DNA from: Parcubacteria group bacterium LiPW_41
GTDB taxonomy: Bacteria; Patescibacteriota; Minisyncoccia; UBA6257; GWB1-50-10
Length of the DNA stretch: 64,000 nt
Reading direction: 5' to 3'
Assembly (NCBI GenBank): GCA_007375535.1
Contig: VMEM01000001.1
Coordinates: forward strand, 39,462-103,461
The position numbers and the translations under genes were made by a program. The notes beneath the pieces are model-generated. The model was not told where the DNA came from, did no database searches, and saw only the letters and a program-made list of their open reading frames with translations. The first letter of the stretch is position 1; every line of letters starts with the position of its first letter. Below, in pieces: positions 1 to 64,000 of this stretch.

Positions 1-48
1 ATAAGCCATCCTCAGAAACAAGTTTGCCATTTAAAAAATGAATCTGCT

Positions 49-747
49 TCATATTTGCTTATATTTTGAATCAAAGTCCCTTTTACACTTCATTAATCCC
101 CAACTAATAGTTGAATCAAATATCTCGTAAAAGACGTCAATATCCATTTCTCTACTAAAAATATTTGGTGGTAGACTTGGAGTTCCGAGAACGCGCATAT
201 TCCTTTCAACATCTTCTTTTTTTAAATTGTTAACAAAAGCATTATCGCCAATTCCTTGTAATATTAATATATTTCTTGATATACGAAGAAAATATTTTTC
301 AATATATGCGCGCTTGTCTTGCGATGAAAGTGTATTCAGAAAAAAATTTTGCCTGACTATTTGCAATCTTTCAATTGATCGAATTAACATGCTCTGCTCA
401 TACTCAAATCTTGTTACTTCGGAAAATTTCTCTTTAAAGATGTTGATTCCAATAATGCATAACCCATCAGCCAAATATTCAAGCTTAAACTCTCTCGTAA
501 AATACGAAAGATTATTTTCTACCTCGTCTTGTGTATATAAATTAATATCAAGTTTTTTGTGTTTCGTAGCAAGTAATCTAAACAATTCTCTGATATTTTT
601 ATCGATTTTTTCTACAATAACCACCGCATCAAAATCATTCACACTCTCTTTGTTCAAAATAGAACCATAGAGCAAAAAACATTTTATGTTTTTAGCACAA
701 GAAAGACCAGACACCTCTTTCTTTAATTTTTTAGCGACTTCAATCAT
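49..747 (-). CDS. Nucleotidyltransferase-domain protein (Pol-beta/MNT-like)
   Basis: N-terminal LLYGS...DFDAVVIV motif (GS + DxD) followed by a helical C-terminal region. Confidence 0.55.
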   Translation of the reverse strand: MIEVAKKLKKEVSGLSCAKNIKCFLLYGSILNKESVNDFDAVVIVEKIDKNIRELFRLLATKHKKLDINLYTQDEVENNLSYFTREFKLEYLADGLCIIGINIFKEKFSEVTRFEYEQSMLIRSIERLQIVRQNFFLNTLSSQDKRAYIEKYFLRISRNILILQGIGDNAFVNNLKKEDVERNMRVLGTPSLPPNIFSREMDIDVFYEIFDSTISWGLMKCKRDFDSKYKQI

Positions 748-768
748 TATTGTATCTATATTGACACA

Positions 769-2544
769 TCAAGATAATTCTGGGAATCCCTCTTTTCCAA
801 AAACATAAAGCTTTGAAATTGCGCGCGTAAGTGCAATATATAACCCATCCTTTTTTATTTTCTTTAACTCTTTAACACGTTCCTCGTTTTCACAAATGTG
901 AGCACAGTCAAACATGCTTCTATTAACTCCAATAATACATACCACATCAAATTCCAATCCTTGCGATTGAACAAATGAAAGAATATGGATTCGCCCATCC
1001 TCACCAAATTTTTGCAACAATACATTCAATAATTTTTCATCGGTATAAAGTACCCCAAGCGTCTGCTCTCCCAAATTTTTTATCACACCTTCAAGACGTT
1101 GTATTTGTTCATCTTCCGATCCAAAGAATTCTTCTACCGACTCCCCTATTTCAACATAATCAGGAATATCCATGGAAAAACCAAGATCTTTTATATAATT
1201 TAAAATACTTCCAGTATTTCGATATGTTTTACCAAGTATAAAATTCGCCTCTTCGGGAATAACCTCTTGTATCTCATTCCACGAACGGATAGTGCCGATG
1301 CGAACCTGTTGTGAATAATCCCCAATATACACCATCGCGCTTGTTTTAACGCTTAAAAAACTTTTTAAGATTTTTAATTGCTCAGGAAGATAGTTTTGAA
1401 ACTCATCAACAACAATGAGGGAATACAAGACTTTTAATATTCTTTCTCTATCGTTAATTGAACACTTATTCAGATATGAACCCAACAAAATAGTTAGATC
1501 AAAACGATCAAGAAACCGGGCTCTCTTTTGTTCTAAAAACAGACCATACATTTTTTTTGAAAGATTTTTTTTATAAATTTCTGTAAGTAAGAGAAATGGA
1601 TTTTTTTTATAAACACCGTATTCCCCAAGCCTAAGCACCGAAAGCTTTTCGTATTCAAAGAGATCTTTTTCCTTTTCATTTTTTCCAAATCGATCGATAT
1701 ATTTATATTCCTTTATTTTCAATATATTAAATGCCCAACTAGAAAATGTAGTAATGAGGACATTCCGAATTCCAAGTTCCGGCAAAAGACTTGAGAAATA
1801 TTTCTTTGTGCCAACATCTTGAATAAAAATGACAATTGAATTTCCAGGAAACATTGGCGCAGTATTTGGAGCAAGTGCAAGATACGCAACGCGATGAAAA
1901 GCGAGCGTAGTTTTTCCGGAACCTGCCGGACCAGAGATAAGCGTAGAACACTTGTAATTCGCACGTATAATCGCATCTTGTCGCTTTTCCATTTTTTCTA
2001 CAATCTCAACAAGCGAAAAACTGCTTTTTCTTTTTGTAATTTTTTCCTGATAAATAAGTTGTTTCGGGGTTTCGATAGTTTCACGGGAAAAATATAAAAC
2101 ACGCCCATCAACGATAGTATAGTGCTCAACCGAAAGCATTGATGCCTTTATCATCTCCCCGCTTGGCAATGTATAACTTACATTTCCTGGTGGTTCAAAT
2201 CGAATTGATGCTATTGGAGAAACCCAAGAACTAATACCCTCCTCGATAAAATGAAATTTCGCAAAATAACAAATAAATGGTGCTCCATCATCTATTGTTA
2301 ACTCACATCGAGCAAAATAAAATGACCTATTTAATTCATTCAACTCATCAATACGCTCCCTTCGTTGTTGTCGAATATTAAACTGGACAAGTTGATCACC
2401 AGAACGAAGTTTAAGAATCTCACTGTCTTTCTGGGTTCGGGACTCTACCTTGCTCTTTTCTTCTTGAATTCGCCCACGAATATACTCAACGTGCTCACAA
2501 AGGCGCTTCATTAAAACTTCTTTTTGATCGCTCATAGCTTCCAC
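769..2544 (-). CDS. HelD/UvrD-like SF1 helicase-ATPase
   Basis: GPAGSGKT Walker A followed by HRVAYL; VVDEFQ; GDYSQ; TYRNT; QGLEFD; LYIALTRA; HelD-like N-terminus (FYFAR, SWVSPIAS). Confidence 0.75.
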   Translation of the reverse strand: MEAMSDQKEVLMKRLCEHVEYIRGRIQEEKSKVESRTQKDSEILKLRSGDQLVQFNIRQQRRERIDELNELNRSFYFARCELTIDDGAPFICYFAKFHFIEEGISSWVSPIASIRFEPPGNVSYTLPSGEMIKASMLSVEHYTIVDGRVLYFSRETIETPKQLIYQEKITKRKSSFSLVEIVEKMEKRQDAIIRANYKCSTLISGPAGSGKTTLAFHRVAYLALAPNTAPMFPGNSIVIFIQDVGTKKYFSSLLPELGIRNVLITTFSSWAFNILKIKEYKYIDRFGKNEKEKDLFEYEKLSVLRLGEYGVYKKNPFLLLTEIYKKNLSKKMYGLFLEQKRARFLDRFDLTILLGSYLNKCSINDRERILKVLYSLIVVDEFQNYLPEQLKILKSFLSVKTSAMVYIGDYSQQVRIGTIRSWNEIQEVIPEEANFILGKTYRNTGSILNYIKDLGFSMDIPDYVEIGESVEEFFGSEDEQIQRLEGVIKNLGEQTLGVLYTDEKLLNVLLQKFGEDGRIHILSFVQSQGLEFDVVCIIGVNRSMFDCAHICENEERVKELKKIKKDGLYIALTRAISKLYVFGKEGFPELS

Positions 2545-2606
2545 AATTTCAAAATAGTAGCATATATTTTAACATTAAAAAACCACCTTTTATTAGGTGG
2601 TTTTTT

Positions 2607-3071
2607 TTAGTACTGAATTGCCTCTAACTCAGTCGCTTCTATTGTTTTTGCGTCTCTGATGTTTGACTTACTTTTCACCGTCACCATCATTCCTGCCTTT
2701 ATTGCATTCACGTCCAACGTCTCTTGTTTCATATTTCCCTTAGAATCAATCGAAGCGGGATACAATGCAGTAATTTTTGTTTCTCCACTAACAAACACTT
2801 CTCGATCTATCTTTTTTGCTGGCGTTCCGTCGGCATGTGGAAGATAGTCACTAAAATCTGCTGTTTCAATAATAAGTCTTGCACCCACCGCCTCTTTTAC
2901 CAACCCCGATACTGCAAAAATTTCTTTTGGTGGTTCTGGAAATACTAAACTTATTACATCACGTAAATTTTTTGTTCCTTTGGTGTTGCCCCAATAATAC
3001 CCCCCTACCGCGCCAACAACCAATCCAATGACGAGTGCAAGAATGATTAAGATGAGAATTTTTTTCTCCAT
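2607..3071 (-). CDS. Membrane-anchored hypothetical protein (OB-fold/DUF5666-like)
   Basis: N-terminal TM helix after MEKK; start moved to ATG at 3071. Confidence 0.55.
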   Translation of the reverse strand: MEKKILILIILALVIGLVVGAVGGYYWGNTKGTKNLRDVISLVFPEPPKEIFAVSGLVKEAVGARLIIETADFSDYLPHADGTPAKKIDREVFVSGETKITALYPASIDSKGNMKQETLDVNAIKAGMMVTVKSKSNIRDAKTIEATELEAIQY

Positions 3072-3078
3072 ATGTAAA

Positions 3079-3378
3079 TTATAGCAAACGGAGAGAGCGA
3101 AATGAATATGCAAAGTATATTCATTTCCGAACGAAGTGAAGATAAAAGCGAAGCTTTATAGCAAATGGAATGAGGAAATGGACACTATGTGTACATTTCC
3201 GAATGAAATGCAGTTACAAGCAAAGCTTTATAGCAAACGGAGAGAGCGAAATGAATATGCAAAGTATATTCATTTCCGAACGAGTGCAGCTGCACGAAGT
3301 GCTATAGCAAGTGAAGAGAGGAAAATGAATACGAAGAAATTTATTTTCCGAACGAACGTAGCTGCACGAAGTGCTATA
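3079..3378. repeat. Tandem array of four ~72-77 bp palindromic MITE/REP-like units
   Basis: Units begin (T/C)TATAGCAA at 3079, 3156, 3228 and 3302; each has a central inverted repeat; units 1 and 3 are identical over ~55 bp. Confidence 0.85.
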
Positions 3379-3389
3379 CACTATTAAAT

Positions 3390-4604
3390 TTATACAATTT
3401 CAAAAAAACGGTGTTTACCAATACGGAGAATATCCCCTTTTTTTGTCGCTATCATTTCCTTCTCATCCTTCTTTTGCTCATCATTTATTTTTATTGCTCC
3501 TTGAATAATGAGACGTCGTGCCTCACCCCTACTCTCAACTCCCGCCTCAATAAGTAAATCAATAAGTGGAAGTGTCTTTGTGATTTTTAATTTTGGCGCA
3601 TCTTCTGGGCGCTCTTTCTTTGAAAACACTCGAACAAACTCTTCACGCGCCTCAGTTGCTGCTTTTGTTGAGTGATACAATTTCACCAATTCTTCTGCAA
3701 CATACAATTTTATATCCCGAGGATTTATTCCTTTCTTTAGTGCAATTTTTATTTCCTCAACATTTTTTTGTGGAATGAGTGTTGCAAGCTCCGCAATTGG
3801 AACAATAAGTTCGTCAGGTGCTGCCATCATCTTTCCAAACATCGCAGTTGGAACATCATCAAGATTGATAAGCGTCCCTTCGGTTTTACTCATTTTCTTT
3901 CCTGTTGCAGGATCTTCGAGTAAACGATTAGTGATAACAAATTTTTCTTTATTTCGATATATTCGCTGTACGTCACGTCCTACAAGCATATTAAATGTTT
4001 GATCAGTGCCACCAATTTCCAAATCAACATCCATTGCATATGAATCGTATCCTTGCATTAATGGATAAAAAAATTCATGCAAATGAATTGGCTTCCCTGC
4101 TTGCAAACGCTCCTGAAACATACTCCGTTCAATCATTTGTTGAACGGTGAAATGAGAAGAAAATTCTATAACCTCTTCAAATGTTAATTTTGATAACCAC
4201 TTTGCATTGAATTTTACCTGTGCTGCATTTTGACCAGAAAACCGCAACACTTTTGATGCTTGAGTTTTAAATGTTTTTAAATTTTCTTTTACTTGCGCAC
4301 TAGTGAGTGAAACGCGTGCAGCGAGCTTGTCAGTTGGATCTCCGATTCTTCCAGTAAAATCACCAAAAAGTACAAACACCTCATGTCCTAAATCCTGAAA
4401 CCTGCGGAGCATAATTAAATTCTCTGCATGTCCTAAATGTAAATGTGGACTCGTTGGGTCAATTCCTAAATACAAACGAATCTTTTTTCCTGAAAATAAC
4501 ACTTTCTCGAGTGCTCCCCTTGTTGGATATATTGAGTCAACTGAACGGGTAAGCAATTCTTCAATTGCTGACTTATCCGTTGATACTTTTACAACGCCTT
4601 TCAT
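3390..4604 (-). CDS. tyrS: Tyrosine--tRNA ligase
   Basis: GIDPT..HLHLGH, GGTDQ, KMSKT, C-terminal S4 domain. Confidence 0.97.
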   Translation of the reverse strand: MKGVVKVSTDKSAIEELLTRSVDSIYPTRGALEKVLFSGKKIRLYLGIDPTSPHLHLGHAENLIMLRRFQDLGHEVFVLFGDFTGRIGDPTDKLAARVSLTSAQVKENLKTFKTQASKVLRFSGQNAAQVKFNAKWLSKLTFEEVIEFSSHFTVQQMIERSMFQERLQAGKPIHLHEFFYPLMQGYDSYAMDVDLEIGGTDQTFNMLVGRDVQRIYRNKEKFVITNRLLEDPATGKKMSKTEGTLINLDDVPTAMFGKMMAAPDELIVPIAELATLIPQKNVEEIKIALKKGINPRDIKLYVAEELVKLYHSTKAATEAREEFVRVFSKKERPEDAPKLKITKTLPLIDLLIEAGVESRGEARRLIIQGAIKINDEQKKDEKEMIATKKGDILRIGKHRFFEIV

Positions 4605-4695
4605 ATCTACCCATACTATCACGCTTTTTTGATTAAAAAAATCCCGCTTACTGCGAGATTTTTTAATCCTAAACTCTAGTTACTAAATCCTATTT

Positions 4696-5280
4696 CTATT
4701 TTTTTGTTTTTATAATCTCATCCACAATCCCATACCGCTTTGCCTCGTCAGCGCTCAACCAGAAATCACGGTCAGCATCTTCCTCAATTTTTTCATATTT
4801 CTGTCCCGTGTGTTTTGCGAGAATCTGATTGATTCGCTCCTTGATACGCAAGATATGCTTTGCAGAAATTTCAATGTCTGATGCCTGCCCCTCTACTCCA
4901 CTCATTGGCTGATGAATCATTATTTCAGAATTTGGTAATGCAAATCGTTTTCCTTTTGCTCCCGCCGCAAGAAGCACAGACCCCATTGATGCCGCAATCC
5001 CCACACAAATAGTTGAAACAGGTGATTTCACGTGTTGCATCGTGTCATAAATCGCAAGCCCCGCATGCACTGATCCCCCAGGAGTATTGAGATAAAACTG
5101 AATTTCTTTTTTTGGATCTTCATGATCAAGAAAAAGGAACTGTGCAATAACACTGTTTGCTACCGTGTCATCAATCGGCCCACCTAAGAAGACAATGCGC
5201 TCTTTTAAAAGACGAGAGTAAATATCATAGGCGCGCTCGCCATAATTTGATTTTTCAATAACTGTCGGAATTAAGTTCAT
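4696..5280 (-). CDS. clpP: ATP-dependent Clp protease proteolytic subunit
   Basis: [26 protein letters not shown]. Confidence 0.98.
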
Positions 5281-5328
5281 ATGAGCACTATATAAAAAAA
5301 CAGCCCAATATTCAAATTGGGCTGTTTT

Positions 5329-5940
5329 TTACTCAATTATCATTGTGCCAATCTCTCCCGCGTCCTCATGTCCTGGAAGATCACATCGAAACACAAATTC
5401 CCCCTTTCGGACCGCATAAAACTGAATTCCTCTTGATTCGTTAGGGCCCAAACTGATATTAACCGGGGAAAACAACTGGTCTTTAAATGCAAAGGAATGT
5501 GACTTTTTCCCACTATTTTCAAGTACAAACACCACCTGTTCCCCCTCTTTCACTGAAAATATTTTTGGAGAAAAACCTTTTTCATTAACCGTCATTTTTA
5601 CTACTCCATTTGGCAACTCTCCTTTTGGTAATGGAACCGAAGCTTGTGGTTGAGGAATATTTGTTGGATATGTTTGTATAGGCTCTCCATCTGAGGTTGG
5701 AGGAACATATGAATTTACTTCTTCCGAATTGTTTCCACTAATAAGGGCCTTAATTGGTGCAAAAAATGACAAATCAAACAAACTCTTTTTTTCCGTTGTT
5801 TGAGTTGATGAAAAATCTTTATTCTTTATTTTTGTAAGTTTGTCTTTGGGTACTACCGCAATAATGCTAAAAAACACAACACCAATAACAATGAGTCCGA
5901 CAAAAAGCAAAGTAATAATAAAACGAACTACATTTTGCAT
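5329..5940 (-). CDS. Membrane-anchored cupredoxin-domain protein
   Basis: N-terminal TM helix; HSF...FRCDLPGHEDAGE Cu-site-like C-terminus. Confidence 0.7.
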   Translation of the reverse strand: MQNVVRFIITLLFVGLIVIGVVFFSIIAVVPKDKLTKIKNKDFSSTQTTEKKSLFDLSFFAPIKALISGNNSEEVNSYVPPTSDGEPIQTYPTNIPQPQASVPLPKGELPNGVVKMTVNEKGFSPKIFSVKEGEQVVFVLENSGKKSHSFAFKDQLFSPVNISLGPNESRGIQFYAVRKGEFVFRCDLPGHEDAGEIGTMIIE

Positions 5941-5997
5941 ACTATGTTTATTCTAACAAAATACACAATAACAAACTAATTTAATCTATTATTGTGT

Positions 5998-6249
5998 GCG
6001 CTCGGATACCCTTCGAGTCCTAAAATACAAATACAAAAAATCGCTCTTCGAGCGATATTTTGTATTTGTGCCCTCGTGAGGACTTTCCTCACCCGTCGCT
6101 TTCGCTCCTCCTTTGGAATCCTGGGTTCCTCGCTTCCGCTCATCCTCGACAAGCTCGGATTCGCTTTTCGCATTCGCGCGCTCGGATACCCTTCGAGTCC
6201 TAAAAATACAAATACAAAAAATCGCTCTTCGAGCGATATTTTGTATTTG
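5998..6249 (-). repeat. tRNA-Arg trailer element with 87/88-bp direct repeat (subfamily B)
   Basis: 5998-6084 repeats 6178-6265 with one A indel and includes the last 16 nt of the tRNA; anti-T-arm at 6192-6201. Confidence 0.9.
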
Positions 6250-6321
6250 TGCCCTCGTGAGGACTCGAACCTCAATTACGAGATCCGCAATCTCGCGTCC
6301 TATCCATTGAACGACGAGGGC
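6250..6321 (-). tRNA. tRNA-Arg(GCG)
   Basis: Cloverleaf; anticodon arm CGAGA-TT-GCG-GA-TCTCG; GGTTCGAGTCC T-arm. Confidence 0.93.
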
Positions 6322-6342
6322 GTAACATACACTTGTATGTTG

Positions 6343-6413
6343 TGCGGGCAAGGAGAATCGAACTCCTGTCTCAACCTTGGCAAGGTCGTGTTCTACCACT
6401 AAACCATGCCCGC
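6343..6413 (-). tRNA. tRNA-Gly(GCC)
   Basis: Cloverleaf; CGACC-TT-GCC-AA-GGTTG. Confidence 0.95.
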
Positions 6414-6458
6414 AAAACTATTTCTATTTAACACTAGAATACAAAAAAAATCCAGTTT

Positions 6459-6620
6459 TTATTGGGTAGGAGGTGGGCCGTACGGACCACGAACCGATGG
6501 TGGCCCAACTGGCCCCTTAAATGTCGTTTTTGGCTCCTCTGTTTTTTTAAAAACTGATGAAAAAATAAATAAAAGTATTATGCAAATACAAACAATAATC
6601 AAAAAAATAATTTTCTTCAT
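6459..6620 (-). CDS. Small membrane-anchored hypothetical protein (53 aa)
   Basis: MKKIIF + hydrophobic helix + Pro/Gly-rich tail; lies directly after the upstream gene. Confidence 0.5.
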   Translation of the reverse strand: MKKIIFLIIVCICIILLFIFSSVFKKTEEPKTTFKGPVGPPSVRGPYGPPPTQ

Positions 6621-6624
6621 ACAC

Positions 6625-7107
6625 TTAAAAACCAATAAAGTCTGCGAGAATACTCCCTGCAGTTTCTTCGTGTTCAATTTCAGGAAGATATTCCGCAAGA
6701 TATGGGCGAACTGACTTTAGTGTTATAACATCGATAGGGATATGAATATGTGGTTTTGTGTTTCCTCTCTGATGAATCACCAATTCATGGAGTTGGTTCA
6801 TACGCTCTCGAACAGAAAATGCAATAAGTTTTTCATATGGATATATTTTCTTTCCGATCCAAAGTCCTTGTTTATCCAAACGAAATTCATAAATAATAGG
6901 ACGTCGACGAGAAAAAGAAAAAAGTAAACCAGTTGCAGTAAGAATAAAAACAGCAAATAAAAAGTTTTTTTGCCACAAAGAAACAACAAAGAAGACGATT
7001 GCGACGAGACTGATGATAACATACCATCCAATTTCCTTTTCGCGATGTTCGTGTTCAGCGGCGCGCCACAACAATTCTTTTCGTTCTACTTTTTGTACTG
7101 GCTCCAT
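6625..7107 (-). CDS. Conserved hypothetical membrane protein (2 TM + soluble domain)
   Basis: Two hydrophobic segments; -10 box 9 nt before ATG. Confidence 0.65.
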   Translation of the reverse strand: MEPVQKVERKELLWRAAEHEHREKEIGWYVIISLVAIVFFVVSLWQKNFLFAVFILTATGLLFSFSRRRPIIYEFRLDKQGLWIGKKIYPYEKLIAFSVRERMNQLHELVIHQRGNTKPHIHIPIDVITLKSVRPYLAEYLPEIEHEETAGSILADFIGF

Positions 7108-7156
7108 AATATATTTATTATAGTATAAACCGCACAGTAATGTGCGGTTTATTTTG

Positions 7157-7228
<72 letters not shown>

Positions 7229-7242
7229 ATTATTATACTTTT

Positions 7243-7551
7243 TTATTTCGAATCTTCAGACTTCTCTGGTTCTACAATTTCAAATTTCAAATATGGCATC
7301 GGCTTTATATTGAGCTTTTTTAGGAGTTTAAACCTAATATCACTCGCCGCTCTTGAAACTATTTTATATACCTCCAAACTCTTTTCATACGGAATGATAC
7401 CAAGCTTTACATTCGCATGCAATAAATCCTTTTCAACTTCAGTCTCCATTATTGTTACTAAGGCTCCCTCAAAATTAAAATCACGAGAAAACATTTTTCC
7501 CAATTCTTCCGTGATTAATGACGATAGTTTTAGATCTCTAAATGGCCGCAT
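7243..7551 (-). CDS. rbfA: Ribosome-binding factor A
   Basis: Directly downstream of infB; LVTI..EV..DL..A.V and P.LKF motifs. Confidence 0.85.
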   Translation of the reverse strand: MRPFRDLKLSSLITEELGKMFSRDFNFEGALVTIMETEVEKDLLHANVKLGIIPYEKSLEVYKIVSRAASDIRFKLLKKLNIKPMPYLKFEIVEPEKSEDSK

Positions 7552-7568
7552 ATTTTGAATTAAATAAA

Positions 7569-9038
7569 TTAGTCTAGAAACACTAGATGATTTCCAATTC
7601 GTATATCTGATTCACACTCTACAAGCATTCCCACCTCCATGTCCTTCTCTGCTTCTGCAACATCCTTTTTATTTGATTGAAGATTGAGAATTCTTCCCTC
7701 TCCCGTTTTTCTCGTTCCATGCCACACTTCAAATGATTCATTTCTCAATATTGGACCACACAACACTTTTCCACCAATCACTCGCTCTTTTCCTTTTGGT
7801 TGTCCAAACACTCCAAGAATTTCAAGTGTTCTCTTTTCTTTTTCAATTGCGGTTTTTGCATATTCAGTAAGTGCATCAACAAGTTCATAAATAATATCTG
7901 AAGTAATAATATTTATTTTTTTTGTCTCACGCATGTTTTGAGCTGCTTTATCAATTTTTGTGTGAAACCCAATGATAGTTGCTTTCATCCCCTCTGCATC
8001 CTTTGTATCATTTTCAGTAATTGAACCAACAGAAGCTTTTATAATAATAATCGGAAGTGTAGTAACAAGTGATTCAATAGTATCTTTTAATACCTCAAGC
8101 GATCCAAGCTCATCTGCTTTCAAGAACAACGGAACCCTTTTTGATACATCATCTTCTGCAATCAAACTTTTTGTCACCTCGTGCTGTTCTCGTTCAAATT
8201 GTTCTAATGATGTACGGAGTACTTTCTCGTCTCTATGTGCACAAAATACCTCACCCACTTTTGGAGAATTTTCAAATCCAAATACAATTGCCGGTGCACT
8301 TGGAATTATTTCTTTTGCAGTTTTTCCTAAATAGTTTTCAAGTATTTTTACTTTTCCAATTGCAGTATGGGTTGCAATCATAGCTCCTTGCTCAAGTGAT
8401 CCATTTTTTACAATTACACTCGTCATCACACCACGTTTCGCATCCGATTTTACCGAAATGACAACGCCTGACGAAACATGATCTCCCGTACAATGGATAT
8501 CTTCAAGTTCTGATGCAAGAAGTAAAAGATCAAGTAGATCGGAAACACCCTCCCCTGTTTTTGCAGAAATTGCATGCCATGAAACATCCCCTCCTCGTCC
8601 CTCAAGATACACCCCTAATTGCATTAAATCATTAATTGCTTTATCAATATCTGCACCAGGTTTATCTATTTTGTTTATAGCAACAACAAATGGAACTTTT
8701 TCAGCAAGAATATATTTCAATGCATCTTTTGTTTGTGGTTTTACGCCATCATCTGCTGCTACAACTAAAATTGCTAAATCAGCAACACGTGCTCCACGAG
8801 CGCGCATCTTTGAAAATGCTTCATGTCCTGGTGTATCAATAAAAGTTATTTTTTGTCCCGCGTGTTCAATTTCGTATGCACCGATTGATTGAGTAATTCC
8901 TCCCGCCTCACGAAGTGCAACATTGGTACTTCGAATATAATCAAGTAATGTTGTTTTTCCATGATCAACATGACCCATAATAACCGCTATTGGCGGTCTT
9001 CGTTCTGGATTTTTTTGTTCTACTTTTTTGGGGGTCAT
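7569..9038 (-). CDS. infB: Translation initiation factor IF-2 (short form)
   Basis: RPPIAVIMGHVDHGKTTLLD, DTPGHEAF, NKID. Confidence 0.97.
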   Translation of the reverse strand: MTPKKVEQKNPERRPPIAVIMGHVDHGKTTLLDYIRSTNVALREAGGITQSIGAYEIEHAGQKITFIDTPGHEAFSKMRARGARVADLAILVVAADDGVKPQTKDALKYILAEKVPFVVAINKIDKPGADIDKAINDLMQLGVYLEGRGGDVSWHAISAKTGEGVSDLLDLLLLASELEDIHCTGDHVSSGVVISVKSDAKRGVMTSVIVKNGSLEQGAMIATHTAIGKVKILENYLGKTAKEIIPSAPAIVFGFENSPKVGEVFCAHRDEKVLRTSLEQFEREQHEVTKSLIAEDDVSKRVPLFLKADELGSLEVLKDTIESLVTTLPIIIIKASVGSITENDTKDAEGMKATIIGFHTKIDKAAQNMRETKKINIITSDIIYELVDALTEYAKTAIEKEKRTLEILGVFGQPKGKERVIGGKVLCGPILRNESFEVWHGTRKTGEGRILNLQSNKKDVAEAEKDMEVGMLVECESDIRIGNHLVFLD

Positions 9039-9058
9039 AATAATGGGAAAATACCTTC

Positions 9059-9285
9059 GAAAGTTGCTTCGCTTTGAAATAATTAAAAAATGTACATTTT
9101 TTAATATGTAGTCCCAAGGGGAATCCTTTCAACTAATCACTCGCCGTCGCTCGTGATTGTTTCAAGCCTGGGCTCACGGTGTATTCTACTGAATACACAT
9201 CGCTCCGCCCTTCGTTTCCCCACACGAAACAAGAAATTGTTTCGTTTTGGGATAATTAAAAAAATCTAAAAATTTTTTTAATCAG
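9059..9285 (-). repeat. tRNA-Glu trailer element with duplicated tRNA 3' end
   Basis: 9108-9125 is identical to 9285-9302 (18 bp); anti-T-arm 9211-9221 matches 10/11. Confidence 0.85.
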
Positions 9286-9357
9286 TAGTCCCAAGGGGAA
9301 TCGAACCCCTATTTCCGCCGTGAAAGGGCGATGTCCTAACCGTTAGACGATGGGACC
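9286..9357 (-). tRNA. tRNA-Glu(TTC)
   Basis: TCGCC-CT-TTC-AC-GGCGG. Confidence 0.95.
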
Positions 9358-9367
9358 AAACTGGGTG

Positions 9368-9454
9368 CGGAGGCGGAAGGATTCGAACCTTCGGAGGAGT
9401 TCCCCCCTCGACTTCTTAGCAGGAAGCCGCTTTCGACCGCTCAGCCACGCCTCC
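9368..9454 (-). tRNA. tRNA-Ser(GCT)
   Basis: GCTTC-CT-GCT-AA-GAAGT; long variable arm. Confidence 0.95.
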
Positions 9455-9571
9455 ACCCACATAACAGAGTGTACGATAAATATTCAATTTATTCAAGAAA
9501 CTAATACTTGGTAAACACATAATACTATCACGCTTTACGCGTCATCCTAATATAAGATATAATTTTTATAT

Positions 9572-10075
9572 ATGTCGAAGAGAAAGTGGACTCAAAAACA
9601 ACTCGAAGAAGCAATTAATTCTTCAACAAGCAATCGACAGGTTTTAAAAAAGTTGGGATTAAAGGAGGCGGGAGGAAATTATAGCCAAATAAAAAAATAC
9701 TCAAAAGAATTTAAAATCGATACTAGCCATTTCAAAGGTCAAGCGTGGAACAAAGGAAAGAAGGGACTAGGGAAGCCAAGAATCCCTTTATCAGAAATTT
9801 TGGTAGAAAATAGTAATTTCCAAAGTTTTAAATTAAAAAAAAGGTTATTTGCAGAAAAATTAAAATCTGAGTATTGTGAACACTGTGGGTGGGCAAAAAA
9901 ATCAAAAGATGGTAGGATTCCTCTTGAGCTCGATCATATAAATGGAAGAAGAAACGACAACAGAATAGAGAACCTTCGTATTCTTTGTCCAAATTGCCAC
10001 TCATTACAACCAACACATAGAGGTAAAAACATAAAGACTGCCCAGATGGCGGAACGGTATACGCGCAACACTTAA
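9572..10075 (+). CDS. HNH endonuclease-family protein overlapping the tRNA-Leu 5' end
   Basis: CEHCG...LELDHINGRRNDNRIENLRILCPNCH. Confidence 0.9.
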   Translation: MSKRKWTQKQLEEAINSSTSNRQVLKKLGLKEAGGNYSQIKKYSKEFKIDTSHFKGQAWNKGKKGLGKPRIPLSEILVENSNFQSFKLKKRLFAEKLKSEYCEHCGWAKKSKDGRIPLELDHINGRRNDNRIENLRILCPNCHSLQPTHRGKNIKTAQMAERYTRNT

Positions 10076-10122
10076 AATGTTGTGACCCAACGGTCTTGTG
10101 GGTTCGAATCCCACTCTGGGCA
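10040..10122 (+). tRNA. tRNA-Leu(TAA)
   Basis: CAACA-CT-TAA-AA-TGTTG; long variable arm. Confidence 0.95.
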
Positions 10123-10294
10123 CAAATTCTACAACACCCTTCATGGGTGTTGTAGAATTTATTCATCAAGGGATTCGAAGGATATTCGAGCGCCCGAATG
10201 GGAAGAGTGAGTAAAATGAACGAAAGCGAGAAACCAAGGCTTCGGAGGAGGCACGAGAGTGCCGGAGGAGAAGAAATCCAACGTCGACCTACCA
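10123..10294 (+). repeat. tRNA-Leu trailer element (subfamily B)
   Basis: 16-bp perfect hairpin 10124-10160; anti-T-arm 10170-10179; core homologous to 6085-6191. Confidence 0.85.
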
Positions 10295-10317
10295 GTGAAT
10301 AAACCAAACACAAAACA

Positions 10318-10345
10318 ATACCGCCAGTCCTTGGACTGGCGGTAT
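10318..10345. terminator. Palindromic REP-like/terminator hairpin (family with 50286 and 58632)
   Basis: ATACCGCCAGTCC-TT-GGACTGGCGGTAT. Confidence 0.7.
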
Positions 10346-10347
10346 TT

Positions 10348-11001
10348 TTATTTTGCTTCTTTTTTTTCTTTCTTAAACAACTGATATGAATAAACAAAAA
10401 GTCCTATAATTCCGAAAATGAGTGGAATAAGAAACACAAGAAATGAGACAGTGGGAAATACAACACCAAGACATGCAACAACCCCTATAATTTTAAATAC
10501 TTTCCCTCCGAGTTTATGCGTTTTATCCCAAACCATTTCACTTGAAAGTGTCCATGGATTTCGAATACCCATAGTCCAATTCTGTTTTACCCGTTCAATA
10601 AGGAATCCCAATCCAATAAACAAGAAGCCAAAGAGAAACGGAAACACACGAGCGGGATCAATCCACGCTACAAGATTTGTTCCGATGATAAATAGTTGAA
10701 GGAGAAAAAAGAATGAACAGAGAAGAACAAGAAACGCATCATATATTCCCCTCATCTTTTCAATCACCTCTTTTTTTGGATCAAAATGGGGTACTGCAAC
10801 AAGAATTATGAGTAATACAAGTAAGATAATTGGAACAAATAAAATACCCCACAACTTCGACATGTATCCATTTACTTCCCCCATCGCCCCCCAGTGCGAC
10901 GCAATCTCGTCGGGAAGTACTGGGTAAAAATAAACCCCAACAAGTAGCGAGAGAACAATAATACCTAATGAAATTGCTACACCTTTAGTAAAAATCTTCA
11001 T
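10348..11001 (-). CDS. SdpI/DUF1648 family membrane protein
   Basis: LPDEIASHW...GIRNPWTLSSEMVWDKTH. Confidence 0.88.
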   Translation of the reverse strand: MKIFTKGVAISLGIIVLSLLVGVYFYPVLPDEIASHWGAMGEVNGYMSKLWGILFVPIILLVLLIILVAVPHFDPKKEVIEKMRGIYDAFLVLLCSFFFLLQLFIIGTNLVAWIDPARVFPFLFGFLFIGLGFLIERVKQNWTMGIRNPWTLSSEMVWDKTHKLGGKVFKIIGVVACLGVVFPTVSFLVFLIPLIFGIIGLFVYSYQLFKKEKKEAK

Positions 11002-11063
11002 AATTTCTATTATAGTACCACCTACTACACAAAAATTAAATTGTCTGATATTCTAATCCAGTT

Positions 11064-11151
11064 GGAAGGTTGGCAGAGTGGTCGAATGCGCCGCACTTGA
11101 AATGCGGTATGCCGAAAGGCATCGGAGGTTCGAATCCTCCACCTTCCGCCA
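11064..11151 (+). tRNA. tRNA-Ser(TGA), CCA encoded
   Basis: CCGCA-CT-TGA-AA-TGCGG. Confidence 0.95.
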
Positions 11152-11340
11152 ACATAAAAAGTACACCACTTGGTGTACTTTTTATGTTTTTGATGTGTGG
11201 ATTCGAACCGCAGGCTCCCTATTTTCTTAGTGAGCGAAGCGAGCTTAGAAAATAGCAGTGTCGCACATTGTGCGACCCGCAGTCATTATTTGAGAACGTA
11301 GGTCTCGAGTTCAGCAGAACGAGAGGAGAATCACTAACTT
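11152..11340 (+). repeat. tRNA-Ser(TGA) trailer element (divergent core)
   Basis: Hairpin 11151-11188; GGATTCGAACC at 11199-11209 is the exact reverse complement of T-arm 11127-11137; several further hairpins. Confidence 0.75.
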
Positions 11341-11372
11341 GTAAGCTCATTCATGCGATATATAATTGCTAG

Positions 11373-11921
11373 GTGCAATACATAACATTTTTCTTTCTCA
11401 TTATCACACTCCTAGTTATTACTGGAGTCATTTATTCACTTTGGCGACTCTTGTTTAAAAAGAATCATGCTCCATTCATCCCAATCCCACATGACGCAAT
11501 TCCGTCACTTGTGGAACATGCTGACATAAATAAAGGAGATGTTGTGTATGATCTTGGGTGTGGAGATGCACGAATACTAAAAATATTAGCGAAAAAATAT
11601 TCTGATGCTCAATTCATAGGAATTGAAAAGGCATTATTCCCCTATATAATTGCAAAAATTTCTTCACTTCGATTTCCAAATATAACAATACGACGAAAAA
11701 ATTTCTTTAAGATACCAATTGCAAATGCAACAGTAGTGATAACCTATTTATTTCCAAGCGTTATGGATCTTTTGCTTCCAAAATTTGAAAAAGAACTTCA
11801 CAACACAAAACTCCTCTCATTTGATTTTCCCTTCTCAAAAAAAGAATATGAAACAATGTATGTAATAAAGGAGCGACAAGGGAAACTTGGATCAAAGATA
11901 TTTATATACCGATTTGAATAA
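11373..11921 (+). CDS. Class I SAM-dependent methyltransferase with N-terminal TM helix
   Basis: VYDLGCGDARI; YLFP. Confidence 0.85.
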   Translation: MQYITFFFLIITLLVITGVIYSLWRLLFKKNHAPFIPIPHDAIPSLVEHADINKGDVVYDLGCGDARILKILAKKYSDAQFIGIEKALFPYIIAKISSLRFPNITIRRKNFFKIPIANATVVITYLFPSVMDLLLPKFEKELHNTKLLSFDFPFSKKEYETMYVIKERQGKLGSKIFIYRFE

Positions 11922-11955
11922 AAAATTGTTTTAGCGTATCATTTCACCATATAAT

Positions 11956-12033
11956 ATGAATAAGAAAAATAAACTTGCAAAAAAGAAACATTCGAAGAAA
12001 GCAGGAAAAAAGATAAATTTGCGCGCTCGATAA
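11956..12033 (+). CDS. Putative 25-aa basic peptide
   Basis: MNKKNKLAKKKHSKKAGKKINLRAR*, followed by a terminator hairpin. Confidence 0.3.
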   Translation: MNKKNKLAKKKHSKKAGKKINLRAR

Positions 12034-12070
12034 AACTTTATAAAAAACACCCCACAATTGTGGGATGTTT

Positions 12071-12676
12071 TTATTTATACAACTCACAGATCGCATCAAT
12101 CTGTTTATGCAAATATTCTCCGCGCCACTTATCCTTTTTAGGTAATCGTTTTGTGAGCAATGAAACAAGTGGTAATAAATGATTGCGCGTCTCCTCAATC
12201 TGAGTTTTTTGTTTTTCTCTTGTGCAGTTTTTCAATGTTCGAAGATTATGTAATCGATCACACAACTTCACTAAAATTGTTTTGTTGTCTCCATATATTG
12301 AAAGTCGCTTGAAATAACCTTCTTTTGGTTTCTTTGTAAGAAGTTTCAATCCAATAACTACTTCCTTTCCAAAATTTAACTCAATTCGATACGGAGAAAG
12401 GATGTGTGAATCCTCTAGCACGTCGTGTAACAATGCCATAATAATTGTCTGCGCATCATTCACCTTCAATTCTTCTATTAAAATATGAGCAACTGATTTT
12501 GGATGTTCAAAATATCGGGTCCCGTCGTCTCTCTCTTGGCCACGATGTCCATATTTTGAAAGAATATACGCAGTCTCAATTGCCTCAAGTTCTTTTGGAG
12601 ACATTATTGGCTCCAACTTTGCCATAAACTCCACACGACCAAGATCAATGTATCCATCAGTGTTTGGCTGCTTCAT
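12071..12676 (-). CDS. HD-domain (p)ppGpp hydrolase-like protein (small alarmone hydrolase)
   Basis: HRGQERDDGTRYFEHP, ALLHDVLED, VKLCDRLHNLRTL. Confidence 0.85.
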   Translation of the reverse strand: MKQPNTDGYIDLGRVEFMAKLEPIMSPKELEAIETAYILSKYGHRGQERDDGTRYFEHPKSVAHILIEELKVNDAQTIIMALLHDVLEDSHILSPYRIELNFGKEVVIGLKLLTKKPKEGYFKRLSIYGDNKTILVKLCDRLHNLRTLKNCTREKQKTQIEETRNHLLPLVSLLTKRLPKKDKWRGEYLHKQIDAICELYK

Positions 12677-12700
12677 TGTTATTAGTATAATTGAGAACTA

Positions 12701-13852
12701 TTAATCAATCACCTCCCTTCTTAGCCGTTCAGGAATTCTAACGAGAATCTCATAAGGGATCGTTCCACACAAACCCGCTATAGAAGTGACAGAGTTTTTA
12801 TTTGATAACTCCTTACTTATCACACAGACCTCGTCTTCCTCTTTTATATTGAAAACTGAAGACACATCAACACTCACCATATTCATACTCACCCTCCCAA
12901 TAATTGAGCAAACGATATTTTGAATATAAATTGTACCAGAGTTAGAAAGTCGACGATCAATACCCTCAAAATATCCAACAGGAATTATTGCGATTTTCAT
13001 TTCTTGATTGGCGGAAAATGTTGCATTATATCCGACAAAATCACCTCGTTTTATTGTTTTAATTCCTACAACCACCGAAAACATCTCAAGCGCAGGAATG
13101 AGGTTTAATTTCCTTTCAGGAACCGGATCAAACCCATATAAACCAATCCCAAGACGAACAACATTTGCATCAAATTGCTTTATATATTGAGTTCCCGCTG
13201 TCGCGCTGATATGGAAATAGCGAATAGCATTAAACTTCGAACGAAATATTGGAACAACGGTGTTCCAAATAGTCTTTTGTCTCTCTACATGTAAGGAATT
13301 TTCAACATCAGCATCAGCAAGATGAGAACAGACTCCATCGATATTGATGTTTTTATTTGATTGAATAAGAGAAATGACATAATCAATATCTTCATATCGA
13401 ATTCCTTGCCGATTCATGCCGGTATCACACTTAATATGAAATATTTGTGGTTGTTTTAATGTTTCAGCAATTTCTCGTACTTGATGTGGAGTAGAAAGTG
13501 TAAAAATAATATTTTTATCGGTATTTTTTATAATATTTGATAAAAATGAATATCCTATCACTAGTATTGGTGTTTTAATATTTTCATTGCGAAGCATAAG
13601 TGCCTCATAGTATGAATCAACGACAAAAAATGGGACGCTTTTTTCGTCAAGAATTTTTGCAACAGGAATTAATCCATGTCCATACGCATTACTTTTTAAC
13701 ACTGGAGCAATCTTTATATCAGATTGTATATTTGAAAACACCTCATAATTATGAAGTAACGCTGATCGAGAAATCTTAATACGCACCAACGGCTCATAAT
13801 CAGTTAATGATTTTCTAAATTTACGAATAAAGTTTCGAAGAAAAACGAGCAT
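12701..13852 (-). CDS. alr: Alanine racemase
   Basis: VLKSNAYGHG, HIKCDTGMNRQG, GRVSMN, TIPYEIL. Confidence 0.95.
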   Translation of the reverse strand: MLVFLRNFIRKFRKSLTDYEPLVRIKISRSALLHNYEVFSNIQSDIKIAPVLKSNAYGHGLIPVAKILDEKSVPFFVVDSYYEALMLRNENIKTPILVIGYSFLSNIIKNTDKNIIFTLSTPHQVREIAETLKQPQIFHIKCDTGMNRQGIRYEDIDYVISLIQSNKNINIDGVCSHLADADVENSLHVERQKTIWNTVVPIFRSKFNAIRYFHISATAGTQYIKQFDANVVRLGIGLYGFDPVPERKLNLIPALEMFSVVVGIKTIKRGDFVGYNATFSANQEMKIAIIPVGYFEGIDRRLSNSGTIYIQNIVCSIIGRVSMNMVSVDVSSVFNIKEEDEVCVISKELSNKNSVTSIAGLCGTIPYEILVRIPERLRREVID

Positions 13853-13856
13853 ATTA

Positions 13857-14660
13857 TTATATATTATTTTCGCTCTCAAACTCATGATATTCTAAATCAA
13901 ACTGGAAATTATTTTTAAAGTATTCTTTTGTCTCCTCAATGGTTGTAAATCCCAACTCATTTTTTCCACTAAACAAATCAAAATAGGCATCTCTATATTT
14001 TTGCAACTTAAACGGGATTTTTTTTGGATCTACATCCCCGCACCGATTCATCTCAATCCATCCATTTTTCGAATATATTCTTTCTCTATTTTTTCCACTA
14101 ACACTCTCATTTATTTGGTTTTCACTTAAAAATATCTGAAGATCTCCCTCACTCGGCAAAACTCCTTTATTAAAAAGAATAGGAAGATTTTCTTGCTTTT
14201 CTTTATCAAGCTCAAACGCATCAAGAAAATCTGGATGCGAGTGCGCATAAAAAAATCCATTATTCTTTTTACCAACACCATGAGTACGCGCCCCAACAGA
14301 AAAAAAGAAAACAGAGTCGCCAACTTTTTCAACTGCTAATTCATATTGATTTTTTTTCCTAACAAACTCTTCAAAAATAGTATTCACCAATAAATTTTCT
14401 TTTGTCTCGACAAAAAAACCAACTTGGTCTTTTGTATAATTTGGAACATTTGGTAGTAAGGCCCAAATATCTTCTACATTTTTCTCCCTAAGTGGGCCTT
14501 CAATACTTGAAACGGGAAGTTTTTGTTTCCACAAATCAAACTCATTTTTTTCTTCTTCTGAATATTTTCCTAATCCAGATTTTTCCATGAGTTTCTTTAC
14601 TTGAACTTCTTTTTCAATATTAGGAGGAAACATTGGAAACTGATCAAACTTTTGTTTCAT
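13857..14660 (-). CDS. Hypothetical protein with a JAB/MPN-like HSHP...PSEGD motif
   Basis: Long ORF; motif only. Confidence 0.5.
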   Translation of the reverse strand: MKQKFDQFPMFPPNIEKEVQVKKLMEKSGLGKYSEEEKNEFDLWKQKLPVSSIEGPLREKNVEDIWALLPNVPNYTKDQVGFFVETKENLLVNTIFEEFVRKKNQYELAVEKVGDSVFFFSVGARTHGVGKKNNGFFYAHSHPDFLDAFELDKEKQENLPILFNKGVLPSEGDLQIFLSENQINESVSGKNRERIYSKNGWIEMNRCGDVDPKKIPFKLQKYRDAYFDLFSGKNELGFTTIEETKEYFKNNFQFDLEYHEFESENNI

Positions 14661-14782
14661 TATTCAATAATAGAAGAACCTGTGAATTTAGCCAACGAAA
14701 TAGGTTGTGGTGTTCTATCAGGTGTAAAACCCTAAAAAAGTAAAATGACCTACTGGGATTGCACAGATGCTCATTGTTTTTG

Positions 14783-14853
14783 TGGACCTACGGGGAGTCG
14801 AACCCCGACTTAGCGCATGCCATGCGCTTATTCTACCATTGAATTATAGGCCC
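14783..14853 (-). tRNA. tRNA-Ala(GGC)
   Basis: AGCGC-AT-GGC-AT-GCGCT; G3:U70 pair. Confidence 0.93.
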
Positions 14854-15530
14854 ATATTTTTTCTTAATATTTCAAAGATAACTAAAAATTCATTAAAAAT
14901 ATTAGCAGAAAAATAATCTATTCGACACACGCCTTTATAATTCATTTTTCGTGATTTTTTATTAATAGAACGAGGATCAACTCGCGCTTTATAAAAACAA
15001 GATAAAGGAATATTAGTCAGCTTCGACCAAAAAATTTCCAACTTTTCGATGTTTTGATCATCCCTACACTGTAGGGTACACCTAAACTTACTCTCGTCAA
15101 CCTCATAACAACTCCTTAAAAGATTTAGAAATAATTTAATAATTAATGGATCAGAGTTGCCAATGGTAATACTCCCCTTTTTTGTTTTAGATCCCTCAGC
15201 TAAATAAAGCATAGCAAGAGTAATTTTTTTTGTTTTTTTGTCGTTTAATTCACCAATAACCCACTTATTTTCATTTAATAAATTTTCTAGGTATTTTTTT
15301 CTTTTCTCTTTTTTTACTTCCAGTGCTTTCTGTCTCGCCACCTTCAAATCTTTTACTCGTTTTGTTTCTAATTTTTGTTTTTGAAGATTTGAAAGTTCTA
15401 TACCTTTTAACCAAAATGAAATCGTACTTTTTGGAATGTTGGAACCAAGTGCTCTATTAATTTGCAGAAATGAATAACCCTTTTTTCTCAGGGCTATCAC
15501 ACGTTCTCTCATATTTTTTTGGGTGCTCAC
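14844..15530 (-). CDS. HTH + LAGLIDADG-like domain protein overlapping the tRNA-Ala 5' end
   Basis: N-terminal LRKKGYS..I...PKSTISFWL HTH; LAMLYLAEGSK helix followed by a beta-rich region. Confidence 0.65.
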   Translation of the reverse strand: MSTQKNMRERVIALRKKGYSFLQINRALGSNIPKSTISFWLKGIELSNLQKQKLETKRVKDLKVARQKALEVKKEKRKKYLENLLNENKWVIGELNDKKTKKITLAMLYLAEGSKTKKGSITIGNSDPLIIKLFLNLLRSCYEVDESKFRCTLQCRDDQNIEKLEIFWSKLTNIPLSCFYKARVDPRSINKKSRKMNYKGVCRIDYFSANIFNEFLVIFEILRKNMGL

Positions 15531-15571
15531 TATTCAATTGTACCACAGAAGTCATCCATGTCCAAAAATTT

Positions 15572-15755
15572 TGTGGGCGATAAGGAATCGAACGTCGTCT
15601 CATCAGAATGAGACTCCCACGAACCCAGCGGTTCGTGCGCTCCGCCACTGGGAAACTCCCGTTTCCCCGACCCCTTTCCCAGTTCGAGTCCTGTATATCA
15701 CAAGATATAAAAACAACGCATTTGCTTTAGAAATAGTGCATTGTTTTTATCTATG
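15572..15755 (-). repeat. tRNA-Val(GAC) trailer element (subfamily A)
   Basis: 15-nt anti-T-arm 15682-15696; degenerate tRNA 3' copy 15573-15593. Confidence 0.9.
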
Positions 15756-15829
15756 TGGGCGATACAGGACTCGAACCTGTGACCTTTACAATGTCAATGT
15801 AACGCTCTAACCAGCTGAGCTAATCGCCC
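15756..15829 (-). tRNA. tRNA-Val(GAC)
   Basis: TTACA-TT-GAC-AT-TGTAA. Confidence 0.95.
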
Positions 15830-15834
15830 TTATA

Positions 15835-16125
15835 TTATTTTTCCTTCTTTTCTTTTTTCAATTCTTTCACCGCTTCAGTAAGTGAAACATCAGGATGTTT
15901 TGCAACCGCCTCAAGCATATCTGCAAGCTTCACATATCCGTCATTGAGTGGAAGCTCTTTAGCCTTCATAAACCAATGCTTCTTTTTTCCTCCATCGGCT
16001 TTTTCCAGCTCCAACGCAATCATATCTGGCGTCTCATCATTCTTTAATTTCCTCCCGAGATCTGCCTCTGTTTTTTCAAAGCGTTTATATACTTCTTTTT
16101 TATCCTCCTTCTTCAATTTGTCCAT
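15835..16125 (-). CDS. Hypothetical protein
   Basis: Charged ORF with coding-like composition; start uncertain. Confidence 0.55.
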   Translation of the reverse strand: MDKLKKEDKKEVYKRFEKTEADLGRKLKNDETPDMIALELEKADGGKKKHWFMKAKELPLNDGYVKLADMLEAVAKHPDVSLTEAVKELKKEKKEK

Positions 16126-16224
16126 GCCAAAGCTGAAGTGATCAAACATAATCACATAATACCTGAGACATAAAAAAATACAAATCTTTACTCTAATCTA
16201 AGATTAATCTATAAATAGACAGAA

Positions 16225-16296
16225 GCCCTTGTAGTTCAACGGATAGAACAGTGCCGTCCTAAGGCGAAGATGGGAGTTCGATTCTCTCCAAGGGCA
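16225..16296 (+). tRNA. tRNA-Arg(CCT)
   Basis: Cloverleaf; anticodon loop GT-CCT-AA. Confidence 0.9.
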
Positions 16297-16300
16297 CATA

Positions 16301-16387
16301 GGAGGGGTGGCTGAGTGGTCGAAGGCACACGACTCGAAATCGTGCAGGGGTGAAAGCCCCTCGAGAGTTCAAATCTCTCCCCCTCCG
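16301..16387 (+). tRNA. tRNA-Ser(CGA)
   Basis: CACGA-CT-CGA-AA-TCGTG; long variable arm. Confidence 0.95.
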
Positions 16388-16584
16388 CTAATATCAAAAC
16401 AATACACTTCATGTGTATTGTTTTATATTCGGAGAGATTTAAACGGGAAAGGGGTCGGGAAAACGGAAGTTTTCCCGTGGTGGAAGTACTGAAACCGCAA
16501 GGTGTCAGAAAATTTCGTCTGCGAAATTTTGTTCAATTCCCTCCCCCTCCACAAACAAAAAACACCATACAAAGTGGTGTTTTT
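16388..16584 (+). repeat. tRNA-Ser(CGA) trailer element (subfamily A)
   Basis: Anti-T-arm 16431-16444 (13/14); tRNA 3' copy 16531-16550 (18/20); second hairpin 16558-16584. Confidence 0.9.
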
Positions 16585-17257
16585 AATTTTTTTCATTTTT
16601 CACAATATTTCCATCAAACAGTGTTATTACTCGATCAGTATACTGCACATATTCTGGTTCGTGGGTAACCATAATTATTGTTTGCCCATCTGCGTGCAAT
16701 TCTTTAAATGTTTTCAAAATAGAAATAGACGTGTCATTATCAAGATTTGCTGTTGGTTCGTCAGCAAATAATATTTTCGGATTGTGTCCCATTGCACGAG
16801 CAATAGAAACACGTTGTTGTTCTCCTCCGGAAAGCTGATTGGGAAGATTATTAAACTTTTCTTTTAGTTCAACGCGCTCTAACACTCTTGCTGATATTTT
16901 TCTTGCGTCAATTTTATTTATTCCTTGTTCCAAAAGTGGAATCATTACATTTTCAATCGCATTCAATTCTGGAATAAGTGCATAATCTTGAAACACATAT
17001 CCAAGTTGAAATAGTCGTAATATGGTCCGCTCCCTATCAGTTAATATGTCTGTGTTCTTCCCTCCAATCTCAATGGTTCCTGACGTTGGTCGATCAAGAA
17101 GACTCAACTGATACATAAGAGTACTTTTTCCAGAACCCGAACGCCCAATGATTGAAATAAATTCTCCGTCGTCAACATCAAAATCAACTCCTTTTAAAAC
17201 GGTGAGCTCTGAGTTTCCACTTTTGAATTTTTTTATGATTTTTCTTGCTTGTATCAT
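16583..17257 (-). CDS. ABC transporter ATP-binding protein (LolD/MacB-like)
   Basis: GRSGSGKST, LSGGEQQR, ADEPTANLD. Confidence 0.93.
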   Translation of the reverse strand: MIQARKIIKKFKSGNSELTVLKGVDFDVDDGEFISIIGRSGSGKSTLMYQLSLLDRPTSGTIEIGGKNTDILTDRERTILRLFQLGYVFQDYALIPELNAIENVMIPLLEQGINKIDARKISARVLERVELKEKFNNLPNQLSGGEQQRVSIARAMGHNPKILFADEPTANLDNDTSISILKTFKELHADGQTIIMVTHEPEYVQYTDRVITLFDGNIVKNEKN

Positions 17258-17259
17258 AG

Positions 17260-18540
17260 TTATCGATTTAATATCGCATCAAGTGTGTTTTGTCTGGTTA
17301 TAATTTTTACTGGAATATATCCCGCAACAAGTGTTGCTAAAAACAACACTGCGATTCTTATAATTGTCCCACTCGCAGTAGCTACCAATATCCCATCACT
17401 AAACGGGAAGTTTATTGGGTTCGCATCAAAATACGGTTTTAAAAACCCAAACACTAATACCAATCCTATGAGAGTTCCTGCAATCGCATAAAAAAATGCT
17501 TGAAAGATATACGCCCATTCGATAGTAGCTGGACGAATTCCTATTCCTTTCAATATCCCAATAAACTTCCTTCTTGTAACCGCATTAATAAAAATGACGA
17601 TAAAAATTGTTATTGCAGCAACAACCAACCCAATAGAGCTAATCGCAGTGCCAAGCATAGAAAATGTATTTCTTAAGTCTTGAATAAATTTTGGTTCTGC
17701 TTCGTTTCCTGCTTTTATTACTGCATATTCATCAAAATTATTTGCAAGAAGTGCTTGCTTTATAACAGACGGAGAAAATCCCTGTTTCGCCTTTATAGAA
17801 ATCTCACCCAAGTTATAATCATCTCTGCCTGCAAGTCCACGAAATTGTGAATCGACAAAAAATATACGTCGATCAATTTCATCCACTTTACTCTTCGTAA
17901 TCCCCTTAACCCAAACTTCGCGCACATTTCCATTTATTGTTATACGAATTTTGTCTCCAATATTCACATCAGCAAGCGCAGGAAATGTTGTAGAATCAAA
18001 ATCTAAATATTTTTTTAGAAGCATTCCACCAACAATTACCTGATCATAATCACTTCGATTTAAGTATTCGCCTTCAATAATTAGTTTCGACAATTCAGTA
18101 ACCTTATCCTCATCAACTGGATCTATTCCAGCAAACAGAGTACTTACCTCATTTCCCTTGTCGTTTGCATTCTTTTTTGCCTTTTTATAATCAGCTTCAA
18201 CGGTTCCCGAACCTAAATATCGCCCAGAAACTGCTTCAACACCAGGAATATTTCGAATGGTGTTCATTATAATTGCGCTTCGTTCAATGTTATTTTTTTC
18301 TTTAAGTGGGGTTATAAAAACATCACCAATATAATGCTTATACACTGCTTGTGTTGCGCCCTCAATAAGCCCAACAAGAATACCACTCACCACCACAAGA
18401 TTGAGAAAAGTAAGCACCATAACACACACCACAAGAACATTCGTCCAAATACTTGCACGTTTTATCTGTCGTACCGCTAGAAAAAATCCAACTCGAGCAG
18501 CAGAACCAAGACTCTCTTTGTGTCGTTTTTTCCGAAACAT
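17260..18540 (-). CDS. ABC transporter permease (FtsX/MacB-like)
   Basis: TM + large extracellular domain + IGILKGIG + three TM helices. Confidence 0.88.
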   Translation of the reverse strand: MFRKKRHKESLGSAARVGFFLAVRQIKRASIWTNVLVVCVMVLTFLNLVVVSGILVGLIEGATQAVYKHYIGDVFITPLKEKNNIERSAIIMNTIRNIPGVEAVSGRYLGSGTVEADYKKAKKNANDKGNEVSTLFAGIDPVDEDKVTELSKLIIEGEYLNRSDYDQVIVGGMLLKKYLDFDSTTFPALADVNIGDKIRITINGNVREVWVKGITKSKVDEIDRRIFFVDSQFRGLAGRDDYNLGEISIKAKQGFSPSVIKQALLANNFDEYAVIKAGNEAEPKFIQDLRNTFSMLGTAISSIGLVVAAITIFIVIFINAVTRRKFIGILKGIGIRPATIEWAYIFQAFFYAIAGTLIGLVLVFGFLKPYFDANPINFPFSDGILVATASGTIIRIAVLFLATLVAGYIPVKIITRQNTLDAILNR

Positions 18541-18580
18541 ATCTTGTTCCAGTATATCTGAGAGAACGAATTTTGAAAAA

Positions 18581-19258
18581 CTATATTTCGTCTGGACAGT
18601 CAGAAAACACCCCATCAACTCCCAAACTCTTCATTTTTTGAGCATCCTCTTTTGTATCAACAGTATATACATATACCTTTAGACCTATCCTATGTGCTCG
18701 ATCAATGAACCTTTTTTTTGCGTGTTTTATATTTGGATTAATAGAATGTGCATTTATTTTTTTTGCAAAATGGATAGAACCAAATATATTTGCATAAATA
18801 AGATAACCAACGGGAGTTTTTGTATCAATTCTTCTGAATGCACGAAGCTCTCTCCTTGAAAACGAGGAAACAACAAAATCACTATGCCTCCATCCCATTC
18901 CATAATACATTTGAAGCATTGTGGCGACAGCCCATCCAGTTCCTCTACCCTTCAATTCAATATTAAGTCGTGTTTCGCGATTGATAAGTTCAATAACATC
19001 TTGAAGTTTTGGAATGTGTTCTCCCATTCCGTCATCCAATTTCCTTAGTTCATCAAATGTCTTGTTGTGTATCTTCCCTTTTCCATTTGTCGTTCTGTCT
19101 ACTGTGTTGTCGTGCATCACCACTAATTCGCCAGTCTTACATAAATGAGCATCACACTCAATCATTGAAACATTCATCCGAAGCGCTCGGCGGAACGATC
19201 TCAATGTGTTTTCTGGTTCTTTTTTTGAAGCACCTCTATGAGCAATCTTTAAAAACAT
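18581..19258 (-). CDS. Glycerophosphodiester phosphodiesterase
   Basis: IAHRGAS..PENTL; IECD; HD.TVDRTT. Confidence 0.93.
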   Translation of the reverse strand: MFLKIAHRGASKKEPENTLRSFRRALRMNVSMIECDAHLCKTGELVVMHDNTVDRTTNGKGKIHNKTFDELRKLDDGMGEHIPKLQDVIELINRETRLNIELKGRGTGWAVATMLQMYYGMGWRHSDFVVSSFSRRELRAFRRIDTKTPVGYLIYANIFGSIHFAKKINAHSINPNIKHAKKRFIDRAHRIGLKVYVYTVDTKEDAQKMKSLGVDGVFSDCPDEI

Positions 19259-19339
19259 ATCTTTTCTCTATTTATTATACATTCATATCCAAACCATCGG
19301 AATGAATTTAGTTTCTATGTCTGATACAATGAATAAAAG

Positions 19340-20386
19340 ATGTGGAATGAACATAATACCATCACTCGGACAATAAAGAAGGTTATGCCTTCAGTGGTTT
19401 CGATTACTTTAAAAAAACCAAAAGATTTGGTGATCGAACAGTTAAAAGAAGAACAAAAAGCGATTCACGAAAAATCACACATTGAAATTCCTGAAGATAA
19501 AATAGATGCACAGGGATTAGTAGATGTTGGAGGAGGAAGTGGTTTTATTATTGACGGATCGGGAATAATTCTCACGAATCGACACGTCATAGAAGAAAAA
19601 GAAGTATTGTATTTTGTCACCACACACGACAACCATACCTATGAAGCAGAACTTCTTGCAAAAGATCCAGTAGATGATATTGCAATCCTTCGAATCCAAC
19701 CAACGAGAAAATTACGCGCAGTAAAACTTGGAGATTCAGCAAAAGTGGAACTTGGGCAAACAGCAATTGCATTTGGAAATGCACTCGGTCTCTTTAAGGA
19801 CACTGTATCAATGGGGATTATCTCTGGTCTTTCTCGTGCAGTTTCTGCGCGAGAAAATGAAAATTCAGCAGTCCAAGAAATGCGCGGACTCATACAAACC
19901 GATGCCGCAATAAATCCAGGAAATTCTGGAGGACCACTTGTAAATATATATGGGAGAGTTGTGGGAATTAACGCCGCAGTAGTTGCAAGCGCAGAGAGTA
20001 TAAGTTTTGCAATTCCTATTAATACCGCAAAAAGAGATATAAAAGATTTGAAAAAATACGGAAAAATAAGACGTCCTCTTTTTGGTGTTCGTTATCTCGT
20101 TTTAAATCAAACACTAAAAGAAAAACTAAAAACGCCAGTGGACTACGGAGCATTAATAACAAAAGAACACACAATCGACGTAGCGGTCGCATCAGGAAGT
20201 CCAGCAGACAAAGCGGGAATAAAAGAAAATGATATACTTCTTCGTTGGAATGGAATCCCTATAACCGAAACGAGAAGTATTCAAGACTTTCTCGAATCCC
20301 ACGGAGTTGGAGATGAGGTAACGCTTGCAGTCCTTCGAAATGGAATAGAAATCGAGCGACGAGTAACTCTCGAAGAAAGAAAATAA
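19340..20386 (+). CDS. HtrA/DegP-family serine protease with a PDZ domain
   Basis: GSGFI, TNRHV, TDAAINPGNSGGPL; C-terminal PDZ. Confidence 0.93.
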   Translation: MWNEHNTITRTIKKVMPSVVSITLKKPKDLVIEQLKEEQKAIHEKSHIEIPEDKIDAQGLVDVGGGSGFIIDGSGIILTNRHVIEEKEVLYFVTTHDNHTYEAELLAKDPVDDIAILRIQPTRKLRAVKLGDSAKVELGQTAIAFGNALGLFKDTVSMGIISGLSRAVSARENENSAVQEMRGLIQTDAAINPGNSGGPLVNIYGRVVGINAAVVASAESISFAIPINTAKRDIKDLKKYGKIRRPLFGVRYLVLNQTLKEKLKTPVDYGALITKEHTIDVAVASGSPADKAGIKENDILLRWNGIPITETRSIQDFLESHGVGDEVTLAVLRNGIEIERRVTLEERK

Positions 20387-20423
20387 AAAATACCCCACAC
20401 TTGTTGGGGTGTTTTTTATTTTC

Positions 20424-21341
20424 TTAATATATATATTCATCCACAACCAAACCTTGTTTATCATAAAGGATCAAGCGGTCATGTTTTGGATCAAATTGCA
20501 TTCCTCCATTTAACCATGTTCTCCATTCTTTTGAGAAAAAATCAGGCTTCTCTCTATTGGTGTCATAACAATTTCCAAATGTATACTGATCAGCAATTCT
20601 ACGACACTCAACATCATTAGGCCCAGTATATCTATTTAAATCATTCGCGGAAGGAAGTTTACACGAAGGAAGTGATCGAAGAAAATCCTGACACGCACCG
20701 GTGAAGGTAATTATTCTTTTATCCTGTGCAATTGATGGACACTCTTCAGGAAGCGAAGGAGAAAAAGAAATCTGTTGATTCAAAAAACCCATACACTTAT
20801 TTAATCTAAAGTTTTTTCCGTTTGCACTCTTCCAAGAATACATTCGAATATATTCTCCAGGTTTAAGAATAATATCGCTTTCCCTGTTCACACCATATGG
20901 ACTAAAATCAGAAATTGCTCGAGGAATTTCAACAGATCCTCCAAGATTTGCTCGAATAATCCATTCAGTAACTAACACTGGAGATTTTAAATTGTCTGTC
21001 GAAATTGTAATTTCGGAATTAGTATCTCCAAAATAATCCGGTGGATTTACCCCAGAAATGCGGACTTGTTTATAAAATGGAGAAAGTTGTGATTCAACAA
21101 ATCCAAGCGGTGGCTCAACTTTTGGTTTTTGTGGCTCCTCTGGTTTTTCTGGTTGATTATTATTTCCTCCAGTTGGACCTACTGAAACGGGTTTCTGCCC
21201 AACATCAGTTCCAGTCATATCGAGATATCCAGGTTGAAAAAACGAAGCAATCGTTCCTGGCTTTGATTTTCCAGAAAAAATTTGAGACGCACCAAAAAGA
21301 ATGAGACCAAGAACAAAGAGAATAATTAAAATATTCTTCAT
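20424..21341 (-). CDS. Secreted/anchored Cys-containing hypothetical protein
   Basis: Signal-like N-terminus; several Cys; L.D..G.VVD..Y C-terminus. Confidence 0.65.
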   Translation of the reverse strand: MKNILIILFVLGLILFGASQIFSGKSKPGTIASFFQPGYLDMTGTDVGQKPVSVGPTGGNNNQPEKPEEPQKPKVEPPLGFVESQLSPFYKQVRISGVNPPDYFGDTNSEITISTDNLKSPVLVTEWIIRANLGGSVEIPRAISDFSPYGVNRESDIILKPGEYIRMYSWKSANGKNFRLNKCMGFLNQQISFSPSLPEECPSIAQDKRIITFTGACQDFLRSLPSCKLPSANDLNRYTGPNDVECRRIADQYTFGNCYDTNREKPDFFSKEWRTWLNGGMQFDPKHDRLILYDKQGLVVDEYIY

Positions 21342-21345
21342 ATAG

Positions 21346-23784
21346 TTATATTACAAGATTTATAAGCCGGTTGGGAACAAAGATAATTTTTTTGATTTCA
21401 ATGCCGTTTATCATCTTTTTTATTCCGTCTTGGCTCATTGCAATCTTTTTTGCATCATTTTCAGAAATTCCACGTGGAACCTCAATGGTCGCGCGCACTT
21501 TCCCATTTATTTGAACAACTAACACAAAGTTTTCTTCAACTATTTTCTTTGGATCATACACTGGCCATTCAGAAATATGAATTGATTTTTTATTTCCAAG
21601 CCCAAACCATAACTCCTCCGTCATATGCGGAGCAAATGGAGCGAGTAACTGTAGAAACATTTGAAATTCAGCTACGGAAACCTCTTTATTTTCTATTTCA
21701 TTTAAACAAATCATTAGTGCGCTGATCGCGGTGTTATATTGAAGTGATTCAATGTCTTCGGTCACCTTTTTTATTGCTTTATGTATTGCGCGCTCACACG
21801 TTGGCTTTTTATTCTTATGCTCTATTACTGTTTGTCCCAATCTCCACACACGCTCAATAAATCGTGCAACCCCAACAATTCCCGCATCGCGAAAATCTCC
21901 ACCTTGCTCAAACGGAGCCAAAAACATCAAATTAGTTCGAAGCGTGTCCGCGCCAAATCGTTTTATATATTCATCGGGATTTACTACGTTTCCTTTTGAC
22001 TTTGACATCTTTGCGCCTTCTTTAATAAGAAGACCATGTGCACGAAATCGAGTAAACGGCTCTTCAAAATCAATAAGCCCAGCATCCTTAAACACCATTG
22101 TGATAAATCGTGAATATAACAAATGAAGAACAGAATGTTCTGCCCCACCAATGTACATATGCACTGGAAGCCATTTCTTTGTTATTTCATTATTCCAAGC
22201 ACTTTTCCTGTCTTGCACACTTGGATACCTTAAGAAATACCATGCAGAATCAAGAAATGTATCTGATACATCGGTTTCTCTTCGTGCCCCTCCACCGCAC
22301 ACAGGACACCCCACTTTATAAAACGATTTCACTGATGCAAGTGGCGATTCATCTTTTCCTTTTGGTCGAAACTCCTTCACCATCGGAAGTAGCACAGGAA
22401 GATTTTTTTCTTTTTCTGCATACCACCCAGGCATTTCCTTTTGTTCTCCCTTCCCCACACGTGCACACGCCTCGCAATACATCATTGGAATTGGAGGGCT
22501 CCAATATCGTTGACGAGAAACAATCCAATCTCTTAAACGAAACTGCGTAGTAAACGTTCCTCCAACATAATTAGTGATTTTCTTTTTTGCGTCCTCAACA
22601 CTCAATCCATTTAAAGGACCTGAATTTATTAACTCACCATCTCCAATATATGCTTCAGTAAGTGGTTCAACTGTTTTCCCATCTGAAATAACAACTACAA
22701 TTGGAAGTTTAAATTTCTTTGCAAAATCAAAATCGCGTTCATCATGAGCCGGAACAGCCATAATTGCTCCTGTTCCATACCCAGAAAGAACATAATCAGC
22801 AGCAAAAATAGGAATTTCTTTTTTATTTGCAGGATTGATTGCTTTAATTCCCTTCAATTCAATTCCTGTCTTCTCTTTGTTTTCAACGCGCTCTTCCTCG
22901 CTTTTCTCTTTAGAAATTTTTACATATTTCTCCACTTCGCTATAATTTGAGATTTGAGATTTAAGTTTTGAAATTATTTCGTGTTCCGGAGCTACCACCA
23001 TATATGTCGCTCCAAATAATGTGTCCGGTCGAGTAGTAAACACCTTCAATACATGCTCTGAATTTGCAATTTTAAAATTAATTTCTGCTCCTTCAGATTT
23101 TCCAATCCAATTTCGCTGTGCAATTTTTACACGCTCTGACCAATCAATATGATCAAGATTTTTTAATAATCGATCTGCATAGCGCGTAATACGAAATGAC
23201 CACTGTTCTAACTCCTTTTTAATTACCACGCTTGAGCACCGTTCACATGCACCACCAACCACCTGTTCATCAGCAAGCACTGTTTTGCATGACGGGCACC
23301 AATTTACTGCCTGTTTCTTCCTGTATGCAAGTCCACGCTTCCACATTGCGATAAATACCCACTGTGTCCAACGATAATATTCTGGATCATATGTTTCCAA
23401 ATGTTCATTCCATGCAAATCCATTTCCAATCATCTCCAACTGCTTATAGAACCGTTTTTCAGAAACTTTCGATTGTTTTAATGGATGTGTTCCCACTTTA
23501 ATTGCATAGTTTTCAGAATGGATTCCGAAACCATCGAGTCCAATCGGTTCAAATACATCATACCCACCCATCCGCTTAAACCTCCCATATATATCACTCC
23601 CAACAAACGCATACATGTTTCCAACATGAAGCCCCTCTGCTGATGGATACGGAAACATCATAAGGTTATAAAATGGCTTCCTTTTTGCGGTTTTTGTTGA
23701 TTTTAGTGACGGTTCATAAATCCCCGTCTTTTTCCATTCGGTCTGCCATCGCTTCTCAATTTTTGAAAACTCGTATTTCTTCAT
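21346..23784 (-). CDS. leuS: Leucine--tRNA ligase
   Basis: MFPYPS..GLHVGN, FTTRPDTLFG, SRQRYW, KMSKS. Confidence 0.97.
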   Translation of the reverse strand: MKKYEFSKIEKRWQTEWKKTGIYEPSLKSTKTAKRKPFYNLMMFPYPSAEGLHVGNMYAFVGSDIYGRFKRMGGYDVFEPIGLDGFGIHSENYAIKVGTHPLKQSKVSEKRFYKQLEMIGNGFAWNEHLETYDPEYYRWTQWVFIAMWKRGLAYRKKQAVNWCPSCKTVLADEQVVGGACERCSSVVIKKELEQWSFRITRYADRLLKNLDHIDWSERVKIAQRNWIGKSEGAEINFKIANSEHVLKVFTTRPDTLFGATYMVVAPEHEIISKLKSQISNYSEVEKYVKISKEKSEEERVENKEKTGIELKGIKAINPANKKEIPIFAADYVLSGYGTGAIMAVPAHDERDFDFAKKFKLPIVVVISDGKTVEPLTEAYIGDGELINSGPLNGLSVEDAKKKITNYVGGTFTTQFRLRDWIVSRQRYWSPPIPMMYCEACARVGKGEQKEMPGWYAEKEKNLPVLLPMVKEFRPKGKDESPLASVKSFYKVGCPVCGGGARRETDVSDTFLDSAWYFLRYPSVQDRKSAWNNEITKKWLPVHMYIGGAEHSVLHLLYSRFITMVFKDAGLIDFEEPFTRFRAHGLLIKEGAKMSKSKGNVVNPDEYIKRFGADTLRTNLMFLAPFEQGGDFRDAGIVGVARFIERVWRLGQTVIEHKNKKPTCERAIHKAIKKVTEDIESLQYNTAISALMICLNEIENKEVSVAEFQMFLQLLAPFAPHMTEELWFGLGNKKSIHISEWPVYDPKKIVEENFVLVVQINGKVRATIEVPRGISENDAKKIAMSQDGIKKMINGIEIKKIIFVPNRLINLVI

Positions 23785-23862
23785 AAACAATTAATTCAAT
23801 TGTAATGCCAAATCAAAGAAAATAAAAACCCCGCCTTATCGGGCGGGGTAGTTTGGAAATAA

Positions 23863-24537
23863 TTAGAAAACAATATGTATAACTGTTGGGAAAATATCAA
23901 CTTCAAATTCTGCTGCATTTTTTAGTTCGTGTTTCTTTTTGAGTCCTGAGGTAACACCAAATGTTTTAACCCCAGCACCAACCCCACATTGGATATCAAC
24001 AATCTCATCACCAATATAGGCAATTTGATTTTTTTGAATTCCATAATTTTCCTCAATAAACTGCAAAAGACAGTTGAGAGAACGGGGGTCGGGCTTCCGA
24101 AATCCCGATCTTGGGATATCTATACCACCATCAGTGCCCACAACATCTTCAAAAAAATGAATCACATTAAATTGTTTCAAAACATTTCGTGCGCTTCGTT
24201 TTTTTCGAGAAGTAAAAACAAAATTAATAATCCCATTATCTATATTCCTTTGAAGAAGTTCTGGAACTCCTTTCACTAGAGGAATTGGGTCAATTTTATC
24301 TGCCTCAACCCATTGTCTATGAATTTCTCTTGCAAATTTTTTTGTGATTTCAAATCCTGTTGCAATGAGTTCAATGGGAGGAAGTCCCCACTCTTTTTTT
24401 AGCCGTCTCTTTACCTTTGGATTTAAATTTATTCCATTTTTTTCTGCTAAACCGCATAAACGAATGAATCCCTCCTTACCCGAATTTAAAAGAGTTCCAT
24501 CTAAGTCATAGATGGCCGCTCGTGTGTTCGTTTTCAT
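23863..24537 (-). CDS. HAD-superfamily hydrolase
   Basis: DLDGTLLNS; KPDP; YIGD...D. Confidence 0.88.
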   Translation of the reverse strand: MKTNTRAAIYDLDGTLLNSGKEGFIRLCGLAEKNGINLNPKVKRRLKKEWGLPPIELIATGFEITKKFAREIHRQWVEADKIDPIPLVKGVPELLQRNIDNGIINFVFTSRKKRSARNVLKQFNVIHFFEDVVGTDGGIDIPRSGFRKPDPRSLNCLLQFIEENYGIQKNQIAYIGDEIVDIQCGVGAGVKTFGVTSGLKKKHELKNAAEFEVDIFPTVIHIVF

Positions 24538-24639
24538 TAAAACCTCCTTTTTTTATTGTTTATGTGCTTGACTCTACCCTACTGTGTATTTGAGAATTGT
24601 GCAACTATTGATGAATTTTACTTATTATGTATAATCAGC

Positions 24640-24966
24640 ATAGATTCTTTTAAATACTGACGTGACTGTCGTAATTGTAGAACGATAAAATCCTTGTTTG
24701 ATAATACAGTCACACGACAGACCTATCGGTCTGGTTTATGGGCGTGATTCCCCAATGAAGGATCATACAACGCCCACACTATTATGTAGGAATAGTTTGC
24801 TCTTGCCTGCATTGTATTAAGCAATATTCGCATTGACATGGATATGCATTGCGCCATATCCACATTGCGTGCGCCGAGACCTTACCAGAAGGGTATACAA
24901 AAGAAACCCGCGGCAGATGCCGTGAAGGAATTCCCGCACCCCCTCGCTTTATGCGAGGGATTTTTT
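24640..24966 (+). ncRNA. Candidate ~320-nt structured non-coding RNA of unknown class
   Basis: TTGATG-16-TATAAT promoter; six or more hairpins; + strand intrinsic terminator; no convincing ORF. Confidence 0.5.
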
Positions 24967-25807
24967 ATATACCAAAAACTTCTTTTGCATTTTTTAGAAC
25001 CTGAGAAGCAACACCTTCTTGTGAAACACCTTTAATTTCTGCGATTTTTTTCTCAACTTCAAGAACATATATTGGCTCATTCCTTTTTCCACGATATGGA
25101 ACTGGCGCAACGTACGGCGCGTCAGTTTCGCAAAATATTTTTTCTATCGGAATCATCTTTATTACTTCTTCATAATCAGTTCCTCCTTTACGCATTGGGT
25201 ATGTTATTGCACCACCAAATGTAAAATAGAAACCGAGATTTAGTAATTCTCTTGCTCCATCTGTTGTACCGCAAAAGAAATGAATAACCCCAGGCCTACT
25301 ATTAAGTAAATGTTTCTTTGATTGCAATATCTGAATTAGGTCACCATACGCATCCCTACAATGGATCATCAATGGTTTCTTTAATTTATGAGCAAGACTA
25401 ATGTGTCGAATAAAAACCTCTTTTTGCACTATTTTATCTTCTTCATTTTTCAAATGAAAATAATCCAACCCACACTCCCCAATTCCCACAACTTTTTTGT
25501 TTGCTGCGATTCTTTCAAACTCTTCTACATCAAAGGTTTCTGATTCCTCCACACCCTCATTTTCATCATGAAACGAGTCTCCAGTGTGTATTGGATGAAG
25601 TCCTACGCACGCCCACATACAATCAGAATTTTTTTCAGCAAGAACAACCGCATCTTTTGAAGTCTTTAAACTACTCCCAATCTGGATCATCCCAATCCCC
25701 TCACTTCTTGCCCGCTCAATAACCACATCTCTATCCGCATCATATGCAGGAAAATGAGTGTGGGTGTGTGCGTCTAAGTGTTTAAAACTAAATTCGCTTG
25801 CATTCAT
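24965..25807 (-). CDS. tatD: TatD-family hydrolase
   Basis: DAHTH, GLHP, IGECGLDY, IHCR, ETDAPY. Confidence 0.93.
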   Translation of the reverse strand: MNASEFSFKHLDAHTHTHFPAYDADRDVVIERARSEGIGMIQIGSSLKTSKDAVVLAEKNSDCMWACVGLHPIHTGDSFHDENEGVEESETFDVEEFERIAANKKVVGIGECGLDYFHLKNEEDKIVQKEVFIRHISLAHKLKKPLMIHCRDAYGDLIQILQSKKHLLNSRPGVIHFFCGTTDGARELLNLGFYFTFGGAITYPMRKGGTDYEEVIKMIPIEKIFCETDAPYVAPVPYRGKRNEPIYVLEVEKKIAEIKGVSQEGVASQVLKNAKEVFGI

Positions 25808-25863
25808 AAATATTCAACGGTATGATGCCAGCATACATTAAAAACAAAATACGGAGAAGTAGC

Positions 25864-26445
25864 ATGAAGAAAAAATTGTATATCGGAATCGTGGCAGAAA
25901 TCGGCGCCGGAAAAGACGCCGTTGCAAAATATCTTGAGGTTTTCTATCAAGCAAGGGTCCTTAGAAGCTCGGACCTTTTGGGGGAAATTTTAAGGATGCT
26001 CAAACTAGATTCCAAAAAACGAAAAAATCTCCAAAAACTCCCGATTGCAATCAGGAATACTTTTGGAGCACACACGATAAGTAAAGCAATGGTGCATTGG
26101 ATGAGAGAACAAAAAAACGCAAACATCGTTATTTGGAATGGTATCCGCTATCCGTCAGACGTAGAAGAATTTAAAAAGCTTCCAAACTCAGTACTTATAG
26201 GAATTTCTGCAGATCTTCTCAAAAGATTCAAATGGATAAAAAAACGGAAGGAGAAGTCAGGGGAAGAAAAAATAACATATGCAAAATTCCTTGAAGAAGC
26301 GGGACAAGACACAGAAAAAAATGTTGCAAAAATAATTGAAAAAAATGCAACCTATGTCATTCAAAACAACAAAACAATAACATCTCTTTATAAAAAGATT
26401 GCAAAAATAATTGAAGAAGAACAAGCGCGATTAAACATGAACTAA
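25864..26445 (+). CDS. P-loop nucleotide kinase-like protein (dephospho-CoA/NMP kinase-like)
   Basis: GIVAEIGAGKD; GIR...DV; I.N. Confidence 0.7.
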   Translation: MKKKLYIGIVAEIGAGKDAVAKYLEVFYQARVLRSSDLLGEILRMLKLDSKKRKNLQKLPIAIRNTFGAHTISKAMVHWMREQKNANIVIWNGIRYPSDVEEFKKLPNSVLIGISADLLKRFKWIKKRKEKSGEEKITYAKFLEEAGQDTEKNVAKIIEKNATYVIQNNKTITSLYKKIAKIIEEEQARLNMN

Positions 26446-26474
26446 TTAAAACCCCTCACTAGGAGGGGTTCTTT

Positions 26475-27929
26475 TTATCCAATTCGTGGAAACAATGGTG
26501 ATATTGGGTCGGATGGATTTTTGAGAATAATGCGAATCTTTTCTGCGGTTTCAGGAAGAAATGGGCGAAGCATCAATTCAATATCCCACAATTCATTTAC
26601 TAATTCAGAAAGTATCTCCTTTGCTTTTGCTTCATCGGTTTTTATTAACTTAAATGGTTCCGTCTCTTGAATCTTTTTGTCACACATGGAAATTTTGTTC
26701 CAAATCTCCTCTGCTGCCTTCTTTATTTCATATCTATCAAGCAATTCACGATAACTAACAAAGACTTCATCGTGAATGGAAACATTTTTTTGTATACTCA
26801 ATCCCGCATTTTGTGCCATCTTCATCGTTCTACTTACCAAATTTCCAAGACCATTTGAAAGTCCACTTGTATAATTCTCTGCACATTTTTCATCGGTAAA
26901 ATCTCCATCTTCAAACGTATTCATCTCTTTTGTTAGCCAAAATCGCAATCCATCTGTTCCAAATTTTTCAATTACTTCATAAGGATCAATAACATTTCCA
27001 AGAGATTTTGCCATCTTCTGTCCCGCGCTCACAATAAATCCATGAATAATAATTTGCTTTGAAGTTGGAACACCAGCGGACATCAACATCGCCTGCCACA
27101 TCGCTGATTGCTGTCTCAAATTATCTTTTCCAGCAATCTGAATAGCATTTAACAAATCTTTTGTCCCCCAATACCTATCAAACTGTTCCTTGTCCTCGGG
27201 CCATCCAAGTGTAGAAATATAATTTATAAGCGCATCAAACCACACATACATCACCTGATCCTCGTCATTAGGGACCGAGACACCCCATGGCATTTTTGAT
27301 TTAAGTCTCGAAATACTAAAATCAGAAAGTCCATTTTTCACAAAACTTTTTATTTCATTAAATCGAAAATCTGGAACAACAAAATCTGGATGTTTTTCAT
27401 AGAATTCGAGAAGCGCCTTTTCATAATTTGAAAATTTGAAAAAATAATTTTCCTCTTCACGATCCTCAAGCGTGAGATTTGGATGATCAGGACACACACC
27501 GTCTTGTAACTCGGAATCAGTTTTTTCAAGCTCACACCCAACGCAATATTTTACTTTGTATGTTTTTTTGTAAATATCCCCTTTCTCCTTACAAACGTTC
27601 CAAAAATATTGTGCCGCTTTTTTATGATGTGCGTCAGTTGTTCGGATAAAATGTATGTCTTTAGAAATATTTAATTTATCAAGAATCACCTTAAATTTTT
27701 CTGCATACTCATCTGCGTATGCTTGTGGGTCCATTCTCGCTTCTTTTGCTTTTGTATATATCTTTTGTCCATGCTCATCAGTGCCAGTATTAAAAAATAC
27801 CTCTTTTCCTAAAAGTTTTTGATATCGAGCTATGACATCTGCCTGTACAAATTCAAGTGCGTGCCCCATATGTGGCTTTGCATTCACATACGGCAATGTT
27901 GTTGTTATGTAAAAATATTTCTTTTCCAT
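26475..27929 (-). CDS. metG: Methionine--tRNA ligase
   Basis: [30 protein letters not shown]. Confidence 0.97.
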
Positions 27930-27974
27930 ATATTTAAAATGCTCCGAAACATTCGGAGCACTAGTTTAATACTA

Positions 27975-28988
27975 TTAGTTCTCCAAAGATTTTCGTTTCT
28001 CTCCCACGTAGGTTACCACCTCTTCTGTTAATACTGCAATAGGAACTGCTAAAAGAACCCCAACAAACCCCGCAATCTGTCCACCAGCAAGTATCGAAAG
28101 AATTACCATAAGTGGGTGGACGCGCATCGCCTTTCCCATAACAAGTGGAATAAAAATGTGATTCTCTAATTGTTGTAATATCATAAAAAATACCAACGCA
28201 TATATTCCAAGAGAAAACGATTCAGAAACTGCAATAAGGAATGCAGCAGCACCAACAATGACCGGACCAATCATAGGAACAAGTTCAAAAATTGCTGCAA
28301 GAATTCCAATTACGAATGCATATGGAACCCCAAGCAACCACATCCCCCCTCCCGCTACAATACCCATAACCAAACAAAGAAGTAGTTGAGCAGAAAACCA
28401 TTTCCTAATTCTCTTTTTGAAATTATTAAACAGCGAAAGAGCTCCTTTTTCTTGTGCGTCAGGAACTAACGCTTTAATGACGCGCTCTAAAACTGCTGGA
28501 TCATAAGTTAAATAAAAAGAGGAAACAATTGTTGCAACAACAAGAAATCCTTGAAAAAACACCGAACTTACTGCGGAACCAATAGATGCCCCAGACAAAC
28601 CAATTGCTCCAAGCGCCTCTTGCCAATGTTGACTTATCGATTCAAATGGAAGCGATGGAATTTGAATCCCAAACAATGAATAAGAAACAGAACTAAAATA
28701 CGAAACAAAATTCTGAAATTCGCTTAATAAAATTGGAACAACAAAATATGCGGCAGTCGTAAGAATTATTATTCCAAATACAAACACTACAAAAGTTCCA
28801 AGAATTCGAGGAATCTTTCCTTTCTCAAGAAACGAAACAAAAGGATCAAGTCCGAGAGAAATAACCGCAGAGACAAGAAATACCGCGACCGCTGACCGAG
28901 CAATAATAAGAAAATAAATGATGGCAATAAATGCAGCAATTCGCCACATCGTCCCCCATCCTATTTCAAGTTTTCGTGTGTCTATCAT
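27975..28988 (-). CDS. AI-2E family transporter
   Basis: QQLENH..P..MG...HPL...GVLLAVP. Confidence 0.9.
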   Translation of the reverse strand: MIDTRKLEIGWGTMWRIAAFIAIIYFLIIARSAVAVFLVSAVISLGLDPFVSFLEKGKIPRILGTFVVFVFGIIILTTAAYFVVPILLSEFQNFVSYFSSVSYSLFGIQIPSLPFESISQHWQEALGAIGLSGASIGSAVSSVFFQGFLVVATIVSSFYLTYDPAVLERVIKALVPDAQEKGALSLFNNFKKRIRKWFSAQLLLCLVMGIVAGGGMWLLGVPYAFVIGILAAIFELVPMIGPVIVGAAAFLIAVSESFSLGIYALVFFMILQQLENHIFIPLVMGKAMRVHPLMVILSILAGGQIAGFVGVLLAVPIAVLTEEVVTYVGEKRKSLEN

Positions 28989-30259
28989 TACACTTTTAGT
29001 ATATCACCAAAGGTTACATCCTTATAAGGACCAACCAAAGCTAAATTAAGTGTTTTATTCATGAAAAGTTCTTTTGCTAATGCCTGCACATCGCTCGCCT
29101 TCACTGCACGTATTTTCCTTGCAAGCGCCTCTGGTGTCTGTATTCCCGATTTCATAAGTGCCTGCATTCCATAATACATACAAAGCTGATCAGACGTCTC
29201 GATAGAAAGATAAAAATTTCCGATAAGATGTTCCTTCGCTCGATCGAGTTCTTCCTTGGTCACTAATTCTTTTTTAAGGCGACCGAATTCTTCAAGTGAA
29301 GCAGAAATAACTGCTCTGAGCTTTTCATGATTCACCCCAGCAGACATTGCAATATATCCATGATCAGTAAATAAATTTGCAAATGCTTGTATATAATATG
29401 CTGCACCAAGTTCTTCGCGTACTCGAGTAAATAATCGGGAGGCCATACCTCCACCTAAAATGTCTGCGAGTACTTGAAGTGTAAATCTTCGTTTGTCATA
29501 CATATCAAATGCCCGAAATCCTAGCATAAGATATGTCTGATCTGAATTATTAAAAGAAATAAGTTCTCTTGGTTTTCCTTGAAGTTCAGTTACAGGTTTT
29601 TTGTCAGCCTTTTTCCCTTTCTTCATCTCACCAAAAATTGCTTCAACTTTTTTATCAATGTTTTTGAAGTTTGCACCACCCGCAACAATAATAGTAGTTG
29701 CGCTTGGTACATAGTGTTGCGATCGATAAGAAATAAAATCTTCCCGTGTTATTTTTTGGATTATCTCTTTTTTACCAGCAATAGATCTTCCCGCTGGTTG
29801 ATCTCCATATAAAACCTCCATAAATACATTCGGAACTTTTCGCGGAGCAATATCCTCATACATATTTATTTCTTCAATAATCACCCCTTTCTCGCGCTCA
29901 AGTTCTTCAGAGTCAATAACTGGATTGAGATATAAGTCAGTAATAATATCTAAAGCATCACCAAATGATTCATTTTTTACTTTTGCATAATATCCAGTAT
30001 ATTCTTCTGCGGTAAACGCATTATAGTCTGCACCAAGTTGCTCAAGTTCACGCGCAATAGTAATTGGCTTTGGTCGCTTCGTTGTTCCTTTAAAACACAT
30101 ATGCTCCAAAAAATGAGAAATTCCATTTAAATTTTTCTCTTCATATTTTGATCCAGCTTCAACAAGCACCGCAACTGTTGTTGCCATATTTCCTTTTTGA
30201 GGAACAACTACTAAACGAATTCCATTTGAAAGTTTTTTCTGAATTACTTCGTGTGTCAT
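28988..30259 (-). CDS. M16 family zinc peptidase
   Basis: GISHFLEHMCFKGT; SRLF..VREE. Confidence 0.93.
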   Translation of the reverse strand: MTHEVIQKKLSNGIRLVVVPQKGNMATTVAVLVEAGSKYEEKNLNGISHFLEHMCFKGTTKRPKPITIARELEQLGADYNAFTAEEYTGYYAKVKNESFGDALDIITDLYLNPVIDSEELEREKGVIIEEINMYEDIAPRKVPNVFMEVLYGDQPAGRSIAGKKEIIQKITREDFISYRSQHYVPSATTIIVAGGANFKNIDKKVEAIFGEMKKGKKADKKPVTELQGKPRELISFNNSDQTYLMLGFRAFDMYDKRRFTLQVLADILGGGMASRLFTRVREELGAAYYIQAFANLFTDHGYIAMSAGVNHEKLRAVISASLEEFGRLKKELVTKEELDRAKEHLIGNFYLSIETSDQLCMYYGMQALMKSGIQTPEALARKIRAVKASDVQALAKELFMNKTLNLALVGPYKDVTFGDILKV

Positions 30260-30371
30260 GAAGATAGTATATAAGGGTTAATGACTAGGGTCTAGTTTTT
30301 TTGAAAAACTTGCACTTTTCTTAGATATATTGCATAGTTTATATATCATTCACAATTTAAAGAGGTGGCAA

Positions 30372-30719
30372 ATGGAAACGAAAATTTCACTTAGCAAACT
30401 CGCCGCCATGCTTTACGGAGAAGAAGAATTAAAACAATCTGGTCTTACCGAAGCAGGGATCATTGAAAAAATAGGCGAAACATATAAAAACACTAGTGAT
30501 CCCGCAGAAAAAAAAGAAGCAGAGCGGATCCTTGTTGGGCTACTTGAAGATAAACGAATTACCAACAAAACAGAAATTCTTTTTTACCTTATGGTATGCG
30601 AACCTATTGAAGGCCATAAACAAATCATCAAAGACTATCTCCGACGACACAATAAAATTGCACAAACAATTCAAGACCTCATCATCGAGAGAGATGAATT
30701 GCCATGGCTCACACGATAA
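30372..30719 (+). CDS. Hypothetical protein (orphan cassette)
   Basis: GAGG SD, ORF and terminator. Confidence 0.6.
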   Translation: METKISLSKLAAMLYGEEELKQSGLTEAGIIEKIGETYKNTSDPAEKKEAERILVGLLEDKRITNKTEILFYLMVCEPIEGHKQIIKDYLRRHNKIAQTIQDLIIERDELPWLTR

Positions 30720-30747
30720 AAATCCCCCGCTTTGCGGGGGTAATTAT

Positions 30748-30978
30748 TTATCCAACTGTTATATGAGGATTTCCGCCACACTTACTACACCTTGGTACAA
30801 ATACACCACCACCTCCATACTCAATATCAGCTCCACAACAACCGCTTTTTTCCATTATTACCCCACCCCGAAATTTCCTTGGATTACTTTTGATGTGGTC
30901 TGATAAAATTTGCCCCATTCTGGACCGCTCTCCTTTTTTCTTTAGTCCTCTTTTACTCTTTGAAATCTTTTTAGACAT
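30748..30978 (-). CDS. Small basic hypothetical protein with Cys pairs
   Basis: GAGG SD; SGCC...CSKC. Confidence 0.45.
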   Translation of the reverse strand: MSKKISKSKRGLKKKGERSRMGQILSDHIKSNPRKFRGGVIMEKSGCCGADIEYGGGGVFVPRCSKCGGNPHITVG

Positions 30979-31096
30979 ACCAACCTCACTATGTTAATGA
31001 TGTACTACTTATAATGTCTAAACACAAAAAAACAAGATTATTGAAATATTATTTGTTATAGATATAGTATTAGAAGAACATAAAAAAGAGGCGTTT

Positions 31097-31279
31097 ATGG
31101 AAAAGAAAAGAAGCAAAGAAGAAATTTTAAAATCTGCGAGAGAGCGTATAAAAAACGGAGAATTTCTGAAAGCACTAAAAGAAGAGACAAAGGGCGTAAA
31201 ATTATTTATAAAGTTTCTACACAACAAACGGACCCATGCTCGCCAAACAAAGCGCAGAGATATACCAATAGGAAACTAA
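31097..31279 (+). CDS. Small basic hypothetical protein
   Basis: GAGG SD and terminator. Confidence 0.5.
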   Translation: MEKKRSKEEILKSARERIKNGEFLKALKEETKGVKLFIKFLHNKRTHARQTKRRDIPIGN

Positions 31280-31318
31280 AAAAACCCCACTGATAGTGGG
31301 GTTTTTATTAACAATTAT

Positions 31319-32662
31319 TTACTGCAACTTATTTTTAATAAAATCGTGAATCTCCGAAATTTTTATTCGTTCTTGAGTCATTGCATCTCTATCACGAACA
31401 GTTACAGTGTCGTTTTCTAATGTTTCAAAATCCACTGTGAAACAAAATGGAGTTCCCGCCTCGTCCTGTGCACGGTATCGCTTTCCAATATTCCCACGTT
31501 CATCCCACGCAATCATCCACTCTTTTCGCAACTCATTGTAAATACCTCGAGCTTTTTCTACTAATTCTGGTTTGTTCGCAAGTAATGGAAATACTGCTGC
31601 CTTCATTGGAGCAAGTTTTGGATGAAGTTTTAAAACAATTCTCGTATCTCCTTCTTTCACTTCTTCCTCTCTATACGCATCCATTAAGAAGAAAAGAGTT
31701 GCACGGTCAACACCGCCTGAAGTCTCAATTACCATTGGCGTGTACCGCTCTTTCGCTTCTTCATCAAAATATGTCATGTCCTGCTTTGAATACTGTTCAT
31801 GACGAGACAAATCCCATGTTCCCCGATGATGAATTCCTTCCATCTCCCACCATTCATCACGCGCTTTATATTCAATATCAAATGCAGCCTTTGCATAATG
31901 CGCTAATTTCACATGCCCTTTAAATTGCAAATTTTCTTCGCGCATACCAAGTGACAAGTACCACTTTCTGCGCTCCTCCTTCCAATATTCAAACCACTTC
32001 ATTGATTCTTCATCATTTGGTTTTACATAAAACTGTAATTCCATTTGTTCGAATTCACGTGAACGAAAAGTAAAGTCACCAGGAGTGATTTCATTTCGGA
32101 ATGCCTTTCCAATTTGAGCAATACCAAAAGGAAGTTTCACTCGTGATGATGAAAGTACGTTTTTAAAATTCACATGCACACCTTGTGTAATTTCTCCACG
32201 TAAATATGTTTTTAATTTTTCCCCTTCGATAACCCCAAGATATGTTTCCACAAGCGTACTAAACCGCTTTGGCTCGGTTAATTCTCCACCACAATCAGGA
32301 CATTTGTATTCCGCAATATTAAAATTATTTGAGTTTAAAATTTCTTCAGGAATAATTTTGTCAGCACGAAATCGATGATGACATTTTTTACATTCAGAAA
32401 GTGGATCAGCAAACGACTCAGTATGTCCAGATGCCTCCCACACCTTTGGGTTCATAACAATTGCAGCATCAACTCCAACCACATCGTTGCGTATCTGCAC
32501 CATAGTCTTCCAATATTCATTTTTGAGATTTCGTTTTAGCTCAACGCCAAGTGGCCCGTAATCCCAAGTTCCTGCAAGCCCTCCATAGATTTCAGATCCT
32601 TGATAGATAAACCCTCTTCGCTTTGCGAGTGATGAAATTTTCTCGAAAATATCCATGGGCAT
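31319..32662 (-). CDS. glyS: Glycine--tRNA ligase, homodimeric (alpha2) type
   Basis: IYGG..G.WDYGPLG; QIGKAFRNEI; FRSREFEQME; IGKRYRAQDE. Confidence 0.95.
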   Translation of the reverse strand: MPMDIFEKISSLAKRRGFIYQGSEIYGGLAGTWDYGPLGVELKRNLKNEYWKTMVQIRNDVVGVDAAIVMNPKVWEASGHTESFADPLSECKKCHHRFRADKIIPEEILNSNNFNIAEYKCPDCGGELTEPKRFSTLVETYLGVIEGEKLKTYLRGEITQGVHVNFKNVLSSSRVKLPFGIAQIGKAFRNEITPGDFTFRSREFEQMELQFYVKPNDEESMKWFEYWKEERRKWYLSLGMREENLQFKGHVKLAHYAKAAFDIEYKARDEWWEMEGIHHRGTWDLSRHEQYSKQDMTYFDEEAKERYTPMVIETSGGVDRATLFFLMDAYREEEVKEGDTRIVLKLHPKLAPMKAAVFPLLANKPELVEKARGIYNELRKEWMIAWDERGNIGKRYRAQDEAGTPFCFTVDFETLENDTVTVRDRDAMTQERIKISEIHDFIKNKLQ

Positions 32663-32726
32663 AGTATAAAGTATAAATTCGTAAGTATAAAGTATAAAAA
32701 GACCCCCTATAATATGGGGGGTCAAA

Positions 32727-33113
32727 CTAATCATTTACCGTAATATCAATACCATTCATCCAATGTCCAGAAGAAACATCGATTTTCTCTATTGGATAAG
32801 CGTGGTACTTTCCGTCTTCAGAACGGCGAACTATCATTGTGAGAGTTCCTTCAGATTCTGGAAAAACTTCATAGCTTGGATTAATTTTGTACGTCTTCTT
32901 TCCAAACTCTTCAACACAACTCATTGCCCACGGAACGGTATATCCTGCGGTACTCATTCCCATATCAACTATTTTTGTTGGATACAAAACTTTTTTACTA
33001 TCTTCAAATGGATCTTTGCTTGTCGCATTAAAATAAATACCATATGAAATGATAGCAATAAATACAAAAATGAATAAATACAAAGAAAATCAATATAATT
33101 TTGCCGCGTTCAT
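32727..33113 (-). pseudogene. Membrane-anchored hypothetical protein with an in-frame TGA at codon 8
   Basis: SD-led ATG at 33113 is in frame with the 32727-33083 ORF; TGA at 33090-33092. Confidence 0.5.
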
Positions 33114-33259
33114 TATTGTTCCTTTTTAATTGTTAATGCTTATATTATACACCCAAATTATAAAAAAGTCAATATTGCACAGAGGGACCAGTATTTCAGA
33201 AAAACCCTTTTAAAATGAGGGTTTTTCGCAAATCTATACATAATACCCACTACTTCATA

Positions 33260-35050
33260 CTATTGAACCACTTTTCCTCCTCCTGCCCCAACGGTAGAAT
33301 CGTCAGGAAGTGAGGTTGAGAGAGCAACATCACGAGCTAATAACTCCATATTGGTAAACTCATCAATTCCTTTCGCAATTGTTTCTTTCATAATCGGCAT
33401 AAATTGTTTCACTTGATCTTGTCTCGGAGTTGCGCGAACCTGAAATGTCGCTTCTAACATATCACTAATTACCCCGCGCCCCGATGGAATTCGTGGAATC
33501 TTCCACTTCATTGATCCCGAAACAGGATCAAATTCTGGTTTTGTTTCAATATTTGATTTTGAAGTTCCAGAAAACTGAACGCCACCTTCCAGTTCTCCAA
33601 CAATTTCAACATCTTTTATATCAGTCGCACCAGTCTCAAGTATCCAATGAATTGTGTACTCCGTTGGTTGTCCCGCTTTAGGAGGAAATGGACCGGTGTT
33701 TGCAATTCCAGAATCAGGATCTCGATATCGAAGTTCTGAGGCAACCCAAAGTGATCCGCCAATCTTTGTCTCTTTATTCGCAGACACTGAAGTTTTAAGC
33801 GTATTCATATATGGAGGAACCGAAGATGATTCTAATTTTGCCTGAGCAACTACAGAAAAATTTTTATCGCTCGCTTTTTTTATTGGAAATATATCTTTTA
33901 ATTTTATCGTTGCAGAAAGTTCTCCGCTTGCTCCAGCGCTTAAATATGCAAACGTTGGCACGTTTTTTGTACTCCACTCAATACTTCTTTCACGTTTATT
34001 AATAACCCCATCACCAGAAAGAGTTGCAGTATCGGCCATTACACCAGAAAAGGAAAGAGAAATAATAGTGTCTTTTAAAGCGATACCTGTCCGATTTTCA
34101 TACTGAATTGAATAGGTAAGTGTGTCTCCAAGTTTTGCAATATAATCTTGCACACCATTTACTGAGACGTTTAATGTTACTGGAGATGGTTGTGGTTCTT
34201 TTGAAGATTTTGATGAGGCAATTACATAATCTCTATCACCTAAAGAAACAACAAGAGATGCGGGGATGGTAAGTGGAGATGAATCATCTCCCTCATATGT
34301 CCCAGTTATCTCAATACTCCCTACTTCTCCTTTTTTTATTTTCGAAATTTTCCATCGATTATTTAATGAATCAGGATCTTGAGACGCATTATCAAAATGG
34401 AATGTATTTGGATATTCCACAGCAAGCCAAACATCATTTACATCAACTGGAGAAGAGTTTGAATATTGCAACTCAAGCGAAAACGGCGAACCGCGGACAA
34501 TCGAGTCTGGAAGTGCTACCGCAACACTTAACGGCTCACTATTTGTTTCAATTGAATATTTCGTTCCTGTTGGCTCAAATCGACTACCGCCCGCTCCCAC
34601 ATATGAAATTTTTGTTTCGATATCTCTCTTACTTCCCTTTTCATTTGTTGAAATAAGTGAAAAAGTTTTTTTTACAGACGTCCCACCTTGGATTATTCCA
34701 ATTGGTTCAGCAATAAGAGATCCCCCAGTGTTTACCTCTCGTATTCCATCGGGAAGTACAAGTGAAAGTTTTGACTCTGAAATCGCAATGTCTTGATCGT
34801 TTGAGACAACCGCAGTGACCGTAAATGGAATCCCCCGCATAATAGTCTTTTCTACCTGTAGTTCGACTCCAACAAAATTTGATTCCTTAAAAAGAAGAGA
34901 CCAAATAAGAAATCCACCACCAATAATTACTACACAAAAACAGGTTATAAAAAATATAAGTATCCACTTTATTATTGGGTGTTCCTCGCGATCTCTATCT
35001 TTCTGCTTTGTCGACTCGGCAAGTTCTTTTTCTAATTGCTCAAGTGCCAT
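33260..35050 (-). CDS. Large membrane-anchored surface protein with Ig-like/DUF11-like repeats
   Basis: Single TM helix; repeated Y.I.Y.N and I.W motifs; GPFPPKAGQPTEYTIHW. Confidence 0.75.
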   Translation of the reverse strand: MALEQLEKELAESTKQKDRDREEHPIIKWILIFFITCFCVVIIGGGFLIWSLLFKESNFVGVELQVEKTIMRGIPFTVTAVVSNDQDIAISESKLSLVLPDGIREVNTGGSLIAEPIGIIQGGTSVKKTFSLISTNEKGSKRDIETKISYVGAGGSRFEPTGTKYSIETNSEPLSVAVALPDSIVRGSPFSLELQYSNSSPVDVNDVWLAVEYPNTFHFDNASQDPDSLNNRWKISKIKKGEVGSIEITGTYEGDDSSPLTIPASLVVSLGDRDYVIASSKSSKEPQPSPVTLNVSVNGVQDYIAKLGDTLTYSIQYENRTGIALKDTIISLSFSGVMADTATLSGDGVINKRERSIEWSTKNVPTFAYLSAGASGELSATIKLKDIFPIKKASDKNFSVVAQAKLESSSVPPYMNTLKTSVSANKETKIGGSLWVASELRYRDPDSGIANTGPFPPKAGQPTEYTIHWILETGATDIKDVEIVGELEGGVQFSGTSKSNIETKPEFDPVSGSMKWKIPRIPSGRGVISDMLEATFQVRATPRQDQVKQFMPIMKETIAKGIDEFTNMELLARDVALSTSLPDDSTVGAGGGKVVQ

Positions 35051-35100
35051 ATATATCGATTATAACCCAAAGACAAGAATTCAAACATTTGGATAGAAAA

Positions 35101-35634
35101 CTACAATACAATAATATGTGACTCTGGTGTTTTTTCTCCACACTCAAAACATATAAATGAATGATTTTTTACATTAAATCCCACAACAAATGGTGCTGAA
35201 CATACATCACACTGCGCGTGATGTATGTCGTATCCCAATTGTGCAAGAGTCTCTTTTGGTGAAATGTTTCCTGTGTGCGCCATCTCTTCTAGCAGGCCCC
35301 ATAATCCATCATCGCGAACTTCTCGTGGTGTCAAAATATAAATCAAAGAAAGTGCACGCATTCCTGCACTCCACAAATTTGAATTTTTTCTTACAAGAGA
35401 GCAATGTGTGTGAGTTAATACATCAGTTACAGTGAAACCACTTCGCTTTGCAAGCCGAACAGTAACTTTCTGTAGCGGTTCAAGATGTGGAGCAAACTTC
35501 GAAAGTGGCTTTCTTCCACTTACCACGCGCGCCTCAATGCGTCCAAATTCCTCCGTAAACAAATGTGCGGTTTTATCAAAATCACGCGACGGAGTCACGC
35601 GAAGTGTGTATGCATTTGTCACAAAATCTTTCAT
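35101..35634 (-). CDS. recO: DNA repair protein RecO (short)
   Basis: RecO N-terminal D...LFT..FG.I....GRK..SKF..HLEP; C-terminal CxxC...CxxC. Confidence 0.75.
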   Translation of the reverse strand: MKDFVTNAYTLRVTPSRDFDKTAHLFTEEFGRIEARVVSGRKPLSKFAPHLEPLQKVTVRLAKRSGFTVTDVLTHTHCSLVRKNSNLWSAGMRALSLIYILTPREVRDDGLWGLLEEMAHTGNISPKETLAQLGYDIHHAQCDVCSAPFVVGFNVKNHSFICFECGEKTPESHIIVL

Positions 35635-35670
35635 TGCGTATTAATAATGGTAGTATAAATCAAGAAGTAT

Positions 35671-36414
35671 ATGAATGCATCTATTGTAATAAAAGCAAAA
35701 AACGAGGCTGACAAATTAGAAAAACTTTTTCGCATTCTCAAAAATCAAACGTATAATAATTTTGAAATTATTGTTATTGATAACGAATCAATTGATGACA
35801 CAAAAGAAATATGTAAACAATTTGATGCACAATTTGTAACAATATTAAATAAAGATTTTTCATATCCAAACGCGGCAAACCTTGGCGCGTCAATCGCAAA
35901 AGGAAAATTTATTGTTTTTCTCTCGGCCCACTCGTTTCCTCCAACAAAAACATGGCTTGCTGATGGATTAAAACATTTTGATGATAAAAGTGTAGCGGGT
36001 GTATATGGTCCAACATTTTTTTATAAAGACTCACCTTTTATCGAAAAATATATATGGTCTAAAAATTGGTTACAATGGAAGCTTCGTTTTTTCATTAAAT
36101 CCAAAAAAATTCGAAAGGGAGGAATGGGGGTTCTCGGAATGACAAATGCAATTATTAGAAAAGATTTGTGGAATGTACATCATTTTAATGAGGCATATGG
36201 AGCAGGAGGAGAAGATGGAGAATGGGCACAATATTTTTTTGACAAAGGATATGAGGTAGTATGGGATCCAAAATTTGCCGTCCGACATGCACACTATATA
36301 AAAACATGGAAACTAATGAAAAAACAATTTGAAGAATGGGGAAAAATGGGATCGCCCCAACCATTCAAAACTACCAACTTTGATTTTAGAGGAGATAAAG
36401 AAAAATTTTTATAA
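35671..36414 (+). CDS. GT2 glycosyltransferase
   Basis: SIVI..KNE; EIIVIDNES.D.T; GED. Confidence 0.9.
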   Translation: MNASIVIKAKNEADKLEKLFRILKNQTYNNFEIIVIDNESIDDTKEICKQFDAQFVTILNKDFSYPNAANLGASIAKGKFIVFLSAHSFPPTKTWLADGLKHFDDKSVAGVYGPTFFYKDSPFIEKYIWSKNWLQWKLRFFIKSKKIRKGGMGVLGMTNAIIRKDLWNVHHFNEAYGAGGEDGEWAQYFFDKGYEVVWDPKFAVRHAHYIKTWKLMKKQFEEWGKMGSPQPFKTTNFDFRGDKEKFL

Positions 36415-37896
36415 CTATTTTTTTTGCGCAACACCTTTTGGTGTCACCCAAAATCCGAGTTTGAATTTTCCTCCTAACATCATGCGCGTTTGAGATTCAA
36501 GTGCGGGGATTGCGCTGAAAAAAATAAAAGTAACAGGAATCAAAAACCACTGAGCAAGATAATATATTACCTCATACCATTTATGTTTTTGGTTGTCCCG
36601 TGGAGGAAGAAGTCTAACGCTCAAAAACGCAGACGTTATAATTCCAAAAGTACTTAAGTTAATAATAAATCCAGTTATTTTTGGAAGATTATACGAAGTT
36701 ACCGTCTGATGAAATACTGCGCCGCCAAGCACATTAGGAAGGAAACCAAATAAAAATATAATAAACGAACTTGTTGCCCACGAATGAAATCCATCCAACA
36801 ACGTAAACGTCCAAAATATTTTTTTACGGAGCGACATTGTTTTGCTCTTCCAAAAATTTTTTAATACGTATGGAATATTTTCAATCCCCCATGCCCATCG
36901 TCGCTGCTGTTTGTAGAGATTTTTCATCGCTTGAAAAATTGTCTCTCCCTCAACAAGATCCATGTATACAGGATATAAAAGAGGAACCACTCGCCAATCA
37001 CCTTTATAGTGCTCAAAGCACTGGAAAAAGATGCGAGAATCTTCTGAAACAATATCAGTATGCCAAAACCCAATTTCTTGAAGCGCCTTTAATGGCATAC
37101 TATGTGAAGAAAAAGTTACCAGCTGTTCAGGACGTGCTTGCTGCATGAGCTGCCAAAACGTTGAACTGAATCCAATAAGTCGTGCAAATATTGGAACTTT
37201 ATGGATATTACTTGTAAAAACAGGAATTGGCTGATAACTCGATCGATCTGGATGTGGAGCAACACAGTATGAGTGTGTAAGTATTCCCAAATATTCCTTC
37301 CCAGGTCTAGTATCAATATCGAATACCGAAACAAGAAAATGTTCTATTGGAATTCCAGATGGCAACACAAGCTCAGAAATTGCTTTTCGAACTGCAAACG
37401 TTTCGTTTGATCCCTTTCCTGGAAGCTCACCGGGAATTCCTGCTGGATGTTCAACAACTGCAAATCCACCAAATTTTTCTTTAAACTCTTCGCGAACTCT
37501 TTCTGCTCCATCTTTCATTCCCCCGCGCTCTTCTGGAGCAAGTAAAATAAATATTTTCTCTGTTGGATAATTTATTTCAGTAAATGAAACAATTGTTTCA
37601 CGAATAACGTCATATGACTCTTTATATATCGGAAGAACAATTAAGTGCCGAATGTGTTCCCAAGAACACTTTTCTTCATTTAATTTTTCCACCCAATTCG
37701 TCGCAATATTTTTTTTCATCCGAGAAAACGAATATCGAAGATGAAAAAATAAATACACCGTTTTTAAGAACCAAAAAAGATCGTAAAGTACTATAAAAAT
37801 CGCTACTGCAAACGGCACCTTCCATGAAAGAAAAAGGAGCCCCAAGAGGGTTCCCCACGAAAGAATACCAATTAACATCTCTAAAAACCGATTCAT
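36415..37896 (-). CDS. Membrane GT2 (processive synthase-like) glycosyltransferase
   Basis: GKGSN, FDID, SED, QQRRWAWG. Confidence 0.85.
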   Translation of the reverse strand: MNRFLEMLIGILSWGTLLGLLFLSWKVPFAVAIFIVLYDLFWFLKTVYLFFHLRYSFSRMKKNIATNWVEKLNEEKCSWEHIRHLIVLPIYKESYDVIRETIVSFTEINYPTEKIFILLAPEERGGMKDGAERVREEFKEKFGGFAVVEHPAGIPGELPGKGSNETFAVRKAISELVLPSGIPIEHFLVSVFDIDTRPGKEYLGILTHSYCVAPHPDRSSYQPIPVFTSNIHKVPIFARLIGFSSTFWQLMQQARPEQLVTFSSHSMPLKALQEIGFWHTDIVSEDSRIFFQCFEHYKGDWRVVPLLYPVYMDLVEGETIFQAMKNLYKQQRRWAWGIENIPYVLKNFWKSKTMSLRKKIFWTFTLLDGFHSWATSSFIIFLFGFLPNVLGGAVFHQTVTSYNLPKITGFIINLSTFGIITSAFLSVRLLPPRDNQKHKWYEVIYYLAQWFLIPVTFIFFSAIPALESQTRMMLGGKFKLGFWVTPKGVAQKK

Positions 37897-37973
37897 AGAT
37901 ACAATAAATCCCCCAAGAGGAGACAACCCACAAGATACAATAAATATTCTTTTTTGTCTAATAAAAATCCCCA

Positions 37974-38240
37974 TTACTTTGGGGATTTATTTTTTCCAAT
38001 AACAATGGTTATTCCTTCGTCGGGCAGTTTTATAATCAAGAGTCCACTAATAAAACTTACCAAAAGGATAAAAACAATTACTAAAACAACCCACTGTGGA
38101 ACCATTAGAGAATTATTTGAAGTCAGAGAAGTCGTGCAGCTCATTCCCATAGAATAAACAATGAAACCAACCACGAGAGCAATAGGGATAACAACCATCC
38201 AAAATCCTATTCTTTCATTCTTTGAATCAAACATGGGCAT
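37974..38240 (-). CDS. Small membrane hypothetical protein (orphan cassette)
   Basis: GAGGTG SD; two TM helices. Confidence 0.55.
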   Translation of the reverse strand: MPMFDSKNERIGFWMVVIPIALVVGFIVYSMGMSCTTSLTSNNSLMVPQWVVLVIVFILLVSFISGLLIIKLPDEGITIVIGKNKSPK

Positions 38241-38339
38241 ATCACACCTCTTAAAATGTTCTACCAAGATTAAACACCCAAATTACTTATCTGTAAATAA
38301 AAAAATTACAGTGGACAATTTACTTATTAAATCAATATA

Positions 38340-39392
38340 ATGCAAATGATGCGAATACTGGCAATCGAGACATCATGTGATGAGACCGCATTTTCACTTG
38401 TTGAAGCAAGTGGTGGACTTTTGCGTCCAACATTTTCTGTTTTAGAAAACCTCGTGACATCTCAAATCGCCATTCATCGCCCCTTCGGCGGAGTTGTTCC
38501 CAACTTGGCGAAACGAGAACATTTAGTTAACCTTCCAATTCTTTTTGAACAGATAAAAGAAAAAATTGGGAAAAAGAAAATCGATATTGTTGCAGTAACC
38601 GTTGGTCCAGGACTCGAACCAGCGTTATGGACTGGGGTTGGTTTTGCAAAAGAAATTCATAAAAAATATTTTCCAAAATCAAAACTAATTGGAGTAAATC
38701 ACATGGAGGGACACCTTTACAGTTTTTTGCTTTCGCAAAAAACTGAAAAATCAAATTTCAAATTTCAAATTTCAAAACTAAAAGAGTTATTTCCCGCAAT
38801 TGCACTTGTGGTAAGTGGTGGACACACAATAATTATTCGAATGGATTCACTCACAAAAAGAAAGAAACTTGGAGAAACACGAGACGATGCAGTCGGAGAA
38901 GCATTTGATAAGGTTGCCCGACTTTTAAATCTCCCTTACCCGGGAGGTCCAGAAATCGAACGGTGTGCAAAAGAAGGAAATCCTCACGCAATAGAATTTC
39001 CTCGTCCAATGATGCACGATAAAAATTATGAATTTAGTTTCTCAGGACTCAAAACCTCAGCACTCTATTATATGAGAGATCACAAAACTGCAAATATTAA
39101 TGATGTGGCAGCAAGTTTTCAAGAAGCAGCTATTGATGTACTAAGACACAAAGCAACACGAGCTATAAAAGAATTTAATGCACACTCACTACTTCTTTCT
39201 GGTGGCGTTGCAGCAAGCAAAGCACTCCGCACAGCACTCGAAGAACGATGTAAAGAATTGAACATAAGATTCTTTGCTCCATCAATTCAATACAACACCG
39301 ACAATGCAACCATGATTGCAGTCGCGGCATATATAAATTTTCTAGAAAAGAAAAACAGGGCCCTACGAGCAAATGGAAATATGGCGCTATAA
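38340..39392 (+). CDS. tsaD: tRNA N6-threonylcarbamoyladenosine synthesis protein TsaD
   Basis: AIETSCDET, NHMEGH, SGGHT, DDAVGEAFDK, TDNATMIA. Confidence 0.97.
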   Translation: MQMMRILAIETSCDETAFSLVEASGGLLRPTFSVLENLVTSQIAIHRPFGGVVPNLAKREHLVNLPILFEQIKEKIGKKKIDIVAVTVGPGLEPALWTGVGFAKEIHKKYFPKSKLIGVNHMEGHLYSFLLSQKTEKSNFKFQISKLKELFPAIALVVSGGHTIIIRMDSLTKRKKLGETRDDAVGEAFDKVARLLNLPYPGGPEIERCAKEGNPHAIEFPRPMMHDKNYEFSFSGLKTSALYYMRDHKTANINDVAASFQEAAIDVLRHKATRAIKEFNAHSLLLSGGVAASKALRTALEERCKELNIRFFAPSIQYNTDNATMIAVAAYINFLEKKNRALRANGNMAL

Positions 39393-39403
39393 AAAAATCC
39401 CCA

Positions 39404-40078
39404 TTATATCTGGGGATTTTCAACTATTTCTTTTAATCTTTCAAAATGATTTCTTGAGACATCAAGTAAAAAACGAAACTGTTTTCCATATTCTGGACCA
39501 ACTGACGTTGTAATAAGCGCCAAAAAGAAACTTTGCATCTCTTCATTGGTTATTTTTACATCAACAACGCGTTTTTCTGTGCTGATGGTCCTTGAAATTA
39601 ATTCAAGTGATTTTCCGACACTCTCAATTCCAACACCAAAAGACAAAAGCCACAATAAAATTTCTTTGCCTTTTTTCCCGATCCTTTGAGGAACAATACA
39701 AAGAGGATGAACCGGATCAAGATATCGCGCAATACCATTGAAGCTACCACGAATAATTTCAAACCTATTAACGTCATCCTTAAAAAATTCAAGAAGACTA
39801 ATTTTTTCAGATGTAGCCGCTTCAGCGATCGCCTTATCAAAAAAATCTTCGAGAATCTCAATGAATTCCTTTTCGCAAGCAAGAAGTCTTTTTTCTGCTC
39901 TTTCTTTTGTTTGAGCTTGTTCAACTGTCTGAACATAAGGCCCCAAGGAATTTAGAATTGACTCATCAATTTTAATTTCTTTGAGAACCTCTTCCTTTGT
40001 TCTTGTTGGCGGCTTCCATTTCTCTTCTTCCTTTTTTGGAGAGGAAAAGAAATCAAAAATTCTCTTAACTAAACTCAT
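39404..40078 (-). CDS. Hypothetical protein (orphan cassette)
   Basis: TTGACA-17-TATAAT promoter; AGAGG SD. Confidence 0.65.
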   Translation of the reverse strand: MSLVKRIFDFFSSPKKEEEKWKPPTRTKEEVLKEIKIDESILNSLGPYVQTVEQAQTKERAEKRLLACEKEFIEILEDFFDKAIAEAATSEKISLLEFFKDDVNRFEIIRGSFNGIARYLDPVHPLCIVPQRIGKKGKEILLWLLSFGVGIESVGKSLELISRTISTEKRVVDVKITNEEMQSFFLALITTSVGPEYGKQFRFLLDVSRNHFERLKEIVENPQI

Positions 40079-40189
40079 TTTTTCCTCTTCTGTTATTAAT
40101 GTTAAAAACATTATATAATCTTTATTATAATGTGTCAATATTCACAAAAATAGTAAATATGGTATACTTTTATTGTTAGGTTGATGTGA

Positions 40190-40217
40190 CCGTCCCCGAA
40201 AGGACGGACCATTTTTT
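40190..40217 (+). promoter_or_regulatory. Terminator-like hairpin in the nusA leader
   Basis: CCGTCC-CCGAAA-GGACGG-ACCA-TTTTTT between an extended -10 (40160-40168) and the ATG. Confidence 0.5.
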
Positions 40218-40245
40218 AAAAAGGCCTAACAAAAAACAACTAAAT

Positions 40246-41454
40246 ATGATGAACCTAAAAGAGTTAGGTGCGGCGGTTGAACAGATAGCGAAAGAAAAAG
40301 GGCTACAACCAGAACGCGTGCTTCTCGCAATTGAAACTGCAATTGCAGCAGCATATAAAAAAGAATATCGAAAGAGAACCGAAGTAGTTCGGGCTCAGTT
40401 TGATATGAAGACGGGCGATATTAAATTTGTACAAGTAAAAACGGTAGTTGATCCAAACGAAGTAAGAATTGTTGAAGAAGTTCCAGAAGAAGAGAAAGAA
40501 GAAAAGAAACACGAATTCCGAGGACCACGACGAGAAGAAGAGCAGGTTGAAGAAGAAGGACTTCTCCCACGATATAACCCAGACAGACATATTTTTCTTG
40601 AAGAGGCAAAAATGATTAAGCCAGATGCAGTTGTTGGTGAAGAACTTGAGTTCCCTCTTGAATCACATTCCGATTTTGGACGTATTGCAGCACAAACTGC
40701 AAAGCAGGTTGTTTTACAAGGACTAAGAGACGCAGAACGCGCATCAGTACACGAGGAATATGCAGACAAACAAGGAGAAATCGTAAGCGGTATTATTCAA
40801 CGTTTTGACCGAGGAAATGTATTTGTAGATCTCGGACGAGCAATTGGCGCAATGTTCCGAAGTGAAAGTATCCCTGGAGAACACTATCGCGCAGGAGAAC
40901 GTATGCGTTTTTATGTGCTCGCAGTACAAGACGATCCACGTCACCCAGGTATTATGCTTTCTCGATCACATCCAAAATTTGTTCAAAAATTATTTGAACT
41001 CGAAGTTCCTGAAATTGCCGACGGAACAGTAGAAATAAAAGGTGTAGCACGAGAAGCGGGGAGCAGAACGAAAATAGCAGTGTACTCAAAAGAAGAGGGA
41101 GTCGATCCAGTCGGATCAGCAGTAGGACAACGAGGGACACGTGTTATGGCAGTCACCAACGAACTTGGAAATGAGAAAATTGATATTATTGAGTGGTCAG
41201 AAAAACCAGAAGAATTTCTTGCACACGCAATTTCACCAGCAAAAGCAACTCGCGTAGAAGTAAATGAATATCACGAAGCAAAAATTCTTGTTGCTGATGA
41301 CCAGCTTTCACTCGCAATCGGAAAGGGAGGACAAAACGTTCGCCTTGCAGTCCGACTTACTGGATGGAAAATAGACATTCGCGCAGAATCAAATCCTGAA
41401 GCAGTGCAAGAACACGGCACCGCTGACACAGAAGAAGAAAAAGTAGAGGAGTAA
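40246..41454 (+). CDS. nusA: Transcription termination factor NusA
   Basis: FGRIAAQTAKQV; LEVPEI.DG; LAIGKGGQNVRLA. Confidence 0.97.
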   Translation: MMNLKELGAAVEQIAKEKGLQPERVLLAIETAIAAAYKKEYRKRTEVVRAQFDMKTGDIKFVQVKTVVDPNEVRIVEEVPEEEKEEKKHEFRGPRREEEQVEEEGLLPRYNPDRHIFLEEAKMIKPDAVVGEELEFPLESHSDFGRIAAQTAKQVVLQGLRDAERASVHEEYADKQGEIVSGIIQRFDRGNVFVDLGRAIGAMFRSESIPGEHYRAGERMRFYVLAVQDDPRHPGIMLSRSHPKFVQKLFELEVPEIADGTVEIKGVAREAGSRTKIAVYSKEEGVDPVGSAVGQRGTRVMAVTNELGNEKIDIIEWSEKPEEFLAHAISPAKATRVEVNEYHEAKILVADDQLSLAIGKGGQNVRLAVRLTGWKIDIRAESNPEAVQEHGTADTEEEKVEE

Positions 41455-41487
41455 AAATAAAAATCCCCGCAAAAAACGGGGATTTTT

Positions 41488-41802
41488 TTAATCAACGTGA
41501 GTCGGAATATATACAAACGCATCAATATCACTTTCGAGTCGAACTCTTTTTCTATCGTATCGCCCACCCTCATACTGATCAAGAAGCGTTAATTCTTCAG
41601 GATAGACATCATACACAACACCCTCAACCGACAACTCACTACACTCTTCTATTCCAGGATATGTGTCTCCGCCATCAACAACTGCTTCGTCTTTATATTG
41701 ATATCCAGCCAACTTATCTGGTGTAGCAATCGCCATACGCCCGATAACAGATTTTAATAATTCCGGATCAACAAGTGTTCCATATACAAACAAGTGTTCC
41801 AT
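41488..41802 (-). CDS. Gamma-glutamylcyclotransferase (AIG2-like)
   Basis: LFVYGTL; LDQYEG. Confidence 0.88.
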   Translation of the reverse strand: MEHLFVYGTLVDPELLKSVIGRMAIATPDKLAGYQYKDEAVVDGGDTYPGIEECSELSVEGVVYDVYPEELTLLDQYEGGRYDRKRVRLESDIDAFVYIPTHVD

Positions 41803-41870
41803 ATAAATAGTATATCGTATTTTGTTATAAGTATAAAAATCCCGCCCCTCTCAGAGGGGCGGGGTATATT

Positions 41871-42344
41871 TTAGTCTGCTTTAACCTTTACCTTTTTTCC
41901 TTTCTGTCGATTGAGTCGAGGCATTCGAACAGTAAGAACTCCATTTTTTACTATTGCAGTTGATTTCTCTGGATCAACCTCAACAGGTAAAATTACTGAA
42001 CGAGAAAATCTTCCCCAAAAACATTCCTGATAAAAATAGTCTTTGTCTTCAATTTTTTGTGACTTCTCTCGGGAACCCTTCACCGTTACCGATTCTGGAG
42101 TTATATGAATATCCAAATCATCAGGAGAAACTCCCGCAACCGTAGATTGGACCACAATATCATCTCCATCTTGATAGACGTCTACAGTAAGTTGTCCCTC
42201 TATCTCATCGCTTTGCTCATCCATCGCTGGTGCTTTTGGATCACTCTCAACGACAATTTTTGCTGGCGAAGACTTTACTTTTGCAAGTTCAACAAAAATA
42301 TCTTCTGGTTCGTGTTGTGTTTCTTTTTCTTCAAAATACTCCAT
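41871..42344 (-). CDS. Hsp20/alpha-crystallin small heat shock protein
   Basis: VDVY; G.FSRS..LP; NGVLTV..P. Confidence 0.92.
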   Translation of the reverse strand: MEYFEEKETQHEPEDIFVELAKVKSSPAKIVVESDPKAPAMDEQSDEIEGQLTVDVYQDGDDIVVQSTVAGVSPDDLDIHITPESVTVKGSREKSQKIEDKDYFYQECFWGRFSRSVILPVEVDPEKSTAIVKNGVLTVRMPRLNRQKGKKVKVKAD

Positions 42345-42372
42345 ATAAAGGTATTATATCACACAAAAATTT

Positions 42373-43056
42373 CTATTTCAGTTTTTCAAAATCTCGAAAT
42401 ACAAAAAATGAAACTGCAATCAAGAACAAAGTTGGAATAAGAAAATTGATTTCCTGAAACTGGTACACTAATAAATTAAAAATCGCATGAACAAATGTTC
42501 CTATTACTAATCCCAAAAAAACAAACTTTTTTACATTTCCCCTTACTAATCCCTTAGCCCAAAAATATCCAATAATTGCCGAGGCTAGTGTGTGTAGTAA
42601 TGTTGCACCAATAAATCTTAAAATAAGCGCGGCCCCAACTGCGGTAAATGCGAAAATGAATTTATATTGAAACATTACCGACGCAATCACAAAAAAATTT
42701 TCAATTGTAGCGAACCCAAGCCCGGCAACAACCATATAAATCATTGCATCAACTGGCTCTTCAAATTCTGGCGCTTTGTGAATTGCAAAATATGCACCAA
42801 AAAATTTAAATAACTCTTCAATTGTTGCGAGTATTATCGCCATCAAGAAAAAACTTGAAATTTGAGAAGAAAAAAGTGTTTCCGAAATTGTTTGAAAAAA
42901 CAGTACCGGAATACTCATGAGGGCACCAAATATAAATGTTTTTAAAATGAGTCTTGGTGGTGCGGGTTTTTTATCTTCATGCAGAAAGAAAAGAAGCCAT
43001 ACAATCGTAGGAAAAAGTGCCAACAACATATATCCAATAACCGTAGAAATTACCAT
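42373..43056 (-). CDS. PrsW-family intramembrane metalloprotease
   Basis: IEELFK; GLGFATIEN; H...HAIFN. Confidence 0.9.
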   Translation of the reverse strand: MVISTVIGYMLLALFPTIVWLLFFLHEDKKPAPPRLILKTFIFGALMSIPVLFFQTISETLFSSQISSFFLMAIILATIEELFKFFGAYFAIHKAPEFEEPVDAMIYMVVAGLGFATIENFFVIASVMFQYKFIFAFTAVGAALILRFIGATLLHTLASAIIGYFWAKGLVRGNVKKFVFLGLVIGTFVHAIFNLLVYQFQEINFLIPTLFLIAVSFFVFRDFEKLK

Positions 43057-45158
43057 TGATGAATAATAAGAGGTGTCTTATCTTTTATCCCCTCTTTCCA
43101 TAATACCTCAGTAATAAAAGGAATAAATGGATGAAGCATAATGAGTGATTCTCTTAATGCATACATTAAAATTTCTTGAGTCCCCTCTTTCTGTCCTTCG
43201 TTCTGCATCTGTGTTTTTGCAACCTCTATATACTCATCACAAAACGAATGCCAGAAAAATTCATAAATGTCATGAAGTGCTTTTGAAAACTCAAACGTTT
43301 CAATGTCTTGTGTAACACCTTGTTTTAATTGCTTTATTCCTTCAAGAATTTTTTTGTCAGCCTCAGTGTTTCCTTCTGGAACGTTTTTCTCATCCCCCTC
43401 CTTTTTGTTTGCTAGAACAAACTTTGTTGCATTCCAAATTTTGTTTAAAAATTTCTTCCCTCCAATGACAGCTGTTTCGTCCCATCGAATATCTTGTCCG
43501 GTCGCCTGCCACACTACCGCAAATCGAGTTACGTCTGCACCATACTGTTCTATATATTGAAGTGGATCAATTCCAGTCCCCAAACTCTTTGACATTCGCT
43601 TTCCATCTTTTGTCATAATAGTCCCATGAATCAACACGTCTTTAAATGGAATTGCATTTTTAAATTCAATCCCTGAATAGATCATTCGAGCAACCCAAAG
43701 ATTTAAAATATCGCGAGCAGTGATGAGAGTGTTTCCTGGATAATAATTTTTCTTATCTTCTTCTTTTATTCCAGCAAATGGCCAAAGCGCAGAAGAAAAC
43801 CAGGTATCTAAGACATCTGGAGCCTGCTCCATTTCACATGAGTGACAAAATGAACACTCACTCGGTTTTTCTTTTGTAACAACAAATTTTTCTTTCTTTT
43901 CGTCGTTCGCGCAAAACCATACAGGAAGTCTGTGTCCCCACCAGATCTGACGAGAGACTGTCCAATCTCGGATATTTGAAAGCCAATCGAAATATGGTTT
44001 TTCGAATCGCTCCGGATGAATCTTTACATCTCCAGATTTAACTGCGCTAATTGCAGAATCGGCAAGCTCCCTCATCTTCAAAAACCATTGCGCTGATGGA
44101 ATCGGTTCAATAACTGAATTGCAACGATAACATACCGCAACATTATGTTTGTATGGTTCGGTCTTTACTAACATTCCCCCTTCTTCAAGTTTTTTCACAA
44201 CCTCTTCCCGTGCTTCATTTGCTTTTTTCCCTTCATAAACCCCCGCATCTTTTGTCATTCTCCCGCGCCCGTCAATAACTTGAATCATAGGAAGCTTGTG
44301 TCGCTCACCAATTTCAAAATCAACACTGTCATGAGCTGGAGTAACTTTTACCATCCCTGTTCCAAATTCTTTATCAATCATTTCATCTCCAACAATTGGA
44401 ATCTCTCGATTCATCAGTGGAAGCATCACCTTCTTTCCGATTAAGTGTTTATATCGCTCATCACTTGGATTTACCGCAATTGCAGTATCTCCCAACATTG
44501 TTTCAGGACGTGTTGTCGCGACAATGACGTCATCACTATATTTGATGTGCCATAATTTTGTTTCCTCTTCTTTATACTCAAGTTCAAGTTCAGACAAACT
44601 AGTTCCGCATCGAGTGCACCAATTTACTGTTCGAAATCCACGATACAAAAGTCCTTTTTCAAAATAGTGAATGAATGCGTCCTGAACGTCACGAGCATAT
44701 TCAGGGTCCATTGTAAATCGTGTACGAGACCAATCAGCAGAACATCCAAGTTTCTGAAGCTGAGACAAAATAATTCCCCCATATTCTTTTTTCCACTCCC
44801 ACACTCTTTCAATAAATTTTTCCCGACCTAATTCAAATCGATTAATCCCCTCTTTTTTTAATTGTTTTTCAACCACATATTGTGTCGCAATTCCTGCATG
44901 GTCAGTTCCTGGAAGCCACAATGTTTTGTATCCACGCATTCGATGATAGCGAATAACGAGATCTTGAAATGTATTATCAAGCGTATGCCCCATATGAAGA
45001 GAACCCGTCACGTTCGGCAATGGCATATATACGATATAATTTTCTTTTCGGTTTCCAGGGAGATTATCAGGATTAAAATATCCCGACTTCATCCACTCTT
45101 CATATATATATGATTCGTATAATTTTGGGTCGCACGCTCCCTCAATCTTCATTTCCAT
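43050..45158 (-). CDS. valS: Valine--tRNA ligase (lacks the C-terminal coiled coil)
   Basis: PNVTGSLHMGH, DHAGIATQ, SRQIWWGH, RMSKS. Confidence 0.97.
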   Translation of the reverse strand: MEMKIEGACDPKLYESYIYEEWMKSGYFNPDNLPGNRKENYIVYMPLPNVTGSLHMGHTLDNTFQDLVIRYHRMRGYKTLWLPGTDHAGIATQYVVEKQLKKEGINRFELGREKFIERVWEWKKEYGGIILSQLQKLGCSADWSRTRFTMDPEYARDVQDAFIHYFEKGLLYRGFRTVNWCTRCGTSLSELELEYKEEETKLWHIKYSDDVIVATTRPETMLGDTAIAVNPSDERYKHLIGKKVMLPLMNREIPIVGDEMIDKEFGTGMVKVTPAHDSVDFEIGERHKLPMIQVIDGRGRMTKDAGVYEGKKANEAREEVVKKLEEGGMLVKTEPYKHNVAVCYRCNSVIEPIPSAQWFLKMRELADSAISAVKSGDVKIHPERFEKPYFDWLSNIRDWTVSRQIWWGHRLPVWFCANDEKKEKFVVTKEKPSECSFCHSCEMEQAPDVLDTWFSSALWPFAGIKEEDKKNYYPGNTLITARDILNLWVARMIYSGIEFKNAIPFKDVLIHGTIMTKDGKRMSKSLGTGIDPLQYIEQYGADVTRFAVVWQATGQDIRWDETAVIGGKKFLNKIWNATKFVLANKKEGDEKNVPEGNTEADKKILEGIKQLKQGVTQDIETFEFSKALHDIYEFFWHSFCDEYIEVAKTQMQNEGQKEGTQEILMYALRESLIMLHPFIPFITEVLWKEGIKDKTPLIIHQW

Positions 45159-45263
45159 AATAATCCAATTCTATATCGATTTTTTCTATTAATAAAGAGG
45201 AGACTTTTGACAGAACACACCAAGACGCAGTATGGTGTACACAACATTAAAAAGGATAGTGAA

Positions 45264-45677
45264 ATGAATCGAAAAAGAATGAAGAGAATGGAAAATTTTC
45301 TGGCATATTTTATTGCAGTAATTCATTTTGGAATTAAATATGAGTGCAAGTGCTATTGGTATAAAGACCTCAGAAACCCAAAAAATAATCGTCGGTTGGA
45401 CGGAACCTACGACCCAAAAGAAAATGGAAGGTCAAAAATCTTGATTGATGACCATGTAATAAAAAAACCACTGCGAGCAGCAAAAACTCTTTTTCATGAA
45501 GGCATACACCACGCATTCTTATTGCGAGGAAAAATCTCTGATGAAGACATGACGCTGCAATTTGAAGAGATGTGTTGGAGTTTAATGTCTCAAAAACAAA
45601 AACATTTTTTTATTAAATTACTTCCCAAAAAGTATCACCCAATTTCAAGAAAATATTCAAAAAGACCCCGCGCATAG
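45264..45677 (+). CDS. Hypothetical protein with an HExxH zinc-peptidase-like motif
   Basis: TLFHEGIHH...E; own promoter, SD and terminator. Confidence 0.55.
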   Translation: MNRKRMKRMENFLAYFIAVIHFGIKYECKCYWYKDLRNPKNNRRLDGTYDPKENGRSKILIDDHVIKKPLRAAKTLFHEGIHHAFLLRGKISDEDMTLQFEEMCWSLMSQKQKHFFIKLLPKKYHPISRKYSKRPRA

Positions 45678-45721
45678 CGGGATTATTTTTTAATAGGAAA
45701 ATAAAAAAAATTTAGCAATTC

Positions 45722-46093
45722 TTAAGAAATTATTTGTTTGTAGTGATTTATTTGGTATGTATCCCCTATTTTTCTTAACGCGACACAATCAATGCGCCAT
45801 CCAATTTTTTCATTAACTAATTTTGGAAAATGATTTGCATACCACTCCCCCGCTCGCATACATTTTTTTATCTTTGTGGAAGTCATTTGATCTTCAGGTT
45901 TTAAATAATTTCCAGTAACCGTTTTAACCTCAATAAATACAAGTGTGCCATCTATGTCTCGCGCAACAATATCAATTTCGTCATTCCATGGAAGCCTCAC
46001 ATTAGTATCTAAAATTTTCCACTTTTCTTGTTTCAAAAAATTTTGTGCAAAATATTCTCCATCATTTCCCACTTTTTTTCTTGTGGTCTCCAT
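45722..46093 (-). CDS. YraN (UPF0102) family endonuclease-like protein
   Basis: G..GE..A...L; EIDIVA; LVFIEVKT; RID. Confidence 0.9.
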   Translation of the reverse strand: METTRKKVGNDGEYFAQNFLKQEKWKILDTNVRLPWNDEIDIVARDIDGTLVFIEVKTVTGNYLKPEDQMTSTKIKKCMRAGEWYANHFPKLVNEKIGWRIDCVALRKIGDTYQINHYKQIIS

Positions 46094-46180
46094 ATATATA
46101 GTATACACCACGACACTTGACAAAACAGTAATAATATATTTATATTAATCTATTCTTTCACAAATCTAAAAAGGAGTTTT

Positions 46181-47038
46181 ATGATGCGTTCATATTTCGG
46201 AGTCACAGGATTTATGTCGCAATCAGAAATGGTTGCACTTAATGAATTGCTTTCGCGAAAGATCGGCGAAACGACTATTCGAGAAAAAATTAAATCACTT
46301 AACAAAAAAGTAATGATTGGAGTTCTTGTTAACAAAAACACTCTGATGGGATTCCTCCCCTCAAATCCGTCTCGATATCCACTTATTGAAGATGCGAAAT
46401 CGATTTTTATTTCAGATGATCTTTTCCTTAATGCGGTCCACTATAATTCAGATGATTGGCGCATGCTTTCTCAACAGTTGTGCAAAATTGCAGAAACGTT
46501 TGAAAATCTTAACGCAATTCAATTGAACCTTGCATGGCCGGATTCTGAGCACATTATTCGCTTCCGAGACCAGTTTCCAAATATTGAGATTATACTCCAG
46601 GTCGGAAGCAGTGCGTTCTATGAAGTCGGTAATTCACCGCGCTCACTCTATGCTCGCCTCGAAGAATACTCGAAATGCATTAATCATGTCTTATTTGACA
46701 TGAGTGGTGGCGGAGGAAAGCTCATTGATGTTAATAATGAACTTATCAAAATTGTTGTTGACCTGCACGCAAAGTTTCCACAAATGTCGATCGGAATTGC
46801 TGGTGGTTTATGCTCAAGTGCGCTTCTTGGCGAGCAATACCAAACCAAGGAACCAGATGGTACCACAAAATCACAAGTTGGAGATGGGATAAATCGACTA
46901 ACTGAGTGTCTCTCGTCTTCAGAGTCTGACTTAAGTAGGCTGTCGTTAGATGCCGAAGCAAAATTAAGAATCGATGATGCGCTCTATCTGCCCGAAGTTA
47001 TTAAATATTTAATTGCATCAATCGCTACATTCTCCTAA
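46181..47038 (+). CDS. Hypothetical TIM-barrel protein (TrpF/PRAI-like motifs)
   Basis: AIQLN; LFDMSGGGG; GIAGGL; LDAE. Confidence 0.55.
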   Translation: MMRSYFGVTGFMSQSEMVALNELLSRKIGETTIREKIKSLNKKVMIGVLVNKNTLMGFLPSNPSRYPLIEDAKSIFISDDLFLNAVHYNSDDWRMLSQQLCKIAETFENLNAIQLNLAWPDSEHIIRFRDQFPNIEIILQVGSSAFYEVGNSPRSLYARLEEYSKCINHVLFDMSGGGGKLIDVNNELIKIVVDLHAKFPQMSIGIAGGLCSSALLGEQYQTKEPDGTTKSQVGDGINRLTECLSSSESDLSRLSLDAEAKLRIDDALYLPEVIKYLIASIATFS

Positions 47039-47082
47039 ATTTCAAAGCCCGCCAAACATTGGCGGGATTTTTTATTCAAAAA

Positions 47083-47098
47083 TGTTTCACGTGAAACA
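47083..47098. promoter_or_regulatory. parS: parS site (centre of a 34-bp perfect palindrome, 47074-47107)
   Basis: TGTTTCACGTGAAACA, an exact ParB-binding consensus. Confidence 0.92.
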
Positions 47099-47240
47099 TT
47101 TTTGAATGTTTGTTGATAAACATTTTTTTAACGATGTAGGCCTAGCTTGACTATCAGATTGTCAAAAAATGAAGCAGGTTTTCCTGGTTTTTCGGGTTTT
47201 TCCATTTTTTTAATAAAACCAACTAAACACACCCTGAAAA

Positions 47241-47256
47241 TGTTTCACGTGAAACA
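47241..47256. promoter_or_regulatory. parS: parS site
   Basis: TGTTTCACGTGAAACA. Confidence 0.92.
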
Positions 47257-47386
47257 ATATTGTGCGACATATCAAAATTATGTAGGCCTGGCTTGACTAT
47301 CAGCTTTTGAAACGATGGAATATAAATGTTTATTTATATTTCCAAAATGAGAAAGCTAACAAGTAAGGCGCCATCAGCTTTTGAGT

Positions 47387-48061
47387 TTATTCAACCTCCT
47401 TAATTTCTATCTTATCATGACCAATAGAAATATATGTCGAAGGAATATCAGTCCAACAACCAGAATTATAATAGTGAATTCCTCTTAACTGCTTTTCCAT
47501 CGCCTTGTGAGTATGTCCACAAAATACAATATCGGCCCTCTTTAAAAGTCCATATAAGACAGCTCCACGCGCAACCTTTTCTGACACCCGAAGCCATGAC
47601 TTACTTGCTCGCTTTAAGAAGCGACTGATAAATTGTCGTTCGGTGTCCAGCTTCTGTATTCCAAGATATAACCAAGAGGCGATAGTACTAACAATTGGAT
47701 TTTGTGTCATAAACCTATCAAATTGATGACCGTGAATAACAAGACATCTCTTCTTGTTCCACTCAAATATATATTCGTTACGAACCGTGACTCCAATTAA
47801 ACGCGAAAGAATCTGTGCAGCACCATCGTGGTTTCCCGCAATCCAAATAACTTCAACCCCATACTTTGGGTCAGACAACTGTCTTACTTTTGACAGCAAC
47901 TCCCAGTGATCGTGCTGAAGTCGTGTAAAATCAAGATCATCAAAAATATCACCATTTAATATCAGGGTTTTATATTCTTCGGTATTAAGCAGTTCAAGAA
48001 GCTTGTTTGCTCGACTCACGCTTGAACCAAGATGTATATCAGAAACAATAAGTGTGTGCAT
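47387..48061 (-). CDS. Metallophosphoesterase (LpxH-like family)
   Basis: SDIHLG, NGDIFD, GNHD, HGH, GHTH, NSGCW. Confidence 0.88.
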   Translation of the reverse strand: MHTLIVSDIHLGSSVSRANKLLELLNTEEYKTLILNGDIFDDLDFTRLQHDHWELLSKVRQLSDPKYGVEVIWIAGNHDGAAQILSRLIGVTVRNEYIFEWNKKRCLVIHGHQFDRFMTQNPIVSTIASWLYLGIQKLDTERQFISRFLKRASKSWLRVSEKVARGAVLYGLLKRADIVFCGHTHKAMEKQLRGIHYYNSGCWTDIPSTYISIGHDKIEIKEVE

Positions 48062-48108
48062 AGTTTGGGAATTGCGTAAATCCCGCAGTTCATCTTTAAT
48101 ATAACAAG

Positions 48109-50268
48109 ATGGCACAAAAGAAACAAAAAAAGAAAAGTAAATCAGAAGTCACAAAATCAGTCTCCCAATCAAAGAAGCAAAAAGAAATTTCGCGTGGACC
48201 AAAAATAGATCTACATCCTGATGTCCGACGATATGTTCTTGTTATTGTTTTTTTTGGTGTTGCACTTATTTTACTTTTAGCATCAGCAAATCAAGCTGGC
48301 CCAGTCGGAGAATTTATTTATCAAATATTTTTTAAATTATTCGGATGGGGATACTTTCTTCTCCCATTTGTTTCAATCATTCTTGGTGTTGCATTTCTTT
48401 CTCCTGATGACAAACAGTTTTTCGGATTACCACTTATTGGAGGAATTGGATTTGTTCTTTCGTGTTTGGGATTTATGGATTTGGTTGCAAGTCAGAGCGG
48501 GGGATGGGTTGGAAATTTTATTGGAATGCTTGAGCAACCATTTGGAATTGTTGCAGCAATAATTATTACGCTTTTAGGAATTGTTATTTCGTTTCTTGTC
48601 ACACTCAATCGACCACTTCACACATTTTCATGGTTTAACAAAAATGAAGATGATGATGAGATCGATGAAACCCCTATTATCGCACCGCTTGAAATAAAAA
48701 CACCAATTGGTGCTCCAATTGAAGAACCAATAAAAGATGAGATTAAAAAACCTGAGCGAGCAGAAAAACGAAAACAAGAAGAGGACGCAATTCGTGAAGC
48801 CGAAGGTATTGGATTTGAGGTTCCAAAAGCATCTGCACAAAAAGTAATAAAAAATTATACACCACCACCACTTGATCTTCTTTCTTCGAACGTTGAAAAA
48901 CCAACAATAGGGGATTTGCGCGCAAATGCAAATATTATAAAGCGAACACTCGAAAGTTTTGGTATTCCAGTTGAGATGGGAGAAATCAATGTTGGGCCAA
49001 CTGTTACGCGATACACACTAAAACCAGCAGAGGGCGTAAAGATTGCAAAAATCACTACACTCAACCAAGATCTTGCACTTGCGCTCGCCGCACATCCAAT
49101 TCGTATTGAAGCTCCAATTCCTGGAATGTCACTAGTGGGAATTGAAGTCCCAAATAAATCCGCGGCAATTGTTCGATTGGGAAGTTTGTTGTTATATCCA
49201 GACTTTCAAAAATCAGATGGACTATCTTTTGCATTAGGAAGAAATGTAAATGGAGATCCAATGTTTCCAAGTATTGCAAAAATGCCACACATGCTTGTTG
49301 CTGGTGCAACTGGATCTGGAAAATCAATTGCAATTCATTCGATACTTATTTCGTTGCTTTATAGAAATTCTCCTGACATGTTGAAGTTGATTCTCATCGA
49401 TCCAAAACGTGTTGAGCTTTCTATATATAACAACCTTCCACATCTTATTGCTCCCGTAGTCACCGAAAACAAAAAAGCGATCGGCGCATTGCGCTGGGTA
49501 ATTCAAGAAATGGATCGAAGATATCAAACACTTCTCGAAGCAGGATCACGCGATATAAAAAGTTATAACAAGAGCGCTGCCGAACCAATGTATTACATTC
49601 TTGTTGTAATTGATGAACTTGCCGATCTTATGCAAACATATGGACGAGAAGTTGAAGGGTCAATCATTCGTCTCGCACAGATGGCGCGTGCAACCGGAAT
49701 TCATATGGTTGTATCAACTCAGCGTCCTTCTGTTGAAGTTATCACCGGACTTATTAAAGCAAACATCACAACACGCGTTGCACTTCAAGTTGCAAGTCAG
49801 ATTGATTCACGCACAATACTTGATACTGCGGGCGCAGAAAAACTTTTAGGTCGTGGAGATCTCTTATATCAATCTTCTGATTCTCAAAAACCAAAACGCT
49901 TACAAGGTGCATTTATTAGTGAGGAAGAAATTAAAAAGGTTATTCGTTTCATTATTGAAAATAACGATGTATCAGTAACTGGCGCATCAATTGAAAACGC
50001 AGCAGAGCCAGAAGCAACTCATATATTTGAAAGCTTTGGATCAAATGACGAAAGTGGAGATGAACTTCTTGAAGAGGCAATTGAGGTGGTTCGATCCGCA
50101 GGAAAAGCCTCTGCATCACTTCTACAAAGACGTCTAAAGGTTGGGTATGCCCGTGCCGCTCGACTACTCGACATTATGGAGGAACGAGGAATTATCGGAC
50201 CAGGAGATGGAGCAAAACCAAGAGAGATACTCATTGATACAGACCAACCTCCAACCGAATCATTTTAA
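48109..50268 (+). CDS. ftsK: DNA translocase FtsK/SpoIIIE
   Basis: 4-TM N-terminus; HMLVAGATGSGKS; IDELADLM; gamma domain SLLQRRLKVGYARAARL. Confidence 0.96.
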   Translation: MAQKKQKKKSKSEVTKSVSQSKKQKEISRGPKIDLHPDVRRYVLVIVFFGVALILLLASANQAGPVGEFIYQIFFKLFGWGYFLLPFVSIILGVAFLSPDDKQFFGLPLIGGIGFVLSCLGFMDLVASQSGGWVGNFIGMLEQPFGIVAAIIITLLGIVISFLVTLNRPLHTFSWFNKNEDDDEIDETPIIAPLEIKTPIGAPIEEPIKDEIKKPERAEKRKQEEDAIREAEGIGFEVPKASAQKVIKNYTPPPLDLLSSNVEKPTIGDLRANANIIKRTLESFGIPVEMGEINVGPTVTRYTLKPAEGVKIAKITTLNQDLALALAAHPIRIEAPIPGMSLVGIEVPNKSAAIVRLGSLLLYPDFQKSDGLSFALGRNVNGDPMFPSIAKMPHMLVAGATGSGKSIAIHSILISLLYRNSPDMLKLILIDPKRVELSIYNNLPHLIAPVVTENKKAIGALRWVIQEMDRRYQTLLEAGSRDIKSYNKSAAEPMYYILVVIDELADLMQTYGREVEGSIIRLAQMARATGIHMVVSTQRPSVEVITGLIKANITTRVALQVASQIDSRTILDTAGAEKLLGRGDLLYQSSDSQKPKRLQGAFISEEEIKKVIRFIIENNDVSVTGASIENAAEPEATHIFESFGSNDESGDELLEEAIEVVRSAGKASASLLQRRLKVGYARAARLLDIMEERGIIGPGDGAKPREILIDTDQPPTESF

Positions 50269-50369
50269 TTGTTTTAATCATGAGTCCCGCCAGTCCACGG
50301 ATTGGCGGGATTAAGCTATCCAAAAAGACAAATGAGTGATATAAAGAGAGAGCAAAATATATAAAAAAT

Positions 50370-51071
50370 ATGGAAGAAATTACTACAAAATCCATATCGG
50401 CACTTCTCACTGATGCAATGCGGATAAAAAATATGTCAGTGGAAAAACTTTCGCAAGTAACAGGAATCTCAGACAGATTTCTCGGACTACTTTTAGAAGA
50501 ACGTTTTAACAAACTTCCATCAACACCATATGTACGTGGCTATGTGCTAAAGATTGGAGAGGTTCTTTCTATTGATGGAAATGAGCTCTGGGAAATAATA
50601 AAATCACACCACACACAAACCGTTGCAAAATCAGGAGAAAAAGACATACTTCCAAAAAACAGATTTAAGGTTGAAGCATTAAATATAAAAATAATTATTG
50701 GGGGAGTCATTGGAATTATCTTTTTCATATTTTTATTATTCAGAATCCCTGCACTACTTGGAAAACCAAAATTCGAACTCTATGACATTCAAGATGGAAT
50801 GAAGGTGACAACGTCAACGCTGTCAATTCGTGGTACAATAAATCCGTCGGATGAATTATTTATCAACGACGAACAAATCGTCGCCAATGAAAAAGGAGAT
50901 TTTGAAAAAACAATTGAATTAACTCCAGACTTCAACACACTTCATTTCACGGTAAAAGGACTTCTCGGAAAAGAACTACAAGAAACAAAACAAATTTTCT
51001 ACGAGGCTCCAAAAGTTGAAGCAAAGAAAAAAGTAAATGAATCATCAACCGAACCAATAAATATCGAATAA
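50370..51071 (+). CDS. RodZ-like HTH membrane protein
   Basis: HTH with LP..PYVRGY; one TM helix; Ig-like C-terminus. Confidence 0.7.
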
Positions 51072-51075
51072 AATT

Positions 51076-52107
51076 ATGCCAGCAAAAAAACAAAAAGAAG
51101 AGGGAACAAAAGATTTAGAGTCGTTAATGGAGGCTCTCCAATCACGTTTTGGAGAAGGATCTATAATGACACTCGGCGAAGCAGGAGGATTAAAAAAAGT
51201 TGAAGCAATTTCTACGGGATCATTTTCACTTGATCTTGCACTTGGAGTTGGTGGCTTTCCAAAAGGAAGAGTAATCGAAATATTTGGTCCAGAAAGTTCT
51301 GGAAAGACAACACTTGCGCTTCACGTAGTTGCAGAGGCACAAAAGGCAGGAGGAAAAACTGCATATATCGACGCAGAACACGCACTCGATCCAGTATATG
51401 CATCAAAGATTGGAGTAAAAATAAAAGAACTTCTCATATCACAACCAGATAATGGAGAAGAAGCACTAAATATTTTGGAGAGTTTGGTGCGCTCAAACAT
51501 TATTGATGTGGTTGTTGTCGATTCGGTTGCGGCACTCACCCCACGAGCAGAGATTGAAGGAGAGATGGGGGATTCGCACATGGGACTTCAAGCACGTTTA
51601 ATGTCTCAAGCGCTCCGCAAACTTACCGCAATTGCAGCGAAATCAAACACAATTGTTATATTCATAAATCAAACTCGAATGAAGATTGGGTTGGTATTTG
51701 GAAACCCAGAGACAACCCCTGGAGGAATGGCATTAAAATTCTACGCATCGGTTCGTATTGATATTCGAAGAATTGCACAGGTGAAGAAAGGGGATGCGGT
51801 TGTAGGAAATCGAACAAAAGCAAAGGTAGTAAAAAATAAAGTTGCACCACCATTTCGAGTTGCAGAATTCGATATTATGTATGGCGAGGGAATTTCATAC
51901 GAAGCAGACGTTCTAACGACAGCAGTAAAATATGATGTCGTAAAAAAGAATGGTGCAAGTTATAGTTTTGAAAATGAAAAACTTGGAGTGGGATTTGATA
52001 ATATCCGAGAGAAACTAAAGGCTGACAAAAAATTACTTAAAGCAATCGAAAAAAGAACAACAGAAGTTGCAGAAAAAAAAGGAGTAGTAGTAGAAACAGA
52101 AGAATAA
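51076..52107 (+). CDS. recA: Recombinase RecA
   Basis: [37 protein letters not shown]. Confidence 0.99.
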
Positions 52108-52168
52108 ATAAAAAAGTCCCCGCTATTCGCGGGGGTTTTGCTAAAATAATGATTAATCTTTTTATTTC

Positions 52169-52495
52169 CTATAATTTGTATTTTGGTTTGTGTTGAATAA
52201 AAATTCCAAAAATAAACTCGAAAGAATCTCGTGTAAATTGTTGTTTTTCTATCTTCCAACTAACAACCTCAAGTTTTGGATTGCATTCCTCAAAATTTTT
52301 TATAATCCAGAGAATCGTCAAAGCTTTATTACCTGGATTATCTTTCAAACCCAATTTGATATAGGTATTATTTCCAACCGTCGTCGCGTTAGCAACACGC
52401 TGTTTCACAAAATCACTTTGTGCTTTTGAATCTTTTGGAAAAATTACCAAAAAGAAAGTAACCAACAACACGATAAACAAACCAATCTTTTTCAC
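52169..52495 (-). CDS. Secreted hypothetical protein (orphan cassette)
   Basis: AAGGAG SD; signal peptide. Confidence 0.6.
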   Translation of the reverse strand: MKKIGLFIVLLVTFFLVIFPKDSKAQSDFVKQRVANATTVGNNTYIKLGLKDNPGNKALTILWIIKNFEECNPKLEVVSWKIEKQQFTRDSFEFIFGIFIQHKPKYKL

Positions 52496-52540
52496 TTCTA
52501 CTCCTTATTTAGTTAATTAAAGAATAAATAATTTATAGAA

Positions 52541-53359
52541 CTAAATGACATTTTCGTCAACATTATTACATTTATAAAAGTTTTCAAATAATTTTGCCAC
52601 AAGTATTGGTCCGGTTCCCCCTGGGGTCGGCGTATAGAAAAAATTATCCGTTGTTGGTTTGAGTAGATCTCCACATAATTTCCCGTCGATAAACGAACAT
52701 CCAAAATCAATAACGAGCACACCGTTTTTTATCATTCCCTCATTCACAATATTTGGAACACCAGTTCCGAGTATAACTACGTCAGCATCTTTTATCTTTG
52801 ATAAATCATCTCCTTTGTCGAGAATTACCAATTGTTTTCCTTGCAATCGTAAATAATCAGAAATTGGCTTTCCCACTAAAAAACCGTTTCCCACAACCAC
52901 AAATGTTTCATGTGAAACATTTCCAAGAACCTGGTAGTGCGATAAAACCTCACAAAACGTGGATACTGACGGCGGAAGAATCCTCTGATCAGTTAAGAAC
53001 TGCCCATATGCAGACTCCGACAATACATCTAGATCCTTCTCTTTTGGCATAGAGTTTACTATTCGCCTTCTATCCAAATGAGAGGGAAGTGGAAGCTGAA
53101 CAATCAAGCCACCACACGTTTTTCCATGTCCAATTATTCCAATTTTTTTTCTTAATTCATCAACTTCTATCGATTCAGCAAATTGATAGGCTCGAAAATC
53201 AATATTAAGAACTTCTGCTATTTTCCTTTTCTGCTCCACAAATTTCTTTGATGCAGCATTCTCTCCAACAATAATAACCCCAAGGAATCTCTTTGGTGTT
53301 GGATGCTTTACTAATCTATCAATAATTTCTTTTGCAATTTTTCTTCCGTCTATAATCAC
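52541..53359 (-). CDS. folD: Methylenetetrahydrofolate dehydrogenase/cyclohydrolase
   Basis: IIDGRKIA; IVQLPLP; VGKP; TPTPGGTGP. Confidence 0.92.
   Translation of the reverse strand: MIIDGRKIAKEIIDRLVKHPTPKRFLGVIIVGENAASKKFVEQKRKIAEVLNIDFRAYQFAESIEVDELRKKIGIIGHGKTCGGLIVQLPLPSHLDRRRIVNSMPKEKDLDVLSESAYGQFLTDQRILPPSVSTFCEVLSHYQVLGNVSHETFVVVGNGFLVGKPISDYLRLQGKQLVILDKGDDLSKIKDADVVILGTGVPNIVNEGMIKNGVLVIDFGCSFIDGKLCGDLLKPTTDNFFYTPTPGGTGPILVAKLFENFYKCNNVDENVI
52904..52919. promoter_or_regulatory. parS: parS-like site inside folD (1 mismatch)
   Basis: TGTTTCATGTGAAACA flanked by AAA/TTT. Confidence 0.75.
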
Positions 53360-53404
53360 CCGGTTATAGTATCGTTTAATAAAAAACTCCGCAAATGCGG
53401 AGTG

Positions 53405-53776
53405 TTAAACACATAAATTAATCCCACAAATCTTTGCAGATTTTTCAATTTTTTCTCTCTCAAGCGCAACACCCAAACCGGTAATCGCGTATGCTTGTCG
53501 AATTCTACCCTCATTCAAACCAAGATTTAAATAGCGTAAGTGCTTCTCTTGAGTGTTCTTTTTATTTTCAATATAGAGAGAAAATAATCTAAAGACTTTT
53601 TTTATGTCCTGATCAAAAGTTTCACTATTTGTTTCTTTATCAAGATATTTATAGATAATTTTATCCAACTTTTTTTTGTGGTGTGCCTTCCGCGCTTCTT
53701 TAAAATCAAAAAGAACAACAAACCAACACAAAAAAACAAACACCGACGAAATGATGTTAGTTAAACTAAATCTCAT
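53405..53776 (-). CDS. Membrane-anchored hypothetical protein (orphan cassette)
   Basis: TTGCAA-17-TATAAT promoter; GAGG SD. Confidence 0.55.
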   Translation of the reverse strand: MRFSLTNIISSVFVFLCWFVVLFDFKEARKAHHKKKLDKIIYKYLDKETNSETFDQDIKKVFRLFSLYIENKKNTQEKHLRYLNLGLNEGRIRQAYAITGLGVALEREKIEKSAKICGINLCV

Positions 53777-53845
53777 ACAAACCTCATATTTATTAATATT
53801 AATGTATGAAAATATTATACCGCTATTTTATTGTGTTTGCAAGTC

Positions 53846-53944
53846 CTATACAAAAAGGAGGGGGACATACGTCATTATGAGTCCCAATATAAGAAGTGAA
53901 ACGAAAACAATAACCACTACTCTGTGCTTTTTTGCGTTAAACAT
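53846..53944 (-). CDS. Putative 32-aa single-TM peptide
   Basis: MFNAKKHRVVVIVFVSLLILGLIMTYVPLLFV*. Confidence 0.45.
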   Translation of the reverse strand: MFNAKKHRVVVIVFVSLLILGLIMTYVPLLFV

Positions 53945-53968
53945 ATTTTCTTAATTATAAAATATTTT

Positions 53969-54541
53969 TTAAAACAGTTGTGCTGGTGGGGGAGTTGGCT
54001 CTACAAAATCATTAAACTCAAGTCTTGTCATTTGCGGTTTAAATTTTTCTGGAATCCAAAGATATTTTTGATCTTTCATTTGATCATATACCATCTTTGT
54101 TACTCGAACATCTTGAGTACAATAATCTTTTAGTTTTTGCATTTCTCCATTTCGATAAAAATCGATTGCATCAAGCCCGTGCGCGCTCTTTCCTACCCCA
54201 ACATTTGCTTCTGCGAGCACTCCCAATCCGATACGTCGTCCAAGACGCTTCTCAATCTCCTCAAGAATATCAACGTGTTGAATTGCTGCAATATTAAACG
54301 AGTAATATTTTTCAAGGACCGGAATATCAAACTTCTTACTATAAAACCCAATCAACATATATGCATTTTGAAAATACTTTCCCGCCTTATCAAACTCTGT
54401 CTCATCAAAACAATAATATGCATCCTCATTATAGGAGTAGAGCCCAATGACAGACGTTTCAAGTTTCTTTATATTTTCTTGACCACCAACATCGGCAAAT
54501 GTGTTTTTTGTCTCAATATCAAATACAATTTTATCTCTCAT
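53969..54541 (-). CDS. RNase H-like (YprB/DEDD) exonuclease-domain protein
   Basis: VFDIET; FDIPVL; YCTQDV. Confidence 0.85.
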   Translation of the reverse strand: MRDKIVFDIETKNTFADVGGQENIKKLETSVIGLYSYNEDAYYCFDETEFDKAGKYFQNAYMLIGFYSKKFDIPVLEKYYSFNIAAIQHVDILEEIEKRLGRRIGLGVLAEANVGVGKSAHGLDAIDFYRNGEMQKLKDYCTQDVRVTKMVYDQMKDQKYLWIPEKFKPQMTRLEFNDFVEPTPPPAQLF

Positions 54542-54567
54542 TTTGGTTATAAGTCCCCATTATACAG

Positions 54568-55062
54568 TTAGGTATACATGTCGGCAACATGTGAGGCGGC
54601 AAAGCTTTCTGGTTTTGTTTTAACCTCATAATTCGACGCCCGAATCATTCCGACAATCTCTTGAATTAAAACGTTCGTTGGACCGTTTACTCCAACATCT
54701 GCATGAATTTCAAATGTCCATTTTGGTATTGGAAATGTATGTTCTGTTTTTTCAATCTCCTTCAAAAGTGTTTCTGCGATTTCAAGTGACAACAAAACTT
54801 CTCGGATAATTCTATCTCGTAATGTATAAAATTTTCCCAACTCAGTTCTTCTCCAAAAATATCTTCCGCCATTACCCACACGGTGCACAACGATCGCTGT
54901 CACAAAATCCGCCATTTTATTGTGAAACCCCATTGAATCAGTTCCAATAATTATCTTATATTCTTTTCTAGTGTCCTCACGCATATATCTCAAAATCTCT
55001 CGTACTACTGACGAGATATCAAATTCAACACCTATTGAACTTCGAAATAATAATGGCGACAT
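54568..55062 (-). CDS. RNase H-like YkuK (DUF458) family protein
   Basis: IIGTDS; EIHADVG; KPESFAAS.VAD. Confidence 0.85.
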   Translation of the reverse strand: MSPLLFRSSIGVEFDISSVVREILRYMREDTRKEYKIIIGTDSMGFHNKMADFVTAIVVHRVGNGGRYFWRRTELGKFYTLRDRIIREVLLSLEIAETLLKEIEKTEHTFPIPKWTFEIHADVGVNGPTNVLIQEIVGMIRASNYEVKTKPESFAASHVADMYT

Positions 55063-55108
55063 AGTTCCAACCTAACCCTGAAGGCATAATATGTCAATTT
55101 TTCATTCA

Positions 55109-55163
55109 TAAATACATATTCCACACAGACTTAGGGATTTAGTCTGCGTGGAATATGTATTTA
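55109..55163. repeat. 23-bp inverted repeat (22/23) with a 9-nt loop
   Basis: TAAATACATATTCCACACAGACT / AGTCTGCGTGGAATATGTATTTA. Confidence 0.85.
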
Positions 55164-55249
55164 CTCATTTTTACGGTAGATAGAAAAAAATCTTGAGTTT
55201 TCTTTGACTCTAGTGTACAACCAATACAGAACATAAAAATGGAGGAAAA

Positions 55250-55609
55250 GTGAATTTTTTTGATAATGACGAAAACGAGGTGATATTAAAGACGGGAGAT
55301 TTTGTTGCTTTTTATTTCAAACCTGACGAATATCTTGCGGCAGCAATTCAAACCGCAGAGAAAAAGATGTTGAATTTTTTTGAAAATTCAAAAAAACAGG
55401 AATATTTCTTTTTTAATCTACCAATTTCACTTGAAGAAGGTAAAAGGGTAATTGAAAAGAGAATCGGATTTACACTTGATTCACTCGAAGGCGAGGAGAA
55501 AAAACACAAAGAAAACAATCTTGCGCAATTTGCTTATATATTCATCCCCGCAAAGAATAAAGGAAAAAATATTATCACCACCGTATTCAAAATTGGAAAC
55601 CCCGTATAA
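55250..55609 (+). CDS. Hypothetical protein (orphan cassette)
   Basis: GGAGG SD; terminator overlapping the stop codon. Confidence 0.55.
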   Translation: MNFFDNDENEVILKTGDFVAFYFKPDEYLAAAIQTAEKKMLNFFENSKKQEYFFFNLPISLEEGKRVIEKRIGFTLDSLEGEEKKHKENNLAQFAYIFIPAKNKGKNIITTVFKIGNPV

Positions 55610-55670
55610 TTCGGGGTTTTTTCTTGAGTTTTTTTAGATATCTGATATGCTTGTTGTAGAAGTTTTGGAA

Positions 55671-55743
55671 GGGCCAGTAGCTTAGTGGCTAAAGCACCGA
55701 GCTTATACCTCGGCGACCGAAGGTTCGAGTCCTTCCTGGCCCA
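55671..55743 (+). tRNA. tRNA-Ile(TAT)
   Basis: CCGAG-CT-TAT-AC-CTCGG; GGGCC acceptor; A73. Confidence 0.9.
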
Positions 55744-55769
55744 CAGAACGGGCATTACAAACAAAATAT

Positions 55770-55841
55770 GGGCGTTTAGCTTAGTGGTAGAGCGTCTCGT
55801 TTACACCGAGAAGGTCGGGGGTTCAATCCCCTCAACGCCCA
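55770..55841 (+). tRNA. tRNA-Val(TAC)
   Basis: TCTCG-TT-TAC-AC-CGAGA. Confidence 0.95.
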
Positions 55842-56051
55842 CACAATAAAACATCATATTTCTCAATATGATGTTTTTGTATGAGGGGATTGAACAAGAA
55901 GGGGTGTTGGGGAAACGTTTGTTTCCCCATGGAGGAAGTATTGAAACCGAGTGGTTTCAAAGCGCAGTCTCGCCCGCAAGACGAGCAGTGAAATTTCCCC
56001 TCAACGCCCACACAAAAACAAAAACATCCTTTTCTAGGATGTTTTTGTTTT
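55842..56051 (+). repeat. tRNA-Val(TAC) trailer element (subfamily A)
   Basis: 14-nt exact anti-T-arm 55882-55895; 55996-56015 is identical to 55827-55846; second hairpin extends to 56051. Confidence 0.92.
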
Positions 56052-57899
56052 CTATTTTGCAGTTACTGAATCAGCAGATACCCCCAAATCTTTAAGTAGT
56101 TTATAAAACTCTTCTTGTTCGAGTGTTTCTTTTTCAATAAGTGCCGCTGCAACCCCATCAAGTGCCTTGCGGTATGTGGTCATTATTTTCTTTGCAGTTT
56201 GAAGTCCTTTCTGAATATATTCATTGATCTCTCCATCAATCGTCGTCCCAACCGTTTCAGAATAATCTTTATCATTTCCAAATCCACGTCCCAAGAACGT
56301 CATCTCTTGTCCCTTTCCGTATGCACGTGGACCAAGCTTCTCACTCATTCCATACTTCGTTACCAATAACTCAGCCATATCAGTTGCTTGTTGAATATCA
56401 CTCGATGAACCAGTAGTAATATCTTTAAATACTGCTTGTTCTGCCGCATATCCTCCCAACGAAACTGCAATATCTCCAACAAAATCTGATTTTGTTCTTA
56501 ATCGTTTTTCTTCCATTGGAAGTTTTAATGTGTATCCTCCCGCCATTCCGCGACTTACCACTGAAACCTTGTGCACTGGATCCGAATTTTTAATAATTGC
56601 AGCGACAATTGCATGACCAGCTTCGTGATATGCAGTTACCTGTTTTTCATGATCATTAATAATTCGATTCTTTCGAGCTGGACCAAGTAACACTTTTTCT
56701 ATTGAGTCTAATAAATCTTCTTGTTCAATAAACTTACGATTGTTTCGTGCCGCAAGAATTGCTGCCTCATTCATCAAGTTTGCTAACTCAGCCCCTGCAA
56801 ATCCTGGAGTTCTGAGCGCCACCATATGGAGATCTGCCTTTTTTGAAAGTGGTTTCCCTTTTGCATGAATATTTAAAATTTCTTCTCTATCTTTTATATC
56901 AGGCATATCAAGCATCACACGTCTATCAAAACGTCCTGGACGGAGAAGTGCTTGATCAAGTACATCTGGTCTATTTGTTGCCGCAACAACAATCACGCTT
57001 GTATCTCTTTCAAATCCATCCATCTCTACAAGAATCTGGTTGAGTGTTTGTTCACGTTCGTCGTGTCCACCACCCATCCCTGTTCCACGCTCGCGACCCA
57101 CCGCATCAATTTCATCAATAAAAATAATTGCTGGCGCAGATTTTTTTGCAACTTGAAACAAGTCACGAACACGAGACGCTCCAACACCAACAAACATTTC
57201 AACAAACTCGGATGCGGAAATGTGAAAAAATGGAACATCAGATTCTCCCGCAACTGCACGAGCAAGCATTGTCTTTCCTGTTCCGGGAGAACCCATAAGC
57301 AACACACCGCGAGGAATTTTTGCTCCCATTGCATGAAACTTTTTTGGATTCTTCAAAAACTCAACAACTTCCCATAGTTCTTCTTTTGCTTCCTTAAGAC
57401 CGGCAACATCTTTAAAGAGAATCCTATCTTTTAGAGGGGAGAATAAACGAATATTTACTCTACCAAATGAAAACGCTTGGTTTGCTCCTCCTTTTGCTTG
57501 ACGAAGCATCCACCACAAGATGAGCCCCATAATAACAAGAGGAATAAGTGTTGGAAGAAGGACCCCCATCCAATATTTTGACCCTCCCTGATCTTCAATT
57601 TTTATTTCAATTTTTCCTAATGTGCTTGAAGTTATTCCATAACTTGAAAGCGTTTCCAATAATCCAACTCCTTGTTCTTTTTTTGATTCAGTTTTTGTTC
57701 CATCGTTTAGCTCTAAAGAGAGATTGCTTTCTTGTACAACGATTGCTTTTACTTCATTGTTCGATATTTTTTTTGCAACATCGCTGATGCTTATTTCTTT
57801 TGGTCCGTTTGATTGTGTGTCGATAATCGCACCAAATAGAAGTGCTGTAATTATGAGAAAAATGACCGCATAAATAATATTTTTTCCAAGTGATTTCAT
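56052..57899 (-). CDS. ftsH: ATP-dependent zinc metalloprotease FtsH
   Basis: 2 TM helices; GSPGTGKT; DEIDAVGR; RPGRFDR; HEAGH. Confidence 0.98.
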
Positions 57900-57968
57900 A
57901 ATGATAATACGCAATTTACTATACCTGAAAATACAAAAAAAGAAACTCCGCCAAAAAGGCGGAGAGAA

Positions 57969-58568
57969 TTAATTTGTTTTATTTTTTACACCAAGACAAT
58001 ATAGAGGGGTTGGCGATCCATACACTCCATGATCATGAATTGAAAGATACGTTTTTTTATCTTTACAGAAAGTTGCCATAGGAGAAATTATTCCTTCTTT
58101 CTTATCTGGTTTAGCAAAAGAACCTTTTGCAACAACTTCAATATCGTTACCTTGAAAACATTTTTCAAAAACAAGGTGAAGTAATTCACACCCTGTTCCA
58201 TGTCGGTATCCTAAAGATTCCATTTCTCTTTTCATTTTAGACTCTCTCGAATTAAGTCCTTCAGAGAGAAGAAATAAACGAACTTGATACTTTTTAAGTC
58301 CATCACTTTTATGAGGAAAATATCCTATTTCTTCCTGATCTAATGAATGATAGACAAACTTCGAATCTTTTGCTCTTCCAACAAGTTCTTCAAATGTTCC
58401 TTGTTGAGAATTTACAAGCGCATTGATCCACGCCTCTTGTTCCATCGTCTCCCAAAATTTATCTCGTTGCCACGGTTCATACGCAATGAGTGTTGGTATA
58501 ACAATCGAACTCACAAAACTTGATACCTGTTTCGCTTTTTCTTTTTTCGATCGATCAGCCATAAACAT
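57969..58568 (-). CDS. Hypothetical protein (orphan cassette)
   Basis: GGAG SD and terminator. Confidence 0.6.
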   Translation of the reverse strand: MFMADRSKKEKAKQVSSFVSSIVIPTLIAYEPWQRDKFWETMEQEAWINALVNSQQGTFEELVGRAKDSKFVYHSLDQEEIGYFPHKSDGLKKYQVRLFLLSEGLNSRESKMKREMESLGYRHGTGCELLHLVFEKCFQGNDIEVVAKGSFAKPDKKEGIISPMATFCKDKKTYLSIHDHGVYGSPTPLYCLGVKNKTN

Positions 58569-58670
58569 TCTCCAATTATTTTTAATGAATATATTTGTTG
58601 TATCGCATTATAACAATAAACACAAGAAAAACCCCGCTAGTCCATGGACTAGCGGGGATAATTTGAATAA

Positions 58671-59762
58671 TTATTCTTTTACTAATTTCAAATTAATTCT
58701 TTTTTCTTCTGTTTTTATACTATCAATAACAAATGTGTACTCCTTCTGAAGTGAAAGCTCTTTTTTCATCTCGTCTGCCCCTCCAAAATCAGTAACGTGT
58801 ACATATCCCTGTGTTTCCGAATCAATATTTACTACCGCACCAAATGCATTAAACAAATATACCGTACCACGAATAGTTGCCCCTTCTTTATATCGCTCTA
58901 CGCTTGTAGTCCATGGATCTTCCTTTAACACTTTTAGAGAAAGAGAAATTTTACCATCTTTAATTTCTGTAATCTTTGCCTTGATAACTTCATCAATTTT
59001 TACAATCTCTTTTGGATTTTCAACAACTCGATAATCAAGTTCTGAAACATGAATTAATCCTTCAACTGCTGGATTATCAACAAATTTTACAAAAACTCCA
59101 AAATCAGCAACACCAGAAACAATAACCTCAACGATTTGTCCCACTGAATAATTTTTTACTAACTCACGTGAAGAAACTTCTACCGCTTCTTTTTCTGAAA
59201 CAATGAGTTTTCCATTTCGTTGGTTTGCATCAATTACTTTTACAGTAATTTCTTCTCCGACGAGCTTCTGAAGTGCTGAAGCAATATCAGTTCTATCTCC
59301 AACACCAATTTTTGGATAATGATCCTGAGATAATTGAGATACTGGAAGAAATGCGCCAACTCCACGAACACTCACAATAAGTCCACCTTTGTTATAACCG
59401 GTTGGCTTTACTACAAACGACTCGTCTTTTCCTTTTAACTCATCAATTTCAAGCCATGCTTTTTGACGTCCTGCTTCAGTAAGTGAAAGTTCAACGTATC
59501 CTTCTTCATTATCAATTTCAACAACTTTTCCATTGATCACCCCACCACATTCAACAGATTTCACGAGATCGCGTGCATTTTGCAATTCACCACGATATAC
59601 AACACCAGTTCCGTTCTTTCCAAGATCAACAAGAAGACGGTTTGAACTCTTTTCTATTATTTTTCCCTCAACAAGGTCTCCAACCTTCAAAGGGGAGAAT
59701 AGCTGTGGCGCTGTTTTTACTAATTGCGCAAGCATCAGCATTCCATTCTTTACTATATTCAT
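58671..59762 (-). CDS. rpsA: S1-domain protein (ribosomal protein bS1-like)
   Basis: Four S1 repeats; FGVFV..EGLIHVSEL; KISLSLK. Confidence 0.85.
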   Translation of the reverse strand: MNIVKNGMLMLAQLVKTAPQLFSPLKVGDLVEGKIIEKSSNRLLVDLGKNGTGVVYRGELQNARDLVKSVECGGVINGKVVEIDNEEGYVELSLTEAGRQKAWLEIDELKGKDESFVVKPTGYNKGGLIVSVRGVGAFLPVSQLSQDHYPKIGVGDRTDIASALQKLVGEEITVKVIDANQRNGKLIVSEKEAVEVSSRELVKNYSVGQIVEVIVSGVADFGVFVKFVDNPAVEGLIHVSELDYRVVENPKEIVKIDEVIKAKITEIKDGKISLSLKVLKEDPWTTSVERYKEGATIRGTVYLFNAFGAVVNIDSETQGYVHVTDFGGADEMKKELSLQKEYTFVIDSIKTEEKRINLKLVKE

Positions 59763-59872
59763 ACCGCATTAGAATACGTGTTTTAGTAAAAAAAAGCAAT
59801 ATTCCAAAATAGAATAAACAACAAAAAAGATTAGAGACTATTCAAAAAATCATTTTTTTGACCTATACTACT

Positions 59873-60457
59873 ATGGATATGGTTATTACGCATCAAGGAG
59901 GAAACTATTTTAAGATCCAGTCTGGAGACTATACAGTGCTTATTGATCCTGAAAATCAGAGATCTTTTAAGGGGGCGCAAGTGGTAATTAATACCGTAAA
60001 ACCGACGTTCGCAGAACCACAAGAAGGCGAAGGATCTCCGGTTTGGATTGAGCACCAAGGAGAATATGAAATTGGGGGAGTGCGAATTCATGGATATTCA
60101 TGTGGATGGAACGAAAAAGCAAAATGTGAGAGTACTGCATATCATATCTTTTTTGACGATATTACTATCGCGGTGTTGGGACATCTTTATAAAGAACTTG
60201 ATCCAAAAACCGCTGGAGTGTTAACCGATGCAGATATTGCAATTGTTCCAGCAGCAGGATCGCCATTTCTTGAAATCACAAAAGTTGCAAAACTTATCAG
60301 ACAACTCGAGCCAGGAATTGTTATTCCATCGCTTACCGAAAAACCACAACCACTTCTTAAAGAACTAAATAGAGAAGCAAAAGCGGAAGAAAAACTTACT
60401 ATAAAGAAAAAAGAAATAGAACCAAAGGCCATAAAGGTTGTTTGGCTACAATCGTAA
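59873..60457 (+). CDS. Degenerate MBL-fold protein (Lactamase_B_3-like)
   Basis: I...G...FKI; VLIDP; GEYEIGGV; LEP.IVIP; no HxHxDH motif. Confidence 0.7.
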   Translation: MDMVITHQGGNYFKIQSGDYTVLIDPENQRSFKGAQVVINTVKPTFAEPQEGEGSPVWIEHQGEYEIGGVRIHGYSCGWNEKAKCESTAYHIFFDDITIAVLGHLYKELDPKTAGVLTDADIAIVPAAGSPFLEITKVAKLIRQLEPGIVIPSLTEKPQPLLKELNREAKAEEKLTIKKKEIEPKAIKVVWLQS

Positions 60458-60467
60458 TAGAAAAACT

Positions 60468-60884
60468 ATGAAACAGGTGGTCACAAGTCATATCGAAAAA
60501 ATTCGCCACTCTGATGAACACACAAAGCGTTGGTGGGTGATAGGAGCAACAACAATTGTTATGTGTGCTGTTATTGTTTTGTGGGTTATGTATCTTACTG
60601 CGACACTTCCGAAAACAAGCGAACAAAAAACATCAACTGAAGTTGTACAAATAGAAACAGAAAAAACTTCTTTTTTAGGGACATTAATTGAAGGAGTAAA
60701 AATCACTTCAAATAATTTATGGAATTCGTTTCGTTCAATAGGAACAGGATTTTCAAAAGGAGTAGAAAATGCAATGCAATACACATCAAAAAAGAAAGAA
60801 ATAATAATACAAAAAGCACCATCAGAAACGCCTTTCATACCAAATAATCCAGAACCATTAGAACCAATACAACTACCACAATAA
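60468..60884 (+). CDS. Single-TM hypothetical protein
   Basis: One hydrophobic helix; operonic with gyrA. Confidence 0.6.
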   Translation: MKQVVTSHIEKIRHSDEHTKRWWVIGATTIVMCAVIVLWVMYLTATLPKTSEQKTSTEVVQIETEKTSFLGTLIEGVKITSNNLWNSFRSIGTGFSKGVENAMQYTSKKKEIIIQKAPSETPFIPNNPEPLEPIQLPQ

Positions 60885-60887
60885 TCT

Positions 60888-63362
60888 ATGAAAAAAGAAG
60901 AAAAGAAAATTGAAATAATAGAAGAGTCAATTCAACCACAAGAAATCACAGAAGAAATGCAGAAGTCGTATTTGAGTTACGCGATGTCTGTTATTGTTTC
61001 TCGTGCTCTTCCTGACGTGCGTGATGGACTCAAGCCTGTACAACGAAGAATATTGTGGGGAATGTGGGATATGGGACTCACCCATACGGTAAAATTTAAA
61101 AAATCTGCAAACGTCGTTGGAGAGGTTATGGGAAAATATCATCCACATGGAGATCAAGCAATTTATGACTCAATGGCTCGCATGGCACAAGACTTTTCTC
61201 TTCGTTATACACTCGTTGATGGACAAGGAAACTGGGGATCGATAGATGGAGATGCGCCTGCTGCAATGCGTTATACCGAAGCACGACTTACGAAAATCTC
61301 TGCAGAGCTTCTTACTGATATCGAAAAGGGAACTGTTGATTGGAATCAAAATTATGATAACTCTCGCGTTGAGCCTGCGTTTCTTCCAGCAAAACTTCCA
61401 CATCTTCTATTAAATGGAACGGTTGGTATTGCGGTTGGTATGGCGACATCAATCCCACCTCATAATTTACACGAGATAATCAATGCAACAATGCATCTCG
61501 CGAAGCACCCCGATTCTTCAACAAAAGATCTAATGCAGTTTGTTCCGGGTCCTGATTTTCCAACTGGTGGTGTAATCTTTGATAAAAAAGCGCTCGAAGA
61601 AGCATATGCAACAGGACGTGGATCAGTGACTATTCGCGCAGTAGCAGAGGTTGAGGAACGAAAAAATGGAAGCTTCCAAATTGTTATCACAGAAATTCCT
61701 TATCAGGTAAACAAATCTGATCTCATCACAAAGATGGCAGAACTCGCGCAAGAAAAACGCATTGAAGGAATTAGAGATCTTCGCGACGAGTCAGATAGAG
61801 ACGGACTCCGTATTGTTGTTGAAATTAAGAACGACGCAACACCACAAAAAGTATTAAATCAATTATTCCAATATACTGAGTTGCAAAAGAATTTCTATTT
61901 CAATATGTTGGCACTTGAAAATGGAATTTCACCTCGTATCTTCTCATTAAAGGATATTCTTTCTGCATATCTTGATCACCGAAAAATTATTGTAAGAAGG
62001 AGAACGGAGTTTGACCTCAAAAAAGCAGAAGATCGCGCACACATTCTTGAGGGACTCGCCACCGCACTCGATGTAATCGATAAAATTATCGAGACGATCA
62101 AAAAATCAAAAGACAAAGATGAGGCGCGCACAAATTTGATGAAGAAATTCAAACTTTCTGAACTTCAAGCAAATGCAATTCTTGAAATGCGCCTACAATC
62201 GCTTGCTGCTCTCGAAAGAATTAAGATTGAGGAGGAATTAAAAGAAAAGAAAAAATTCATTGCAGAATGTAAGGCGATTTTGAAATCTGAAGAACGAATT
62301 CTTGGAATTATTACTGATGAATTGAGTGGTCTCAAAACCACCTATCCAAGCGAAAGGAAAACAAAACTTGTTTCTTCTGGAATAAAAGAATTTAAAGAAG
62401 AGGATTTAATTCAAAACGAAGAGGTTATTGTGACCCTAAGCCAAGATGGATATATAAAGCGAATGCCCCCAACGGTATTCAAGGCACAACGAAGGGGTGG
62501 AAAGGGACTTATTGGGTTTGAATTAAAAGAAGAAGATCAAATCCATAAAATTATCACCGCAAACACACACGATAATATACTTTTCTTCACCGATAAGGGA
62601 CGCGTATTTCAAACAAAGGTATACGAGATTCCTATTGCCTCTCGCACCTCAAAAGGAAAGTCGGTACACAATTTCCTCACACTTCCACCAAATGAAAAAA
62701 TCTGCTCAGTGGTGAATTACGAAGGAATTGAAGGTGGAAAGCGAGGGGAAGGAAGTGGATTCCTTGTTATGGCAACACGCGATGGCATTATAAAGAAAAC
62801 AGACTTTAAAGATTTTTCTAGCGTACGAAGAACAGGAATTATTGCTATTACACTAAAGGATGACGACGTTCTTCAGTGGGCTGACCGATCTTCTGGAGAG
62901 GACGAAATAATTCTCGTAACAGCAAATGGGCAATCAATTCGATTTAAAGAAAAAGATGTGCGCGCAATGGGAAGAACCGCATCAGGAATCAAAGCAATAA
63001 ACTTAAAAAATAAAGATGTTGTTGCAGGATTTTCTATAATCGGAAAGGGAACTAAATCGGATACACAATTCCTAGTTATTATGGGAAATGGATATGCGAA
63101 ACAGACACCAATAAAAGAATATAAGGTACAAAAAAGAGGTGGAAGTGGAATTCGAACCGCAAAAACAACAGATAAAACAGGAAAAGTAGTTGCAGCACAC
63201 GTGATTGATCCTGAAGCAGAAGAAGTCATTGTTTTTTCTTCAAAAGGACAAGTAATTCGAACAAAACTCTCTGATATACGCGTTGCAGGACGAGCTACAC
63301 AAGGAGTACGAATGATGAATCTTGATAAAGGAGATTCGATTATGGGAATTGTAGCTTTATAA
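60888..63362 (+). CDS. gyrA: DNA gyrase subunit A
   Basis: [13 protein letters not shown]; YHPHGD; AAMRYTEAR; GyrA-box QRRGGKG. Confidence 0.98.
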
Positions 63363-63424
63363 GATAAGAGAATAAAAAACACCCCACTAACTATTTAGTG
63401 GGGTGTTGCGTTATAATTAATTCA

Positions 63425-64000
63425 ATGAATAAATCTCGGTCACTTATCATTGGTGCGGTCGCAATTGGAATATCACTTTTTATACTTATTCTCATTGGAA
63501 TACTCCCAGGGCTTAATAGTAATGAACCAAAAAATAATCCAATTTCTATCTCAGTTTGGGGAATAGAAAATGATAAAAACTTCTTTTCTCAATCTGCAGA
63601 CATATTAAAGACCGAATATCCAAACTTCTCAATACAATATAGAAACTTCCCAGACGAAGAAACATATATTTATGCGCTCAATGAAGCATTTTCAATCGGG
63701 AATGCACCAGACATCATCATGGTTTCAAATGCTGATGTCCCAAAAATGAAAACAAAAATTGCCCAAATACCAGAACAATACATCACACAACTTCAACTCC
63801 AACAAGCATTCCCAGAAACAGTGTGGAGATATGATTTTGCGGATAAAAACGGAGTCTATGCACTTCCATTCACAATCGACACGCTCGTTCTTTATTACAA
63901 TCGAGATATTTTGGGAAATGCTGGGATTGTTTATCCACCAGAAACATGGGAGTCACTCGAAGAAATGGTTCCAAAACTCACAAAAAAGAACGCCACAGGA
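63425..64000 (+). CDS. Extracellular solute-binding protein (family 1), runs off the window
   Basis: N-terminal TM helix, VWG, APDII, YALPFTIDTLVLYYNRD, PPETWE. Confidence 0.85.
   Translation, partial: MNKSRSLIIGAVAIGISLFILILIGILPGLNSNEPKNNPISISVWGIENDKNFFSQSADILKTEYPNFSIQYRNFPDEETYIYALNEAFSIGNAPDIIMVSNADVPKMKTKIAQIPEQYITQLQLQQAFPETVWRYDFADKNGVYALPFTIDTLVLYYNRDILGNAGIVYPPETWESLEEMVPKLTKKNATG

Follow-up and report, generated by a model that had tools for sequence, protein, structure and literature searches.

Short gene-less units behind tRNA genes of a Parcubacteria genome combine a conserved folded core with an antisense arm matched to the target gene

The window analysed here, a 64,000-nucleotide stretch of contig VMEM01000001.1 of Parcubacteria group bacterium LiPW_41, contains three units of ~160 nt that follow tRNA genes and share one layout, in which the gene end is followed by a terminator-like hairpin, an antisense arm, the core (in the middle) and a second gene-end copy; no ORF lies inside them. 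Coordinates of the unit parts were read by eye. Unit 1 lies on the minus strand behind its target gene tRNA-Val(GAC) (15755..15829) and consists of an AT-rich, terminator-like hairpin X recognized from the sequence (15708..15749), an antisense arm (15682..15696) forming a 15-nt complement of the T-loop and T-stem 3' strand of its own tRNA, a subfamily A core (15597..15681) and a second copy, in direct orientation, of the tRNA 3' end (15573..15593) with one substitution and one deletion. The core comprises a G-rich strand (15669-15680), hairpin 1 (15650-15667), a linker (15640-15647), hairpin 2 (15618-15637) and hairpin 3 (15597-15614), all on the minus strand.

Units 2 and 3 are on the plus strand. 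The target gene of unit 2, tRNA-Ser(CGA) (16301..16388), is followed by AT-rich hairpin X (16391..16428), an antisense arm complementary to the T-arm at 13 of 14 positions (16431..16444), the core (16445..16530), a direct repeat of the tRNA 3' end (16531..16552) and then a second hairpin (16558-16584); its core parts are the G-rich strand (16445-16456), hairpin 1 (16456-16477), linker (16478-16486), hairpin 2 (16489-16508) and hairpin 3 (16509-16530). Unit 3 targets tRNA-Val(TAC) (55770..55842) and continues with AT-rich hairpin X (55843..55880), a 14-nt perfect T-arm complement as its arm (55882..55895), the core (55896..55987) and the right end with the direct tRNA 3' end copy (55988..56011), followed by a hairpin at ~56014-56051. 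Its core includes hairpin 1 (55908-55929), the linker (55930-55938), hairpin 2 (55941-55960) and an imperfect hairpin 3 (55967-55982). On the tRNA strand, the unpaired G-rich strand, hairpin 1, purine linker and hairpin 2 were present in all three cores as originally quoted, and a 15-nt G-rich stretch is identical between the Val-GAC and Ser-CGA cores. As a check for assembly artefacts, contigs of run X1, which may be the source sample, were compared over 14780-15784 and 55788-56600 and showed zero differences, which speaks against such an artefact.

All three units folded more stably than dinucleotide shuffles, with z values of -4.2, -4.8 and -2.6 as DNA and of -2.1, -4.0 and -2.6 as RNA. Opposite strands folded about equally well (DNA z -3.8, -4.1, -2.6; RNA z -2.9, -3.4, -3.9), and fold energy thus did not pick out the strand or the molecule. 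Covariation was assessed in an alignment of 49 cores, six from LiPW_41 and 43 from 124 GTDB matches, the latter chosen for a 4-nt hairpin 2 loop and the lack of a large insert. In this set 96.9% of cells were paired in comparison to 88.2% after shuffling, and both-side changes occurred in 10 of 17 pairs and 80 cells in comparison to 5 and 20 in shuffled alignments (0/500 shuffles), while slid controls all fell far below the true pairing. Most of the covariation came from hairpin 2, whose four outer pairs showed 18, 14, 26 and 9 both-side changes; hairpin 1 was nearly invariant with one covarying pair (8), the search pattern having fixed this hairpin in 43 of the 49 sequences. The original prediction of compensatory change was accordingly upheld for hairpin 2 and one pair of hairpin 1 and did not hold for hairpin 3. 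This last hairpin had been described as a compensated stem around an unchanged loop; across the family it is a swappable module that is replaced wholesale, and its 4-nt loop differs in the orthologous copy of genome G002.

The larger homologue set thus retained its stems instead of breaking them at random, and the units proved polymorphic. Together with one circularly permuted core, the covariation supports the prediction that a single-stranded nucleic acid is under selection for its structure and its unpaired G-rich motifs. The view that the units are not decayed prophage scars was likewise supported, as no phage match was obtained. Many families share the invariant unpaired bases, a fixed 3-nt spacing and a fixed junction window. 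A G-quadruplex reading was not favoured, as the first GG of the linker lacks conservation. Rfam searches, run at the gathering score and also with E values up to 5, returned only tRNAs plus weak overlaps below cut-off.

Each unit is bounded by two copies of its host tRNA's 3' end, one antisense and one sense. Arm matching was scored for distinct cores with a tRNA directly upstream (136 of 288), where the complement to the unit's own tRNA averaged 8.9 nt in comparison to 4.7 nt for other tRNAs. Among the 95 cases with at least 6 pairs, 63 had an arm ending 3 nt short of the core, and identity of the right copy began at tRNA positions 57-61 in 77 of 91. Of 28 cases scored for covariation between T-loop position 57, the arm and the unit right end, 24 were readable and 23 of these covaried. 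The direct repeats holding the target gene end measured 16-90 nt and restored that end. An integron-like R-box crossover triplet was found in tRNA T-loops and was absent at protein-gene junctions.

Units were also located at the ends of conserved protein genes, where 33 cases were defined by motif and 30 of them passed the score. In 17 of the 33 the core lay at the 5' end of the gene and in antisense orientation to it; each motif was sought in one orientation only by the script, which leaves exceptions uncountable. One case of a 5'-end target with a sense core was observed (locus L323). Left and right gene-end copies at protein targets differed by 121 synonymous vs 12 non-synonymous codons (22/8/125 changes by codon position), a synonymous count that is inflated by picking segments for amino-acid identity. 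This bias points to the copies differing because a foreign fragment probably replaced the resident end, i.e. integration. In-situ duplication with neutral decay was ruled out by the same bias as the sole origin of the copies, and may act in retargeting. Junction identity in protein genes fell to ~8 nt (loci L106 and L330), which is too short for an ordinary RecA crossover. Separately, cores were seen in loops of other repeats without target duplication, and some subfamily A cores were bounded by fixed terminal hairpins at varied sites.

In the LiPW_41 genome, by our reading, a unit occupies 29 of 49 tRNA/tmRNA genes, seven of them belonging to subfamily A, and the remaining 20 genes are without a unit. 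Congeners differ in unit presence locus by locus; the unit 1 site is empty in G001 and occupied in G002, and a ~98% identical contig of run X3 lacks 16394-16556 at the Ser-CGA site. The sole near-strain empty allele retains the tail of the left copy and therefore looks like a deletion, not a precise excision. No joint was found for the Val-TAC site in four runs, and no circle junction was seen in eight alignments of assembled contigs.

Near-identical cores were found at different tRNAs with their arms re-matched to each: in two alignments against a reference, the unit 2 core matches those at tRNA-Ala(TGC) of LiPW_41 and tRNA-Leu(GAG) of G001 at all but 2 positions, and the unit 3 core is ~90% identical to the tRNA-Asp(GTC) core of G002. 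At Arg-GCG, G000 and G001 have the same hairpin and arm and different cores. Young copies (Arg-GCG, loci L160 and L180) duplicate hairpin, arm and truncated core exactly, and at a tRNA-Asn gene two copies bracket a 6.9-kb gene block (L349). Subfamily A was clumped in its spread, with 1-8 copies in 18 of 150 genomes; inspection removed three of these (G058, G087, G104) and left 15 clearly positive. A position on the transcribed strand behind tRNA genes was held by 64 of 124 copies (60 of 115 distinct), and no replication-strand bias was detected (12 vs 17 genes with a unit, 9 vs 11 without). Four scans of IMG/VR and searches of PLSDB and INPHARED gave no carrier phage or plasmid; the 10 matches of one scan were all without the unit build.

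The repeats at E. coli tyrT (rttR), lysQ, lysT/W/Y/Z and proK follow the same order of parts: the tRNA 3' end leads into a spacer or terminator, after which come an antisense copy of the T-arm, a folded GC-rich core and a direct tRNA-end copy. The proK repeat duplicates hairpin, arm and truncated core exactly, as Arg-GCG does in LiPW_41. These repeats occur in 1-14 copies in 4741 of 5426 E. coli genomes. Their core sequence is unrelated to subfamily A, as model R1 gave no match at tyrT, and the Rfam RtT model gave no match to our units. Matches of the proK unit in the phage and plasmid collections look like chromosome pieces.

Several known systems share features with these units. Integron attC cassettes and folded attP sites of the CTX-phi type are likewise gene-less folded strands in which two arms rebuild a double-stranded recombination site, with an arm complementary to the own left end, a mismatch bubble by the junction and copies that flank gene blocks; our units differ from them in having a multi-branched core and no shared crossover triplet, integron integrase or dif target. 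IMEs and CIMEs are described in the available text of PMC5704250 as tyrosine-integrase elements at tRNA, rpsI, rpmG and rplL ends, and resemble the units in target classes, in a gene-end direct repeat that keeps the gene whole and in accretion at one site. In contrast, the units are ~160 nt long without an integrase, use one core for dozens of unrelated targets and carry a target-matched arm. IS200/IS605 derivatives and REP/REPIN-RAYT systems, as far as covered by the accessible portions of PMC6006769 and PMC3733652, share a single-strand substrate, hairpin recognition and a guide-paired cleavage site, and the subfamily A cores with fixed terminal hairpins add to the resemblance. However, their guide is a fixed tetranucleotide whereas that of the units is target-derived and 9-20 nt long. 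These elements insert without target duplication and favour the lagging-strand template, whereas the units duplicate the target end, lack Y1 co-occurrence and show no replication-strand bias; a minority unit form without target duplication does exist.

No candidate mobilizing enzyme co-occurred with the units. Scored with the subfamily A model only, for 34 candidates per genome and among genomes whose kinship makes them non-independent, a Y1 transposase was present in 6/15 clearly positive genomes vs 63/150 overall, a large serine recombinase in 10/15 vs 94/150 and a LAGLIDADG-like neighbour in 4/15 vs 31/150. The Y1 gene of LiPW_41 has its own palindromes, unlike the unit hairpins. The sole tyrosine recombinase of this genome is XerC/D-like and reached 128 bits against the integron integrase cut-off of 265. 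A serine-recombinase element was observed between tRNA and core in one case (L350).

Taken together, these results can be interpreted as guide-armed mini-elements that integrate as folded single-stranded DNA, a reading to which we give an even chance. The predicted alternative of functional RNA or single-stranded DNA thereby leans to a mobile DNA unit, because cores are also antisense to protein genes, because the flanks are integration-type duplications and because, with the two stems taken together, the count of G-T pairs (35) is not clearly above that of A-C (25; p 0.25). Under this model the antisense arm would pair with the target and a host or borrowed candidate enzyme would exchange strands near the core, a few bases away from it. 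The unit may leave as a small single-stranded circle of gene end, hairpin, arm and core, in which the arm would find only an imperfect partner in the unit's right end and a better one in a fresh target, leading to strand exchange. The incoming gene end would replace the resident one, which would preserve the gene and shift the resident end to a place behind the core. Since circular permutation is tolerated, the core is presumably a protein-docking or priming signal and not a catalyst at a fixed distance, and new targets could arise by fold-back copying at the terminator hairpin that rewrites the arm. More tentatively, and with a probability we place well short of even, the units may represent a class of self-targeting DNA parasites spanning Patescibacteria and enterobacteria, with a ~100-nt scaffold and a rewritable 10-20-nt guide, in which a single host enzyme would insert single-stranded DNA, with cargo, at guide-paired sites, and which would also explain the tyrT/RtT repeats.

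Alternatively, the core may act as RNA, cut from a pre-tRNA or mRNA trailer in the manner of E. coli RtT, with the arm regulating tRNA folding, processing or termination and the DNA duplications arising as by-products. This is consistent with the location of most copies on the transcribed strand behind tRNA genes, with the ability of the arm to sequester the T-arm in a long stem and with hairpin 1 alone, where G-T exceeds A-C (24 vs 8) and many loops are GNRA-like; however, positions 1 and 4 of the hairpin 1 loops mostly pair (215/235), which reduces these loops to two bases, and three-base loops are frequent in hairpin 2. One E. coli tyrT unit is annotated as the sRNA rttR, and PMC3318445 describes an RNA product; the text covered presents rttR as an sRNA whose action is unknown and makes no mention of target-matched mobility or protein-gene targets. 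Against an RNA function stand the 17 intact cores antisense to protein genes, the tRNA genes without a unit and the locus-by-locus variation among congeners, the terminator-like hairpin standing before the core and the synonymous replacement fragments left unexplained, and we regard it as unlikely.

It is also conceivable, and to our judgement comparably improbable, that no dedicated enzyme exists and that the units keep themselves going by way of errors in replication and recombination by the host. Template switching by fold-back would write the arm and perfect the stems, slippage would yield tandems, gene conversion would swap cores and natural transformation would spread units via conserved flanking genes. 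Quasi-palindrome correction is able to mimic compensatory change. The exact duplications in young copies and the lack of a co-occurring enzyme fit such an origin, and G-rich DNA in folded form is able to stall replication forks and to load RecA, as indicated for RRS elements in the available part of PMC10592627, although the build of these units is absent from the E. coli RRS/TRIP1 sequence. In opposition, the 3-nt spacing, junction window and invariant unpaired bases need a reader, and junction identity in protein genes is very short. Lastly, it is very improbable that the core is a ribozyme, or serves a retro-type element as its RNA scaffold, with the arm as internal guide, an RNA that would circularize or reverse-splice and a reverse transcriptase that would fix the product into DNA: circular permutation and invariant unpaired purines, both typical of small ribozymes, and longer-than-unit tandems resembling the copying of a circle speak for it, but no ribozyme or structured RNA family matched at the Rfam gathering score, the only reverse transcriptase of LiPW_41 belongs to a diversity-generating retroelement and was rejected as mobilizer, targets include antisense 5' ends, and permutation shifts the junction relative to the core.

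No description of this family was found in a literature search whose coverage stopped short of subscription papers, the 1991 RtT paper and preprint supplements. Were the RNA explanation correct, the units would constitute a large new family of tRNA-trailer RNAs. If the units are indeed guide-armed mobile DNA, an unannotated mobile family occupies the majority of tRNA genes in a symbiont genome of 0.75 Mb, also swaps core-gene ends between species and can bracket defence-type cargo. The repeats that follow tyrT, lysQ and proK in E. coli, long without an explanation, would then gain a mechanism testable in a laboratory strain. A gene-less substrate for guide-matched integration would be of interest for genome engineering, and if the broader reading as a self-targeting parasite is true, it would be a minimal programmable integration system that explains the 40-year-old tyrT/RtT repeats.

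Direct reading of the sequence found the hairpins and G-rich parts of the three subfamily A cores, behind the tRNA genes Val-GAC, Ser-CGA and Val-TAC, as originally predicted, and folding of the three units outscored shuffled sequences on either strand, both as DNA and as RNA. Stems were also kept in a structural alignment extended to 49 homologues, where 96.9% of cells were paired and both sides had changed at 10 of 17 pairs, a level reached by 0 of 500 shuffles, and RNAalifold recovered the same two stems unprompted. Because kinship among sequences can by itself outscore shuffles, slid controls were also required, and these gave at most 0.10 in comparison to a score of 0.27. The compensatory changes of the original prediction held for the four outermost pairs in hairpin 2 but not for hairpin 3, which was swapped as a module, and hairpin 1 was nearly invariant, its pairing having been fixed beforehand by the search pattern. 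Mismatches over both stems (35 G-T, 25 A-C) left the choice between RNA and DNA undecided; those of hairpin 1 alone (24 G-T versus 8 A-C) favoured the written strand and support an RtT-like RNA, a reading we nevertheless consider rather unlikely. The core A structure itself is real, selected and mobile.

At tRNA genes the tRNA 3′ end was followed by the AT-rich hairpin X, then by an arm that copies T-loop and T-stem in antisense, by the core and by a repeat of the tRNA end. The source genome (747 kb in six contigs; 48 tRNA calls plus tmRNA) carried a unit behind 29 of 49 tRNA and tmRNA genes as counted by reading, some of them incomplete, with at least four unrelated core types, and the subfamily A model R1 identified exactly seven A cores in it, each behind a tRNA or tmRNA gene. 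A tRNA lay directly upstream of 136 of the 288 distinct A cores, and in these 136 the arm paired over 8.9 nt with its own T-arm versus 4.7 nt with other tRNAs. The arm ended 3 nt from the core in 63 of 95 units, and identity of the right copy began at tRNA positions 57–61 in 77 of 91. Frequent tandem G-A mismatches between arm and right end opposite T-loop positions 55–56, together with covariation of position 57 (seen across the tRNA, the arm and the right end in 23 of the 24 cases that could be read), indicated that the arm must pair well with the host T-loop and less well with the unit's own end. Other core types were seen in the window behind Arg-GCG (6080–6250, minus strand), Glu-TTC (9100–9285, minus), Leu-TAA (10123–10290, plus) and Ser-TGA (11151–11360, plus); the Arg-GCG unit repeats hairpin, arm and truncated core, and one core type carries a conserved hairpin within its arm. 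Many units had perfect palindromes of ~20 nt inserted in their stems and gene-end copies (loci L147, L187, L317 and others).

The same build was found in E. coli K-12 at tyrV/rttR, lysQ, other lys genes and proK, the last with repeated hairpin, arm and truncated core as in the Arg-GCG type; serT lacked it. The rttR unit occurred in 4741 of 5426 genomes at 1–14 copies, but its core is distinct in sequence from subfamily A and only the build is common to both. The accessible text of a recent preprint (bioRxiv 2024.07.17.603846) reports that stress raises coverage at tyrT/rttR, reads this as an RNA/DNA hybrid and states the mode of action as unknown; the library method behind that coverage is blind to ssDNA circles. 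No published account of the core A unit family was found in the literature searched.

An Rfam search of the window returned tRNAs only. A strict 28-letter pattern matched at least 122 core loci in GTDB, from an estimated total of about 750 stretches, with a tRNA preceding the core in 64 of 124 matches (31 tRNA types), and a second pattern gave 120 core-containing stretches from metagenomes. Relatives were labelled mostly Patescibacteria, with three Bdellovibrionales and several entries named just 'bacterium' among the 80 matches listed, and ESM Atlas clusters of a protein neighbouring the core pointed likewise to Patescibacteria. Among 150 further genomes from the phylum the model matched 18, at 1–8 copies each, and 15 of these were upheld after inspection, and phage and plasmid collections searched with the core gave zero matches.

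Comparison with two congeners (G001 and G002) showed the Val-GAC site empty in G001 and occupied by the orthologous unit in G002, unrelated islands in both at Ser-CGA, and different core types at Val-TAC. One contig of another study, ~98% identical, lacked the Ser-CGA unit (16394–16556) with the left tail kept, so that this absence may be a deletion. Cores and arms occurred in different combinations: the Ala-TGC core of the source genome equals the Leu-GAG core of G001 and differs by two changes from the Ser-CGA core, with wholly different arms; the Val-TAC core is ~90% identical to the Asp-GTC core of G002, where the arm is re-matched to Asp; and at Arg-GCG the source genome and G001 share hairpin and arm and not the core. 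In G001 the Arg-TCT core shows circular permutation, and its target stem is joined at the hairpin 1 tip (z −4.7). The 5.3-kb island behind Ser-CGA in G001 (L145:1946-7200) encodes, by reading, a restriction enzyme-like protein and a LexA-methyltransferase fusion together with a nucleotidyltransferase pair, and is probably a defence island. In G002 an ORF that we take by motif to be GIY-YIG-like (L146:1813-2115) separates a broken 5′ tRNA-Ser(CGA) piece from a full copy; next comes an element that we take, likewise by motif, to be of the large serine recombinase type.

Core A also occurred in other settings. Two copies bracket a 6.9-kb block with restriction-modification and toxin-antitoxin-like genes at a tRNA-Asn (L349), and in genome G172 tRNA-Gly(TCC) is separated from a core by a 14.7-kb serine-recombinase element (L350). 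By reading, this element (L350:1130-15965) encodes two VirD4-like ATPases besides the serine recombinase, and it contains a replication-relaxation-like gene and a DGR. At eight loci (L022, L039, L233, L250, L279, L329, L339 and L346) all at intergenic sites unrelated to one another, the core had fixed terminal hairpins and an unvarying right end, a version resembling a non-autonomous IS200/IS605 derivative. At L351 the core sat inside the loop of a palindromic repeat adjacent to the empty form (G174 had 18 model matches).

No mobilising enzyme for core A was found in the source genome or by co-occurrence over 150 genomes. Y1 transposases (6 of 15 core-positive genomes versus 63 of 150), serine recombinases (10 of 15 versus 94 of 150) and the LAGLIDADG-like neighbour (4 of 15 versus 31 of 150) were no commoner with the core, and units showed no replication-strand bias. 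Enzyme-free repeat dynamics are a reading that we consider rather unlikely. The source genome lacks a serine recombinase; it encodes a single XerC/D-like recombinase, a single Y1 transposase that has palindromes of its own, and the reverse transcriptase of a DGR. A retro-ribozyme is judged very unlikely. The Y1/RAYT-like gene (L002:1285-2020) has the same ~30-nt palindrome within it and directly after it, and the diversity-generating retroelement (L229; G000:C6:101287-104895) encodes a 350-aa RT, has an Avd-like gene and carries a 117-nt template/variable repeat pair. The LAGLIDADG-like neighbour, a 228-aa ORF with an HTH (14844–15530, minus strand), separates the Val-GAC unit from tRNA-Ala(GGC) and overlaps the latter with its end; it had zero Pfam or NCBIfam matches, was named from Atlas clusters, has three copies in the source genome, occurs in 31 of 150 others and is missing at the same site in both congeners and in a contig of run X3. 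A 167-aa HNH endonuclease ORF (9572–10075, plus strand) similarly overlaps tRNA-Leu(TAA) at its end. Elsewhere, two odd tRNA-like genes (Lys-TTT and Ser-CGA calls) precede a further structured stretch (G000:C6:38651-38900), and both congeners have similar tRNAs with undetermined anticodon.

Numerous cores without a tRNA sit at the ends of conserved protein genes, and these targets are our most telling result. From translated motifs we take the 3′-end targets to be rpsI, rpmG, rplL, uvrB and secA, and the 5′-end targets to be translational GTPases (fusA, typA and lepA types), dinB, murD and a glycosyltransferase. The build is that at tRNAs: the functional gene end comes first, then arm and core, and the displaced gene end last. 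In the 30 of 33 cases that passed the score, the gene-end copies shared 245 codons with 121 synonymous versus 12 non-synonymous differences. This excess is favoured by picking segments by amino-acid identity, but several segments reach from the junction to the stop or start codon without any trimming. This synonymous-biased divergence does not fit in-place duplication followed by decay; both ends appear to have been functional in different lineages, indicating a foreign end brought by the unit. The core was antisense to the gene in 17 protein-gene cases, and its orientation follows which gene end needs replacing and not transcription; one exception was seen (L323), the script being unable to count others. 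IMEs, in the accessible part of PMC5704250, follow the same gene-end replacement logic; the units here are 160 nt and lack an integrase. The core A unit failed membership of attC cassettes, CTX attP and IMEs, and works like a cross of either of the first two with an IME. The reading that we favour over the others, at evenly balanced chances, is a guide-armed mini-element integrating as folded ssDNA.
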